Shown in pieces: positions 1 to 64,000 of a stretch of 64,000 nucleotides of DNA. A program made the translations under genes and the position numbers. The notes under the pieces are model-generated. The model did not search any database. It had not been told where the DNA came from and saw only the letters and a program-made list of their open reading frames with translations. Position 1 is the stretch's first letter. Each line of letters begins with the position of its first letter. Source of the stretch: an uncultured Solirubrobacterales bacterium (GTDB lineage Bacteria; Actinomycetota; Thermoleophilia; Solirubrobacterales; Solirubrobacteraceae); assembly GCA_963697115.1 (NCBI GenBank), contig CAVOMT010000003.1, positions 24,833 through 88,832 of the forward strand. Reading direction: 5' to 3'.

Positions 1-351
1 GAAGCCCGCGTGGCTGGTAGCCGCGAACAGGCTCGGGCGGTCGGCCGCGATCAGCACGAACAGCAGGCTGCACGCCACCAGCACCACCAGCGCCCCCACC
101 GCCACCCGCGCGCGCGTACGTGCACGCAACGCCGCCTGCTCGGGCGCGCTCTCCGCCTGCGTACCTGTACCCGCCCCGCGCGGCTCTGCGAGCGAACCGT
201 CGCGTAGGCGGAGTGTTGTCGCGTCGCTGCCCATGCTCTAGCGGTCTACCGGTGGTGGGATCCACGCATAGCGATCACGCCGCGCGCGAGGCCCTCATGC
301 CCTCGTGGCCCCTCATCTTAGGGCCCCGCACAAGCCGCGAGGCCCCCACAA

Positions 352-381
352 AAAAGAGAGCCCGCCGAAGCGGGCTCTCTT
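352..381. terminator. Rho-independent terminator downstream of csp
   Basis: AAGAGAGCCCGC-CGAA-GCGGGCTCTCTT perfect stem; the A-run on + is a U-tail on the - strand. Confidence 0.8.
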
Positions 382-429
382 GAAGATCGATCCCGGGTCC
401 GCTGCGAGCGGACCCGGCGAGAAGCAAGC

Positions 430-633
430 TCAGATCGACTGGACGTTGACGGCCTTGGGGCCCTTGTCGCCCTGCTCGGCGTCGTAGGAGACCTTCGCCC
501 CCTCCTGCAGCGAGCGGTAACCCTCGCCGTTGATGCCGGTGTGATGGACGAACAGGTCCTTCTCGCCGTCGTCGGGGGTGATGAAGCCGAACCCCTTGTC
601 GTCGCTGAACCACTTTACTGTGCCGGTAGGCAT
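430..633 (-). CDS. cspA: Cold-shock protein
   Basis: 67 aa, GTVKWF-KGFGFI-DLFVH RNP motifs, GGAGGAG RBS. Confidence 0.97.
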
Positions 634-797
634 GTGGGTACTCCTCCACGGTATGTGCGTGCTGCCGCGCGGAGGATGCTGCTAGAGCCTCGACCTGCGA
701 GCTTGCACTACTTTCGCCGGTCTTCTGTGCCGGCCAGACGCCCCGACCGTAGCAGGTCGTCCCATCTGCGTGTTTAGAACTTGCTATTCATGCAAGC

Positions 798-1610
798 GTG
801 CCAAGCACGCCGATCGAGCTCACCCGACTGCTGCCCCCCGGCGATCCGGCCGCCGTTCAGCAGATCGTCGCCGAGATGGGGCTGCACGAGCGTGGAGCGG
901 GCGTGCCCGGTCCGGACGGACGTACGAGGCCCTACGTGGTGCTCAACATGGTCGCCACGCTCGACGGCCGCGCCACGCTCGAGGGGCGCTCCGGACCGCT
1001 CTCCGACGACGCCGACCGCGCGCTCTTCCACGGGCTGCGCTCGCTCGTCGACGCCGTGATGGCCGGCGCCGGGACCGTGCGCGCCGAGCACTACGGCCCG
1101 ATCGTGCGCGACCCCGACACCCGCCGCGCGCGTCTGCAGCGCGGCCTACCCGAGCAGCCCCTCGCGTGCGTCGTCTCCGCGGGACTCGGCTTCCCACCCG
1201 ACCTGCCACTGCTCGCCGACCCCGACTCCGAGGTCGTGTTCCTCACACCCTCACAGGCGAGCCTCCCCGAGAGCGCCGCCCGCGTGCAGTACATCCGCAC
1301 ACACACCCGCGACGGCTCGCTCGACCTTCCAGGCGCGCTCTGCGAGCTGCACGATCGCCTGCACGTGCGCACCCTCCTGTGCGAGGGAGGACCGCACCTG
1401 AACGGCGAACTGCTCGCCGCGGGGCTCGCGGACGAGCTGTTTCTATCCGTCGCCCCGCTGCTCGCCGGCGAAGACCCCGCGGACGAGCGCCCGCCGCTGC
1501 GCATCCTCGCCGGCAGCGACCTCGACCCCCCGCTCGAGCTCGAGCTGATCTCGGCCCTCGAGCACGACTCACACCTGTTCCTGCGCTACCGCGTGCGCGG
1601 CGGCGGCTGA
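798..1610 (+). CDS. RibD C-terminal / pyrimidine reductase family protein
   Basis: RPYVVLNMVATLDG, DAVMAGAGTVRAE and LLCEGGPHL motifs. Confidence 0.9.
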   Translation: MPSTPIELTRLLPPGDPAAVQQIVAEMGLHERGAGVPGPDGRTRPYVVLNMVATLDGRATLEGRSGPLSDDADRALFHGLRSLVDAVMAGAGTVRAEHYGPIVRDPDTRRARLQRGLPEQPLACVVSAGLGFPPDLPLLADPDSEVVFLTPSQASLPESAARVQYIRTHTRDGSLDLPGALCELHDRLHVRTLLCEGGPHLNGELLAAGLADELFLSVAPLLAGEDPADERPPLRILAGSDLDPPLELELISALEHDSHLFLRYRVRGGG

Positions 1611-2296
1611 GCGCTCACGGCGACGTTCAGCACGACGCTGTTCGGCACCATCACCGTGTCCTCGCCCGTCACGAACGTCGTGTACAACAGGCCTTGCGAG
1701 CTCACCGTCCCCTCGATCTGACCGGCCAGCGGCCCGCCCTGCAGGCGCACGCGGTCGCCGACCCTGAAGGGTCGCGCGCTCAGCAGCACCACCCCCGCGA
1801 ACAGGTTCCCGAGCGTCTGCTGCGCCGCCAATCCGAGGATCACCGCCGTGAACGCCCCGCCCACGAGCAACGTGCGCGCTTCCACCCCCGCCACGCTCAG
1901 CGCCACCAGCACCGTGATCGCCAGCATCGCCAGCCGAATCAAGAACCCCACCGGACCCGCCGCCGCCGGATCCACTCGCCGTAGCAGCGCCGGCCCAAGC
2001 GCACGGCCGAAGTTGCGCGTAATCGCCCACCCCAGCACCAGCAGCAGCACCACCGTCACGATCCGCACCGCCGCGTTCGCCCCCGGCGAGCTCCCGTGCG
2101 CTTCCACGCCGAACAAGCTCGCGCGGTTGTCATACGCGACGACCACCGCCACGAACAGCACCCCAAGGATCACCGCCTCCCAACCCGCGCGCCGCGCCGC
2201 CCGCGGGCTCACCTGGTCGAGCAGCCCAACCTCACTCCACGCCTGGCTACGCGTCTCGAACATCTTCTGCGGTGTTTTCGGAACCGGAGGCGTCAT
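1586..2296 (-). CDS. MscS family mechanosensitive channel
   Basis: TM helices followed by GLAAQQTLGNLFAG and RPFRVGDRV, VPNS. Confidence 0.9.
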   Translation of the reverse strand: MTPPVPKTPQKMFETRSQAWSEVGLLDQVSPRAARRAGWEAVILGVLFVAVVVAYDNRASLFGVEAHGSSPGANAAVRIVTVVLLLVLGWAITRNFGRALGPALLRRVDPAAAGPVGFLIRLAMLAITVLVALSVAGVEARTLLVGGAFTAVILGLAAQQTLGNLFAGVVLLSARPFRVGDRVRLQGGPLAGQIEGTVSSQGLLYTTFVTGEDTVMVPNSVVLNVAVSAQPPPRTR

Positions 2297-2368
2297 CTCA
2301 GCTGTCCATCATGGCTACCCACATCAAGACCGCGCCGCACGCCCGATCGGACGACCGCACCGCCACCG

Positions 2369-3274
2369 TCAGGCGGTCGTATATATGACCATGAACGCCC
2401 CGAACACCAAGCAGTAGATCGCAAACGGGATCAGCGTCCTGGTCTTGAAATATTTCACCAGGAACGACACCGTGAACACCGCCGTCACCGCCGCCGCCGC
2501 GCACGCCACAAGCGCCTGACCGCGCACCCCATCCCCGAGATGACCCAGCAGGTCCGGGAGCTTGAACAGGCCCGCCGCCAAGATAATCGGCGTCGCCAAA
2601 AGGAACGCAAACCGCGCCGAATCGCTGTGATCCAAACCGCGCGCGAGCCCCGCGCCCATCGTCACACCCTCGCGACTGATCCCCGCGATCAGCGCCGTGG
2701 ACTGCGCCACGCCCACGACGAACGCCTCGCGGTACTCCAGCGTGTCGAGCTCGCGCCCTCCGTCCGCCTTCATACCCTCCGCGGCGGCCAGTTCGCGCAC
2801 CTGCGCACGGCGGCGAAACCACTCCGCCGCGAACAGCACCAGCCCGTTGACCATCAAGAAGATCGCCGCCACCTCCGGCTTCGCCGTCACCCTGCGCAGC
2901 TCGCGCTCGAACACCAGCCCCAGCACCCCCGCCGGGATGCTCGCCACGATGATCAACCAAGCCAGCCGCTCGGTGCTCGTCTGCGCACGGCGCGTCGAGA
3001 GCGTGCGGAAGAACGCCCGCACGATCTCCACCCAATCGCGGCGGAAGTAGAACAGCAGCCCGAGCGCGCTGCCCACGTGCAGCATCACCACCAGCGCCAG
3101 CCAGTAAGACTCCGACTGCGACTGCGCGTCCACCAGCCCGTTCCAGCCGAAAAGCGTCGGGAACAGCACCGTGTGGCCAAGGCTCGAGATCGGGAACAGC
3201 TCCGTCGCGCCCTGCAGGATCCCCAGGACGATCGCCTGGAAGTAGGTGATCGGCGAGGTGGCGATTGTCAGCAT
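2369..3274 (-). CDS. uppP: Undecaprenyl-diphosphate phosphatase (BacA)
   Basis: QGATELFPISSLGH and AGISREG motifs; start placed at MLTIATSP. Confidence 0.93.
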   Translation of the reverse strand: MLTIATSPITYFQAIVLGILQGATELFPISSLGHTVLFPTLFGWNGLVDAQSQSESYWLALVVMLHVGSALGLLFYFRRDWVEIVRAFFRTLSTRRAQTSTERLAWLIIVASIPAGVLGLVFERELRRVTAKPEVAAIFLMVNGLVLFAAEWFRRRAQVRELAAAEGMKADGGRELDTLEYREAFVVGVAQSTALIAGISREGVTMGAGLARGLDHSDSARFAFLLATPIILAAGLFKLPDLLGHLGDGVRGQALVACAAAAVTAVFTVSFLVKYFKTRTLIPFAIYCLVFGAFMVIYTTA

Positions 3275-3619
3275 CGGCGCGACAGCATACGGGTTCGTGG
3301 AAGAACAGGTTGGGGTTCGAGGGGTCCGGGCCGTGAGTGCCAGACGACGCACGCGAGCGCAGACGTGCTGGTGGCACGGCGAGCATCGTGGGTGGCGGCT
3401 GGCGCCACGGAACGGGCGTCTCGGGCACCAAGATGTTTCTTCTACGGACCCCATGGACACGGCAGGACACCGACCCGCGGTAGCGCGCCTAGATGAGCGG
3501 ATTCTCATCGCCCGTTCGCAAACGCCCACAGCGCGTAGCCGGCAAGGGAGAGCGGCGCCGGCAGGGTCCATTCGTGGGACTGGCTCACGGCTCTCCCACC
3601 CCTACCCGCGCCCTATGGC

Positions 3620-3658
3620 GTTCACACACCCTTCACAAGATCATTCCCGGCTGGTCAC
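3620..3658 (+). promoter_or_regulatory. PHO-box-like 11-nt direct repeats
   Basis: GTTCAC 3620, CTTCAC 3631, GGTCAC 3653 (11/22-nt phasing), between divergent uppP and the PHP-GT gene. Confidence 0.7.
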
Positions 3659-3718
3659 AAAAGCGCCCCTGTGCAGGGCAAACATATATGCGTACGGATA
3701 GCAAACAGAGGAGCAACG

Positions 3719-6176
3719 ATGACCCTCACCGATAGCATCGACGACGCTACCGAGCGCGTCAGCAGGGTGGACATGCACTGCCACTCCACCGCCTCGCAGA
3801 TATCGAAGCTCGGCGTGCAGCGCGCCGCAGGACTGCCCGAGTGCGCCACCCCGCCCGAGGAGGTCTACGCCCTGGCCAAGCGCCGCGGCATGGACTTCGT
3901 CACGATCACCGACCACGACACCATCGACGGCGCCATGCAGATCGCCGACCGTCCCGACGTGTTCGTATCCGAGGAGCTCACCGCGAGCTTCCGCGGCGAG
4001 CCCTCCATGCAGGTGCACGTCCTCTGCTACGACATCACCCCCGCCGACCACGAGTGGCTGCAGGGCAAACGCGCGGCGACGTCGAGCTGTGCGCCGCCTA
4101 CATGTACGAGCGCGAGATCGCCTGCGCGCTCGCCCACCCCTACTACACCGTCGGCGCCACGCCACTCACCGCCCGGCACCGCCGGCGCCTGGCCGAGCTG
4201 TTCGGCGTCTGGGAGGTCCGCAACGGCGCCCGCGCGCCCGAGCTCAACCGCCCCGCCGCCACCTACATCGCCACCCGCGACTCCATCGGCATCGGCGGCT
4301 CCGACGACCACGCCGGCATCGACATCGGGCGCACCTACACCCAGGCCCCCGCCGCCACCACCCCACAGGAGTTCCTTGCGCACATGCGCGCAGGGCGCGT
4401 GCGCGCCCGCGGCGCGCAGGGCAGCGCCGCCAAGTGGGCTCACGCCGCGATCGTCCTCGCCGCGCGCTCGCTCGAGCGCACGAACGCGCCGCCGACGCCC
4501 GGGCGCCGGAACCGCGCCGCCCGCCCGCCCCGACCCGCAGCGCGTGATGACGATGGTCCGCCGCCTGCTGCGCGAGGGCGACGCCCGCCAGGGCGCCACC
4601 GGCTCGGGCGGCGCGGTATCTCCCGAGGACGCCCGCTGCCTGCTGCGTGCATGGCTGGCGGCGGTCGAGCTCGACCACCTCGATACGCGCGGGCTGATCG
4701 CGCACATGCAGGACGAGGACTTCAGCCACGCCGACCTCTACCGGCGCGCCTGCCGGCTGCACGAGCGCAAGCTGCGCGAGGCCGTCGAGCTGGCCGTGCG
4801 CGCCGCGAGCGACCCCGCCGAGGCGTCCGTCGCGGCGCCGCGCAGGGCGTGTTCGAGGGCTGCATCGCCGCGATCCCCTACGCCCCCGCCACCGCCTTCC
4901 TGGCCAACGAGCAGTCAAAGCTCGCGCGCCTGCCCTTCGGCGGCGAGCGCGAGACCCCGCGCGTAGCGATCCTCGCCGACGGCATCGGCTCCACGCACGG
5001 CGTAACCCGCACGATCGAAGAGATCCGCCCGCGCGGCGTCCCTGGCTATGAGATCGAGGTCGTCGCCACGGACCCCGAGGTCGACCGGCGTCTCTCCGCC
5101 GTCGCCGAGATCGACGTGCCCTACTACCCCGGGCTGCGCATCGGCGTGCCCAGCCTACCCGCCGCCGTGCAGACGCTCGCCGACGGCGCCTTCGACGCGA
5201 TCCACGTCTGCTCCCCCGGGCCCGCCGGCGTGGCCGGCGCGCTGCTCGCGCGCGCCCTCGGCCTGCCGCTGATCGGCAGCTACCACACCGAGCTCACCGC
5301 CTACGCCGACCTGCGCTCCGGCCGCCGCGAGCTCGCCGGGGCGATGGCGATGGCCGTCAGCGCCTTCTACCGCGCCTGCGACATCGTCCTCTCCCCCAGC
5401 GCCGCCTCCGACGCCGCGCTCGCCGCAGATCGGCATGCCCTCCGAGCGGATCATGCGCTGGGACCGCGGCGTGGACACCGCGCGCTTTGATCCCGCCCTG
5501 CGGCCCGGCCGCGCCGCGACGAGGCGCCGAGCCGGATCAAGTCATGTACTCCGGGCGCATCACCCGCGAGAAGGGCGCCGAGCTGCTCGCCGACGCGTTT
5601 CTGCGCGCGCGCGCGAGCGAGCCCCGCCTGCACCTCGTGCTCGCCGGCGGCGGCCCCGAGCAGGAGCGGCTGCGCGAGCGCGTCGGCGCCGAGCACGCCA
5701 CCTTCCTCGGCTGGCTCGCCGGCGATGAGCTCGCGCGCGCCTACGCCGACGCCGACATCTTCCTCTTCCCCTCCGCCACCGACACCTTCGGGCAGGTCAT
5801 CCTCGAGGCTCAGGCCTCCGGGCTGCCGGTGATCGCCGTCGCCGAGGGCGGGCCGCTGTCGCTGATCGAGCACCGCGTCAGCGGGCTGCTGTGCGAAGCC
5901 GACGCCGACGCGCTGGCCGGCGCCGTGCTCGAGCTCTGCAGCTCGCCGCTCCTGCGCGAGCGGCTGGCGCTCGCCGGGCTGGCCTCCGCGCGCGGGCGGA
6001 CGTGGGAGCGGGCGCTCGCAGCGGCTTGGCGAGGGCTATGCGCGGGTGCTCGACGGCGAGCTCCTCGATGGCGTTGGGCGAGAGGACACGCCGGGCGCGC
6101 CGAGCGCGTCCTCCGAACGTGTCGCCTACGCCGCGTAGACGCGGGCATCGCCCACGTTCACGTTCATCACACATAG
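3719..6176 (+). CDS. PHP-domain phosphoesterase fused to a GT4 glycosyltransferase (several frameshifts; end approximate)
   Basis: DMHCHS, TITDHDT, AHP, EVRNG and GGSDDH PHP motifs; GT4 motifs YHTE, GRITREKG and TDTFGQVILEA across ORFs 3671/3841/5487. Confidence 0.85.
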
Positions 6177-6364
6177 GCGCGCCCGCCCTCCGGCTAACTC
6201 AGCCTCACCCGTCGCGGTTTCACGCACACCATCCACACGGATGACTCAATACGTACAGTACGTTTATATCGTTTCTAACTATGCCCCGCCTACAAGCATC
6301 TAGAACGGGTCTGCTGTACGCTGGACGAGTCCGCGACACACTCCACAGGCCGGAGCTCGGGCGC

Positions 6365-6476
6365 AAAAAAGGGGGGTCGGGTCGGTTCGTCCTGCAAGGC
6401 CTGTATCCACCGAGACGGACATCGAGCGGTCGTCCACCAAGGGAGCCCTGTAGTCAAGCCGACCGACCCCCCTTTG
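6365..6476 (-). ncRNA. Candidate structured small RNA (long rod hairpin ending in a U-run)
   Basis: Arms 6368-6385 and 6459-6475 are inverted repeats; internal helices pair with G-U wobbles on the - strand; TTTTTT follows on the - strand. Confidence 0.45.
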
Positions 6477-6592
6477 TCAGGCTATCAGTCGTCGAGACGC
6501 GCCGACGCATCCGTGAGGGATCCATACAAACGGGATTTGCTGCGCGTCGAACGCGTGCCTGCCTGGGTTACCCACCGCAAAAACAGGATATG

Positions 6593-6623
6593 AGGGAGGG
6601 CCACTCGTCGAGCGGCCCTCCCT
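6593..6623 (-). terminator. Terminator hairpin after the PstS-like gene
   Basis: AGGGAGGGCC...GGCCCTCCCT stem about 30 nt after the stop at 6652. Confidence 0.65.
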
Positions 6624-6651
6624 ATAACTCCTACCCGTTCTTGAACCTAAA

Positions 6652-8273
6652 CTACGATTCGCCCTTCAACGGCACCGACAGGGATTTCCCTACGCCTGCG
6701 TGACCATCCCATAAGGCCGGTATCGAAAGGGTACCTTGAGATACGCCCATGACGGTCGGTTTGAATGTGACTTCGATTTTGCAGTGAGCACCTGTTGTCA
6801 ATAACGTCGTGCATCCGTTGGTACCGAGCCCAAATTGCCCACCCGCGGGAGCAAGCGTGGGAGTATCGAATATCACGTTGGTGAGCGCTGCGACTAACAC
6901 GCTGGCCGTGCCCGTGTTTCCTAAGGCAATCTCCCCAAAATTAACATCTGCCGCCCTCACGAGCGGCCCTAAGTTGACGAGCGCAGCCTCTTCAACCGCG
7001 TATTTGCCGACCGCTTCTTCTATTTCCCGATAGTCGTGATTGGCGAAGTCGGTCTGCCCGCCAAGAGGATCGACGACGTAACTGAGATAGTCATGAGCCG
7101 TCTGTCCTTCCGTTTCGGTGAGGTCGGCTTCCGTGTACATGGCCAACCCGATATCCCACGTCAGCGTGCATATCGGATAGTTTTCGTTGCCGTTGTTAGG
7201 GTGACCGCCGTACACTTCCGACCAGTCATCGTCCGGGCCGACCGTGGTCGGCTTGTTGGTATAGTTGGTTCCTTTGCAGTTGGCTTCCGAGGTGCCCACC
7301 GCCGGTTCGCCGGCGGTCGTCCCGGGGAACTTGAATTTACCAATCGCTTCATTTTTGACAGCCAGCCACCGCACACCGCCGGCAAAACCTTTGCGAGCGT
7401 CGCTCAGGTTGGCGTAACCTATGCTACCTGAGATTTTTTCAACTTCTTCGACCTCTCCTCCACCCCCATTGTTTGTGGACCGTTTCCAGTCGGAAGCTTC
7501 ATTTGGCCATTCACGATTTGGTTCTGTCTCGGGCTGCAGATCTTTCCATGTGCGACCGCCAGATCCAGGTAGTATACCGTTGTAGATTTCAAACAAGTAA
7601 TGCTTGAACTGGTATGTCGTGCCTGAGCCATCCTTGCGCACGATACGGGTGATTAATGTATTGCATTCCGTGCCTTCATGTGTGGAAATTTCACTCCATA
7701 AGGTAATTTTGTTTAACCAGATTGCCTGAAGGTCACTGTTTTCAATATGATTTTCTTTTAGTTTACAGTTCGTGGGATAGTGCACGATCATCGCAATTGC
7801 GGCTTGCGCCACGGGTACCACAAGCGCCTGTCCAGATGCCGCTAACGCTGCTAAGTCGATTTCGTGCAGCTGTTTAGCGTTCGGAGCGTCATCAGTGCCG
7901 ATGAACTGATCTATTTTTTCTTTGGGGGATTTAGTGCTGTTAACACCCACGCTTCCAGGCCGACCGCGCTCCCCGAAGGGGTATACGTTACGGTCGGCGT
8001 GGCGCCGCTGCCCTGCGTGCCGCTACAGGCGCTTTCCGCGATGGATAACGAGAAACTTTTGCCTGCAAGCGTGCTTTCGTGATCCCATAACTGCTGTGCG
8101 ATCTTCTGCAGCGACGAACCTTCGCCGTGGATGTTCGCGCCCGAACACTGTTCGGCGGCCACGGCCGTGCCCGCGCCCAGCGCGGCACTCAACAAGAACG
8201 CCGCCGCGACGCAGGCGCCAATCAGAGCTGCCGTGCATAACTTCAATGCTGACATGCTTAAGGTGATCCTCAT
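6652..8273 (-). CDS. Secreted PstS-like (PBP) protein with C-terminal Ig-like domain (frameshift near 7945)
   Basis: Signal peptide; GEGSSLQ, FIGTDDAP, RKDGSGTT, GSIGY, YPI motifs; C-terminal NFG...C...C..VTFKP (choice-of-anchor D/ASH-like); AAGGAG RBS. Confidence 0.85.
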
Positions 8274-8375
8274 CCGAGTCTCCTTGGTCGTAGACGAGCC
8301 GGGGCTCGTCCGGTCATGAGCCCATGGGCCCCTTGCGCGTCCTACCCCCAACAGGCGGTACGCGCGAAACATGGT

Positions 8376-8432
8376 TTGTGACCAAGTCCACGTAAATGTT
8401 ACCAAGATGTTTACGTATGTTTACGTAAACAA
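8376..8432. promoter_or_regulatory. Cluster of GTTAC/GTTTAC repeats, probable PHO-type operator
   Basis: GTTTAC at 8409 and 8419, palindrome GTTTACGTAAAC 8419-8430, AT-rich, upstream of the PstS-like gene. Confidence 0.5.
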
Positions 8433-8575
8433 TCGTTCCTCCGCCGACTCCCCTCTCCATCTGAGCTTGTGGCTTGAAAGCTCACCGAGACGCCGTCTTC
8501 AGGCAGAAATGGCCCCGCGGATCTCCTCGATCCACGGGGCCACATGTCGCGTCGAACCCCGTGCAGGGCAGCCAG

Positions 8576-9976
8576 TTAGGGCTGGGTGTGTCTCACTCCT
8601 GCGGCGATGTCGGATTTGACGGACGCCTCGCCCGCTTCTTTGGAGCCTGGAACCTTGTTCCAGCCGACCCGGCTCTGGCCTTCCTGAGCGTCGGCGAGAA
8701 TCGCGGCCGGCAGCGGCGAGTAGTCACGCACCTTCGCTGCTTCCTGACCGTCCGAGCCGAGGACGTAGGCCAGGAAGTCCTTGACCGTACGCTGCATCGA
8801 CTGACCTTCTTCGGTGTTCCCGAAGACCACCGACGGGTCGTCCCACGCGAGCTCGTAAACAAGCGTGCAGATCGGCCAACCCGTCCTGCTGCCCGCGGCG
8901 GAGACCGCGCGCCAGATCGGTGTCACCGTTGTGTCATAGCCACTCGGAACGTAGTTGAACGTCGGGTTGTCGCAGTTGGCGCCCTTGACGTTGTCTTCGC
9001 CCGAATTCGGGTCGCGAGTCGGCTCCACTCGCTGGCCGGCGCCGTTTTCGACCGAGAGCCAGAAGCCCACGGATTTGCTGTGTTTGATGTTTTTCGGCGA
9101 GAAGAAGCCGAGGCCTTCGGCGCGTGCGAAAGACAGGCTCGAGAAGCCGATCGAGCCACTCGCTTCGGCGACCACGGCCGCCTCTTCCGAATCCCCGCCT
9201 TCGATGCGGCGGGTTGCGGTGGCGCCTTCGTCATTCGGCCATGTGGTGTTCGGTTTGGAGCTCGACTCGGGCCAGCCCCTGGACGGGTCGACCTTCGCAA
9301 GCCACTGCTTGAACGCGTATGTGGTGCCGTCGGACACGCCCGGGACCACACGCACGATCGGAATGGCCGCGCAGGAGGCTTCAATGTCGGGCAGCAGTCC
9401 TCCCCACGTCGAGATTTCGCCCGCGTAGACCTTCTCGAGCTCGGCATTGGACACCGTGAAGCGGCCATCGGCTGTCGCCTCTCCCGCCGGGATTGCGCAG
9501 CCTTCGGGGAAGTGCACGATCGGCACCACAGCGGCGCTCGCGACCGGGATCTGGCGAATCAGGCCCGAATCTTCGCCCGGTTTGTCGCCCAGGTCGATGT
9601 TCAGCCACTGGGCCAGCGTGGGCGGCTCTTCGGTGCCGGCGAAGCGATAGCTCGGATTGCGCACGCCGCTGCTCGCGCCGAGCGCTTCGAGGGAGACAAG
9701 GCTCGTCGTCACCGGGCCGTATTTGATGCTCGGGCCGCGTCCAGCACACGACAGGGGGAAGGTGACGCCTTCTTCCTCGAACTCGGATGCCCAATTGAAC
9801 GCGAGGTTCTGTTGCAGCCCGGTCGGGACACCCGACGCGGTACCACCCGAACATTGCGTTGTGAACGGCGGCGTGAAGTCGGCCTGTGCGACCGATGACG
9901 CCATGAGGGTGAGCGAAGCCGTGCCGAGAAGCACAGCAACCGCCCACCCCAACGATCCAGCAAACAGTCGTCTCAT
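8576..9976 (-). CDS. Divergent secreted PstS-like protein with a degenerate phosphate site
   Basis: IRQIPVA, GSIGF, WPICTLVY and TVKDFL are collinear with the neighbouring PstS-like proteins; R-x-D-x-SGT replaced by VPGVSDGT. Confidence 0.8.
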   Translation of the reverse strand: MRRLFAGSLGWAVAVLLGTASLTLMASSVAQADFTPPFTTQCSGGTASGVPTGLQQNLAFNWASEFEEEGVTFPLSCAGRGPSIKYGPVTTSLVSLEALGASSGVRNPSYRFAGTEEPPTLAQWLNIDLGDKPGEDSGLIRQIPVASAAVVPIVHFPEGCAIPAGEATADGRFTVSNAELEKVYAGEISTWGGLLPDIEASCAAIPIVRVVPGVSDGTTYAFKQWLAKVDPSRGWPESSSKPNTTWPNDEGATATRRIEGGDSEEAAVVAEASGSIGFSSLSFARAEGLGFFSPKNIKHSKSVGFWLSVENGAGQRVEPTRDPNSGEDNVKGANCDNPTFNYVPSGYDTTVTPIWRAVSAAGSRTGWPICTLVYELAWDDPSVVFGNTEEGQSMQRTVKDFLAYVLGSDGQEAAKVRDYSPLPAAILADAQEGQSRVGWNKVPGSKEAGEASVKSDIAAGVRHTQP

Positions 9977-10108
9977 CGGATTGCCTGTCCTTTTCCGCAG
10001 CGTATGACCGGTGTTGAGTCCGGTCATACGCTGCTCGATTGATAGTCGAGGCGATCCTAAGCGCTGTTGTTTAGTTCATTGTCACTAAACTGAGAAACGT
10101 TTAGTCAA

Positions 10109-12268
10109 TTATTTCTTGCGCTTCTTCTTCGGTTTTGGGCCGTACTTCCGTTTGGCCTGCGCAACGCATGCCGAGCGTTTCCGCTTGGCCTTGATTTTGT
10201 CGCACGCCTTCAACGCCTTTGTCAGCTTCTGCGCATTCGTCAGCGGTTTAGCAGGCGGAGGAGGCGTGTGTGTCGTTGTGGTCGTCGTGGCGGGCGGAGG
10301 TGGCGGTGTGGTGGCGGCGGTCGTCGTCGGCGCCGTTGTCGTAGGGGTAGTTGTCGTCGCTTCCGGCGTGCCCTGAATGGTAAGCGACTGGGTCACCGGA
10401 GCGCTCTGCGTTCCTTCTTCATTGACGACCGTCAACGATACCGATTCCTGCCTGCCCTGATGGCCTGTATTGGCGAACCCTCGAGTGTAGGTGTCTCCTT
10501 CGGCAAATTTCTTCGTCACGGTTTGCCCGTCGCCGAATTTCCAGATGTATTCCTTGAGTTTGTTCGTCGGGGCACAGCCGTGCCCAACGGTGCATTGCCC
10601 GGTGGGATCTCTCGAGAGTTCCGCATTGAACGTCACCGCTTCTTCCGGCTTGGGGCTCTGCGGCGAAACTTCGAAGCTCGCTTCCGGAGATGCCGCGACG
10701 ACTTCGATCTGTCGCGTCACCGGCGGTGGGTTGCCGTAGTTCCCGTTGTTTTCGAGCAAGATCTTCAAGCCAACCGTGTAGACGCGCGGCGTGAAATATT
10801 CATCCTGCTCGCTGAGACTCGGTGGTGTTCCCGTCTTCTTGGTTTCGTATTTGCCTGACCCTTCCAGGTCCCACTGCAGTTCTACCGGAGCTTCGCCGTT
10901 CAATCCCGCCTCGACGGCGGTGTAGTTGACTACTTCGCCCTTTTTGACCACCACCTTCGGACTGCTCGAGTCTGAGCCGATCAGGAATGACGCCGTCGGC
11001 GTCGGGCAGCCCGAGCCGTTGGGTCCGAACTTGACCAGGTCGAACCCGTATGACGAGTGTCCAGGGCTTCCCGACGCGAACGCTCCCTCGTCGAGCGCGT
11101 AGACCACGCCGCCTGAGCCCGAGGCGACCGCGGTGGCAGCCGAACCAATCACACAATGGGGAGATGTGCCGCCGCCGAAGACCACCTTCTGGGAGCCGTC
11201 GGTCGTCGACATACCCCTGACCTCATAGCTTCCCGCTTCACTTCCGCTTGCCGGTTTATTGGTCTCGACCGCATAGACGAGGCCTTCGTCCGGCGCCACA
11301 GAGACCTGCGGACCGTAGTCGAGCGATACGCCTCCTTCCCGTCCACCGGTCAGTTCACGAGCACCGCTCACACCAGCATCGCCGGCGACAATAGTCGCTG
11401 TCGCAAAATTGGACGTCAACTTGACCACTCCGGGTAGGTGTGAGGATCCCGAGAGACTGTGTACGCTCAGGAAAAGTGAGCCGTCGGCTGCTATGGAGAT
11501 GCCACTGGCAGATCCCGCGTTTGAGATTTTCTTTCCCGTATCTTCAAAAGTCGCGCCGAGAGCGCCGGCGAGGTACGGAGATGCGCCGGCAGCGATCCGC
11601 TGCAGCACCGTGGGCATGAATTCATTGCCACCACCCAGGGCGACCAGGTCGTGAGTGGTCGGATCGACCGCGAGACCATGTGGCGCAAACAGCGCACCCG
11701 TTTCGCCGGCTTCCGGAAATTTGTAGAACAGCGCCTCTTTAACTCCCGCAACTTCGACTTTTGTTATTTCCGTCGCCGGCTGCAACGCTTCGGTAAAAAC
11801 ATAGATTTCGCCGGCATATGCTTCTTCTTCGTTTGCTTCGTTCTCCTCAAGAACGTAGAGGCGATGCAGCTGTGAATCGAACGCGAGTGCCGCGATCGTA
11901 CGGTGGTGTTCTTCGGGCAGTTCCGGAGTCGGTATCGTGACGCTCGCCACCGGAGTGCCGAGACTTGCGCTGAACTTCTGAATACGAAAACTAGAAGGTC
12001 CACCACCGGAACGGACAGCGCCGGGCTCGTCGAGCACGTAGACACTGTTGTTCGAGGTGTCCACTGCCATGTCCGACGGCCAGCTGAATTCACCGGCTGA
12101 TCCGGCGCCGAATGAGCCCACCTGTGCGAGTTCGCCAAACGCGGCCGCCTGCGCGTCTTCGCTGCCTACCGTGGCAGCAATCACCACACATACAACAGCT
12201 ACAAGAATCGCCGATGCGATCTGTGTGATCGTAGTCCATCGTGTCATATCCATCCCGCTGACTGTCAT
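10109..12268 (-). CDS. Secreted NHL/beta-propeller plus PKD-domain protein with Thr/Pro linker and basic C-terminal tail
   Basis: GEFSWPSDMAVD and PHGLAVDP repeats; WDLEGSG and YIWKFGDG PKD motifs; tail KPLTNAQKLTKALKAC...KRKYGPKPKKKRKK. Confidence 0.85.
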   Translation of the reverse strand: MTVSGMDMTRWTTITQIASAILVAVVCVVIAATVGSEDAQAAAFGELAQVGSFGAGSAGEFSWPSDMAVDTSNNSVYVLDEPGAVRSGGGPSSFRIQKFSASLGTPVASVTIPTPELPEEHHRTIAALAFDSQLHRLYVLEENEANEEEAYAGEIYVFTEALQPATEITKVEVAGVKEALFYKFPEAGETGALFAPHGLAVDPTTHDLVALGGGNEFMPTVLQRIAAGASPYLAGALGATFEDTGKKISNAGSASGISIAADGSLFLSVHSLSGSSHLPGVVKLTSNFATATIVAGDAGVSGARELTGGREGGVSLDYGPQVSVAPDEGLVYAVETNKPASGSEAGSYEVRGMSTTDGSQKVVFGGGTSPHCVIGSAATAVASGSGGVVYALDEGAFASGSPGHSSYGFDLVKFGPNGSGCPTPTASFLIGSDSSSPKVVVKKGEVVNYTAVEAGLNGEAPVELQWDLEGSGKYETKKTGTPPSLSEQDEYFTPRVYTVGLKILLENNGNYGNPPPVTRQIEVVAASPEASFEVSPQSPKPEEAVTFNAELSRDPTGQCTVGHGCAPTNKLKEYIWKFGDGQTVTKKFAEGDTYTRGFANTGHQGRQESVSLTVVNEEGTQSAPVTQSLTIQGTPEATTTTPTTTAPTTTAATTPPPPPATTTTTTHTPPPPAKPLTNAQKLTKALKACDKIKAKRKRSACVAQAKRKYGPKPKKKRKK

Positions 12269-12318
12269 GTTCTCCCTAGAGTTGTTTGATCGAGGCGCGC
12301 AAGGCGATGATCAGCACA

Positions 12319-12353
12319 GTGAGCGACCGGGACGCGCATGCCCGGTCGCTCAC
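12319..12353 (-). terminator. Stem-loop after the PstS-like gene
   Basis: GTGAGCGACCGGG...CCCGGTCGCTCAC perfect 13-bp stem. Confidence 0.7.
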
Positions 12354-12380
12354 AGCTCATCGCCTAGTTCGCCAGAGTGT

Positions 12381-13685
12381 TTATGGCTGAATCAGTGCTG
12401 CCTCTTCCTGCGCGTATTTTCCGACCGCTTCTTCGACTTCCCTGAAATCGTGGGTTTCGAAGTCGAGCTGACCGCCCGTTTTGGCCACGACATAGTTCAG
12501 ATAGTCGTGCGCTGTCTGCTCTTCCGCACCGGTCAAGCCGGCGACTTCGTAGTGAGCAAGCGCCACGTCCCAGGTCAACGTGCAGATCGGGTAGTTTTCG
12601 TTGCCGTTGTTGGGGTGGCCACCGTACGCTTCCGACCAGTCGTCGTCCGCACCGACAGCGACCGGCTTGTTGGTGTAGTTGGTTCCTTTGCAGTTGGCTT
12701 CCGAGGTGCCCGCCGCCGGTTCGCCGGCGGTCGTCCCGGGGAACTTGAATTTGCCGATCGCTTCGTTTTTAACCCCTAGCCACCGCACGCCGGTGGCAAA
12801 GCCTTTACGAGCGTCGCTCAGATTGGCATAGCCGATGCTGCCCGAGGTTTTTTCAACTTCTTCGACCTCGCCACCGCCGCCGCTTTTCCCAGACCTGACC
12901 CAGTTCGCGGCCTGATTCGGCCATTCACGGTTCGGTTCGGTCTCCGGCTGCAGTTCGCGCCAGGTCCGTTCGCCCTTGCCCGCCTGCGATTCTTGCCGTT
13001 TCGTGTTGTTGATTTCAAACAGATAGTGCTTGAACTGATACGAAGTACCCGATCCATCCTGGCGCACCACGCGCGTGATCGCCACTTCGCATTCCGTGCC
13101 TTCGTGGGTCGAAATTTCACTCCATTTCGTGATTTCGTTTGCCCAGACCTTCTGCAGGTCGCTGTTTTCGATGTGATTTTCTTTGAGTTTGCAGTTCGCC
13201 GGATAGTGCACGATCATCGCGATCGCTGCTTGGGCTACGGGAATGACCAACGCCTGACCTTTGTTGCCCACCCCTTTGGCGGCCGTATCAATTTCGCCCA
13301 TCTGCGCCGCACTAGGCGCGTCGTCGGTTCCGATGAACTGGTCGACTTTTTCTTCGGGCGACTTGCCGCTGCCGTTGACCCCCCATGCTGCAAGACCGGC
13401 GGCACTGCCCGACGGGTTGTACATCACGGTCGGTTCTTGGCCGGTGCCCTGCACTCCGCTGCATGCCGAGGCGTCCGCCGATTCGTTGAACCCCTTGCCG
13501 GCAAGCAGGGCTTCATCGTCCCAGATCTGCTGTGCGATCTTCTGCAACGAGGATCCCTCCCCGTGGATGTTGGCGCCTCCGCACTGCGCCGCCAGCGCGG
13601 TGCCCGCGCCGAACGTCCCGCCGAGCGCGAGCGCCGCGGTGGCGCCCATTCCCAACAGGGTCGAGATACTGAACTTGGCTCTCAT
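12381..13685 (-). CDS. Secreted PstS-like protein (close paralog of 6652..8273)
   Basis: Start MRAKFS with AAGGGAG RBS; AxA signal; GEGSSLQ, FIGTDDAP, RQDGSGTS, GSIGY. Confidence 0.9.
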   Translation of the reverse strand: MRAKFSISTLLGMGATAALALGGTFGAGTALAAQCGGANIHGEGSSLQKIAQQIWDDEALLAGKGFNESADASACSGVQGTGQEPTVMYNPSGSAAGLAAWGVNGSGKSPEEKVDQFIGTDDAPSAAQMGEIDTAAKGVGNKGQALVIPVAQAAIAMIVHYPANCKLKENHIENSDLQKVWANEITKWSEISTHEGTECEVAITRVVRQDGSGTSYQFKHYLFEINNTKRQESQAGKGERTWRELQPETEPNREWPNQAANWVRSGKSGGGGEVEEVEKTSGSIGYANLSDARKGFATGVRWLGVKNEAIGKFKFPGTTAGEPAAGTSEANCKGTNYTNKPVAVGADDDWSEAYGGHPNNGNENYPICTLTWDVALAHYEVAGLTGAEEQTAHDYLNYVVAKTGGQLDFETHDFREVEEAVGKYAQEEAALIQP

Positions 13686-13797
13686 GCGAGAACTCCCTTG
13701 GTGTAAGGACCCGAAGGCCCGTTTTCTCGCGCCCCGCCACTCGCGAGGAGACGCGGTGGATACACCCGGGATCTTCCCGTGGAGCCTGTCGATGAAT

Positions 13798-13836
13798 GTG
13801 AATAAACAGTAATAGTTTACGTTACCTTCCCTAAAC
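13798..13836 (-). promoter_or_regulatory. Degenerate PHO-type repeats
   Basis: GTGAAT 13798, GTAATA 13809, CTAAAC 13831 in 11-nt phase; AT-rich. Confidence 0.45.
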
Positions 13837-16800
13837 ATCTGTGTTTTTGGGTCGTTGATTGCGAGATCGCCGGGAGCTCGACGCACCGACACGCGCGAGC
13901 TGCGGCCTCGCGCCGCGCAGGCCGGCTCCCGCGAACGCGGCCAGGAGCACCAGTCCGAGCGCCCATGCCGGCAATGGCCCTTCTTCGGGCCCGTGCCGGT
14001 AGGCGACCATGTGGTGCACCATCTGGATGGCGCCCTCTTCTTCGCGCTCGTACTCCTCCACCCCGACCGTCTGGGAGACCTCGGCGGTGCCCGAGGGCGG
14101 CGTCGGCCGCGCCGGGTTTGGCGCCGGTGGCGGCAGCAGCGGCAGGATCGGGAACAGCTGGACCGGTGCAAGCGGAACCGCCGGCAGTACCGCCGGGTGG
14201 GCCTGCGCGGACGGCGATGAGGAGACCGGCGCCACAGGCGCGGGAGGCGACGGCGGCGGCGGTAGTGTTTCGGCCGGCGTCGCCGCCGGCGCGGTGGCCG
14301 GCGCCGGCAACGGCACGGGCAGGCCTTCCTGCTGTTCGGGCGCCGGTGGGTGGCGCAGGCGCACGGTGCCACATGGTTGCTCGACGCTGCCGGGCTGCAC
14401 CGTGATCGTCTGTGAGGAGGACAACCCGCCGGCGCGCACCGTGACGGTCGTGGTGCCCGCGTTGTAGGCGCAGAACAGACCCGACTCGACCTGTGGAACC
14501 ACTTCTCGTCGTTCGTTCAGGAGTTCGTCGTCGGGACCTTCTTCGAAGCGTCCGTTCGGGGTGAGTTCTCCTTGATTGGTGCGCGGTTCGTCGGGGATCG
14601 GCCTGCCGGCGGCTTCCTGCAGGACGGTCGTGCCTTCCGGAGAGGTCGGGTCCGCCTCCACGAACTGGCCGATGTCAGGGTTCGACGAGGTGAAGGTGTA
14701 GGACGGGAAGATCCCACTTGCGCAGGCCGCTCCCGTGCAGACGCTCGGGATCGGCACGTAGGGGTCGGGCTTGAAGGCGCAGGCGGCGCTGGCCCTTTCG
14801 CAGAGCATGCCCGCGTGTGGACGGCGCGCCAGTCCCGTGAACTGAGTGGGCTGACTGCGACGCAGCAGCACGCCTCCCGTCGCGTCGAGCGCCAGTTCGG
14901 AGATGTCGGGGATCAGTCGCACACGCACCGGCGCCACGTTCGTCGATGCCTTGCGCCGGTCGGTTTCCACTTCGCTCAGCAGCAGACCGCTGGCCCCGAG
15001 GAAGTCGGTCACGTCCTGTTCGGGCGGCGTGACATAGCCCAGCGTTCCGCTGCCGAACGCTGGGATCGGGATACCGTTTGCGGCCAGGTGGGATATCTGA
15101 TTGCTTTGCGGAGCGTCGTAGAAGTAAGCCGATGCCGCGGCGGTGCCGGCCACTGCGGCGGTCACGCAGCCGGCGGGGGGCGTACCGGCCAAAATCGGCA
15201 CGACCTGTGCTCCATCGGCGGCGACGTTGGCCGTGCCGGCGCTGCTGGTCAGGCCACGACTGCCGATCACGATCGCCGGCACGGGCTCAGGGCCCCCACT
15301 GTTGTTCTCGTGATTTCGCGCCGCCGCGAGCTGTTGGGCCAACCAGCATTGCTGCGGCGTGCCGAGCACCGGGTGTGAGTAGTCGAGCACGATCACCCAC
15401 ACGGACCCGCCGGAACCGGAGCCGGTGGAGAGGAACGCATACGCGCCGCTGCCGCCCGGCGGCGCGGGAGAGCCCGCTGGTGCGGTTCCCACCGGCGCCG
15501 AACCTCCCATCGCCGTCGCGAACGCGGCCAGCGAGCTCTCGTCGAGATCGGAGGCCGACGGCGCCGCGAACACGCTCAATCCCCGGGCAGATTCGGTGAG
15601 CAGCTGGGCGTAGCGCTGCTCCTCGCGCTGGAAGTCGGCTTCTTCGAACCCCGGATCGTCGCTCAGGCCGGGGGCCAGGTGTTCGCCTGTGTACAGGAAC
15701 GCTCGCACCCCCGGGATCTGCGCCGCCTGGCCGATCGCGTTGGTGAGCCACGCGTCTGGGCCAAGCTGGTCCTCGGCCATGTCGGCGCACGCGGTCGCGC
15801 ACTGCGCATTGCCCCCGATCGCGAACGTCGCGTTGCCGGCGGCCGATTCTTCGGGCGTGGCGGCGAAGCCGGCGGGGGCTGCGCCACTGGCCGGGTAGCG
15901 CATGACTCCCGCCGTCTGGATCGGTTCCCGATCGAAGACCGGAAGGTTCTGGTTCAGTTCCCCGCTCTGACCTCCCACGGCCCAACCCTGCCCGCTGCCG
16001 GGGGCGAGCGCGAGCGCGAGCACCGCGTCGGGCACCTCGGGCCAGTCGACCCCGTTCTCGCCGGGCGGCAGGTTCCCGCCTGTGTTGGGCGAGGGGTAGT
16101 CGCGATGCTCCTCGTCCTTCCATCCCGCGGGGGTTTCACGTAGCAGGAAGCCGCTGGCCGGCAGCGGATAGGGCGCAGTGTGGACAGGGGCCTGACCCGG
16201 CTGGGGAATCTGTTCCAGTGCCCGATCGACTTCGCTGCCAGACTCTCTGTCGGTCACGCTCGCCCCCCCGATGTGATCGATCGAGATCACCGGGCGCACC
16301 GTTTCCCCTTCCCTGAACGCCGCCAGCGCAACGGGGTAGCCGGCCACCGGGCCGGCCGGTGTGGGAGTCCACGGAGCGCCTGCGCTCTGGCGTACGAGCA
16401 CGCTCCCGCTGACGAGCGCCACCGCCGCGCCGCCGTCGGGCAGCCCCGCGACCCGCGCCGGTATCTGACCCTGCAACGCGGGGTCGGGATCGACCTGCCA
16501 GCCGCTGCCGCCGTTGACAAGCAGCCCGCCTTCAAAGCCGATGAACCCCTCGTTGGGATCAATGCGCGGGATCTGATAGGTGACGAGCGCCTCGGCGCCT
16601 GCGAAGGCGATCGAAGTGAAGTCGGCGTCCTGGAGCCCGGGCGGCAGCGGTTCCTGTTCCCAGGTCTTGCCATAGCCGAGCAGCACCCCCTGCTGGCCGA
16701 TCGCGTAGCCGCGCGCCGGGTCGGTGGGATCGAAGGCGATCCCGGTGAAGTTGGCCAGGAACAGGTTGGGAGGGCGTGCCGGGTCGGGCTCCCACAACCC

Positions 16801-18513
16801 TGTGTCCGCGCGCCACAGCCACATCGCACCGTTCGTGCCGACGGCGTAGGCGCGCCCTGGTTCTGGCCAGGCCACTCCGCGCAGGTCGTGATTGGTCTGC
16901 GCTTCGCCGTTGGAGGAAGAGAGAAGCGTTTCCCGCGCCCATCCCTGCCCGGGGGTGTAGCGGGCGATCTGCCCGTCCACACCGACGGCGATCGCCGGCG
17001 CCCCCAGGTCGCCCGGTGTGCTGCCTGGTTGCGTCGCGATCGCATCGAGCGGACGTCGGAACGGCACCGGCCAGGACTGCAGGAGGTCGGGCTGGCGGTG
17101 CGTCGTCAGATGGGTGAGCGGCCCGCCCTGTCCCGGGTTGTTGGCGAGCCAGCCCTCTTCGGGCGAGGAGAACGCCGCTCCGCCCTGGGCGCCGCTTTCC
17201 CCGCCATCGCCCAACACGCGGATGAACTCTTCACCGTGCAGGCTGAGGCTGATGCCGTCTTCGAGCCCGGTGATCACCCTGCCCCCCTCGGGACCGCCGC
17301 CGGTCCAGGCGAAGCTGCGATAAGGACCGCTCGGCAGCTGCGAGCCGAGCGGATGGCTGCACATCGCCGCCACGGCCGCGGGCGGGTCACACCAACTGGT
17401 GGTGACTTCTCCCCCCGGGCCCGATGTGGCCGGTACATAGAAGAGCGTGAAGCTGTCGCTCTGGCGCGGCTGCCCGGCGGGGGTCACGGTCAGCTTCCCA
17501 TCCACCCACACCCCCTGGCTCGTGACGGTCAGGGACTGGCCGTTTTCCAGTGCGGAGACTTCCACCGCCGCTTCTTTGAAGGTGGGGCTCGCCTGCGCGA
17601 ACGCGGCGCCGAGCGCTCCCGTGCCGAGCGAACGCTGGCGCCAGCGCGGCGTGGGTCCGCTCGTGTCGCGCGAGAACAGCACGATCCCATCCGCGCTCGA
17701 GCCCGTGCGCGCCAGCAGCCAGGCGTTGGTCGGAGAGGTCGCATCGATCGCCAGCACGCGAAAGCCGGGTTTGGGCGGCTGGCAGGGTTCCACGTTCACG
17801 CCGGCGCAGATCAGCTCGCGTGTCCACGCGCTCTTTTCCCCGCCGTCGTAGGCGAGCACGCTTCCCTGGACGTGGCCGGCGCCCTCGAACGGCACGAGCA
17901 GGAGACCCGTGCGCGCATTCGGCTCTTCCAGGGGCGCCATCAACACTCCTGCTTCGCCGGCGGTGAGAGTCTCGCCAGGCTCGAGCAGCGCGTTGGGCTG
18001 GACGGGGGACGTCTCGGGACTCAGCGTGGGCGCCTCGCGAAAATCGCCGGCGGGATTGCGGATGAGCACCTGCGTGACGTGCGCGGTGTCGGCTCCGACG
18101 AGCGCCACGCCACCCGCGGGGGTCGTGCGGCCGGCCAGCGAGCCCCCCAGCGGCGTGAAGCCGCTGAGCGGCTCCCCATCGACGTTCAGCGGGCCGGGCT
18201 GCGGCTGCCAGACTGCGCTTTCGTCGGTGTAGCGCAGGATGTGAAAGCCGCCATTCAGCGCGTAAGCCCAGCTCTCCCCCGCGGCCTCACCTGGGGTCGA
18301 GCCGATCAGCGTCGTGCTTTCGGGCGCGCCCAGCACCGGCTGGGCTTCGGGGACGATCCCGTTGGGCGCGACGAAGGCCGGAACGCTCGCCCCCGAGGTC
18401 AGCGCGAGCGCGCCGCCCCCCGTGATCGCCGCCAGCGCGAGACACACGGCGAGGACGCGCGCGCGCATGCCGAGCCCGCGCACCGCGGGCGCTCTGTTCG
18501 GGGAGTCGCTCAC
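13831..18513 (-). CDS. Giant (~1560 aa) exported, C-terminally anchored protein, copy A: BNR/YCF48-like propellers, degenerate metallophosphoesterase, Ig-like, Pro-rich linker, TM
   Basis: Signal peptide; LRGVAW..AYAVG and FTGIAF..GYAIG repeats; VWVIVLDYS..QQCWLAQQL; C-terminal hydrophobic helix with basic tail; GTG overlaps the upstream stop. Confidence 0.8.
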   Translation of the reverse strand: MSDSPNRAPAVRGLGMRARVLAVCLALAAITGGGALALTSGASVPAFVAPNGIVPEAQPVLGAPESTTLIGSTPGEAAGESWAYALNGGFHILRYTDESAVWQPQPGPLNVDGEPLSGFTPLGGSLAGRTTPAGGVALVGADTAHVTQVLIRNPAGDFREAPTLSPETSPVQPNALLEPGETLTAGEAGVLMAPLEEPNARTGLLLVPFEGAGHVQGSVLAYDGGEKSAWTRELICAGVNVEPCQPPKPGFRVLAIDATSPTNAWLLARTGSSADGIVLFSRDTSGPTPRWRQRSLGTGALGAAFAQASPTFKEAAVEVSALENGQSLTVTSQGVWVDGKLTVTPAGQPRQSDSFTLFYVPATSGPGGEVTTSWCDPPAAVAAMCSHPLGSQLPSGPYRSFAWTGGGPEGGRVITGLEDGISLSLHGEEFIRVLGDGGESGAQGGAAFSSPEEGWLANNPGQGGPLTHLTTHRQPDLLQSWPVPFRRPLDAIATQPGSTPGDLGAPAIAVGVDGQIARYTPGQGWARETLLSSSNGEAQTNHDLRGVAWPEPGRAYAVGTNGAMWLWRADTGLWEPDPARPPNLFLANFTGIAFDPTDPARGYAIGQQGVLLGYGKTWEQEPLPPGLQDADFTSIAFAGAEALVTYQIPRIDPNEGFIGFEGGLLVNGGSGWQVDPDPALQGQIPARVAGLPDGGAAVALVSGSVLVRQSAGAPWTPTPAGPVAGYPVALAAFREGETVRPVISIDHIGGASVTDRESGSEVDRALEQIPQPGQAPVHTAPYPLPASGFLLRETPAGWKDEEHRDYPSPNTGGNLPPGENGVDWPEVPDAVLALALAPGSGQGWAVGGQSGELNQNLPVFDREPIQTAGVMRYPASGAAPAGFAATPEESAAGNATFAIGGNAQCATACADMAEDQLGPDAWLTNAIGQAAQIPGVRAFLYTGEHLAPGLSDDPGFEEADFQREEQRYAQLLTESARGLSVFAAPSASDLDESSLAAFATAMGGSAPVGTAPAGSPAPPGGSGAYAFLSTGSGSGGSVWVIVLDYSHPVLGTPQQCWLAQQLAAARNHENNSGGPEPVPAIVIGSRGLTSSAGTANVAADGAQVVPILAGTPPAGCVTAAVAGTAAASAYFYDAPQSNQISHLAANGIPIPAFGSGTLGYVTPPEQDVTDFLGASGLLLSEVETDRRKASTNVAPVRVRLIPDISELALDATGGVLLRRSQPTQFTGLARRPHAGMLCERASAACAFKPDPYVPIPSVCTGAACASGIFPSYTFTSSNPDIGQFVEADPTSPEGTTVLQEAAGRPIPDEPRTNQGELTPNGRFEEGPDDELLNERREVVPQVESGLFCAYNAGTTTVTVRAGGLSSSQTITVQPGSVEQPCGTVRLRHPPAPEQQEGLPVPLPAPATAPAATPAETLPPPPSPPAPVAPVSSSPSAQAHPAVLPAVPLAPVQLFPILPLLPPPAPNPARPTPPSGTAEVSQTVGVEEYEREEEGAIQMVHHMVAYRHGPEEGPLPAWALGLVLLAAFAGAGLRGARPQLARVGASSSRRSRNQRPKNTDV

Positions 18514-20204
18514 GGTAGCCGCAGTGAGGGCGCCGAGGACAGCGGGCCGGCGCCGGGCGCGCGCAGGGAGGTGCCGACTGTGGTCGGACCGCCTGTGGGC
18601 CCGCCGCCTCCCCCACCGCCTCCGCTCGGGATGAGCGGGACCGGACCAATCGCGTGGACCTGCAGACTGAGCTTCGTCGGCCATGCGCTGCGGCGCAGGC
18701 GCAGGCGCAGCGTGCGCCTGCCGCGGGCGAGCACGAGTTGCCCGGTTGCGGCCACGGTGCGCTTGCGCCGCAGGGCCAGCAGCCGCACATGCGACTTCGT
18801 GGCGAGCGTGAAGCTGAGCGCGAGCGTCGTGCCCTTCAATTTCGTCTTGACGTCGCTGAACAGCGGGGCGCGGACCAGCGGACCGGCGGTTTCGACCAGG
18901 GACGCTGTCGGCGGCGGTGGAATCGAGGCCGGATTGGCGCCGGAGTCGTCCGGGGGAGCTTCGTCTGGCGCCACGAACGGGAGGCTCGCGTCGGGCGGGC
19001 GGTAGGTGATCAGGCTTTGGAAGTTGAGATCTTCCTCGCGCGGCTGATCCCCGCCGAGGTGAAACAGCCACCCCTTGCTCGTGGCCATCCAGCAGTCGTT
19101 CGCGGCTGGGCAGGCGATCGCTCCGGCTGCTCCCTTGGGACCGAGTCCTTCGCTTGCCGCCGGCATGCCTTCGACCGGGTCGAGTGTCCCGTCGCTGTGC
19201 AGCCGCACCACCTGCGCCTGCGCCGGCGCCGGTCCGGCGGCGCCGAGCGTGGCCCAGATGTCGCCGCCGCCCGGTTCACCCGCGATGCCGGCGACTTCGC
19301 CGAGTGGCGCCGCAAGCGTCTGCTCGCGAAACTGATTGGCGCCCGTCAGCCGCAGCACCGTCCCATCGCCCGACACCGCCCACAGACCGCCCGAGTTCGC
19401 AAACCGGACCGTCCCGCCCGTGGACGCCAGCGCTTCGCCGCTCGGCCCCTGCAGGATCAGCGGCGTGAACGGTTTGCTCGAACCTTCGATCACACGGTGG
19501 ATTTCGCCGCCCGCGCTCTCGTACAGCCGGTTTTCGAAGAAGGCCAAATCGGAGACCGCGACGGTCGGGTCTTCGAGCTGCGGTTCGAGCGTTTCCAGCG
19601 AGGGCAGCGCACTCAGCGCGCTGCCGTTCCAGTGCAGGTGAAAGGCGCCGCTGTTCAGAGAGCCTGGGAGGACTTCGCCGCCAAACCAACAGTCCGACGG
19701 TCCCGCGCAGGCGGCGGCATCCATCGACTCGTAGGACCCGGACACTCCGATCGGCTCCGCGTAGGAGGCGACCACGCGGCCGTTCAGGAAATGACAGAGC
19801 GAGCGATCCTGCACTGCCCGGCCACCGCTCGTGCGTCCGAGCTGCTGCCCGGTCTGCTGATCGGAGATCGTCCAGAACTCGTCCGGACCGGCCCACGCGA
19901 TGCGCCCGTCCGCGCCCCCACAGACGGTCGAGAGCTCGCTCCAGGCGACCCCGTTGTAGTAGTAGAGCCCGGCCGGCACCGCTTCGTTGCCGGCGGTTAT
20001 GAGCAGACCGCGGTTGGGCGCCCAGAAGCTGATCTGACCGACGTGGCCGAGCGGCACGGGAACGCCGACGCCCGCTTGGCCTTCCGGCGGCGGCGGCGCT
20101 GGGGGCTGGGCCGAGTGCCAGCCTTCGGCGTGCGCGAGGGGGCTACCCAGACAAAGAGCCGGGAGGACCAGCAGGGCGAGCAGTGCGAGCAGTGCGCGAG
20201 TCAT
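18510..20204 (-). CDS. Secreted BNR/YCF48-like propeller protein with basic Ig-like C-terminal domain, copy A
   Basis: Signal peptide AHA; FWAPNRGL, IAWAGPDEFW, CAGPSDCWFGG; ATGA coupling. Confidence 0.8.
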   Translation of the reverse strand: MTRALLALLALLVLPALCLGSPLAHAEGWHSAQPPAPPPPEGQAGVGVPVPLGHVGQISFWAPNRGLLITAGNEAVPAGLYYYNGVAWSELSTVCGGADGRIAWAGPDEFWTISDQQTGQQLGRTSGGRAVQDRSLCHFLNGRVVASYAEPIGVSGSYESMDAAACAGPSDCWFGGEVLPGSLNSGAFHLHWNGSALSALPSLETLEPQLEDPTVAVSDLAFFENRLYESAGGEIHRVIEGSSKPFTPLILQGPSGEALASTGGTVRFANSGGLWAVSGDGTVLRLTGANQFREQTLAAPLGEVAGIAGEPGGGDIWATLGAAGPAPAQAQVVRLHSDGTLDPVEGMPAASEGLGPKGAAGAIACPAANDCWMATSKGWLFHLGGDQPREEDLNFQSLITYRPPDASLPFVAPDEAPPDDSGANPASIPPPPTASLVETAGPLVRAPLFSDVKTKLKGTTLALSFTLATKSHVRLLALRRKRTVAATGQLVLARGRRTLRLRLRRSAWPTKLSLQVHAIGPVPLIPSGGGGGGGGPTGGPTTVGTSLRAPGAGPLSSAPSLRLP

Positions 20205-22453
20205 CTCGCCTTCGCTCCATGACTCGATTTGACGGTGGAGTGGCCTGATCTCTTGGTCTTGGCGCGCTTCTTCGCCGCCACCCTCACTTTGACCCGGCGC
20301 AACGAGATCGCCAACGTCTGCTCGAGCGGGGGACCGCCGGCCCCGGCGAACGCAACGCGCACGTTCGTGTAGATGCCGGCTGCCGAGCCCAGCAGACCCG
20401 CATACGTCGGTGAGACCTTCAGAGGCAGTTCGAGCAGCTCCGGGAGCGCGCCGGACATCTGCGCGTGCGCGACCGTGCGGTGCTCGAGCACGCTGCGCTT
20501 CGCTCGTCGATGTCCGCTCGCGCGAGCTGACGCCTTCACGGCCCGGTTGCGCGCTCGCCCGCCGGTGCGCGTCGAATGCGCGGCGACGACGACGGGCACT
20601 GTGGCAGCGGCCGTAGCCTCCACGCGGCCGGCTCCGGGGATGGCAACGTCAAGCGTGGCCGTTCCATTCGCGTGCGTCACCGCCACCACGCTCAACCGCC
20701 ACTGCGGGCGCGAGGGTTCCTGCGAGCCGGGCGCCGGGCCGATCAGCACCGGCCCCGGCGAGGTCGGGACCTGAGTGCTCTTCACCGTGAACACGTCGTC
20801 GGCTTCGTTGGCGTCGCCGGAGACGAGGTTCGAGGCGCTGTCGGCGAACGCCAAGATGCTTCCTTCCCGCATATACGAAGGCGCCGCGGCGCCTTTTTCG
20901 GTGACAGTGCCGCTCCCCGAGATGAGCGAGGGGCCTCCGTCGGGGCCGTGGGTGACGCGCACGAGCGCTTCCGAGTCGCGGTCGATTTCGTAGAGCTCGA
21001 CCAGGCCGAGTGTCGCGAGCGGCGTTTCGGCGAAGAACGGCGGTGCAAGCGGGAACTGCTCGCGCTGGGTGGTGAACGCGATGTGCTCGCCGTCGGGAGA
21101 TATCGCGATGTCGTAGATCTCACCCGCCGTGGGCGTGTAGATGCTGTCGGAGCCGGGGTTGAACTTGAAGGGGACCGGCACCTCGCGGGTCAACTGGCGC
21201 AGCGCCTGCGTACGCGACAATCCTTCGTGCATGTCCGCCACGAACACGTTGGAGGTGCTGAACGGCGGGTCGCCGAGCAGCGCGACCGTCCAGCCGTCGG
21301 CGCTCAGCTGCGGTGTGGCGTCGTAGGTGTTGATCGTCACCCAGCCCAGGTGATCTTCTAGTCCGCCTCGTTTCTCGGAGGCCAGTTCTGGCAACGGACC
21401 CCGGCAGGCCGCAATCGCGAGCGTCCCGTCGGGCGGGCAGCCGGGCGCGAGCGGGTCGCCGCCACCGACCATCCGACGTGTTGGTGCGCGCGGGCCGTCG
21501 ACGATCCGCCGCCACAACGGCTCGTCATAGGATTCGTCCACGGAGCTGGGTTCGTCGTCGCGTTCGATCTGGGCGCGCTCGTCGCTCAGGAGCGGAACCT
21601 GCGCGGGGATGTTCACTCCGAGCCACGCCACGGTTGAGCCGTCGGCGCTGAGCGCGGCCCCGGAGGCGACGGCGCCGCCGGCGACCGGGCGCTCTGTCAT
21701 CTGGCCGCTGCCCGCTTCCCGTTCGACGCTCACCAGTATCGTTTCGTGGCTGTCGAGGTTGCGCACGGCGACCTGTCCGCCGGGGGTGGGCGTCCCCGGG
21801 GTGCTGCCGCCTGGTTCGCTCGTCAGGTTCGAGGCGCCGCCGATCGTAAACGCGACCTTGCGCCCATCGGCGCTGAGCGCAACGCGACCGGCGGCTGATG
21901 CCCCTTCGCTCGAGTAGGTAAGCCCTTCGGTGCTCGCGCCCGGGGTGCTCAGCGCCGAGGCCAGTTCGAAGGGGCAGCGTCCGGTCGCTTCCGTTTCCGG
22001 TGTGCAGGCGGCTCCGTCTGAAGCGACGTCCATGTCGCGCACGTAAACGTTGCGGCCGGGCTTCGCCGCCTTCACCAGCGCGACCGCGCTGGTGAAGCTG
22101 ACATAACGCCCATCGGCGGAAATCGACGGCGCAGAGGCTTCCCTGGGCGCGGTCGGCGTCTTGACATAAGTCGATCCGCCGGCGACCAACTGCAGCTGGC
22201 CGGTCTGCAGGTCCTTGCGGAAGATCCCCTCGACACCGTCGAGGGCGCCCTGCATCACCAGGTAGCGCCCGTCGGCGGAGATCGCCGGTGCGCTCGCCGA
22301 TTCGAACTGGTCCAGCGGACCCACCGACTGCAGTTCGATCGGTCCGAAGTCGGCGTGCGCGGAGGCTGCGGACAGGGCGCCCAGCACAACTACGAGCGCC
22401 AGCGCGAGCAGGCCCGCGAGCGATCGCCCGATGATCTCGCCGGGCGCCCTCAT
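20201..22453 (-). CDS. Secreted TolB/WD40-like (PD40) propeller protein, copy A
   Basis: Repeated ISADGRYV, LSADGRKVAF and ISPDGEHIAF; SNLVSGDAN..DVF; basic tail. Confidence 0.85.
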   Translation of the reverse strand: MRAPGEIIGRSLAGLLALALVVVLGALSAASAHADFGPIELQSVGPLDQFESASAPAISADGRYLVMQGALDGVEGIFRKDLQTGQLQLVAGGSTYVKTPTAPREASAPSISADGRYVSFTSAVALVKAAKPGRNVYVRDMDVASDGAACTPETEATGRCPFELASALSTPGASTEGLTYSSEGASAAGRVALSADGRKVAFTIGGASNLTSEPGGSTPGTPTPGGQVAVRNLDSHETILVSVEREAGSGQMTERPVAGGAVASGAALSADGSTVAWLGVNIPAQVPLLSDERAQIERDDEPSSVDESYDEPLWRRIVDGPRAPTRRMVGGGDPLAPGCPPDGTLAIAACRGPLPELASEKRGGLEDHLGWVTINTYDATPQLSADGWTVALLGDPPFSTSNVFVADMHEGLSRTQALRQLTREVPVPFKFNPGSDSIYTPTAGEIYDIAISPDGEHIAFTTQREQFPLAPPFFAETPLATLGLVELYEIDRDSEALVRVTHGPDGGPSLISGSGTVTEKGAAAPSYMREGSILAFADSASNLVSGDANEADDVFTVKSTQVPTSPGPVLIGPAPGSQEPSRPQWRLSVVAVTHANGTATLDVAIPGAGRVEATAAATVPVVVAAHSTRTGGRARNRAVKASARASGHRRAKRSVLEHRTVAHAQMSGALPELLELPLKVSPTYAGLLGSAAGIYTNVRVAFAGAGGPPLEQTLAISLRRVKVRVAAKKRAKTKRSGHSTVKSSHGAKAR

Positions 22454-24510
22454 CGCACATTCACGCGCAGGTGCACGGTCGCTTCGTTTCCGACCCTGTC
22501 GCGCATGTGCACGACGATCACGTAGCGGCCCGCATGGGCGTAGATGTGCGTGACCGCAAGCCTGTCGCGCGAGTGCGCCCCGTCGCCGAAGGAGATGCGG
22601 GTGTAGCTGGCCACGACACCCGACTGGGCGTCTTTGACCCGCACGAGCACCCTGTGACCGCGGCGAGAGCGGACCGTCGCCACTGGTGGGGCGCCGTCGA
22701 CCTTCAGTTCCCCTTCGCTGCTGAGGGTCTGCTGGCCGGATGCATCGGTCGCGAGCACCTGCACGTGGCGCACGCCGCTGCCGAGCACCCGCCGGTCGGG
22801 CAGCACCGAAGTGAGGTGGATTCCCCGCCGGACGATCCTGCCGTCGACGATCAGGCTGTAGCTGACGCCGCCGGTGGCGTCTTCGGCCGGCGCCCAGCTG
22901 ACCTGCGCCTTGGCCGGTTTGATCCAGCCGACCGGGAGTTCCAGGTAGAAGGCCGGCGGCGGCACGCTCACCCGGGCGCCGACGATCTCGTATTCGCCGG
23001 GCTCGCCCTCGCGAAAGCCGACTAGCGACTCGCCCGATTCCGAGCCGCCGACGGCGAGCTGGGAGACCGGACCATCGACCGCGCCGGAGAGCAGGGCGAC
23101 CTGCGCAGCACCACCGGGGAAGTCCTCACGAACAGCCGCCCCCAGTCCCGACGCGCCACTCGCCGGCCACGCCGTTACGCCGCCGCCTTCGGGATTCAAA
23201 GCAGTGACGGCTCCCGCGCCCGTCGCGCTGGCCGCAGGACCCAGTGCGAGCTCCGGCGTCGCACTGGCATGTTCTCCGCCCACAAGCAACTGCGCCGCGC
23301 CCGCGGCCATCGAGGCGATGCGGTAGTCGCCCTGGTCGTCCACCGCGACGGTCGGGACACCGACTTCGCGTGTGGGAAAGTTCGCCAGCGGAGTCGGCCC
23401 GGTGAGCTTCGCGCCCGTGGGAGCGGTGCTGACCGGCAACGTGTTGACGAACAGAGAGGGCGCGCCCGAGCGCGCACCCTGCGTGTTCGCGATGCGGCTG
23501 ACGATCTTCGCCTCACCGAACTCAGAGACGCCCAGCGCGAAGGCGTCGGCGTCTTCGGCGACCGGCTTGCCGGCGTAGGTCGTGGGACTGGCCGGGAGCA
23601 CGAGGCCGAGCGTCGTGCCGAAGACCCTTCGCGCCCAGATGCGCGCAACGCCGCTGGCTTCGGGCTCCTGCCATGCGATCACCGCTTGATTGCCGCGTCC
23701 GAGCGCGACCTGCGGACCGTTGACTTCGCTCGGCGCGCGCATCGAAAGCAACGGATCGCGGTTGACCTGCTCGGGTGAGGACCACAACTCGCCTTCGTAG
23801 CGGGCGAGACGAATGTCCGCCAGTACATCGCCGGGGCGCAGCTGTGGGATCGTGGTGAGTACGTTGGTCGTCTTGAAGTTGTTGGTCACCGCGCGGTAAG
23901 CGACGAGTCCCTGACCGTCGGCGGCCAGCGCAAGCGAGGGATCGACGCCGAGCCCTTCACCGACGTTTGGATCGACGATGAACGGCGCGCCGAACGAGCT
24001 CGCGCCCCCATCCAGAGTGCTCGACTCGAGCGCCCGCTGGATGCGGTTGTTCACGGTGGCGATCTGAGTCACCCACACGACCAGCAGCTGACCGCCGTCG
24101 GCCGCAGCGATACGTGGATAGCCGGCTCCATAGGGGCTGTCCCAGTCCACCCGCACCGGCGCCAGCCAGCGCCCCCCCGCGTACTGGGAGGCGAACACGT
24201 GCGGCACGCCTTCGATCTGCTTGATGTAGACGAGTCCCCCGCTCCCGTCCGCGGACACGGCGACGCCGCCGAATTCGCCGATCGCCGAGCTCGGCCCGTC
24301 GATCGTGCTCGGCGCCTCGATCAGCGCGTGCGCCGGCGCCGTGCGCACCCAGCTGCCGAGCACGAGCAGCAACAGGAGACACGACGCGTAAAGTCGAAAT
24401 GGCAAATCGGGAAGCACACGCACACGGAAGAGTTCGTCGTCCGCGGTCCGGGGGGCCGGGAGATCACGGAGAACTTCGCTCAGGGTGTACCCCGAAACGA
24501 GGACCGTCAA
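22450..24510 (-). CDS. Secreted protein with C-terminal PKD domain, copy A (true start probably downstream of 24510)
   Basis: Signal peptide APAHA; ISFGDG..HIY..GRY PKD motif. Confidence 0.8.
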   Translation of the reverse strand: MTVLVSGYTLSEVLRDLPAPRTADDELFRVRVLPDLPFRLYASCLLLLLVLGSWVRTAPAHALIEAPSTIDGPSSAIGEFGGVAVSADGSGGLVYIKQIEGVPHVFASQYAGGRWLAPVRVDWDSPYGAGYPRIAAADGGQLLVVWVTQIATVNNRIQRALESSTLDGGASSFGAPFIVDPNVGEGLGVDPSLALAADGQGLVAYRAVTNNFKTTNVLTTIPQLRPGDVLADIRLARYEGELWSSPEQVNRDPLLSMRAPSEVNGPQVALGRGNQAVIAWQEPEASGVARIWARRVFGTTLGLVLPASPTTYAGKPVAEDADAFALGVSEFGEAKIVSRIANTQGARSGAPSLFVNTLPVSTAPTGAKLTGPTPLANFPTREVGVPTVAVDDQGDYRIASMAAGAAQLLVGGEHASATPELALGPAASATGAGAVTALNPEGGGVTAWPASGASGLGAAVREDFPGGAAQVALLSGAVDGPVSQLAVGGSESGESLVGFREGEPGEYEIVGARVSVPPPAFYLELPVGWIKPAKAQVSWAPAEDATGGVSYSLIVDGRIVRRGIHLTSVLPDRRVLGSGVRHVQVLATDASGQQTLSSEGELKVDGAPPVATVRSRRGHRVLVRVKDAQSGVVASYTRISFGDGAHSRDRLAVTHIYAHAGRYVIVVHMRDRVGNEATVHLRVNVR

Positions 24511-24515
24511 GGGTC

Positions 24516-24532
24516 GTTTACTAAACGATCAC
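24516..24532. promoter_or_regulatory. PHO-box-like repeat in the divergent promoter of module A
   Basis: GTTTAC 24516 and GATCAC 24527 (11-nt spacing). Confidence 0.55.
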
Positions 24533-24723
24533 ATAATCTTTGCTTTATAAACATTGTCCGCCGGGTCCGCTCCACCCGCAGATGCCGCTTTCGACCGGGG
24601 ATGAGCGCCCACCGAGGTGTGAAGAGTTGACACCAGGAGCGCCGCCGTAGCGAAGAATCCGTCCGTGCAACAGATTCACAACGGGTAACAAAATCACCAC
24701 ACGAGCGCCCTACGCTTCACGTC

Positions 24724-25731
24724 ATGCAAGACGAGTCGAAGTTGGGACGATCGTTGTGGGCGATCTTGCTGACCGTCGTCGTGGCGATCGTGATCTTCAG
24801 CTTCGCCCGCCACCCCCTGTTGGGCGGAGACGGCGAGGCGTCGGGGTTCAGCCGACCGCTGACGCTGTGGGTGGCGGGAGCCGAAGGCAACGGTCAGGCA
24901 CAGGCCACAGCCCGCGAGCTTGCGGGGTGCTGGGAGATGAGCGGACGCCCGGTAACCGTGGGCGTGCTGCCCGGCGGCGCCTCATCCTCGGTTGTCGACT
25001 TCCTCGAGCGTGTCCACGGCACGCCCGACGAGCTTCTGCTGATCACGAGCACGACACTGTCGGACATCGCACGCGATCGCCAGGATCAGCTCTTGCCCGA
25101 ACCGCGTGAACACGCCCAGCGAGCTGTACACCTGCTTGCCGGCGCCGCACCGATCGCCGCGCTGGGCGGGGAAAGGCTCACGCTGGCGGTGCGCGCGGAT
25201 TCGCCGGTGCGCAGCTCCTCCGAGCTGCTGTCCGCGCGCTACGTACAAGCCTCGCCACCGCTGTTCGGGGTCGCCGAGGACACGTGGCTCGAGGGAAATC
25301 TCGCGGCGCTGGTGAACAGCTCTGGGCTGCACGGCGACCTTCCCTACAGCGTGTTCACGTCCTCGCGCAGCGCCGTTCTGAGTCTGGAGGCCGGCGAGGT
25401 TCAGGCGGTGCTGGCGCCCTATGGAGCGATCCACGAGGCTGTGCGAAGCGGCCGGGTGCGCGAACTTCCGTGGCCTCGCGCGAGCGGCAGGACGCCGCGA
25501 ACGTGGTCGGCGATCATGGCGCCGACGGGACTGAGCACAGCGACGATTCATACGCTGCGCGAGCAGACACGCGGACTGTGCGCCGGCCCGGACCGGCGCA
25601 GGCTGCTGCGCAAAGACGGCATCTCGCAGATCGCACCCGCGAGCGTCGGCTTGGCGAGCTTCGTGAGCGACGGCGTTCGCGAAGCCTCCCAGCGACAGGC
25701 GCTGGTCGAGAGGATCATTCGCTCCTACTAA
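24724..25731 (+). CDS. TctC/Bug-like solute-binding protein with N-terminal TM
   Basis: RPLTLWV, PGGAS, LAVRADSP, L.AGEVQ and W.AIMAPTGL match the TctC pattern. Confidence 0.7.
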   Translation: MQDESKLGRSLWAILLTVVVAIVIFSFARHPLLGGDGEASGFSRPLTLWVAGAEGNGQAQATARELAGCWEMSGRPVTVGVLPGGASSSVVDFLERVHGTPDELLLITSTTLSDIARDRQDQLLPEPREHAQRAVHLLAGAAPIAALGGERLTLAVRADSPVRSSSELLSARYVQASPPLFGVAEDTWLEGNLAALVNSSGLHGDLPYSVFTSSRSAVLSLEAGEVQAVLAPYGAIHEAVRSGRVRELPWPRASGRTPRTWSAIMAPTGLSTATIHTLREQTRGLCAGPDRRRLLRKDGISQIAPASVGLASFVSDGVREASQRQALVERIIRSY

Positions 25732-25858
25732 CAACGTCGATGTTACGTCGACGCCGAAAGACGGATACAGCCCGCCCGCGAGCACCCTCTAAACCGAGAC
25801 AACGTTTATTGTTTGGAGCGATGTTCAGAGGTCCACGTCGTGATGTCTGGGGAGATCA

Positions 25859-26404
25859 ATGCCACCAACACCGGACGACTTCACCCGGCTCTACCGGCGC
25901 CACGCACAATCGCTGCTGCTCTATTTCCAGCGCCGCGTACACGAACCCGAACTGGCACGGGATCTACTGGCAGAGACATTCACCTCCGCGATCGCCGGCG
26001 GTATGGGGTTCAGAGGCAGTACAGACGCCGAGCTCTCCGGATGGCTGTGGGGCATCGCCCGCAACGCGTTGGCCGACCAGCGTCGTCGCGACGAAGGAGA
26101 GCACAGACGGCGTCGACGGCTCGGCCGCGCACGCCCTGGCCTCACCGACCGCGAGATCGAGCGCGTCGAGGAGCTCGCGGGGATCGCGGACCTGCGCGAG
26201 GCCGTCTGCCAACACATGGCGCGGCTTCCCGACGAGCAGCGCGAAGCGTTGCGGCTGCGAGTTCTCGAAGACCTCCCCTACAGCGAGATCGCGGCACGCA
26301 TGAGTACGACTCAGAACACGGTGCGCGCGCGGGTTTCGCGCGGGCTGCGCGCACTTAACGTCGCGCTCGAGGACGAGCATCGAGCATGGAGCAGGGATCG
26401 ATGA
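25859..26404 (+). CDS. ECF RNA polymerase sigma factor
   Basis: ARDLLAETF, WLWGIARN (region 2); LPDEQREAL..YSEIA..TVRARVSRG (region 4). Confidence 0.93.
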   Translation: MPPTPDDFTRLYRRHAQSLLLYFQRRVHEPELARDLLAETFTSAIAGGMGFRGSTDAELSGWLWGIARNALADQRRRDEGEHRRRRRLGRARPGLTDREIERVEELAGIADLREAVCQHMARLPDEQREALRLRVLEDLPYSEIAARMSTTQNTVRARVSRGLRALNVALEDEHRAWSRDR

Positions 26405-27294
26405 GCGAGCGCGACGACCCGCTCGACCCATTTGAGCCGCGCGAGCTGGGGGAGCGTGCCTATGACCATGAGCTGCCGTTCCTCGTGGATCTCGAGCGCG
26501 AGGTCCGTCGCGAAGCGCAGCGTGTCGCCGACGCGCGCTCGCGAGCCGGCCGCGAACACGAGCGACGACGGCGCGCCGGCGGGGAGGCGCCGGCGCCCGC
26601 CTCGGGCCCGCGCCGCGTGCGCGGTCACGTCGAGGCTGACCTCGGTAGGACCCCGAGCACGGCATCCACAACCCGCGGCGGCCGGAGCCGGCGAGCGTCC
26701 GCGCGCGTGGCACGGCGTAGCGTGACGCTGGTCGCGTTGCTGTGCCTGATCGCGGCGAGCGCCTACGGCGCCCATCGCGTGCTCTCACCAGGCGCCGGCG
26801 ACGGGCCGAATCCGGCGTATGTGTCCCAGGGAGCATTCGTGCTCGTCGCCCGGAGCGGGGCGGGCGAAGAAAGCTGGTCGCTGCGCCTCTACCGTCGTGG
26901 CGATGAACTGTGTCGGGTGCTTGCGGTCGCGCAGTCGGAGGCCTCGCGCTGCACCCCCGCGCCCGGAGGGCGAACGCTGACGATGACAAGCGTGTCGAGC
27001 CCGCAGACGCGCTACCTGTTCGGCGTCGCCGGCGCGCAGGTGGCCCAGGTATCGGTGCATGCCGGCAAGGCGACTCGCACTGTTCCCACGCGAACTCCAA
27101 ATCTCACTCAGACACGCGCAGGCGAGCTACCCGCACACACCCGTTACTTCGTCGCCGCGCTGACCCGGCCGGCGGGAGCGCCGGATCCGCCGGCGCGCGT
27201 ACTGGGCCTGAACGCGGCGGGGCATCCGGTGGGAGCCGCGCAGATCGATTGCGGTCAGAGCACCGACCCGCGACGCTGTTCCTTGACTCGATAG
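26401..27294 (+). CDS. Single-TM protein, putative anti-sigma factor
   Basis: ATGA overlap with the sigma gene; cytoplasmic N-terminus, TM helix, extracellular domain with Cys pairs. Confidence 0.55.
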   Translation: MSERDDPLDPFEPRELGERAYDHELPFLVDLEREVRREAQRVADARSRAGREHERRRRAGGEAPAPASGPRRVRGHVEADLGRTPSTASTTRGGRSRRASARVARRSVTLVALLCLIAASAYGAHRVLSPGAGDGPNPAYVSQGAFVLVARSGAGEESWSLRLYRRGDELCRVLAVAQSEASRCTPAPGGRTLTMTSVSSPQTRYLFGVAGAQVAQVSVHAGKATRTVPTRTPNLTQTRAGELPAHTRYFVAALTRPAGAPDPPARVLGLNAAGHPVGAAQIDCGQSTDPRRCSLTR

Positions 27295-27380
27295 CAACCC
27301 GAGCTCCGCCCTGTGTTGACATTGTTGTTTTTTAGGCAAATCTCGTCACAAACGACCGGTAAGTCCGTCATACTCCGTTC

Positions 27381-27806
27381 ATGCACGTTGAGAGCATTCG
27401 GGAGGACGAGGCGATCGGCGATTCGATGCTGGAGGAGATCCGTCGCACGGCGACACAGCGCCTGCGTCAGATCGAGCCCCTGATCGAGGAGGCCCATCGC
27501 CTGCGCGAGGTGCTCGAGGCGATCGAGCGCGGCCCGCTGACCGAGGGCTCGCAGCCTCGCTACGAGGGCCTCAAACTGGCCGGCGGCGCCGGTGCCCCAC
27601 GCGCCGCGAAGGGCGCGAACAAGCGCGTGATCCTCGATCTCGTCGGTCAGCGACCGGGGATAACCGTGGCCGAGATCTCAGCCTCCACGGGCGTGAAGCG
27701 GACGGTCGCGGCATCGACCGTCAGTCGCCTGAAGCGCACGGGCGAGCTGCGTGAGCACAAGCAGGGCGGGCTCTGCCTGGCGCGCGAGCTGCAACCCGCG
27801 CGATGA
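27381..27806 (+). CDS. Coiled-coil plus winged-helix DNA-binding protein
   Basis: ILDLVGQRPGITVAEISASTGVKRTVAASTVSRL HTH. Confidence 0.7.
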   Translation: MHVESIREDEAIGDSMLEEIRRTATQRLRQIEPLIEEAHRLREVLEAIERGPLTEGSQPRYEGLKLAGGAGAPRAAKGANKRVILDLVGQRPGITVAEISASTGVKRTVAASTVSRLKRTGELREHKQGGLCLARELQPAR

Positions 27807-27964
27807 GCTCCAGCGCCGGGTAGCGTCGCACTCCCTACACGGTCGCACTCGCCGCACAGAACATCCGCTGCGTAAACAATCGCGAAGACTGTTGAGAGCG
27901 ATCCGGGTTGTTTCTCCGGATGTTCACACGAATGTCGGGCTGGGCGTTGAATGTACCGTCCTTC

Positions 27965-29950
27965 ATGAGCAATCCGCGCTTGGCCTCATCGCAACGCAAG
28001 CACTCCCCCCTGCGACTGGCCGCTCAGCGCGCCGGCGACGTGCTGAGGGGAATCCTGCGCACGCTCGGCAGAGATCCGCTGTCGACCTTTCTGCTGCTCG
28101 CGTCGATCGGGCTTGTGATCGCGTTCTTCGTGCTGCTCGGCTCGCTGCGCCCGGAGGGCAAAGGCCAGCAGGTGGCGTTGACGAACGTCGTCACGCTCGC
28201 CAACTCCCAGCACATCCGCACGGCCGTGCTGCTCGACCACGATCACCAGGTCACCGCGCAGACCGACACCGGCCTTGAAATCTACGCGGACTACCCCTCC
28301 TCGGACGCTGCCACGCTGACGCTTCTGGAAATCCTGCGCAAGGGCGGCGCTCAGGTCTCGATCAACCCTCAGAGCAGCAAGCCGGCGCGCCAGATCGTGG
28401 TGCAGTTCCTGATCCCGATCCTGCTGCTGGTGTGCTTGTTCGCGTTCTTCACCCGCCAGACCGGCGAGGGCTCGGGAGGGATCGCGTCGTTCTCGAACTT
28501 CCGCGGCCAGGGCCGGCGTAAGAAGAAGAACGGCGCCCCGATCACGTTCGCGTCGGTGGCCGGCGCCGATGAGGCGCTCGCGGAGCTGCGCGAGATCAGG
28601 GACTTCCTCGACGACCCGACCCGCTATCTGGAGGCGGGCGCCGCCGCACCCAAGGGCGTGCTGCTGGTCGGTCCGCCCGGCACCGGCAAGACGCTACTCG
28701 CGCGCGCGACCGCGGGCGAGGCCAACGCGGTCTTCTTCTCGGCCTCCGGAGCGGAGTTCGTGGAGTCGCTCGTGGGGGTGGGCGCGGCGCGCATCCGCGA
28801 CCTGTTCGCCAAGGCGCGGCGGATGGCGCCGGCGATCGTGTTCATCGACGAGCTCGACGCCGCCGGGCGAAAGCGCGGCGCGGGCGTCGGCCAGGGCAAC
28901 GACGAGCGCGAGCAGACACTCAACCAGCTGCTGGTCGAGATGGACGGGTTCGGCGGGGATGCGGGCGTGGTCGTGATGGGCGCTACCAACCGTCCTGACA
29001 TCCTCGACCCCGCGTTGCTGCGTCCCGGACGCTTCGACCGCCAGGTCGTAGTCGACAACCCGGACGTGCACGGACGCCTTGAGATCCTTACGCTGCACAG
29101 CCGCGGACGGCAATTCACCCCCGAGGTCGATCTGCTGGAGATCGCGAAGCTGTGCCCCGGGTTCTCGGGCGCGGAGCTCGCTAACGTCGTCAACGAGGCC
29201 GCGCTGCTGACCGTTCGCGAGGGCAACGTCGAGATCGATCAGCACACGCTCAAGGAGGCCATCGACCGCGTCGTTGCGGGGCCCGCCAAGAAGCACGTGC
29301 TGAGCGAGGACGAGTGCTGGACGATCGCCGTGCACGAGGCCAGTCACGCGGTGGCCACGCGCGCGATCGGGCAGGTGGTGAGCGCTCAGAAGCTCTCGAT
29401 CATCGCGCGCGGGCGCCAGCTGGGAACTGCCGCGCACATGCTGACCGATCGCGATGCGGTGATGCACGGGCGCTCGGATCTGGAGCGCCATCTCGTCGCC
29501 ATCCTCGCGGGCACGGCCGGCGAGCTGATCGAGTTCGGCGAGGAGTCCACGGGCGCCAGCGACGACCTGCACGCCGCCACCAAGCTCGCGCGGCGGATGG
29601 TGACGAGCTACGGCATGAGCCACCGCCTCGGACACGTCACGATCGGTGAGGCCGGCGGCGAGGTGTTCCTCGGCGCCTCGCTGCAAGATCTCGGCTCGAT
29701 CGGGCCGGACACCCTGAACATCATCGACTCCGAGGTCGAGCGCATCGTCGAGGAGGCCGAGGTCAGGGCCGAGCACGTGCTGCGCCTCAACTGGGGAACC
29801 GTGCGCGAGACCGCCGGTGCGCTGGTCGAGCACGAGACGCTCTCGGGGGTGGCGCTCGACGCGGTGCTCTCCACAGTGCAGCCGATCGACCTCGCGGCGA
29901 TCCCGTTGCCCGAGCGCGACATCGACGCGCGCCGGCGCGGCTTGGGCTGA
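27965..29950 (+). CDS. ftsH: FtsH-family AAA+ zinc metalloprotease, copy A (atypical paralog)
   Basis: 2 [46 protein letters not shown]. Confidence 0.92.
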
Positions 29951-30099
29951 GCGCTAGGTCCTGAGCGCGAGGTGACAGGCGCGGGTTGCGGGGGCCGAGA
30001 CTCGGGCGTCGCCCAGGTTGGGTCGATGTGTCCGCGGCCGTGCGCGTACGTGCGATGGAGCGCTTTCAACAGCGATCCTGCTGAACGGACAGGCGCGCG

Positions 30100-31812
30100 C
30101 TAACCCGATTTGGTGAACAACGACGGCGAGAACGAACTAACTTCCTTGTGGCCCGCATATCCCAGGTGGCCGAGCTTGAACAGGTCCTCGACGGTGCGCA
30201 GCAGCGAGAAGTGGTTGTAGGTGTCCTGCACGGTCGCCCCGCCCTTGATGAACGGGGAGAGCAACAGCGCGCCCACCTGTCCCCCACCCGGAGGGCCGAT
30301 CCCGCCCGCGGGCGCGGGCATGTTGGGGAAGGTCGGCTGTCCGCAGCAGGAGCTCGAGTCCTCGTATTCGCCGCTGGAGGGAGCCTCGTCGACGGTCAGC
30401 ACGAGCAGGCCGTTCTGCTTGTAGGCCTTGGAGGCCGTGATCTCCGGGATCACCTTCTTCAGCCACCCGTCCGCCGCTTCCATCCCCGCGGGCGCGCCGG
30501 GCGCGCACGGGGTCGGGTTGCCGTCGTGGCAGCGGTCGGGCACGACGTAGGCGAAGCTCGGCGTGCTCTTGGCGCTCGCGAGATCGGACTTCAGCTTCTC
30601 GAGTCCCACGTCGTCGCTCGCGCACGCCGAGGAGTCGGTCAGCGAGTGGAAGTAGACGAAGGGGTTGCGCCAAGTCGCATATGCCTGTCCCGCGGGCGGG
30701 GTGGGCGCCGAGGTCGGGTCTGGCGCACCGAGCGCCGGGTGGCCGCAGGCGCCGTAGGCGCTGCCGGCGCCGGCGCCGGGTTCGTCCATCCCTTCCAGAT
30801 ATGCCCGCCACGTCAGGTGCTTGGCGGTGAGCTGCCCGGCGAGCGTCTGCGTCGCGCTCGGGTACACGCAACCGTGACCGAGCGTCTGACCTTCGGCGCC
30901 GGCGCTGCCGGGCGTGAGGTCTTCGTAGGTCGGACAGTCCTGCGCGGTCTGCGGCGTCGGGCCCTGACCGCTGACGAGCGCGATCGCGTTCGTGAGCTGT
31001 TCGTGGGCGACCGCGTAGTAGCGGACCAGCAGCGCGCCCTGGTGCTCGAGCGTCCCCGTCAGGTAGTGCGCGGACGAGGCCGGACCGAACGCGGTCGCAT
31101 AGGGCTGATCATCGAGCATCACGACGAACACGTGCTTGACGCCCGGGAGCTTCGTCGGAGTGGCGCCTTCTTCGCTGCCGGAGGAGCCTTCCCCGCCACC
31201 GGAGGCTCCGGATGAGCCCGAGGCGCCGGATGTGGTTTTGGTCGTGCTCTTGCTCGACGAGGAGGTGCTCGTGCCCGTGGACGTCGAGGAGGTTTCCGGT
31301 TCGGAAGACGCACTCGGGGTCGCTTCCGGTTCCGCGGCCGGAGGTGTGGTTTTCGCCGCCGCCGTCGCGGTCGCAGTGGCGGCGGGCGCCTGGGCGACCA
31401 GAACCTCGCGGGGACGCACCCGCCGCGAGCCCGAGCCCTTGGCGACCGCGCCCATCGCGACGCCGAACCCGAGGAACGCGACGAGCAGGAGAGCTGAGAT
31501 CTGCGCCGGCGGCAGCACCCGCGACCATGCCTTGCGGGCCTCCTCGCCACCGGGTCCGGCTCCGAGCTCGCGCTCGTAGCCGAGCTTGCGTTCGACCTCG
31601 GCGAGCTCGGCGTCGCGCTCCTGCAGCTGCGCGGCGCGGCTCATCAGGACGTCGTTGCGAAAGTGGTCGCGCACCGCCATCTCGTATGCGAGTCCGCCGA
31701 GATCCCAGTGCAGCTCGGCGACCTGCGCCGCGAGCTCCTCGCGGCGGCGTTCGAGCTGTGCGGTGTCGTAGCGGGGCAGCGGTCCCTGCTCGCCCGTGGA
31801 TGGCGTGCTCAT
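30100..31812 (-). CDS. Membrane-anchored phosphoesterase family (acid phosphatase/PLC-like) protein with degenerate active site
   Basis: KHVFVVM, NPFVYF, CHDG, TVDE, YNHFSLLRTVED; N-terminal coiled coil, TM and Ser/Thr linker. Confidence 0.85.
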   Translation of the reverse strand: MSTPSTGEQGPLPRYDTAQLERRREELAAQVAELHWDLGGLAYEMAVRDHFRNDVLMSRAAQLQERDAELAEVERKLGYERELGAGPGGEEARKAWSRVLPPAQISALLLVAFLGFGVAMGAVAKGSGSRRVRPREVLVAQAPAATATATAAAKTTPPAAEPEATPSASSEPETSSTSTGTSTSSSSKSTTKTTSGASGSSGASGGGEGSSGSEEGATPTKLPGVKHVFVVMLDDQPYATAFGPASSAHYLTGTLEHQGALLVRYYAVAHEQLTNAIALVSGQGPTPQTAQDCPTYEDLTPGSAGAEGQTLGHGCVYPSATQTLAGQLTAKHLTWRAYLEGMDEPGAGAGSAYGACGHPALGAPDPTSAPTPPAGQAYATWRNPFVYFHSLTDSSACASDDVGLEKLKSDLASAKSTPSFAYVVPDRCHDGNPTPCAPGAPAGMEAADGWLKKVIPEITASKAYKQNGLLVLTVDEAPSSGEYEDSSSCCGQPTFPNMPAPAGGIGPPGGGQVGALLLSPFIKGGATVQDTYNHFSLLRTVEDLFKLGHLGYAGHKEVSSFSPSLFTKSG

Positions 31813-32598
31813 CTAGCCCGTGGAGACGACGTTGGGCAAGTTCTTTGACTTCTGCTCATAGCTCCCCCCGCTGCCCGTGCGCAGGTTTTTCAAGACGGTC
31901 GGCGGAGCCGGTTTGCTGGGGGTCGAACCGACGCCCGCTTCTTTGGCTTTGTGTTTGGCCGCAGCCGCAGCGGCGGCCGCCCCGGCCGCGGCTTTGGCCG
32001 TCGGCGTTTCCGCCGGCGTGGTCGGCGGCGTGGTCGTGCTCGCCGCGCCGGTCGCGGCCGCCGGCACCGTGACAATCTGCGGCTGGGATGTACCCGAGGA
32101 CGAGCCCCCGGAACGCCCGATCAACACCCCGACGCCCATCGCCAGCAGCAGCACGCCGATGCTCGCGATCAGCGTCAGCACGCTGCCCCGCTGCCACGCC
32201 GAGCCTCCCGGCGAGGTCGGCGCGAGCGGCGGGCCCGCGGGGGGAACGACGCCGAGGCCGCCAATCGACGGCTGCGTGGGCTGACCCGGAGCGCCCTGCA
32301 CAGCCGCGGGCGCGCGTAGGCGATCGAGCAGCATCCCGCTCAGGTACGTGCGAGGAGCCCCGCATTCCAGGCAGTAGCGCTGGTCCAGCGCCAACGGCGT
32401 GCCGCAGTGTGGGCAGGGCTCGACGCCCGTCGGCGTCGCCTGTGCAGGGGCAGGAGTATGCGCAGAGGCAGGGGCGTGTGCGGGCTCGGCAGCGGCCACT
32501 CCCGGCGCCGTCTGCGCCTGCGCGGGCTCGGCAGCGACCGCCCTCGGCGCCGCCGTGACGGGGATCTCCGTCGTTATTGCAGTCGGATCAGTGGACAC
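31813..32598 (-). CDS. Zinc-ribbon single-TM protein
   Basis: CPHCG..YCLECG, TM helix, Ala/Thr/Lys-rich tail; abuts the phosphoesterase start. Confidence 0.75.
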   Translation of the reverse strand: MSTDPTAITTEIPVTAAPRAVAAEPAQAQTAPGVAAAEPAHAPASAHTPAPAQATPTGVEPCPHCGTPLALDQRYCLECGAPRTYLSGMLLDRLRAPAAVQGAPGQPTQPSIGGLGVVPPAGPPLAPTSPGGSAWQRGSVLTLIASIGVLLLAMGVGVLIGRSGGSSSGTSQPQIVTVPAAATGAASTTTPPTTPAETPTAKAAAGAAAAAAAAKHKAKEAGVGSTPSKPAPPTVLKNLRTGSGGSYEQKSKNLPNVVSTG

Positions 32599-32660
32599 GA
32601 TTCGGTCGCTCGCGGCCGTTCGTCCGCAGTCCAATCGTCAACGCGATCGTCCTCGCAGGC

Positions 32661-32677
32661 GTGACAATTTTGTGAAC
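32661..32677 (-). promoter_or_regulatory. PHO box
   Basis: Minus strand GTTCAC-AAAAT-TGTCAC, 11-nt spacing, upstream of the zinc-ribbon/phosphoesterase pair. Confidence 0.75.
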
Positions 32678-32687
32678 ACGGCTCAAA

Positions 32688-33482
32688 TCACCCGTTTTCG
32701 GCGGTGTTCGCGCCCGGCATCTCGTTGAACGCACAGCGGAAGTTCTCCGGCTGGGAGACCGGCTCGGAGCCCGCGAAGCCGCCTTTGGCGCCGTTGGAGT
32801 AGACGGTCACGTACTGCAGCGTCGAGGGCGCGGGCACCGCCGGCAGCGGCACCGGGTTCGGTTCGCCCGTACGCGGATCCCCGGTCGAGCCGACGCTGAC
32901 GCCCTCGGAGCCGGCGGCGTCCGAGCCGGCGGCGGTCGTCACGAGCGTCGCGCTCATCTCGCGCTGGTCCTTCAGTCCGACGCTCGGGTCGAGCTCGATC
33001 GTGGCAGTCAGCTGCGAGTCGTGGATCGTCGACTCAAGCTTCACGCGCGCGGCGGCGCCGATCAGCTGCGCGGCGGTCGGCAGGTAGCCGCCCTGTTTGA
33101 CGCACGCCTGGCTGGCCCAGAAGTAGTTGTTCAGGCCCGCCTGTGCGTTCGTGAGCGGATAGGGCGAGGTGTCAAGGCACCAGGTGCCGAGGTTGACCGT
33201 CGCCGGTGGGCAGCTCGGTTCGATCGCCGTCAGCTTCTTGCCGCCGAGCTCCTGTGAGTTCTTGACGGTGGGGATCGCCGCGGCCGCGAATTTCTTGTTC
33301 TTGCCGAGCAGCAGCAGGCCGTTCTTATAGGGCTTCGCGCTGATGCGATGGCCGTCGATCGCCGCGACGACCGCGCGTCGCGCCGCGTCGGCGAGGCCCG
33401 TGCTCGAGGCGACGAGCGCGAGGATCGAGATCGCAAGCGCGGCCGTGCCGGCGTGGCGGGAGATGAAGGAGCGCTCGCTCAT
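32688..33482 (-). CDS. Secreted protein with a possible C-type-lectin/FGE-like fold
   Basis: Signal peptide; CPP..WCLD, ASQACVKQGGYLPT and terminal FRCA. Confidence 0.6.
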   Translation of the reverse strand: MSERSFISRHAGTAALAISILALVASSTGLADAARRAVVAAIDGHRISAKPYKNGLLLLGKNKKFAAAAIPTVKNSQELGGKKLTAIEPSCPPATVNLGTWCLDTSPYPLTNAQAGLNNYFWASQACVKQGGYLPTAAQLIGAAARVKLESTIHDSQLTATIELDPSVGLKDQREMSATLVTTAAGSDAAGSEGVSVGSTGDPRTGEPNPVPLPAVPAPSTLQYVTVYSNGAKGGFAGSEPVSQPENFRCAFNEMPGANTAENG

Positions 33483-36400
33483 GGTCGTTGCCTCCTGGGG
33501 CGTTGGTGTCGATGTTGGTCGCGAACGCCGGCCGCGCCGCTATGGGCGGAGCGCTCACCTGTGGTTGCGTAGGCGGTCTCGATCGGACGGCCGCGGCGCC
33601 TGGGGCCCAGACGCAGCGTCGCCCCGCCCGCCGCGGCGAGCACGACGAGCAGCGCCAGATACACGGCCGGCGAGGGGGCCTTGTTGTTGCCCGCGCCTGG
33701 CGTTGCGTACGCGCGCGCGGCGACCGGCAAGCCGCGGTAGTCCGCGGCTCGATACGCGGCGAAAGCCTGCGACTGCTCGGTCGCCTCCTCCTCCTCTTTC
33801 TTTTCTTCGAACACCCGTACGCCAGCTCCGCCCGGGGGGATCGGACGGGCGAACGCGCCCGCGGGCGGCGGCGGGATCGCCGGTACGCCGTTCTGGGGCA
33901 ACAGCAGCAGCGGCGTGAACAGCAGCGCGGCCGCGGGCGGCGGGGGCGACTTCACCGCCGCGGGCTTGGCCGCGGGCGGGGAGGCGAGGATTGGCGCGGG
34001 CGGCGGCGCGATCGGGGCAGGCGCCGGGGCAGGGGCCGGCGGAGGGGGCGAGGGCGCTCCCGCGGATGGGGTCGCGGCTGCTTTCGCGAAGCGGCTCGCA
34101 GCCAGCGGCACGGTGCCGCAGGGCTGCTCGACGCTGCCGCCCAAGACCGTCACCGGCACAGAGTAAGAGAGCCCCCCGGCCGAGATCGTGACCACCGTGT
34201 TACCCGCGTTGAACGCGCACAGGATTCCGGATTTCGAATCGGGAATCACGTGCCCCGCGGAGTCCTGCAGGGGCTTTCGCAGATTCGTGGAGTTGGGGTC
34301 GTGCTCGACGAAGTTCGCGATTTCCGGTTCGGAGGAGGTGAACGTGTATTCCGGTTCGATCATGCTCGCGCAGTCCGACTGCAGGCACAGGGGCTGAGGG
34401 AATTCGCTGTAGGGGCTCGCGCCTGGCGGGTTGGGGCTGCCGTCGGCCGAAGCAGGCCCCCAACGATCGCCGCTGACAGGGCGCCGCGCCAGGCCCTCGA
34501 ACAGCGCCGGGGCGCTGCGCCGCAAGAGCGTCCCGTCGAGCGGGTTCAGCGAGAGGCTCTGCACCAGCGGGATCAGCCGGGCCGTGACCGGCGCGACGTT
34601 CGTGGCGGGATTGCGCTGGGCGACGTTGACGCTGACGAGCAGGTAGCCGGTCGCGCCGAACAGGGCATCCGGTTGGCCAGGCGTGAACGATCCGCTGATC
34701 GCCGAGCGGTAGCCAAGCGTGCCCGTGCCGAACTCCGGGATCGTCACCGGCTCCACCCGCGGGGATGCGGCTGGCGCGGCTTTCCTCCGGGCGCTCGTAC
34801 AGATACGCCGAGGCGCCGCCGGAGACCATGATCTGCGCCTCTTCGCTCGCGTCGGTGGCGACGTTCAGCGCCGGCGGCAGACCAGGGTTGAGCTCGCGGC
34901 TGCCTACCACGATCGCCGGGATCCCACGTGCACGGGCGTCGGCGAGCATCTCCCCCAGCCACGGCGCCTGCGGTTCAGCCGGGTTCTGGTAGGGATCGCT
35001 TGCGGCCAGCGAGCCGCGCGAGTTGTCGATCACGATCACGCGCACCGTTCCCGCCGAGCCGGTGCTGTCGAAGGCGTAGTGGGTGCGCGCTCCCGGCCGC
35101 ACCGGACCGGTGGAGCCGGGGATATTCGAGGTGCTGATGCCAGACGGCAAGCCGCCTTCCCCGAACGGCGCGGGGAAGCCCGCGAACGCTGCACCGAACG
35201 CGCCGGCATTGTTGCCTTCGGAGTCCCCCGCGGATACGGCCGGGAATACTCCGAGGCCACCGCCCTGGGCAAGCAGCTGTGCGTAGCGATCGGCCTCCGC
35301 GCTCGACTCCGGACCCTCGCCCGGCGTCTCGCGCCCGCCGGTGTAAAGCAGGGCTCGGGGCCCATTTGGCTGTCCGGCAAGGCCGTCGATCGCACTCAGC
35401 GCGCTCGTCAGGTTACGGTCGGGGGCGATTCCCTCGTCGGCGAGATCAGCGCAGGGTTCGGCGCACTCGGCGTGGCCGGCGAGCGCAAACGTCGCGACGT
35501 TCGCCTGCAGTGGGACGGAAGAGGTCGCGGCACTCGGCGGGCCCTGCGCGCCGCCGCCGGGCGCATAGCGGTAGATCCCGGCGGTCTGCACGTTTTCGCG
35601 CACCGCCTGGCCGGAGCCGCCGCTGTCGGTCCCGCGTCCCGCGTCGTCGGCGTGCCCACTCCAGCCGCCGACGGCCCAGCCCGAGCCTTCGGGACCGAGA
35701 TCGAACGCGGCGATCGGATCGGCCTTGACCGGCTTGTCCTCGCTGTCGCCGGCGTAGGCGGCGCGCTCCTCGTCCTCCCAGCCACCGCCCGTTTCGCGCA
35801 GCACGTAGCCATCGCCGGGCAGCGGGTTGGGCGGGATCAAGGGTGGCGGCGTATTTGGATCGATCGGTGGCAAGATCAGCGGTGGCGGATAGACGAAGTC
35901 AGGCACGACTGAGAGCACGGCGCGCACTTTCGAGCCGTCCATGTAGGCACTCGCCGCGACCGCGGTCTCGTCCACGATCGGCTGTTCGGAGAAGTGCCAT
36001 GGGCTACTCGCGCTGTCTCGCTCCAACACCACATCGTGCCCGGCGAGCACTGCGCCGCCATTCGGCAGACCGGCGACGACGTTGAGTTGCGGTCGACTCG
36101 GCAGGCTCGCCAGCAGGGAGTGGACTTCAGGGTCGATCGCCCACCCAGAGCCGGAATTGACGAGCAGATCGTGTTCCGCCACAACCATCCCCTCCGAGCC
36201 GGCGAAGGCGACGGAGGTGAAGTTCGCCTTCAGAGCTTCTGCGGGATTTCCGTTGAGCCCTTCGCTGAACTCCTTCTGAAATGGTTCGGGCAGGGGATCC
36301 TGCGTCCAGGTCTTGTCGTAGCTCCACAGCGTCCCGTTGAGACCAACGGCATAGCCGAGCGCGGGATCGCCCGGGTCGAAGGCGATCCCCAGCAGATCGG

Positions 36401-38161
36401 CGTGAGTCCCTTCCGGCGGCGCTGCCGGATCTTTCTCCCACAGGCCGGTTTCCGCGCGCCAGACCCACAGCGCACCGAGATCGCCTACTGCGAAAGCGCG
36501 ATTGGCTTCGGGCCATGCGACCGCGCGCAGCGTCGGCGAACTGACTGCTCCGCTCGAGCTGAGCAGGAACTCGCGCTGCCAACCCTGTCCGGGGATGTAT
36601 CGGGCCACGGCGCCATTGGCGCCGACGGCCAACGCCTGCGCGCTGGGATCGCCCGGCGTCGTCCCGGGCGCCGGCGCCACGGCCGTGAACGGCGCACGCG
36701 CGGACACGGGCCAACTCGTCAGGCGCTGGGGCTGGGAATCGCCTGTGATCTGCACGGGTCCTTCCAGCCAGCCATCGTCGGGCGTGTAGAAGGCGCCGCC
36801 CGGCGCATCGTTCGGGCCGGCGCCCGGCATCCGCTCGCAAGGCCGTGCCTTCGAGGCTCAGGTAGGAGCCCATGTTGGTCGAGTCCCCTCCCCCGGGCTG
36901 CAACGGGTTGGTGATTATTCGCGAGCCGAAGCCGGAACCGTCGAAGGCAAAGCTGCGATAGCCGGCGAGACGTCCAAAGCGAGCGCCGAGCGGATGGGTG
37001 CACAGGGCTTCACCGCCGCCACTGTGTGCGTCGCACCAGCTGGCCGTGACTTTGGCCTGGGCGATGTCGTAGTAGAGAGTGAAGTCGTACCCGTCACTGC
37101 CGCCGCCAGGCGCCTGCATGTTGCCGTCGATCCACACGCCCTGATCGCTCGCCGGTCAGTGATTGGGCGGGGCCTTTGAGCGGGGTTACGCCCGAGACAC
37201 CCTGTGCGGGCGTTGCCGCTTGCGCGAACAGCGCCGAGCCCAGTTCGACCTCCTGCCAGTGGCCTTCGCCCGCGCCATTGACGACGCGCTTGAACAGCAT
37301 CGCTCCCGAATCCGCTTTCCGCGCTGGCTTGACCAAGCAGCCAGAGGTTCTGAGCCGAAGTGCCCGCGAGCGCGACGACCGTGAACGAGCCCGTGTAGCC
37401 GCCGGGCAGTTCCACAGGCTCGCGCGACCACTGTGTCCCGTTCCAGCGCACAACCGACGTGTCCTGTTTGCGTCCGAGCGCGGCGAAATACGCTTCGGTG
37501 TGACCGTCGCTTTCGACGGCCGCATCGGCGAGCGCCCCGGCGCCTTCGCCTTCGACCAACGTTCCCGCAGCGGGATCTCCGCCTTCCCCTGCTTCGGGAA
37601 GTACTCCCGCAGGCGGTTCCGGCAGCAAATGGAAGCGTCCACCCGGATCGCGTGCGAGCACCACGATCCGCTTCCCAGACGCTCGTGTCGGTGTCCTGCC
37701 CGCGAGCAGCCCACCGGCGTGTGGCGTGATCCTCGCGGAAGCACGATCTGGGCTCATGCCGCGATAAGGCTGGCTCTGCGCTTCGTCAGCGGGGTTTCGT
37801 AGATCGTCCAATCGGGATCGGCGTCGGTCGCACGCTCGAACACCAGCTGGCCCGGCGGCGATTCGCCGCTCGGCGCGGCGAATCGCGCGCGCCCGTTCCC
37901 GTTCGCGGGCGGCGGCACGTTGAGCGGCAACACGTCGTAGGCCCACGCCTCCCCCGGTTCGCCCGCGGTCGCGGCGCCCATCAGGACCGTGCTCGCGTCC
38001 GCGGCGCCGAGCACCGGCTGGGGCTGAGGATCGCCACTGCCCGTGTCCGCGCGCGCACCGGAGCCGATCAGATGCGCCAGAAAGTCGACGCCGAGCAGCG
38101 CGATCAGCGCCACTCCCGCGACTGCGCCGATGCGACGATGGGCAAGGCGACGGGAGCTCAT
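33479..38161 (-). CDS. Giant exported anchored protein, copy B (frameshifted paralog of 13831..18513)
   Basis: Shared motifs QPVLGA, GYRSFAF, LRAVAWPE, TNVAPVTARLIP, YTFTSSEPEIANFVE, GSVEQPCGTV; Pro-rich linker and TM tail. Confidence 0.8.
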
Positions 38162-39945
38162 CGGCGCATGCTCGTCGCGACCGCGTTCGGGCCGGCGCCA
38201 GCGGAGCCCGAGGACGAGCCCGATTCGCAAGACGTGGCCACCGCGTTCGGTCCCGCCCGCCACCGCCTGCCGGAGGAGCCCGACTTGCTTTCACATCCGG
38301 TCGCGGGCACCGGCTTGAGCTTGACGAGCGCCTTGGTCTTGAAGCTCAGAGCCGGTCGGCCAACGCTTGGCGCTGAAGCTCAGCTTCAACGAGTGCTTCC
38401 CGGCCTTCAGACGCTGCTTGGCGGTCTTGGCGATCGTCTTGCCGTGGCGCTTGGCGACGAGCTGGACCTCGGCGAGGCCCGCCAGCTTGAAGCTGACGAT
38501 CACCGTCAGGCCGCGGCGGGAGACCTTGATGTCCTTCAGCAGAGCCGGTATGACCTCGGGTACGGGCGTTTCGAGGCTCTTCGCCTGTTCGACCGCCACG
38601 GGCGGCGGAGCGAACAGCTGCGAGTTATCCGCCGGCGGGGTGTCGGGCACGAACTGTTCGATCGACTCGTTTGGGCGCTGGGTGATCGTGCTCGCCCAGT
38701 TCGAGTCGGTGTCTTCGGGCAGGACAGACCCGTTGGTGTAGTGGAACAGCCAGCCCGCCGAGGTGGCCATCCAGGCTTCTTCGGGGCCGGTGGCGGCGAT
38801 CACCTGCGCGCTTCCGCGCGCCGGGCCGCTGACGGGCAGGGCATCCACGGTCGTCGCTCCATCGGCCCCGATCAGCGCGACTTTGGCCTTGGCGGTGGCG
38901 CTCCCGCGCGAGGAGTAGGGCTGGTCGGCCACCCAGGCGTTTTCGGTGCCGGGCACCGGTGCGATGTCGACGAAGCGATCTTCGTGGCCCGAACAGCGAG
39001 GTGTCGATCGGAGCCTGCTGAAAGAAGGGTTCGGAGTAGTGCACGGCAACAGGCGGGCTTGGCACCGAGCCGTCGTGCGGCGCGTCGGGACCCGAGGCGG
39101 CGCCGCCGCCGGAGAACCACAGGTCGGAGCCATCGGACTTGGCCGACAGCAGCTCGGTGCCTTCAGCTCGGCACACCCGGATAGGGAAAGGGCAGGAAGT
39201 TCGCGTCGGTGAACGTCGAGCCGATCGAGCTTGTGAATCAGGATCGGGTGTTCGGGCTCGGGTGTCGCCAGCGTCACCGGCGTGGTCGTGTTGCCGGCTT
39301 CCGCGCCGACGAATGTGCTCTCGTAGAAGGCGCCGTGGAAGAACGCCAGCCCGCTGACGCCACGACCCTGGGGCTGGTAGGAGGTGGTCAAGCTGGTCCC
39401 GTTCCAGTGCAGATGGAAGGCGCCGATGCGCTGCCCCGAAGGGATCCTGGCTGCCGACTCCCGCAAACCAGCAGTCGTTCGGACCGTTGCAAGCGGCAGC
39501 ATCGAGCGGATGGAAGGGATCGGGCGACTGCAAGCGGAGTCGAGTAGGAGCCGACCACGACGCCTTCCTTGAAGTGGCACAGGCCCAGGCCAGAGCCCAC
39601 CCGTGGCTCGCTCGGTTCGGTGATCGTCCAGAACTCATCCGGACCCGCCCAGGCGATGCGCGAGACTTCGCCGGCGCCGCCGCACACGGTCGAGAGTTGA
39701 TGCCAGCCGCGCCCGTTGTAGAAGAACAGGCCGTCGGAGACGGTGGCGTTGCCCTCGACGCTCAGCAGGCCCTCGTTGGGGGCGTAGAACTCCATGTCGT
39801 CGACGCGTCCCAGCGCGACCTTGAACGGTGCGCCTTCAGGCGGCGGCGGCTGTTCCAGGCGCCAGCTCGCTTCGCCCCGGGCGGACGCGACGCCGGCCGA
39901 GGCGATCGCCGCGGCGATCAGCATCCCGGCGGCGAGCCGCTTCAA
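38158..39945 (-). CDS. Secreted BNR-like propeller protein, copy B (frameshifted paralog of 18510..20204)
   Basis: FYAPNEGL, LSTVCGG, IAWAGPDEFWTI, AFHLHWNG, WMATSAGWLFH. Confidence 0.8.
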
Positions 39946-42169
39946 GGTCTGCGCCCCGGGTCTCGCTCGGGCGCGGGACGGCGCACGTCGCGCAGTTCCT
40001 CGAGCGTCGTCTCCTGCACCGTCGAGAGCACGGCGTCGAGCGCCACGCCCGACAGCGTCTCCTGCTCGAGCAGCGCGTTGGCGGTCTCCTCGACGGCGTT
40101 CCAGTGGCGGTCGAGGATGAACGCGGCGCGTGGCTTCGGCGTCGCCGACGAGCCGCTCGACCTCGCGGTCGATCAGATCGAGCGTGGACGGCCCGACCGA
40201 GCCGAGGTCCTGCAGCGAGGCGCCGAGGAAGACCTCGCCGCCCTTCTCGCCGATCGTGACGGGACCGAGCGCGGTTGACATGCCGAAGGAGGTGACCATG
40301 CTGCGCGCGAGCGAGGTCGCGGCGTGCAGATCGTCGCTGACGCCCGTGGAGAGGCTGCCGAACGCGATCCGCTCTCCGGCGGTGCCCGCGACGATCACGA
40401 TCAGCTGGCGCTGCAGGTCGAACTCGGTCTGGATCACCTGGTCGCGGTCGGTGAGCATGTGCGCAGCCGTGCCGAGCGTGCGCCCGCGCGCGACGATCGA
40501 GAGCTTGCGCGTAGAGCTGGTGTGCCCGAGCGCGTCGGTGACGACGGCGTGCGAGGCCTCGTGCACGGAGATCAGCCAGCGCTCCTCGCGCGTGAGGATG
40601 TGCTTTTTGGCGGGTCCGGCGACGACGCGATCGATCGACTCCTCGAGCGTCGCCTGGTCGATCTCGTGGTTGGCGTCGCGCACGCTCAAAAGCGCCGCCT
40701 CGTTGATCACGTTCGCGAGCTCGGCGCCGCTGAAGCCGGGCGTCTGATGCGCGATCTCCTCCAGCGAGACGTCGGGGCCGAGCGGGCGCTTGGAGCCGTG
40801 CAGGCGCAGGATCTCCAGGCGCCCGTGCACGTCGGGGACGTCGATCGTGACCTGGCGGTCGAAGCGCCCGGGACGCAGCAGCGCGGGGTCGAGGATGTCG
40901 GGGCGGTTGGTCGCGCCCATCACGACGAGACCGCCGTCGCCGGAGAAGCCGTCCATCTCCACCAGCAGCGCGTTCAGCGTCTGCTCGCGCTCGTCGTTGC
41001 CCTGCCCGATGCCGGCGCCGCGCTTGCGCCCCGCGGCGTCGAACTCGTCGATGAAGATGATCGCCGGGGCGGCCTTGCGCGCCTTGGCGAACAGGTCGCG
41101 CACGCGCGCCGCGCCGACGCCGACGAGCGACTCGACGAAATCAGAGCCCGACAGCGAGAAGAACGAGGCGTCGGCCTCGCCCGCGACGGCCTTCGCGAGC
41201 AGCGTCTTGCCGGTGCCCGGAGGCCCGACCAGCAGGACCCCCTTCGGCGCGGCCGCGCCCACGTTCAGGTAGCGCGAGGGGTCGTTGAGGTAGTCGCGGA
41301 TCTCCCTGCAGCTCGGCCACCGCCTCGCCGGCGCCCGCAACGTCCGCGAACGTAATCGCTTCGGTTTTGCCCTTGCCCTTCTTGCGTCCTTTGCCGGTGA
41401 ACTCCGAGAACGCGGCGATCCCGCCGGCGCCACCGTCGGCGCCGATGCGCATGAACAGCGCGAACAGGCACACGAGCAGCAGAATCGGCAGCAGGAACTG
41501 CACGAGGATCGCGCGCGGGGCCTTGCCCGACTGCTGATCGACGTTGACCACCACGCCCGCGCGTGTCAGGGTCTGCAACAGCCCCTGCGTCTGCGCCCCC
41601 GAGACGGGATACGCGGCCCAGTATTCGAGCTTCGCCGGCGTAGCCAGTGGGGCGTTTTTAGAAGTCGTGTTGAGCTGTTCGGAGGCGGATGTCGTCGTAC
41701 CCGCCGCCGTGGTCCCACCGGAAGTCGTCCCTGTCGGCGTGCTGCCGGCAGTCGGCGTCTTCAGCGCGATCTCCACGCGATCGTCGTGATCGAGCAGCGT
41801 CGCGGTCGCAACCTGTTTGTGTTCGGCCAGCGAGACCACGCGGCTGATCGGCAGTTCCGTGCCGTGACTGGAGGGACCGATCGATCCTAGCAACAGGAAG
41901 AACATGACCGCCAGCGCGATCGATGCGACCGTGAGGAACAGCGCCAGCTTGTCGCGGAACACGAGCCGGCGCACGCCGATCGCGATGTCACCCGCCGTGG
42001 CGAGCACCGGATTGCGTTTTTGTGCGAGACCAGAGCGCACCGACGGACGAGCGGCCGATGAGCGTGGCCTGGGAACGCCCGCAGCCCCACCCGGTGCGCG
42101 GCCGTTTGCGGGCGCAGGACTCGTATCTCCGGGCTCTGCGCCCTCGGGCTGGATGTCGTCGTCGGCCAT
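39942..42169 (-). CDS. ftsH: FtsH-family protease, copy B (frameshifts near 41310 and 40130)
   Basis: [31 protein letters not shown]; highly similar to copy A. Confidence 0.9.
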
Positions 42170-42317
42170 AGGTGTTGAAAGCTCTTGTCGTCGTGGTTGT
42201 CGTTGCTACGAAGTCGGTGAAAACCGACCGGAGCACGGACGGCGCCCGGCGCCTAACTGCGGTGCCGGGCGCCGGGGCCGCGTGCTTGGATTTTGCCTTG
42301 AGTCGGCCAGCTGCTGC

Positions 42318-44395
42318 CTAGCCTTTTTTCTTGCCTTTCTTCTTCTTCTTCGGCGTGATCGCGGCCTGCGTGATCGTGATCGTCTTCGTCTTGCTAGCCG
42401 CCGTTCCGCCCGTGGGCGTGAACGTCACCGTGATCTTGACCGAGAGCTTGTGGCCCTTGACCTTCGCCAGCTTCTTCAGCGTCGCGCTCGAGATCGGCAA
42501 CGTCACCGTTCCCTGACCGCCACCGACGCTCGCCGTCACATTCGAGACCGTAACGCTGCCGCCGACCGCCTTGATCTGCACTTTCCCGGCGTCGGGCAGA
42601 ACCAAGGAGAGCACGATGCTCTTGCCCTTGATCTTGGTCCCGGCTACCGAGAAAACGTTGCTCGGGGGCGTGACGACCGTCGTTGCGACCGTGGTCGCGA
42701 CTGTATTCGGTTTGCTTTCCGGCGGTTTCACTGTTTCTTCGCTACCACCGCCGGAACCGGCCGACTTGTCCCAGTCGATCGCTTTTACGCCATTTTCGGC
42801 GATCTGGATGACATTGAGCGGCAGCGTTCCATAGTCGTGCAACGCCAGCTGGAACTGACCCTTCGTTGACTCAACGCCTTCGAGATAGTCCTTCACCGTT
42901 CTGGCCTTTTCCTGCTCGAGTTGGCTTTCGCCGTAGACGGGGGCGTCGTCGTCCCAAGCGAAGTCGTAGGTCAGACCACAAACCGGATAGGCATGGATCG
43001 CGTCGCTTGCAATCGCGGAGGCCGTCGCGCCCGTGCCGATCGCATTTTCCCAATCGCCGAGCGTCGGATCCGCCCCCGCGGTCGGGTACCCGCGGTAATC
43101 GGCATCCGTACAGTCTGCGCCTTCGGGCGAAGCGCTGAGGTTGGATTTCGGTTCTTCGGTGGGCTCAACATAGGTCGCACCCACAGCGTCCCCTTCTTCG
43201 GGACTGACCGTCTGCATCGGGACCCAATAGGTGTGATCGTCTTTTTTCTTTTCCATACTGAAGCCCTTCTTGCGCGACGTGGCAAGGTCGGCGTAGCCGA
43301 TTGAGCCATTGGTCGCCGCCACCGCTTCCGTAAGAGGTCCTCCGCCGTTGGCAAGCGCGGTGCAGATGTGGTTTGTCGCTTCGCACACCTTCGTTGATTC
43401 GTTCACCTTCCCCGGCTGTTTCTTTTCGGCGTTGAACGTTTCAGGCCAGACGTGGTTGTCTCCGGCCACCGGCGCCGAAGTCCACAAGCCCGAAGGCGCG
43501 CCAGGGAGCAGACTCAGGTACGACTTGAAGTTGAACGTCGTGCCCGATCCGTCGAACCGCACGATGCGCATCACCGGCAGCGCACCGCAAACCGCCGGTG
43601 TTGTTCCTTTGCCGGAAGCCGTGTCTTCTTCCATATCGGATACGGGGACGATTTCTTCCCATTTCACCGCTTCTCCGTCCCAGATTTTCTCCATCTCGGG
43701 GGCGGTGATGTGTACACGCAGCGTTTCTTCAGAGTACTTGTCACCAGTGTAGCCACCAGTGGTGTCGTTGTTCTTCCCCGTTACTTCAGAACCAGTACCT
43801 GCTTCGCCTGGTGCAAGTCCGCCTGTGCTCGTATCCCCGTTGCCGGCGGGAAGGGCCGGGTTCTTCAGCTTGCAGCCGTCGGGAAAGTGCACGATGATCG
43901 CGACCGCGAACGATGCAACCGGGATCTGGTGGATTACACCGGGTTTTTCGCTACCCGCATCATCGGCATTGGCCTGCTGAGTGACGGTCAGCGGAGCGTC
44001 GCTCCCCCCGAAACGGGTCGATTCGGCGCGTTTACCGGGACCTGATTCGGAGATTTTGAAACCGAAGCATTCAGCGCTGGTGGCTTCTCCACCAATCGAG
44101 GCGATTCCGCAGCCACTGCCTTCAGGGGCATACGTTACGGCCGGAGCGGAGCTGCCGCAACCTTCCGTGCTGCTATGCCAAACCGTGGTCGTCCAGAATT
44201 CCAACTGCGCTTCCTTCTGGGCCGACGAACCTTGGCCCGCCACGGGAGCGCCTTCGCATTGCCGACGGTAAACGCGGCGTGGGCCGACGGTGGCGCCATA
44301 GCCGCGGCGAAAGCCAAAGCGGCCATCGCGCATAGCGCCGCAACGACGGCGCGGGTACGACCGCGTTCTGCGGTCAGGGGAAAGCTTGCACGCAT
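42318..44395 (-). CDS. Large secreted PstS-like protein with basic Ig-like C-terminal domain (frameshift near 44260)
   Basis: Signal peptide AHA; GQGSSAQ, FGGSDAP, RFDGSGTT, GSIGY; tail KKKKKGKKKG. Confidence 0.85.
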
Positions 44396-44473
44396 GAGCA
44401 GGGTAGGTCCTTTCACGAGCAGAGGTCGGAAACGAGGCGAGTCTCACACGCCTCTTTGCCCGAGCGCAAGCCC

Positions 44474-44566
44474 GTTCACAGAAGATATACAAGCCGGTAA
44501 CGGGGCAGCATCAAGTTGTGACGCGAAGTTACGACTTGGTTTCAGGTTGGTAACAAGGTGGTAACA
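44474..44566. promoter_or_regulatory. Array of PHO-type repeats
   Basis: GTTCAC 44474 and GGTAAC 44496; AGTTAC 44527, GGTTTC 44538, GGTAAC 44549, GGTAAC 44560 in 11-nt phase. Confidence 0.6.
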
Positions 44567-44831
44567 GGCCCTGCTTGTTTCATCAGCGTCGACGGTAGAC
44601 GTGGGCGCGGTGAGCGACCGCGACCACACTGACCGTCTGGGTCTTGTGGTCGAGCGCGTAGATCACGCGATAGGGGACGCGGCGTACCGGGCTCAAGGCT
44701 TACCGAGACGCCTTGAAATTGGCAGTGATCGTGGGCAAGAAGTCGAGGGTCGCGGTCGTGTACCGCTCGGGTATCCGCTGGAGCCGGCGTTGAGCGATTG
44801 GCATCACCCGCAGGCGCCCATGACGCCCCGT

Positions 44832-45188
44832 TCACGCCGCTACTGGCGCGGCCATCTCTGTAGAGCTTGACATCAGGGCAAGCCGGTCGACACCGTCTGC
44901 TCCGATGACAAGTGCGCTGTGCTGCTCCAGAGCTCCGATGACGATAGCCAGACGCTGATGCAGCTCGGCCGGCGAGCCGCCGACCAGGGTGACATCGATC
45001 TCGATCGTGTCGTGCTCGAAGTCCGCGCACGCCGATGCACCCGGCGCGATGTCTGCGACGTGATCGCCGAGAACCTCCTCGACGTGGAAGGCAGCCGCCT
45101 CCAGGAGCTCGCGAGGCACCCGCTGTGGCGCCTTGAGGGTGATCAAAGCAGACGCTTCAATCGTCGATATGCCGTTCTCGATGGTCAT
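44832..45188 (-). CDS. Acidic hypothetical protein, putative antitoxin
   Basis: Directly downstream of the HicA-like gene, GAGG RBS, acidic, about 118 aa. Confidence 0.5.
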   Translation of the reverse strand: MTIENGISTIEASALITLKAPQRVPRELLEAAAFHVEEVLGDHVADIAPGASACADFEHDTIEIDVTLVGGSPAELHQRLAIVIGALEQHSALVIGADGVDRLALMSSSTEMAAPVAA

Positions 45189-45199
45189 CGCCTCTGATT

Positions 45200-45442
45200 C
45201 TACGCCTTCAGACCCGATCTTTTGAGTGCGGAGAGCTTGTTTGCGCGGGTACGTGATCCGCTCGGAGTGCTCGGAATCGGGACCATCCGCATGTCGTTGG
45301 GTGGATAGCACTTGATGTGCTTGTTGCCGGCCCGCTCGCACCACCAGCCCTGCGCCCATACGCGCGCAACCAGATCATCCATCTCCTTGTTCGGGAGCTT
45401 GGGACGTCGGGCATGAGGATCGGCGGCTCGCTTTGGATGCAT
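45200..45442 (-). CDS. HicA-like toxin
   Basis: Small basic protein AQGW..ERAGNKHIKCYPP..VPIPSTPS..LKRSG. Confidence 0.7.
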   Translation of the reverse strand: MHPKRAADPHARRPKLPNKEMDDLVARVWAQGWWCERAGNKHIKCYPPNDMRMVPIPSTPSGSRTRANKLSALKRSGLKA

Positions 45443-45492
45443 CGGCTCGCAAGATGCTAGTCATCAACCCGGGGAGCGATAACCCGAACGCC

Positions 45493-47651
45493 TCAGCCCT
45501 TCTTCCCCTTCCCCTTCCCGGAGGACTTCTTCGCGGGCGAGGCCGTGACGAATGTCGCGGCCACTTCGTCCGAGAGCGTTTCGGCCGGTGCCGGGGGCGT
45601 GAAGGCGATTGTGACGTTGGCCTTGAGCTTGCCGGCGCGCTTGAGCTCCTTGAGGTACTTGGAGGAGATGTGGAGCGTCAACGTGGTCGTGCCCTCCGAG
45701 CGCGCGTTCGCCGTCGTGCTCGCAAGCAGCACTGGCGGCGCCGGCTTGCCTTTCTTCTTGGCCTTTGCCGTGTGGGCGGAGGACTTGCGTGCAGGCGAGG
45801 GCTTGGCCGTCGCGATCTTGGGGATCGAGCCGCGAGCCTTGGCCGTCAGCCTGCCGGGGCCGGGCGTCTCCACGAGCAGGATGAGACCACCGTCCTTAGC
45901 GCGCTTGACGGAAACACCGAGTTCCGGAGAGGAGATTGCGGTCAAAGAAAAACCACCTGAACCAGCGTTGACTTCGGCCGGTGCCGGCGCCGTTCCGCCT
46001 GCAGCTTGGAGCTTCGTCGTAAAGGCGTCGGCGGCGCTGTTGGCGTCACCGAAGATGAGGTCGGTCGCCGAGGAGACAAAAGCCACCATCGAGCCGTCCT
46101 GGGACAACGTCGGATTGACCAGGACAGACCGGTTCGGATCGCCGCCTTCGTAGTTCAGCACCGCGCGTTCGAGAGTGTTCGAGTCCAGATGGATCACGTA
46201 CAGATCGCTAGCGGTCGGACAGCGCGCGAAGCGAGCCGATCAGCTGCGGTTCGGGCAATACGAAGCTGTCGCGCAGGGAGGTGAACGCGATCGTCGATCC
46301 ATCCGGCGAAAGCGCCAGCGATTCGATCGACGGCGTCGAGCCCGGGTTACCAGACCGGACGCCGAGGGTCAGCTCGCGAGTGCCCGCCTTGCGCGACACG
46401 CCGGGTCTCATGCTCGTGACAAACACATCCAGGCCACTCGACTTCGTGACGTTGGGACGCGATGCCGATCCTGCCAGGAACGCGACGGTGTAGCCATCGC
46501 CGCTCAACCCCGGAGCTGTCAGAGCGATACTCCCCAAAGCGGACTCGGGCTCACTCAGCGGCCCGTAGCAGGGACCGGTTGCAGTCTCATTGAGTGTGAT
46601 TTCTCCATCGGGAGGGCAAGCCGGATCATCGGGATCAGCGATACCTGTAATGCGTCGCGTCGCGGCATCCGGTTCCTGCCAACGCTGCCACAAGTAGTGG
46701 GGTTCGCTCGTATTCAACGACTCGCCGGACAGGAACCGGGTTTGTGCCGGGCGCGTTGGTCGCCACCCATGCGACAGTTGAGCCATCAGCGCTGATCGTG
46801 GCTGGCCCAATCGCCCCGCCCGCCGGCTTGCCTTCTTCGGGTTCGCCTTGTTTCTGCCGACTCACAAGCGTGGTCGTCCGCGCAGTCAGATCTCTTACAA
46901 AGAGTTGTTCTGGCGGCGTTTCGACACCAGCGTCATCGGGCAGGTTGACGATGCTTCGTCGTTCGGAACGCGACGTAGCGGCCATCGGCCGATATGGCCG
47001 TGTTCGGCCATACCTCCGCGCCGGGTTCTGCCCGGCATGAGGGGCTTCATGCAAGGTGTAGCTGGCCGGTTCTTCTCCTCCGCTCTTTGCCGAGACGAGC
47101 GTATAAGCGCCAGAGTCCTTGCGTTCGGCCGTGAGCGGCACGTCCATGTCGCGCACATAGACGTCGAAATTTTCGTTTGTTGTCTTGGGGGCAAGCTGCT
47201 GAGCAGTGTCGAAAGGCGACGTAGCGTCCGTCGGCGCTGATAGATGGATTTTCGCGCCCCTTCAAGGATCAGGTCAGAGGGATCGCATTCGCCTTTCGAG
47301 TTCAGCGCCGACCTCGTGCCGTCGGCCACCAGCGCAAGTTCGCCCGTGTCGCGGTCGTAACGGAAAATTCCGCCCTCCCGGCACACACCAGGCGGTTCGG
47401 GGTCTCCACCGCGACGCCATCGTTTTCAAAGAAGTTGGTCGCGCGCGTCTGAAAGACGACATAGCGCCCATTAGCCGAGATCGCTGCATCGGTGGTTGCT
47501 GCGTCGGCCTGTTCATCGGAGGCATGATCGACCGAGACGATTTCAGCGCCGAAACCCCCAGCCGCCGGCCCATAGATCGCATGCGCCGAGGCGGCGAACA
47601 CGAGCAAGCAGAGAACCGCGACCTGGCCCCGAGACGAAGAACCCGCTTCAC
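45493..47651 (-). CDS. TolB-like propeller protein, copy B (frameshifted paralog of 20201..22453)
   Basis: ISANGRYVVF, ISADGSTVAW, LSPDGSTIAF, LIFGDANSAADAF; basic tail. Confidence 0.8.
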
Positions 47652-49640
47652 GAAACCTTCACCACCCTGCGCACCTTGGCCGGTTGCCGGCCTTGTCAGA
47701 GGCCGTGACGGTGATCGTGTATGTGCCCCCGGAGGCGTAGCGATGGCTGAGCACGGTGCGCCCACGTGCGCTGCCATGCCGGCCGCCGACACCGAAGCTG
47801 ACCTGCACCGAGCTCGCTTCAACCCCGGAGACCTGCCCGTGCGCCCCGTCGCTGACGCGCACGGTGACCGAACTGCCGCGCACGCGCACGCTGCACTTGC
47901 GGGGGTGTGCGATCGACCTTGATCGTGGCGGGCACGGAGTCGACGACCTGCCCGAGCGAGTCGGTCGCCTCGACCTGGATCGTGTGGACGCCGCTCGAGA
48001 TCTCCGAGCCGTGGAGGATCGTTTCGGTGGTGGTGAGGTTTTCGGCGACTTCGCGGTCATCGACGAGCACGCCGTAGGTGATCGCGCCGGCGCCCGCCAA
48101 GGGGGTTTCCCACTGCAGCGGGACTTTCGCGGCGTGGACCCAGCCCGAGGGCGTGTCGAGCACGAACTCGCCCGGAGGGGCGCGCACGACGACGGCGCCG
48201 ATCTTGGTGTTGGCGCCGTCGCCCTGCAGGAAGCCGACGATCGCGTCGCCGTGGTGGGAGCCGCCGATCTGCAGCTGATGCACGGTGCCGCCGCCGGGTG
48301 CGGAGACGAGCTGGCGGTTGGGGGTGCCGTCCGCCCGGCGCTCGAGCACGCCGACGGCGCCGGCGCCGTGCTCGTCGACCTTCCAGGCGGCGGCGAGCGC
48401 GCCGTTGTCGGCGCGCGTGAGCACGGGTTCGCCGGCGATGTCGCTGGCGCCGTCGTCCATGCGCACGGGCGTGGAGAGGCCGGCTTCGGCGCCGCGCGCG
48501 TCGAAGCTTGCGACGCCCGAGCCGAAGCCGACGTCGAAGTCGCCCTCGCCGTCGAGGCCGAGGCTGAGCGGACCGATCGGGCCCGCAGGCCCTTCGGCGC
48601 CGCCGCCATCGACGATCCGCGCGGGCGCGAAGGCGGCGCCATGGGGGTCGAACGAGGAAGGGATCTCCGAGACGAACACGCGCGGGCGGGTGAAGCCCGA
48701 GCCGGGCGCGGGCTGCTGGCGCCAGGCGACCGCGCCCTCGCCGAAGCCGGCGGTGTCGAGCGCGAACTCATCGGCGGGGCCGTTGAGCGCGTGGCCCGCG
48801 TAGGTGGAGGGACTGACCTGGAGGATGTTGCCGGGCGACCATCCCGAAGATGCGCCGCGCGTAGATGCGGTTGACGAACGAGTCGTCGGGCTCCTGCCAG
48901 GCGACGATGCCCTGCCCGGTGAGATCGATCGCCACGCGCGGGGAGTTGGCGGCGGTGGGCGCGAGCATCGGCTGAGCGAGGTTGCGGTTCAGCGGCTGCC
49001 CGAACGAGGACCAGAACTCGCCGTCGAAGCGCGCCATGCGGATTTCGGCCTTCACATAGCCAGGCGGGATTTCCGGCGTCGAAGGGCCGCTGATGGCGGT
49101 GATCACGCGGTAGGCGACGAGCGCGCTGCCGGCGAGGTTCATCGCCACCGACGGGTAGGTGCCGATCGCCTGGCCGATGTTCAGGTCGACCGGGACCGGC
49201 GGCTGAAAGCCGGTCGAGCCGGGCTCGAGCGCCGCGGAGAAGAGACCGTCGGTCGTGGAGGAGTAGTGGTTGGTCCAGACCACCACCAGCCGCCCGCCTT
49301 CGCCGGCGCCGATCGCCGGGAAGGAGGATTCGAAGGGCTGGCCGACGTCGACGCGCTGCGGCGCCTGCCACGCCCCGTGGGAGTAGAGCGCGGCGAAGAT
49401 GTGCGGGCGCCCGTCGACGCGCTTGCGGTAGACGAGCCCGCCGCTGCCGTCGGTGGCCATCGCGACGCCGCCGAGTTCGACGATTTCCGCAGCTGGCGCC
49501 GTCGAGCGTGGTGACCGGCGAGATCAGCGCCACCGCCGGGGCCGGCGCGCCAAGGAGCACCACGAGCAGCGGCACGAGCGCGAGCAGCGAGCAGGTTCGG
49601 GCGCGAACGCGCGGGCGTCGAAACTCCCGGACGCCACGTG
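47648..49640 (-). CDS. PKD-domain secreted protein, copy B (frameshifted paralog of 22450..24510; start approximate)
   Basis: MATDGSGGLVY, ALVAYRVIT, VAWQEPD..IYARRIFG, HRYASGGTYTITVTASD. Confidence 0.8.
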
Positions 49641-49719
49641 CGCGAGGTGGACGAGGCACCCCGGCAGATTGATCGCAGGCGGCGGGCGACCTGTTAACGA
49701 GTTGAGAACATTTGCCCGC

Positions 49720-49736
49720 GTTCACATCCTGTTCAC
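49720..49736 (+). promoter_or_regulatory. PHO box (perfect pair)
   Basis: GTTCAC-ATCCT-GTTCAC between divergent module B and pstS. Confidence 0.85.
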
Positions 49737-49797
49737 GTCTGGATGTCCGACTGCTCGGAGACTGGCGCTCACGTACCCGTCACTAAGGAGCAGAGTC

Positions 49798-50616
49798 TTG
49801 CGACTACGACCCACCCGAACTTTGACCGTCCTGCTGGTCGCGGCGGCCCTCACGCTGGCCGCCCCCGCCGCCGCCGGCGCGCGCGCGCTGCTGCTGAGCG
49901 GCTCGACCTCGATCTACCCGCTGATGATCCAGCTCGCCGCCGCCTACCACAAGGCGACGCACCAGCCGACGCCGAAGGTCAACCAGGGGACCTCCGACGC
50001 GGGCGTCAACGAAGTGAACGCCGGCAAAGTCGACATCGGCGACGTCTCGCGCGACCCGATCGTCGGCTCGGACCCGCACGGGCTCGTGTTCACGAAGATC
50101 GCGCGCGACGGCGTGTGCATGATCACCTCCCCGAACAATCACCTGGCGAACCTCAACCAGCAGACCGTGCAGGGCATCTTCACGGGCAACATCCGCGAAT
50201 GGAGCGAAGTGCCGGGCTCGAAAATCACGGGCTCGATCGACCTCGTCGACCGCATCGCCTCCTCCGGTACGCAGGACGCCTTCCAGAACATCTTCCTCGG
50301 GCCGAGCCTGAAGATCGCCCCGAGCGCGGATGCGGAGGAATCGAACGGCCTCGTGCAGAGCAAGGTCAAAAACGACCCGAATGCGATCGGTTTCGTGTCC
50401 TTCGCCTTCACCGCCGGGGTCAACCCGGTCGGCTACCAGGGCATCCCCTGCACGCTGCAGAACGCCAAGTCCGGTCAGTACCAGGGCGTGCGTAACTTCT
50501 GGATGGTCACGAAGGGCTCGCCGAAGGGTCCCGCGGCGAAGTTCATCGCGTGGATCACAAGCGGCAACAAGACGACCAAAAAAATCATCGGCTCGCAGTG
50601 GATCACGATCCACTAG
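49798..50616 (+). CDS. pstS: Phosphate ABC transporter substrate-binding protein
   Basis: SGSTS, DIGDVSR, DRIASSGT, NAIGF; TTG start after AAGGAG; no lipobox. Confidence 0.9.
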   Translation: MRLRPTRTLTVLLVAAALTLAAPAAAGARALLLSGSTSIYPLMIQLAAAYHKATHQPTPKVNQGTSDAGVNEVNAGKVDIGDVSRDPIVGSDPHGLVFTKIARDGVCMITSPNNHLANLNQQTVQGIFTGNIREWSEVPGSKITGSIDLVDRIASSGTQDAFQNIFLGPSLKIAPSADAEESNGLVQSKVKNDPNAIGFVSFAFTAGVNPVGYQGIPCTLQNAKSGQYQGVRNFWMVTKGSPKGPAAKFIAWITSGNKTTKKIIGSQWITIH

Positions 50617-50642
50617 GCGCAGAGCAAACCAGTCGTTCACGG

Positions 50643-50669
50643 CGCGCCGGGGGGCAGCCCCCCGGCGCG
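50643..50669 (+). other. Intercistronic stem-loop between pstS and pstC
   Basis: GCGCCGGGGG...CCCCCGGCGC; commonly stabilises pstS mRNA. Confidence 0.55.
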
Positions 50670-50695
50670 CGCTTCGCGAGGACTCCTGAGCGGCG

Positions 50696-51676
50696 ATGCG
50701 CTCCCGCTTTGCCAGGAACACGCCGGACGGTCGCGCCGAGCTGATGCTCGGCGCGGTGTCGGTGGGCGTGCTGGCGTTGATCGCGCTGATGCTGGTGACG
50801 GTCTTCCTGAAGGCGTGGCCGTCGTTCGCGCACAACGGGATCAAGTGGTTCTTCCCCGGCGGTGACGTCGATCAGCAGCTGAAAGCGATCATCACCGGAC
50901 CGACGGACCCGGAGCACTACGACTACTACATCCGCGCGTGGCCGCTGATCTGGGACACGATCGTGACGACCGGGCTGGCGGTGATCTTGGCGCTGGTCAT
51001 AGTCGGTGCTCGCGGCCGTGTTCGTCGTCGAGCTGGCGCCGGCGGCGGTGCGGCGCACGATCGACCCGGTGATCCAGCTGCTGGCGGCGGTGCCGTCGGT
51101 GATCTACGGGCTGATCGGGATCCTCGTGGTGGCGCCGTGGATCCAAGGGTTCATCTCCCAGCAGCGCAAGCACTCGGTGCAGTACGTCGTGCAGCTGACC
51201 GGCGCGAACCTCACGACGGCGGTGGTGATCCTCGCGCTGATGATCGTGCCGATCATGGTCGCGATCATCGTGGCGGCGCTGGAGACGGTGCCGCGCTCGT
51301 GGACGGAGGGCTCGGCGGCGCTCGGCGTGAACCGCTGGCGCACGATGTGGCGCGTGTCGCTGCGCACGGTGCGCCCGGCGATCCTCGCAGCGACCGTGCT
51401 CGCGACCGGACGCGCGCTGGGCGAGGCGATCATGCTCTCGATGGTCGCGGGCTCGCGCGCCTACGCGGTCAATCCGCTCGATGGGGTCACGTTCCTGTTC
51501 GAGCCCGTGCGCCCGCTCGCGGCGACGATCATCGCCTACATCGACGGCATCTCGGTGGTGCCGCTCGAACAGACGCTGTATGCGATGGCCGCGGTGCTGC
51601 TGGTCTCCTGCGCGTTCCTCTCACTGGCGGCATGGGCCGTGAAGCAGCCGATGAAGAAGTACGGGATAGAGCGTGA
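50696..51676 (+). CDS. pstC: Phosphate ABC permease PstC (frameshift near 51005)
   Basis: LLAAVPSVIYGL, EGSAALG, GRALGEA. Confidence 0.9.
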   Translation: MRSRFARNTPDGRAELMLGAVSVGVLALIALMLVTVFLKAWPSFAHNGIKWFFPGGDVDQQLKAIITGPTDPEHYDYYIRAWPLIWDTIVTTGLAVILALVIVGARGRVRRRAGAGGGAAHDRPGDPAAGGGAVGDLRADRDPRGGAVDPRVHLPAAQALGAVRRAADRREPHDGGGDPRADDRADHGRDHRGGAGDGAALVDGGLGGARREPLAHDVARVAAHGAPGDPRSDRARDRTRAGRGDHALDGRGLARLRGQSARWGHVPVRARAPARGDDHRLHRRHLGGAARTDAVCDGRGAAGLLRVPLTGGMGREAADEEVRDRA

Positions 51677-52736
51677 TGAGCAGCGGAAGCGCCTCCCAAG
51701 CCCTCGGCTCGCCACCGCTCGCGCCCCCCGCCGAGGCGCTGCGGCGCGAGCGCCCGCGCAACTCGGTGGGCAGCTGGCCGCTGATCGATCGCGCCGCGTA
51801 CATGCTCTGCTGGGCGGTCGGGATCGGCCTGTGCGTGGCGGCGGGGGCGATCGTGGCGCTGATGCTGGTGAAGGGCATCGCGTACGTGCGTCCGAACCTG
51901 CTGTTCACCTCCCCCGGGGTCGGCGCGACGCAGGCCACCTCGGGCGGGTTCCTCGACCCGATCGTGGGCACGCTGCTGCTCGCCGGGCTCGGCATCGCTG
52001 ATCGCGGCGCCGCTGGGCGTGGCGGTGGCGGTGTGGCTGGGCGAGTACGGGCGCCCGGCGGCGCTGGCGCGGGCGAGTGGAGTCGGGCATCGAGATGATC
52101 GCGGGCGCGCCGAGCGTGGTGCTGGCGATCTTCGGCCTGTTGATGTTCTCGCGGCCGTTCCTGGCGTTCCTCTCGCAGACCTCGGCGGGCGGGTCGGTGT
52201 TCGGGCGCTCGTTCTTCACGGCCGGAGCGATGATGTCGCTGCTGGCGCTGCCGCTGGTCGTGGGCGCCACGCGCGAGGGTCTCGCGCAGGTGCCGGGCCA
52301 CGTGCGCGAGGCCTCCTACGCGCTGGGCAAGGCGAAGATCACGACGATCCGCAAGGTGCTGCTGCCCTCGGTCAGGCGCAACATCGCCGGCGGCGTGACG
52401 CTGGGGCTGGGGCGGATCATCGGCGACACGGCGATCGTAGTGATCCTGCTCGGCGCGACGCTTCACCTCGAAGGCGCGGGCGGCGCGCCGGGGCTCTCGA
52501 CGCTGCGCGGCACCGGCGGCACGCTGACGAGCTACGTCAAATACTTCTCGCCCGCCGGCGAAGGCAACCAGGCGCGAAAAGGCCTACGCGGCGGCGTTCG
52601 TGCTGCTGCTGATGGTGATCGCGCTGAACGCGCTCGTGACGCGCATCACGCACGAGCGCCGCGGGATGTTCGAGCGGATGATGGCCTGGTCGTGGCTGCC
52701 GTTCTGGAAACGGGAACGAGCGAGGACGTCCGATGA
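51676..52736 (+). CDS. pstA: Phosphate ABC permease PstA (frameshifted)
   Basis: AGAPSVV, REASYALG, GRIIGDTA. Confidence 0.88.
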
Positions 52737-53736
52737 GCCCCGCGAGACCGCCGCGCGCGCGCCGGATCGCCGGAGGCGGCGACCCCACCGATCGTCGAGC
52801 GCCCGTCCGTTCACGCCGACAGGCACACCGAACCGCGCGGGCGACCGCGACGAGCCTCGCGGGCGGCCCGGCGACGCGGGCCCCTCCCCCAGAACGGCCA
52901 CGCGACCGCGCCGACGCCGCGAATCCCAAGCGCCGCCGACGAACGCGCTGCCCCCGGCGAGCGCGACGGTCGAGCGGATGGCGATCGAAGGCGTGTGGCT
53001 CGCGTACGGCGATCGCTGGGTGGTGCGCGACGTGAGCCTGCCGGTGCGCCAGGGCGAGGTGCTGGCGCTGATCGGCGCGTCGGGCTCGGGCAAGACGACG
53101 CTGCTGCGCTCGCTGAACCGCCTGACGGAGATCACCGACGGCGCGACGCGCGCGGGGCGGATCGCGCTCGACGGCGAGGAGGTCGAGACGATGGAGGTCA
53201 ACGCGCTGCGCCGGCGCATCTCGATGGTCTTCCAGCAGCCGAACCCGTTCCCGATGAGCATCTACGAGAACGTCGCATACGCGCTGCGCGAGGAGCACCC
53301 TCCGAAAGGACGCCGCAGGCGCCGCTCGCGCAAGGAGCTGGAGCCGGAAGTGGTCGCGGCGCTGCAGCGCGCGGGGCTGTACGAGGAGGTGGCGGACGAT
53401 CTCGACCATCCCGCGCTGCGCCTCTCGGGCGGCCAGCAGCAGCGTCTGTGCATCGCGCGCGGGCTGGCGGTGAAGCCCGAGGTGCTGCTGCTGGACGAGC
53501 CGTGCTCGGCGCTCGACCCGATCTCCACGGCGACGATCGAGCAGCTGATCGTGGAGCTGCGCTCGGACGTGGCGATCGTGATCGTGACGCACAACCTGCA
53601 GCAGGCGATGCGCGTGGCCGATCATGTCGCGTTCATGCACCTGGGCGAGCTCGTGGAGTACGGCCCGAGCGCGCAGATCTTCGGCGCCCCGCGCAACCAG
53701 CGCACGCGCGATTACGTCGGCGGGGTGTTCGGTTGA
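52733..53736 (+). CDS. pstB: Phosphate ABC ATPase (start approximate)
   Basis: [36 protein letters not shown]. Confidence 0.93.
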
Positions 53737-54458
53737 GAGCGCTCGCGGCGGTCGGCGAGCGCGCTCGTGCTCGCGGTCACGTTCAGCGCCTGCGAGACGA
53801 CGGCGGAAAAGAGCGCGAAGCTCGAACGGGCCGCCCACCACACGCGCCTGGCCGAAAAGGGCTTGACGATCGCCACCGCCAGCCGGCGAGGTGCGCGTGC
53901 TGAGCGCGACGATCGTGCACGGCCACGAAGGCAACGCGGCGGTAATCACGCTGCAGAGCACCGCCGCGCAGACCTTGCGCGCGGTCCCGATCGCGATCAC
54001 CGTGAAGGACGCGCACGGCGCGACGCTCTTCCAGAACGACACCGCGGGCCTGGAACCGGCGCTGACCTCGCTCGGCTCGCTCGCCGCGCACAGCCGAGCG
54101 ACGTGGATCGACGATCAGATCCTCGTCTCGGGCACACCCGCGAGCGTCAGCGCGACCGTCGGCGAAGCGCCGAGCGTGAGCGGAGCGCTGCCGCGAATCG
54201 AAGTGCAGGGGGTTCACGCAAGCGAAGAAGGCGGCACGCAGGACGCGGCGGGCACGGTGCACAACGCCTCGAACGTGACCCAGCAGAGCCTCGTCGTCTA
54301 CGTGCTCGCGCGCCGCGCCGGCCAGGGTGGTCGCGGCCGGCCGCGCGGTGCTCCCGGAAGTCGGCGCGAACGCGTCTCTGCCGTTTCAGGCCTTCCTTCA
54401 GGGCGACCTCAGCGGAGCGCAGCTGGAAGCGAGCGCTCCGGCGACCAGACTCGAATGA
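53733..54458 (+). CDS. Hypothetical lipoprotein with beta-rich domains (frameshifted)
   Basis: TTGA overlap with pstB; lipobox FSAC. Confidence 0.65.
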
Positions 54459-54548
54459 CAGCACGACTCGCCCCTTCGACGGGTTGGTTGAGGAGCATGA
54501 GCCAAGCCTCTAGAGGAACTGCAGCGTGCAGCCAGAAGCACAAGGCAA

Positions 54549-55595
54549 ATGTCTGGCACCTTTGAGGACGCTCTCGCGATCCGCAAGGCCATTGCCGATC
54601 TCGGTTTCGATATCTACGAGCCGCTCATGAGCCATCCCGAGATCGTGTACTCGACAGCTGAGCTGGAGACACTTCTGGAGCAGGAGTTGCTGGACCAGGT
54701 CTTTGATGCGCCCCTCAGGACAAGAGGAAAGCTTGCAAAGCAAGCCGTGGCCGCAGCCTTGGGCTATCCAGTTCCGGAGACACTGAGAAGAACACAGCCG
54801 CGCTTCCCGGGTCAAGATCTCGATGTGTACGTGCAGCAAAGCGACAACCTGCAGATCTGGAACGCCGAGGTCACTCCAACTCGTCGTTACGCCGTCCTGC
54901 GTGTCGACGCAGCCAACAGAGTGGTGGCGGTTCGCGTCGTCGAGGGTACCGAACTGGCAGTGTTCGATAGGACTGGAACCCTGACGAGCAAGTACCAGGC
55001 ACAGCGTCGAGCGGGCAGAATGGGCAGCAACTTGGTGTCACCCGACGATACTGAGACATTCACCACAGCGCTCGCCCCAGCGGACGAGCTTGGCGCCGAA
55101 GTATTGGCTCAACTGCAGCCGGCAAGCACTCCGCAGCACAGCCAGGTCTTCAGTGTCTCATCCCTCCATAAGCGACTCTTGGGGCTTGTAGGATGCAGGT
55201 TGCCGTATTCGCCTAGCGAGAGACAGCGAGGAGAGCAGTTGCACCGTGCTGCATGTGAGGCACTTGGGCTAGGGAGCTATGCAGATACAGGTCAATTCCC
55301 CGACATCACGTGTCAAGCCCTCGAGGTAAAGCTGCAGCTGGCTGGAACCATCGACCTAGGTCTCGTAACGCCGGACAGCCAAGAACCAGCCCTAACGCTC
55401 TCACCTCGCTTGCGGCATTGCGACGTTCGGTACCTAATCGCATATGCAGAGCGCGAGGACGATGTGTTGCGTATAAAGGAAATCGTGACGACAACCGGGG
55501 CCAGTTTCTTTGAGGAGTTCCAACGTTTCGGCGGGCGCGTCCAGAATCGCAAGTTGCAACTGCGCCTACCGAACGACTTCTTTCAGTCCAAATAG
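54549..55595 (+). CDS. Putative type II restriction endonuclease
   Basis: FPDITCQALEVKLQ PD-(D/E)xK motif; convergent with a methylase; lower GC. Confidence 0.75.
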   Translation: MSGTFEDALAIRKAIADLGFDIYEPLMSHPEIVYSTAELETLLEQELLDQVFDAPLRTRGKLAKQAVAAALGYPVPETLRRTQPRFPGQDLDVYVQQSDNLQIWNAEVTPTRRYAVLRVDAANRVVAVRVVEGTELAVFDRTGTLTSKYQAQRRAGRMGSNLVSPDDTETFTTALAPADELGAEVLAQLQPASTPQHSQVFSVSSLHKRLLGLVGCRLPYSPSERQRGEQLHRAACEALGLGSYADTGQFPDITCQALEVKLQLAGTIDLGLVTPDSQEPALTLSPRLRHCDVRYLIAYAEREDDVLRIKEIVTTTGASFFEEFQRFGGRVQNRKLQLRLPNDFFQSK

Positions 55596-57260
55596 CTCAA
55601 AGACTGCGGAATCGAGCGCGGACTCGACCTTGGCCACGAGCTCGGAATCCGTAGCAGGGTCCCGCTGCCTCATCAGTTTGACCATCTCTGCGATGTCTCG
55701 CATGGCGGCGGAACTTACCTCCGGAATGGGCAATTCTTCGAGGTACTGGGTCATGAAGCGCCGCCGGCCCGCATAGAGACGATTGCCACAGCAGAGATCG
55801 TAATATTGCAAGGCAAAGGACGAGTTCGCCACCGCCAGAGCCAGCATCGTCTCGGTTTCCGACTGCTTATCGCAGGACAGCCAGTAGCAATCCCCGTTTA
55901 CGACAGAGCCGCTGCAATCGAGGAAAAACCGGGGCCGATCTGAGATGTCAGGCCACACGAGCTTTGGCGCGGCCCACGCGTCGGGCTGCTGCGGCACCCA
56001 TATCTCATACCAGGCCCGTCCGGCATTGCGCACATACTCTCGCCCTTCGAGTCGCTCTCGATGCCTCTCCAAGTAGGTGGCCGCGCGAGGAAAGCCAGAG
56101 AGGTCCACCGGTCTCCGTCGCCCTTTCTGCATCTCATATGGATACAGGACTGACCGCATCCCTCCCGCGCTGTCTTGCGCCCGCCAACGTGCAGCCACTC
56201 GGTGAGTTATCAGTGGGCGGAGAAGTACATGCTCTGGCTGCATCTCTTTCGGAAGGTCATCCCACGACGGCCGAATGAAGATGCTGTCGGCGGTAGTCTT
56301 AATCCCTACACGAATCGGTCCGATATCACCCATTCGAGCAGCAGAGTGCTTTGCGACCATGCCAAGCCAACGCAAACCGCCAGGTGAGGTCAAACGCCAG
56401 GGCCGCTCTGCGCTCGGCTCGATGAGTGCGCCACGCTCGATGGCAAACCGCCGGTCCTCGACCCTCACCGTCCCCTCGGTCCCCGCTTCGAGTGCGCTCA
56501 ATAGGGACCTGTTGTCCGTAGCGTCCCCCGAAGATCCCGTGCACTCGTACACGCGAACGAAAGTACCGTGATCAGCGACGGTTGCATTCACACGTCTAGC
56601 TATCACCACTGCAGGGAGAACGGCAGCCTCGAACAGCTTCGTGTCCCCGAGATCCCAAATCTCTGAGATCTTGTAATGCCTTAGCAACAGAGATCGCAGC
56701 GAGTGACCGCCCTTCGTCGTGAGAAATCGGTTCGAACACAACAGGCCAAGCATCCCACCCTCATCCAGAATGGCTGTCATAGCTGCGACGAAGGCGTGGT
56801 ATAGATTGATGCGACCGGTCAAGCCAAACTGACGACCGAGTGCCTGGGCTCGTGCCGACCCGAGCACCTGTGTCCGCACGTAGGGCGGGTTCGAGATGAC
56901 CAGGTCGTACCTCGACGGAAGCTCTCCCTGCTCCATCTTGGGTGCGAGGAAGTCGTCGCAGCGGACAATTGTGCTGGCGGCGTAAGCACTACCAAGACGT
57001 TCATTGGCAGCGGTCACAGCCACCTCGTCGCGGTCAATCCCGACGAGGTGGGGAGCAGGCGACCCCGTCGCCTCGATTGCACAAGCCACAGCCAACAGCA
57101 GCTCACCGTCGCCGCATGCCGGATCCAGCACCGCGAGCGGTTGTCCTCCGCCCATCTCGGCAAGCGCTCTACGCGCCACAAAGCCAGCGAGATGCGAGGG
57201 GGTGTAGTGCACCCCATGACTCTTACGAGTCGTGTGGCGCTTGCGGACAGTCGGCGACAC
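55566..57260 (-). CDS. N6-adenine DNA methyltransferase (TaqI/Eco57I-like)
   Basis: GVHYTP, VLDPACGDG, ISNPPYVR, TaqI_C-like KLVWPDIS; GTG start. Confidence 0.92.
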   Translation of the reverse strand: MSPTVRKRHTTRKSHGVHYTPSHLAGFVARRALAEMGGGQPLAVLDPACGDGELLLAVACAIEATGSPAPHLVGIDRDEVAVTAANERLGSAYAASTIVRCDDFLAPKMEQGELPSRYDLVISNPPYVRTQVLGSARAQALGRQFGLTGRINLYHAFVAAMTAILDEGGMLGLLCSNRFLTTKGGHSLRSLLLRHYKISEIWDLGDTKLFEAAVLPAVVIARRVNATVADHGTFVRVYECTGSSGDATDNRSLLSALEAGTEGTVRVEDRRFAIERGALIEPSAERPWRLTSPGGLRWLGMVAKHSAARMGDIGPIRVGIKTTADSIFIRPSWDDLPKEMQPEHVLLRPLITHRVAARWRAQDSAGGMRSVLYPYEMQKGRRRPVDLSGFPRAATYLERHRERLEGREYVRNAGRAWYEIWVPQQPDAWAAPKLVWPDISDRPRFFLDCSGSVVNGDCYWLSCDKQSETETMLALAVANSSFALQYYDLCCGNRLYAGRRRFMTQYLEELPIPEVSSAAMRDIAEMVKLMRQRDPATDSELVAKVESALDSAVFELFGLKEVVR

Positions 57261-57262
57261 CC

Positions 57263-57894
57263 TCAGCGCCGTCTGCGCTTCAGCGTGATCCCCTCGAGCA
57301 CGTGCGCGACCGTCTCGCACGCGTCCACCGCCGCCTCGAGCGACTCGAAGATGTCCTTCCAGCGGATCACCACCATCGGGTCGATGCCGCCCGCGAACAG
57401 CGAGGTCACGGCGTCGCGCTGCAGACGGTCGCCCTCGTTCTCCAGCCGGTGGATCTCCACCAGGTGGGGTCCGAGCTCGCCGCCGCTGTGCAAGCAGCGC
57501 AGCGCCCCGAAGATCTCCGCGCCGGCGCGCGACGAGCACGTCGGCGAACTCCACCGCCTGCTCCATCGGCGCTTCCACGCCGTACAGGTCCAGCTGCGCG
57601 GCGGCCTGCTCGGTGTAGTCGACCACGTCGTCGATCGCCGTCGCCAGCGCATAGCCGTCGCCCGCGTCGAACGGCGCGCGCACCCGCCGCCCGCCGCCCA
57701 TGCGGTGGATGATGTCGTGGGTGATGCGATCGCCCTCCTGCTCGCACGCGCTCAGACTCCTGCGCCAGCGAGGCGTGCTCGGGGAACGCTCCCAGCAGCT
57801 CGCGCAGCAGCAGCGCCGAGCGCTCGACGTTGCGCCCCGCGTCCTCCAGCAGCGCCGCCAGGGTCGTGTCGATCGGACGCGCGAGAAGACTCAT
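57263..57894 (-). CDS. DUF47 family phosphate transport regulator (frameshifted)
   Basis: LATAIDDVVD, IHRLENEGD, IRWKDIFESLEAAVDACE. Confidence 0.88.
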
Positions 57895-57934
57895 CGCGCG
57901 GAGATTATGGACATCAGCCGGCGCGGCGGGCTCT

Positions 57935-57973
57935 CTTCACGAGTTCTTCACGACTCGATCACGACTTCGCAAC
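57935..57973 (+). promoter_or_regulatory. PHO box array
   Basis: CTTCAC 57935, CTTCAC 57946, GATCAC 57957 at exact 11-nt period, between divergent DUF47 and the regulator. Confidence 0.8.
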
Positions 57974-58002
57974 CCGTCCGCACGCCGTCCGGGCGAGGCT
58001 AT

Positions 58003-58467
58003 GTGCCCGTGGCGGCCGCTGCCGACAACACGAGCACCCTCTATGCCGGCGAACTGGAGATCCGGCTCGGCGAGGGTCTCGTGCTGGCCACAGGGCGCGC
58101 GCTCACGCTGTCGGTGCGCGAGTTCGAACTGCTCGCCGCGATGGCCCGGCACGCCGGCGCGATCGTCACACGCGAGGCGCTCTACTCCGAGGTCTGGGGC
58201 GGTGAGCTGCGTCCGGGCGACCGCTCGGTCGACGTGTACGTGAGCAAGCTGCGCGGCAAGCTCGAGACGGCGATGCCCGACCGGCGCTTCATCCACACCC
58301 ACCCGGGCTTCGGCTACCGCTTCCAGCCCCAGCCCGCGCGCGAGACCGGCGCCGCCGGCGGCGGAAGCGCCGAGGCAAGCGAGCCCGTCGACGTTTCCGA
58401 GATCGCCGAGCAGTCCACCGAGGGGCTTTTACGAAATGTTCACATCGGTGCGGTCGGCGATTCGTGA
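58003..58467 (+). CDS. Stand-alone OmpR/PhoB winged-helix protein (no receiver domain)
   Basis: LSVREFELL, REALYSEVWG, RSVDVYVSKLRGKL, THPGFGY. Confidence 0.85.
   Translation: MPVAAAADNTSTLYAGELEIRLGEGLVLATGRALTLSVREFELLAAMARHAGAIVTREALYSEVWGGELRPGDRSVDVYVSKLRGKLETAMPDRRFIHTHPGFGYRFQPQPARETGAAGGGSAEASEPVDVSEIAEQSTEGLLRNVHIGAVGDS
58427..58443 (+). promoter_or_regulatory. PHO box upstream of the second pstS
   Basis: TTTTAC 58427 and GTTCAC 58438. Confidence 0.7.
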
Positions 58468-58570
58468 GACTGACGCAGGCAACATCGGCCGGCAGGGACT
58501 CCGCTTGCGTGCGAACGCTCGCGGCGCGACGACCGGCACCCACATAACCCAGTAGAGGGAGAGACTCTCA

Positions 58571-59713
58571 GTGATCCATAACAAGATTGGCGCGCTCGCA
58601 GGCGTCGCGGTGCTGGCGCTCGGCCTCGGCGCATGCGGCTCCAGCTCCTCAAGCTCAAGCTCGTCGTCCTCGAGCAGCACCGGAGGCACGATCTCCGGCG
58701 CCGGCTCGACGTTCGCCGCACCGGTCTACCAGCAGTGGGCATCGTCGCTCTCGCCCCTGACGGTCAACTACCAGGCGGTCGGCTCGGGAGCGGGAATCAC
58801 CTCGCTCGCGGCCAAGACCGTCGACTTCGGCGCCTCCGACCCGCCGCTGAAGCCCGCCGACTTCGCGTCGCTTGAAAAAGTCGGCCCCGTCCAGCAGATC
58901 CCGATGTTCCTGGGCGCGATCACTGTCTCCTACAACCTCCCCGGCGTGCAGACCGGCCTGAAGCTCGAAGGCATCGACGATCGCCGACATCTACCTCGGC
59001 AAGATCAAGACCTGGAACGACGCCGCGATCAAGGCGCTGAACCCGGGCGTGTCGCTGCCGAGCACCCCGATCACGGTCATCCACCGCTCGGACTCCTCCG
59101 GCACCACCGCCGGCTTCACCGGCTTCCTCTCCGCGGTAGACCCCGAATGGAAGTGCGAAGGTCGGCGAAGGCAAGGACGTGCAGTGGCCGACCGGAACGG
59201 GCGCCAAGGGCAACGCCGGCGTCGCCGGAGCCGTGCAGCAGACCGACAGGCGCAATCGGCTACGTCGAGCAGGCCTACGCGCTGCAGCACAACTTCACCT
59301 ACGCCTCGGTGAAGAACCAGCGCCGGCAACTTCGTCGCGCCGAGCCTGGCCTCGACCAGCGCCGCCGCCTCGGTGGTGGTCGTGCCGGCGAACCTCGGGA
59401 TCAAGATCTCCAACCCCGATCGGCGCGCAGGCCTACCCGATCACCTCGCAGACGTTCGTGGTGGTCTACAAGGACATGTGCAAGGCCGGCATCCCCGGCG
59501 GCGAAGCGGCCGCCAAGGGCGTCGTGCAGTTCCTCGAACTACGGTCTCGGCTCCCAGGGCCAGTCCGTGCTCGCCCAGGCCGACTACGCGGCGCTGCCGT
59601 CCTCGATCCTGGCGAAGTCCAAGGAAGCCGTGACGAAACTCGAATGCAACGGCTCGCCGCTGCGGCTGATCGCGCACGCACGTCACTCCATGACCATCGC
59701 CGATCGGGTATAG
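58571..59713 (+). CDS. pstS: Phosphate-binding lipoprotein PstS (frameshifted; end approximate)
   Basis: Lipobox [30 protein letters not shown]. Confidence 0.93.
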
Positions 59714-59720
59714 ACAGGTT

Positions 59721-60756
59721 ATGGAGGCCGCATCGCTTGCGACCGGCGGGCGCTCGATTCTCGGGCGCTCGCCGGTCGCACGCCTACCCGATCGCGCGCT
59801 GCGCTACGGCCTCACCGCGCTCGCGGCGCTGATCCTCGCGCTGATCGTCTACTTCTTCTTCCGCCTCGCCGGCGAAGCGCAGCCGGCGTTCGCCAAGTTC
59901 GGCGTCCTCGGCTTCACCTTCGACAACGACTGGAACGTCTCCGCCGAACAGTTCGGCGCGCTGCCGCTGGTCGTCGGCACGCTGATCACCTCCGGCCTGG
60001 CGCTGCTGATCGGCGTGCCCGTCGCGGTCGCCACCGCGATCTACGTCACCGAGCTCTGCCCCGGGCGCATGCGCGCGCCCGTCACCGTCCTGATCGAGCT
60101 GCTCGCGGCCGTGCCCTCGGTCGTGTACGGGCTGTGGGGCATCTTCTTCCTCGCGCCCAAGCTCGTGCCGGCCGAGCAGTGGATCGCCGACACGCCTCTC
60201 CTTCATCCCCTTCATCGGCGGGGGCGTCGTGACGATCCCCAACATCTTCGTCGCCGGGCTGATCCTCGCGATCATGATCCTGCCGATCGTCTCGCGCGAT
60301 CTCGCGCGAGGTGATGGCCACCGTGCCCTCCGACCACAAGGAGGCCGCGCTCGGCCTCGGCGCCACGCGCTGGGAGATGATCCGCCTGGCCGTGCTGCCC
60401 TACTGCCGCGGCGGCATCATCGGCGGGGCGATGCTCGGCCTCGGCCGCGCGATCGGCGAGACGATCGCGGTGACGATCATGATCGGCGACGCCCCGCAGA
60501 TGCCCCAGCACCTGTTCGGCCAGGGCTACGCGCTCGCGGCGGTGATCGCCAACGAGTTCGGCGAGGCCCAGGGGCTGCACCGCTCGGCGCTGTTCGCCGC
60601 CGGCCTCGTTGCTGTTCGTGCTGACGCTGCTCGTCAACGCGATCGCGCGCCTGCTCGTGCTGCGCGCCGCGCGCGCCCGCGCGCCCCAAGCGCAGCCGCC
60701 CGCGACCGCGCCGAGGGCGCGCCCCCCAGCGATCGCCGGGAGCGGCCGGGCTGTGA
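59721..60756 (+). CDS. pstC: PstC permease (frameshifted)
   Basis: ELLAAVPSVVYGLWG, EAALGLGATRWE, GRAIGETIAV. Confidence 0.92.
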
Positions 60757-61686
60757 GCACGCCATCGACCGCCGGCGGCGGCCGCAGCCGCGGCAGCGGC
60801 CATACGCCGGCCCGGCGCCTCGACCGCTACGCGCTCACCCCCGCGCGCAGGCGCCGCGACCGGCTCGCCCGCGGCGCGATCCTCGCCGGCACGATCCTCG
60901 CGCTGATCCCGCTGCTGCTGATCGTCTAGTACCTGCTCAGCAAGGGCCTCGGCTCGTGGAGCTGGAGCTTCTTCACGACCGACCCCACCGGCAACACCTT
61001 CTTCAAGAACTCCACCATCGGCGGCATCAAGAGCGCGATCCTCGGCACGATCGAGATCGTCGCGCTCGCCTCGGTGATCTCGATCCCGATCGGCATCGGC
61101 GTGGCGGTGTGGCTCGTCGAGTACGGGCGCAGCGGCTGGTTCGCGAACACCGTGCGCTTCTTCGTCGACGTGCTCACCGGCGTGCCCTCGATCATCTTCG
61201 GCCTGTTCATCTACATCGCGCTGATCATCGGCACCGGCAGCTCCTACGCCGGCTACAAGGGCTCGCTCGCGCTGGCGCTGCTGATGCTGCCCGTCGTGAT
61301 CCGCTCGGCCGAGGTGATGCTGCTGCTCGTCCCCGGCGCCCTGCGCGAGTCGGCGCTCGCGCTCGGCGCGCCGCGCTGGCGGGTGATCGGCAGCGTCGTG
61401 CTGCCGACCGCGCTGCCGGGGATGGTGACCGGCATGCTGCTCGCGATCGCGCGCGCCGCCGGCGAGACCGCGCCGCTGCTGTTCACCGCCGGGCGCGACC
61501 TTCAAGACGAGCACCAATCTCGGCGGCTTCATGAACTCGCTGCCCGTGCAGATCTACAACGACGTCACATCTCCCACCACAGCCGTGGTAAACCGTGCGT
61601 GGGGCGCCGCGCTGACGCTCGTCGCGATGATCCTCATACTCAACCTCATAGCCCGACTCGTCGCGCGAAGGAGTCGCCTTGCATGA
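60753..61686 (+). CDS. pstA: PstA permease (in-frame TAG at 60927 and a frameshift, probably errors)
   Basis: [32 protein letters not shown]. Confidence 0.9.
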
Positions 61687-62655
61687 CCACGCCTCACCCC
61701 CAACACCGACGCCAACGGCTTCGCCGCTGCGCTCGAGACCGCCGACGCCCGCAGCGATACTCGACCCCGACGGACCAGCCACGATGGATCCCGACGAGCT
61801 CGCTGAGCCCAGCCAAGCCCGCGCGCCCGGCGCCCACGCGCCCGGAGGTCTCGCGCCGCGAGCAGGTCCGCCGCGCTGGGCAAGCCCGGCCTGGGCGTGC
61901 GCCTGCAGGGGCTGCGCGCCTTCTACGGCGAGGCCGAACAGGTCAAGGGCGTCGACCTCGAGTTCCGCGCCAACGAGGTGACCGCGATCATCGGGCCCTC
62001 GGGCTGTGGCAAGTCGACGATGGTGCGCTGCATCAACCGCATGCACGAGGAGATCCCCGGCGCGCACGCCGAGGGCAGGGTGCTGCTCGACGACTTCGAC
62101 GTCTACGACCCCTCGGTCGACGTCGTCGCGGTGCGCCGCGCGATCGGGATGGTCTTCCAGAAGCCCAACCCCTTCCCGACGATGTCCGTGTTCGACAACG
62201 TCGCCGCCGGCCTGCGCCTGACCTCGCACGGCCGGCGCGCGCGCTCGAAGGCCGCCCAGCAGCCAAGGTCGAAGCGGCGCTGCGCGGCGCGGGGCTGTGG
62301 GAGGAGGTCGCCGACCGCCTGCACGAGCCCGGCTCGGGCCTCTCCGGCGGCCAGCAGCAGCGCCTGTGCATCGCCCGCTCGCTGGCGGTCGACCCCGAGG
62401 TGATCCTGATGGACGAGCCCTGCTCGGCGCTCGACCCGATCGCGACGCTGAAGATCGAGGAGCTGATCGAGCAGCTCAAGGCGCGCGTGACGATCGTGAT
62501 CGTCACCCACAACATGCAGCAGGCCGCGCGCGTGGCCGACCGCACCGCGTTCATGCTCGACGGGCGAGCTCGTCGAGGTCGGCCCGACCGAGGAGATCTT
62601 CACCACCCCCAACGACCCCCGAACCGAGGAATATGTCACCGGCAAGTTCGGCTGA
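61683..62655 (+). CDS. pstB: PstB ATPase (frameshifted)
   Basis: [37 protein letters not shown]. Confidence 0.93.
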
Positions 62656-62659
62656 GCTC

Positions 62660-63497
62660 CGCGCCAGAGCGCCGACGCGCAGACGCGCGCGAGATCCCCG
62701 ACGCGCTCGGCGGCCCCGACGACGGCGCCGCGCCCGCTCCGGCCCAGGGCCGCGCGCACTTCCAGCAGCAGCTGCTGGAGCTGCAGGAGCGCGCGCTCGG
62801 CGGCCTCGATCTCGTCGTCGAGCAGCTCGACCGCGTGCTGGAGGCGCTCGACCACCAGGACGTCGAGCTCGCGCAGATGGTGATCGCCGACGACGACCGC
62901 CTCGACGGGCGCTACCTGGAGGTCCACCAGGGCATCCTCTCGCTGCTCGCCCTGCAGGCGCCCGTCGCCGGCGACCTGCGCCTCGTCGCGGCGCTGCTGC
63001 ACGTGATCATGCGCGTCGAGCGGATGGGCGACCAGTGCGTGAACATCGCCAAGCTGATCCCCCTCTCCGGCCACGAGCCGCCGGTGCGCCGCGAGGTGCT
63101 CGACGCGCTGCTGAAGATGGGCGCCCAGGCGCGCTCGGAGGTCGTCCAGTCGCGCGCCGCCTTCTCCGGGCGCGACGTCGAACTGGCCGAGGACCTCGTG
63201 CGCCAGGACCACGAGATCAACCGCCTGAACCGCGACATCTTCCGCATGGCGATCGAGATCGGCGAGGACCCCGACACGCGCGAGTGGGCGATGCACATGA
63301 TCCTCGTCGCCCGCGCGCTGGAGCGCATCGGCGACAACGCCGTGGACATCGGCGAGCAGGTCGCGTTCGTCGTCACCGGCCTCTTCCGCGAGTTCTCCGA
63401 CTCCTCCCATCCCGCCGGCGTGCCGCCGGACGCCGCGCCCGACACAAGCCCTGAACACCCTGCAGCGCGGCCCGCTCGCGCCCTCGCCCAGACATGA
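62660..63497 (+). CDS. phoU: Phosphate signalling protein PhoU (start uncertain)
   Basis: [31 protein letters not shown]. Confidence 0.93.
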
Positions 63498-63560
63498 CGC
63501 GCGACAGGCTCAGCGGCGCCGAGCGCCCTCGATCGACCTCGCAAATAGCGATTTTCGCTT

Positions 63561-63577
63561 GTGAACATCCTGTTACC
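63561..63577 (-). promoter_or_regulatory. PHO-type box upstream of the response regulator
   Basis: GTGAAC-ATCCT-GTTACC, 11-nt spacing. Confidence 0.65.
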
Positions 63578-63629
63578 GTGGGCAGGACGTTGCACACGGG
63601 GTCCGCGCGGTCCCCTACACTGCGCGGCG

Positions 63630-64000
63630 ATGACGGAAAGTATCCGCGCCACGGAGGAGGCGGCGCCGTCCAGCACCCAAGGCGGCACGCTCGCTGCGCA
63701 TCGCGGTGCTCGACCGCGACAGCGGCTTCATCCAGGTTCTCAGCAAGCGCCTGGACCGTCTCGGCTGGGAGCACCGCGTGCTCGCCGGCCCCGTCCCGAC
63801 CGACGCGATCGCCTCGATGCGCCTGAGCGCGCTGGTCGTCGACCTCGCGGTGCTCGGCCCGCAGGCGTGGGAGTGGCTCGAGCGCCTGTGCGGCGCGCTG
63901 CCCGAGCTCGGCGTCGTCGTCTGCACCGGCCCCTCGACCGTCGCCCAGCGCGTGCGCGGGCTGCGCCTCGGCGCCGACGACTGGATCACCAAGCCCTGCC
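63630..64000 (+). CDS. OmpR-family response regulator (PhoP/RegX3-like candidate), truncated by the window edge; frameshift near 63693
   Basis: Manual translation: IAVLDRD..LVVDL..VVCTG..RVRGLRLGADDWITKP. Confidence 0.8.
   Translation, partial: MTESIRATEEAAPSSTQGGTLAAHRGARPRQRLHPGSQQAPGPSRLGAPRARRPRPDRRDRLDAPERAGRRPRGARPAGVGVARAPVRRAARARRRRLHRPLDRRPARARAAPRRRRLDHQAL

Follow-up and report, generated by a model that had tools for sequence, protein, structure and literature searches.

A PHO-linked cell-surface gene module of Solirubrobacteraceae with a giant pseudo-phosphatase and its own FtsH: a possible phosphate-capture assembly

Introduction

Thermoleophilia are abundant in poor soils and, to our knowledge, the way in which they win scarce, mineral-bound phosphate has been little studied. 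The closest described systems include the PstSCAB-PhoU/PHO regulon of actinobacteria, where 11-nt GTTCACC repeat units constitute the PhoP operator (PMC4415409, sections cited), and the PstS/DING appendages of P. aeruginosa, in which phosphate-binding proteins are secreted and displayed at the surface under phosphate limitation (PMC3949141, PMC2242829, in the parts cited). Three others are FtsH proteases, with a precedent in phosphate control in Synechocystis, where FtsH1/3 reduces PhoU when P is deficient (PMC11287208, passage cited); calcineurin-like metallophosphoesterases such as Lmo2642 (2xmo), purple acid phosphatase (PAP) and Rv0805; and the Esr threat-sensing system of Actinomycetales, whose cluster unites a surface propeller and an AAA+ ATPase with a pseudophosphatase domain (PMC13622651, excerpts).

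The gene module analysed here lies in a 64,000-nucleotide window (the whole stretch of DNA under study) from an uncultured Solirubrobacterales bacterium and resembles each of these systems in part. It shares with the PHO regulon the consensus and spacing of the box, a PstS-family fold, the phosphate-site residues and a divergent pst operon; however, its PstS-like proteins have no lipid anchor, are encoded outside the ABC operon and fall below the PstS cut-off, and the giant protein, the propellers and FtsH were found in no described Pst system in the literature searched. With the Pseudomonas proteins the module would share the surface display of secreted phosphate binders, and it differs from them by a membrane-anchored scaffold, a private FtsH and distant DING matches; no type II secretion genes were seen in the module loci. 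Its FtsH has the full architecture of the family (TIGR01241) above the cut-off, with Walker A/B and HExxH, but forms a separate clade, carries Leu for the aromatic pore residue and has its gene next to that of a giant surface protein. The giant contains the metallophosphoesterase fold, whereas the metal ligands are lost in this order and partly in distant relatives, and the domain is set within a surface protein of 1,400-1,600 aa. Esr, unlike the module, has MoxR/vWA, Ser/Thr kinases and FHA outputs, with the pseudophosphatase on an FHA output protein, and neither FtsH nor PstS occurs in the main text of that paper (PMC13622651). Neither MoxR, vWA, Ser/Thr kinase nor FHA occurs among the window genes scanned, the neighbours in relatives having been scanned in part, and no description of the module was found in the full-text literature searched, a scope outside which most subscription journals and supplements lie. 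A surface module of 16 kb conserved in about one fifth of Solirubrobacteraceae would represent a new acquisition or sensing route, and an FtsH lineage serving one surface protein would put the protease to a new use, as an engine of release, turnover or signalling across the monoderm envelope.

Organization of the Two Copies

A sequence-only reading of the window had proposed a duplicated module in which six gene types occur twice and four structural genes keep their order, mostly with overlapping stop and start codons. Matching of copy A to copy B confirmed the pairs and the order (PKD, TolB-like, BNR-like, giant). Copy A is headed on the minus strand by secreted PKD protein A (22450..24510; PKD domain C-terminal), which is followed by TolB-like (PD40) propeller protein A (20201..22453), BNR-like propeller protein A (18510..20204; basic C-terminal Ig-like domain, the propeller and Ig-like calls being sequence patterns with no Pfam match) and giant protein A (13831..18513, by domain reading and structure model). 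The 1545 aa of this giant start at ATG 18468, and an in-frame GTG at 18513 overlaps the BNR stop. Copy A terminates in three genes for secreted PstS-like proteins, all on the minus strand: PstS-like protein A (12381..13685; phosphate-site residues intact, N-terminus without a lipobox Cys), a protein with a degenerate phosphate site (8576..10027; GSG and RxDxSGT motifs lost) and a third one (6652..8272; PF12849, 72-75% to 12381) with a C-terminal Ig-like domain, low GC and a single frameshift near 7950. An accessory, secreted NHL-propeller/PKD protein (10109..12268, minus strand) has homologues in few loci only. Module FtsH A (27965..29950, plus strand) stands downstream of a PHO-box-like repeat (27911..27927, plus strand, 15.8 bits). 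Genes for a zinc-ribbon membrane protein and a coiled-coil/phosphoesterase (PF04185) fusion follow at 30100..32634 on the minus strand, with a further PHO-box-like repeat at 32661-32677; in relatives they come after pstS1CAB.

Copy B, also on the minus strand, runs from PKD protein B at its head (47659..49640; frameshifted, start approximate) through TolB-like protein B (45493..47661; frameshifted), secreted PstS-like protein B (42318..44395; intact phosphate site, a basic Ig-like domain at the C-terminus and a single frameshift towards the N-terminus), module FtsH B (39936..42169; frameshifts at about 41307 and 40131) and BNR-like protein B (38158..39990; frameshifted, ends approximate) to giant protein B (33479..38140; frameshifted in the assembly, start approximate). 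The earlier gene list was incomplete, as it had missed a seventh module gene, the exported C-type-lectin-like gene at 32688..33482 (minus strand; 62% mean column identity). Overlapping codons were found at the copy A junctions (ATGA, ATGA, GTGA) and at some of copy B (GTGA for PKD/TolB, ATGA for giant/lectin gene). A box-like repeat at 47646 falls within the overlap of the PKD stop and the TolB start and could have arisen by chance.

The existence of two copies thus stood, while a recent origin did not. Identity between A and B is 30-42% for PKD, 38% for TolB-like (a single weak segment), 34-44% for BNR, 32-44% for the giant and 27% for PstS-like, against 76% for the ATPase/protease part of FtsH. 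The two copies are real, but as paralogues they are old, with identities of about 30-45%. Recent tandem duplication was rejected on the low identity, on the different nearest relatives of the copies and on the clustering of FtsH-A outside its own genus, with the FtsH of other genera in the tree. Single-base frameshifts interrupt copy B and the ordinary pst genes; since the extra base is absent from the contigs of related strains at several of them (e.g., 41308, 40135, 39439 and 38985), errors of the long-read assembly are their most likely source, and true pseudogenisation of copy B was discarded as the main reading on the same ground, being the less probable one.

PHO Boxes and Linkage to pst Genes

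Copy B is transcribed divergently from pstSCAB across a perfect GTTCAC-N5-GTTCAC box, as had been read from the letters: GTTCACATCCTGTTCAC at 49720-49736, intergenic between PKD-B and pstS1 (plus strand, 20.7 bits). An imperfect box on the minus strand (49693-49709) completes this control region (49693..49736). On the other side pstS1, pstC1 pstA1 pstB1 and a conserved lipoprotein gene occupy 49804..54513 (plus strand), the product of pstS1 having a signal peptide without lipobox. A second, ordinary pstS2(lipoprotein)CAB-phoU operon (58571..63497, plus strand) with its own box at 58427 is context outside the module.

The window holds 14 matches to GTTCAC-N5-GTTCAC with at most two mismatches versus 3.46 expected, a number reached in none of 100 shuffles. 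With a matrix trained on 13 ordinary pho promoters only, 8 PHO-box-like sites were found in the window versus 0.68 per 64 kb in the rest of the genome; matrix boxes occur in 16/59 module-only intergenic regions versus 10/154 other regions. The orientation of the boxes in module promoters is mixed, and the repeat is perfect upstream of copy B and weak (9.2 bits) at the head of copy A. The two 11-nt GTTCAC-type direct-repeat units found upstream predict membership of the PHO regulon. Divergent transcription of the module head and pstS1 was found at 12 promoters, of which 3 are split FtsH halves.

Conservation of the Module in Relatives

The claim that the components are linked to one another and to pst genes was upheld in 20 well-flanked relative loci. 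All 20 contain the five surface genes together; FtsH and the lectin gene are each present in 17, pstS1 in 13 and any pst operon in 14. Six loci have no pst operon within the stretch fetched, three of them from one genus whose FtsH and lectin half adjoins pstS1CAB elsewhere. In two relative genomes FtsH is located farther off, 8-10 kb upstream of the giant gene. Among 100 genomes of the family the BNR gene was found in 16 and the lectin gene in 15, with 14 common to both, and module-type PstS-like proteins (E<1e-80) occur in precisely these 14, although related genomes are not independent and such co-occurrence counts overstate significance. A named species, Solirubrobacter deserti, has a protein of this type on record (WP_202957639.1). 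Scattered homologues, the outcome that would speak against a module, were looked for and linked homologues were found, for which reason the module is considered real.

The invariant core is smaller than the module and consists of the giant surface protein and one FtsH clade, the propeller genes being a probable Solirubrobacterales add-on. In another actinobacterial class the core is arranged as PstS-like, giant and FtsH, and across classes this arrangement adjoins phoPR, phoU and pstSCAB. FtsH and giant loci also exist without PstS-like protein, pst genes or boxes, and in 8 metagenome loci the triad has a degenerate PstS-like protein and no pst genes. A sizeable branch of the family has no visible phosphate link, phosphate capture being probably one subtype of a wider system; because so many relatives are without that link, the core probably does something broader than phosphate capture.

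PstS-Like Proteins

The equivalents of S38, D56 and R135 (E. coli numbering) are kept in 88/88 aligned PstS-like proteins, a set that comes from a profile search and does not include the degenerate 8576 type; each of the positions T10, S38, D56, R135, S139, G140 and T141 is kept in 78-88 of the 88 rows. The seven residues are retained in window proteins 12381 and 42318 and lost in 8576. In the distant class, pst genes or a promoter box accompany 5/6 loci with an intact PstS-like site and 0/4 loci with a degenerate one.

In relative loci a lipobox is absent from all 24 PstS-like proteins of the module; likewise pstS1 is without it in 15/15 cases, whereas ordinary PstS carries it in 11/11. The module gene lies inside the module and outside the pstSCAB operon, and its product misses the NCBIfam PstS cut-off (45 bits vs 205). 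The DINGGG N-terminal signature is absent from these proteins, whose mature N-termini read C-x-G-x-x-I-x-G-x-G-[AS]-S, and the DING match has E about 1e-5 versus 1e-24 for PstS.

The Giant Protein

Giant A is composed, in order, of a signal peptide, an N-terminal region that we infer to be a second propeller, a 7-bladed propeller (458-862), a metallophosphoesterase fold (876-1254), an Ig-like domain, a Pro-rich linker, a PxPPGG-EEE motif, one TM helix and an Arg-rich tail; this basic tail at the cytoplasmic end has about 29 residues, with no folded cytoplasmic domain. In the model (pLDDT 89) the 7-bladed propeller (Z 26.9, rmsd 2.9, 281 aligned) has WD40/YCF48-like neighbours, and YCF48 alone was matched in a PDB sequence search. 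The phosphoesterase domain superposes on Lmo2642 2xmo (Z 24.2, rmsd 3.4, 273 aligned), with Foldseek matches to PAP and Rv0805.

Active metallophosphoesterases have motifs DxH, GD, GNH, H and GHxH, which provide seven metal ligands. When these motifs were located by strand order in the model, the Solirubrobacterales type showed D replaced by G in 116/118 sequences and H by A in 113/118; no conserved His column exists in the 118 giants, none exceeding 30%. A fold without its His ligands is what the proposed pseudo-phosphatase called for, and an active phosphatase in the giants of this order was rejected on this loss; judged from the residues, hydrolase activity is not expected. In distant giants the site survives partially, with the motif-1 D/E in 49/51, the motif-4 His in 13 and the motif-5 His in 16.

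General C-terminal sorting signals of the PEP-CTERM or LPXTG type share a motif, a TM helix and a basic tail on many unrelated proteins. The giant tail was rejected as such a signal, as among 15,806 reading-frame ends of the window's genome (55% complete) only the two giants score, with 85 and 76 bits, the next being 16.5. Complex prediction of the phosphoesterase and Ig part with the PstS-like protein scored 0.00, which is evidence in neither direction.

The Dedicated FtsH and the Lectin-Like Protein

The module FtsH has two N-terminal TM helices (read from sequence), an AAA+ domain with Walker A/B and an M41 domain (Pfam AAA, M41), and scores 629.7 against TIGR01241 (cut-off 600). HExxH is kept in 21/21 module copies (HEASH in FtsH A). 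Pore loop 1 reads ESLVG (as in FtsH A) or EALVG in all giant-linked FtsH versus EMFVG in housekeeping copies; the aromatic residue replaced corresponds to the F228 region of E. coli (bioRxiv 2026.05.06.723347, part cited). The Leu pore loop marks an FtsH variant, and a sister clade of 4 FtsH without giant linkage has undergone this replacement too.

In a quick tree and a FastTree, giant-linked FtsH forms one clade (support 95-98). This special FtsH is additional to the housekeeping one, occurs in 19/20 giant-bearing genomes and is located beside giant proteins only; for each of six further copies checked, a giant-like gene was present at a distance of no more than about 4 kb. A dedicated FtsH had been anticipated, and a separate clade bound to giant-bearing loci bears this out. 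Of the earlier interpretation as a whole, the linkage, the PHO-box enrichment, the pseudo-phosphatase and the dedicated FtsH held, and the part of a side helper for FtsH fell, as FtsH and the giant together form the invariant core. That FtsH degrades the giant is predicted from linkage and general FtsH behaviour.

The model of gene 32688 has low confidence (pLDDT 52), nearly all of its top-50 matches being lectin folds with Z at most 6.8, and a PDB sequence search gave no match; an exported protein with a C-type-lectin fold is probable. PADLOC 2023 profiles returned generic AAA matches for FtsH only and 0 for the nine other proteins scanned.

Possible Functions

The reading tentatively preferred, to which we give somewhat less than an even chance, is a PHO-linked surface assembly for phosphate capture, with a dedicated FtsH that pulls on the anchor or cuts it. 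Scarce phosphate would switch the operon on along with pstS1CAB. The giant would serve as a wall-crossing scaffold, to which Solirubrobacterales would have added three propeller proteins and the lectin-like one. Phosphate or phosphoesters would be retained at the surface by the PstS-like subunits, possibly also by the pocket of the dead phosphatase, in the vicinity of the non-lipidated PstS1 and of the secreted phosphoesterase. FtsH would then seize the giant tail, pull out the membrane helix and halt when it meets the Gly/Pro/acidic segment above this helix; the assembly would thereby be released or turned over. The patchy presence, in about a fifth of the family, is in keeping with an accessory system for acquisition.

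The main rival, somewhat unlikely, is a three-part sensor, in which the secreted PstS-like protein reads external phosphate (in degenerate copies another ligand) and docks on the giant, whose tail gates an FtsH that degrades a regulator in the cytoplasm, for example PhoU, DUF47 or a stand-alone winged-helix protein. Pseudo-enzyme domains are often ligand sensors. The PstS-like, giant and FtsH triad kept beside phosphate regulators across classes favours such a sensor, as do the variation of the binding protein while FtsH remains in one clade, a winged-helix gene without receiver after the lectin gene in 6/20 loci (one duplicate locus dropped) and a PhoR-like kinase in just 1/30 Solirubrobacterales loci, with none in the window. 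Precedents are the PhoU effect of Synechocystis FtsH1/3 (PMC11287208, passage cited) and surface propeller and AAA+ signalling in actinobacterial Esr (PMC13622651, excerpts). However, the giant offers no folded cytoplasmic domain, no target is conserved beside FtsH in all loci, and a surface apparatus of over 4,000 residues with spare PstS-like copies would be expensive for a sensor; since about 80% of the family sample is without the module, it cannot be the main phosphate sensor.

A bolder variant of the device, unlikely on present evidence, is a trans-envelope machine in which FtsH would act as cytoplasmic motor on the giant receptor tail via the Pro-rich stalk, stripping or reporting the ligand (a "phosphatophore", with a TonB-like energiser made from a protease); a swapped binding protein would re-target it across Actinomycetota and records labelled Ca. 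Dormibacteria.

Less probable again is an adhesin or appendage made under phosphate starvation for minerals, cells or biofilm matrix, with FtsH assembling, releasing or recycling it and phosphate binding incidental. The multiple propellers, PKD and Ig domains and lectin-like protein would suit it, as would the Pseudomonas PstS/DING appendages (PMC3949141, parts cited) and the FtsH and giant pairs that survive without any phosphate gene; but the phosphate site is strict in pho-linked PstS-like copies and decayed in unlinked ones, and the giant and propeller surfaces are conserved, not hypervariable.

Propeller phosphatases exist, and distant giants keep part of the metal site, yet an active surface hydrolase that cleaves organic phosphate by the propellers or the giant phosphoesterase domain, like PhoX or propeller phytases, is improbable: the His ligands are all lost in the order, the propeller proteins match no phosphatase family in Pfam or NCBIfam, and the propeller in the model has seven blades and WD40/YCF48-like neighbours. 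A chance gathering is the least credible explanation, for although the genes lie in a pho island and several genera have them in a shuffled order, co-occurrence is near-perfect over genera and five families, codons overlap, adjacencies were re-formed after shuffling and the private FtsH clade extends across classes.

Two divergent copies of the module

Single-base frameshifts occur in many genes of the window, including the ordinary pstC, pstA, pstB and DUF47 genes. Because the extra base is absent at several such places of copy B in short-read contigs of related strains (~92-95% alike), the frameshifts are probably assembly errors. The source genome (2.96 Mb, three contigs) is 55% complete, and the named relatives of the window proteins are Solirubrobacteraceae.

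The sequence-only reading held that six gene types are each present twice, and comparison of the window genes bore this out. Copy A runs from PKD (22450-24510) through the TolB-like, BNR-like, giant (membrane-anchored surface protein of ~1,500 residues) and PstS-like genes to an NHL/PKD protein and two more PstS-like genes, with FtsH-A on the opposite strand, separate from the rest. Copy B has the order PKD, TolB-like, an insert, PstS-like, FtsH, BNR-like, giant and a lectin-like gene (32688-33482). Stop and start codons overlap (ATGA or GTGA) at all five junctions checked. Proteins of the two copies are 27-44% identical (FtsH core, 76%). The copies are products of old paralogy or transfer, since their nearest related loci differ and FtsH-A clusters with FtsH from other genera.

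The insert (44542-45400, between TolB-B and PstS-like-B) has lower GC3, contains a 175-aa ORF without Pfam match and was not seen at the equivalent position of any mapped relative. The region from copy A to FtsH-A (24724-27806) encodes a TctC-like binding protein, a membrane protein of unknown type and an HTH protein, and the HTH gene recurs next to module genes at three other loci. Between the two pst operons, directly after the DUF47 gene, sits an inserted low-GC3 restriction-modification pair (Eco57I-type methylase and probable nuclease, 54549-57400).

Conservation and linkage

Thirty stretches were tabulated; after exclusion of six short contigs and four split halves, 20 module loci of at least 23 kb were used. 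The PKD, TolB-like, PstS-like, BNR and giant genes occur in all 20, FtsH and the lectin gene in 17 each, pstS1 in 13 and any pst operon in 14, so the predicted linkage of module genes to each other and to pst genes held; the genomes being related, these counts describe linkage and not independent events. The three loci without FtsH belong to one genus, where FtsH and the lectin gene lie elsewhere, divergent from pstS1CAB. The commonest layout, found in three families, has the copy B order facing away from a pstS1CAB-lipoprotein-zinc-ribbon-coiled-coil cluster (pstS1CAB with the lipoprotein gene at 49804-54513 in the window). The coiled-coil protein is highly conserved (~60-76% identity) and usually encoded separately after pstS1CAB; at 30100-31812 it is fused to a PF04185 phosphoesterase. 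The lipoprotein gene is more widely spread (31/100 family genomes), so this pst operon does not depend on the module.

Of 100 family genomes in one sample, 16 carry the BNR gene and 15 the lectin-like gene, 14 having both; the three exceptions are fragmented assemblies. A module PstS-like protein at E<1e-80 occurs in exactly these 14 genomes, with weaker matches in six others. Across the class, the BNR gene was present in 8 of 300 genomes, spread over five families of the same order, and was not found among 245 genomes of seven other families.

Module FtsH and its association with the giant

All 21 module FtsH copies fall in one clade (SH-aLRT 98, quick tree), separate from the housekeeping FtsHs that these genomes also encode. 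They retain HExxH and carry ESLVG at the pore loop, a change common to a sister clade of four FtsHs without giant linkage; the usual key residue there is described as aromatic (bioRxiv 2026.05.06.723347). Module-type FtsH occurs in 22/100 family genomes and the giant in at least 20/100, 19 having both. Six further FtsH copies checked, including those of the three 'FtsH-only' genomes, each have a giant-like gene (>1,200 codons) within ~4 kb, and no pst genes or boxes were found in the 9-18 kb examined. FtsH plus giant-like loci devoid of PstS-like genes, pst boxes and most accessories were seen among the relatives' loci (L086:16748-20000 with L087; L109; L110; L111; L137-L142); in three, the giant-like match covers the propeller part only and a short BNR-like gene follows.

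Outside the class, a sample of 400 phylum genomes has giants in two families, one of them with 9/21 genomes positive. A PstS-like gene lies within two genes in 10/13 such loci and FtsH is present in 8/13, four of the other five being near contig ends; BNR, TolB, PKD and lectin genes were found in none of the 13. Pst genes occur at four of these loci, immediately preceded in one by phoP/phoR-like genes. The out-of-class FtsHs fall in the module clade, which then has 22 giant-linked and 3 unplaced members (support 95, FastTree). Pst genes or a promoter box accompany 5/6 loci with an intact PstS-like site and 0/4 with a degenerate one. Some records of giants at a still greater distance are labelled Ca. 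Dormibacteria or Ca. Angelobacter. Eight metagenome loci recovered alongside this group were used (a ninth, 1.6 kb, was dropped); five have all three genes (PstS-like, giant, FtsH), two looking like one strain, all six aligned PstS-like proteins are degenerate, and pst genes or boxes were found in none of the eight.

These data define three layers: a core of FtsH and giant; a putative ligand-binding subunit, the PstS-like protein, predicted to be specific for phosphate in pho-linked copies; and accessories of the Solirubrobacterales, namely the lectin-like protein and three propeller proteins.

Structure of the giant protein

The model of giant residues 440-1380 (pLDDT 89) comprises a 7-bladed propeller (Z 26.9, rmsd 2.9, 281 aligned), a metallophosphoesterase domain (2xmo: Z 24.2, rmsd 3.4, 273 aligned), also matched by Foldseek to purple acid phosphatase and Rv0805, and then a beta-rich Ig-like part. 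From the sequence pattern, a second propeller probably occupies the N-terminal 430 residues. The five metallophosphoesterase motifs were assigned by strand order. The motif-1 Asp is Gly in 116/118 giants and the first His is Ala in 113/118; no column of the 118 aligned sequences has His above 30%.

At least 230 homologues exist; among the 120 listed, named ones are hypothetical or repeat proteins, and the taxon, where given, is Solirubrobacterales. A hydrophobic helix lies near the C-terminus of 110/120 homologues; median lengths are 29 residues for the tail after it and 86 for the Pro-rich linker (80 measured). Near and distant giants alike retain PxPPGG...EEE-x-A-x-E above this helix, a motif matched by no other protein end in the window's 55%-complete genome.

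PstS-like proteins and PstS1

Matches of the module PstS-like proteins to PstS structures reach E 1e-24 (DING only E 1e-5), and the phosphate-site residues of these proteins are intact except in the one encoded from 8576. A lipobox is absent from all 24 PstS-like proteins of relative loci and from pstS1 at 15/15 loci (window 49804-50616; relatives e.g. L012:10046-10813), which has a plain signal peptide; it is present in 11/11 ordinary PstS and in 12/13 lipoproteins after pstB1. This conserved lipoprotein of no known family closes the operon and might tether PstS1.

Probable regulation by PHO boxes

The perfect GTTCAC-type box expected at 49720 is present and agrees with the PhoP consensus of Streptomyces (GTTCACC in 11-nt units; PMC4415409). 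A matrix built from 13 sites of ordinary pho promoters gave 8 sites of at least 14 bits in the window versus 31 in the other 2.9 Mb of the genome. Scores of at least 12 bits occur in 16/59 module-only intergenic regions, 7/12 shared divergent regions and 10/154 other regions, an enrichment (Fisher p ~1e-4) overstated by kinship. Box orientation is mixed among the module promoters, and the box at the head of copy A is weak. The module is likely co-regulated with pho genes, positively or negatively.

Solirubrobacterales pho islands encode one full response regulator and several winged-helix proteins that lack a receiver (window 57880-58467, 63700-64000; L038, L048, L050), but a PhoR-like kinase was seen in only 1/30 loci. 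A strong PHO-box-like repeat (3620-3636, 19.9 bits) lies upstream of the undecaprenyl-diphosphatase (BacA) gene (2369-3571).

Possible function and novelty

FtsH engages its substrates at short cytoplasmic tails and halts where it meets a folded or low-complexity segment. Because its tail is the only surface-protein part within FtsH reach, the giant would be a client of the module FtsH. The protease unfolds and threads soluble and membrane substrates (PMC7949044). We tentatively favour, at somewhat short of even odds, the window copies as a phosphate-capture assembly that would be released or turned over by FtsH, with binding, cleavage and induction as predictions, because of the co-regulation with a transporter whose PstS1 lacks an anchor, the extra PstS-like copies, the linked phosphoesterase and the patchy distribution. 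A sensor with FtsH as its output is rather unlikely yet the strongest competitor; it would fit an exchangeable binding protein and has a precedent in cyanobacterial FtsH1/3, which lower PhoU (PMC11287208). An adhesin, for which the lectin-like and propeller proteins may be considered, is doubtful. An active hydrolase, to be weighed between a metal site partly retained in out-of-class giants and the Gly and Ala substitutions, is improbable, and a chance gathering of genes is scarcely credible beside five surface genes found together at every locus used.

Each part is assignable to a known fold or family; for the surface proteins, NCBIfam, Pfam and PADLOC models give names to repeats and domains only. 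Full-text searches of main texts, mostly from openly available journals, listed no description of the system. Pseudomonas PstS/DING appendages and the Esr pathway are near analogues, but their defining parts differ from those of the module. The architecture is rated as new as a category, its function being a proposal.

Possible wall-associated features

A basic C-terminal Ig-like domain is found on many PstS-like proteins and also on propeller proteins. Many secreted proteins end in such a domain or in a Lys-rich segment (those encoded from 10109, 18510, 20201 and 42318, and relatives), possibly a lineage-wide wall-binding tag. Lytic-transglycosylase/M23 peptidase domains are fused to some giant homologues (P0117, P0323-P0326), and separate genes of similar type lie beside several module or pstS1 loci (L016:10793-13816, L038-L039, L048), hinting at local wall remodelling.
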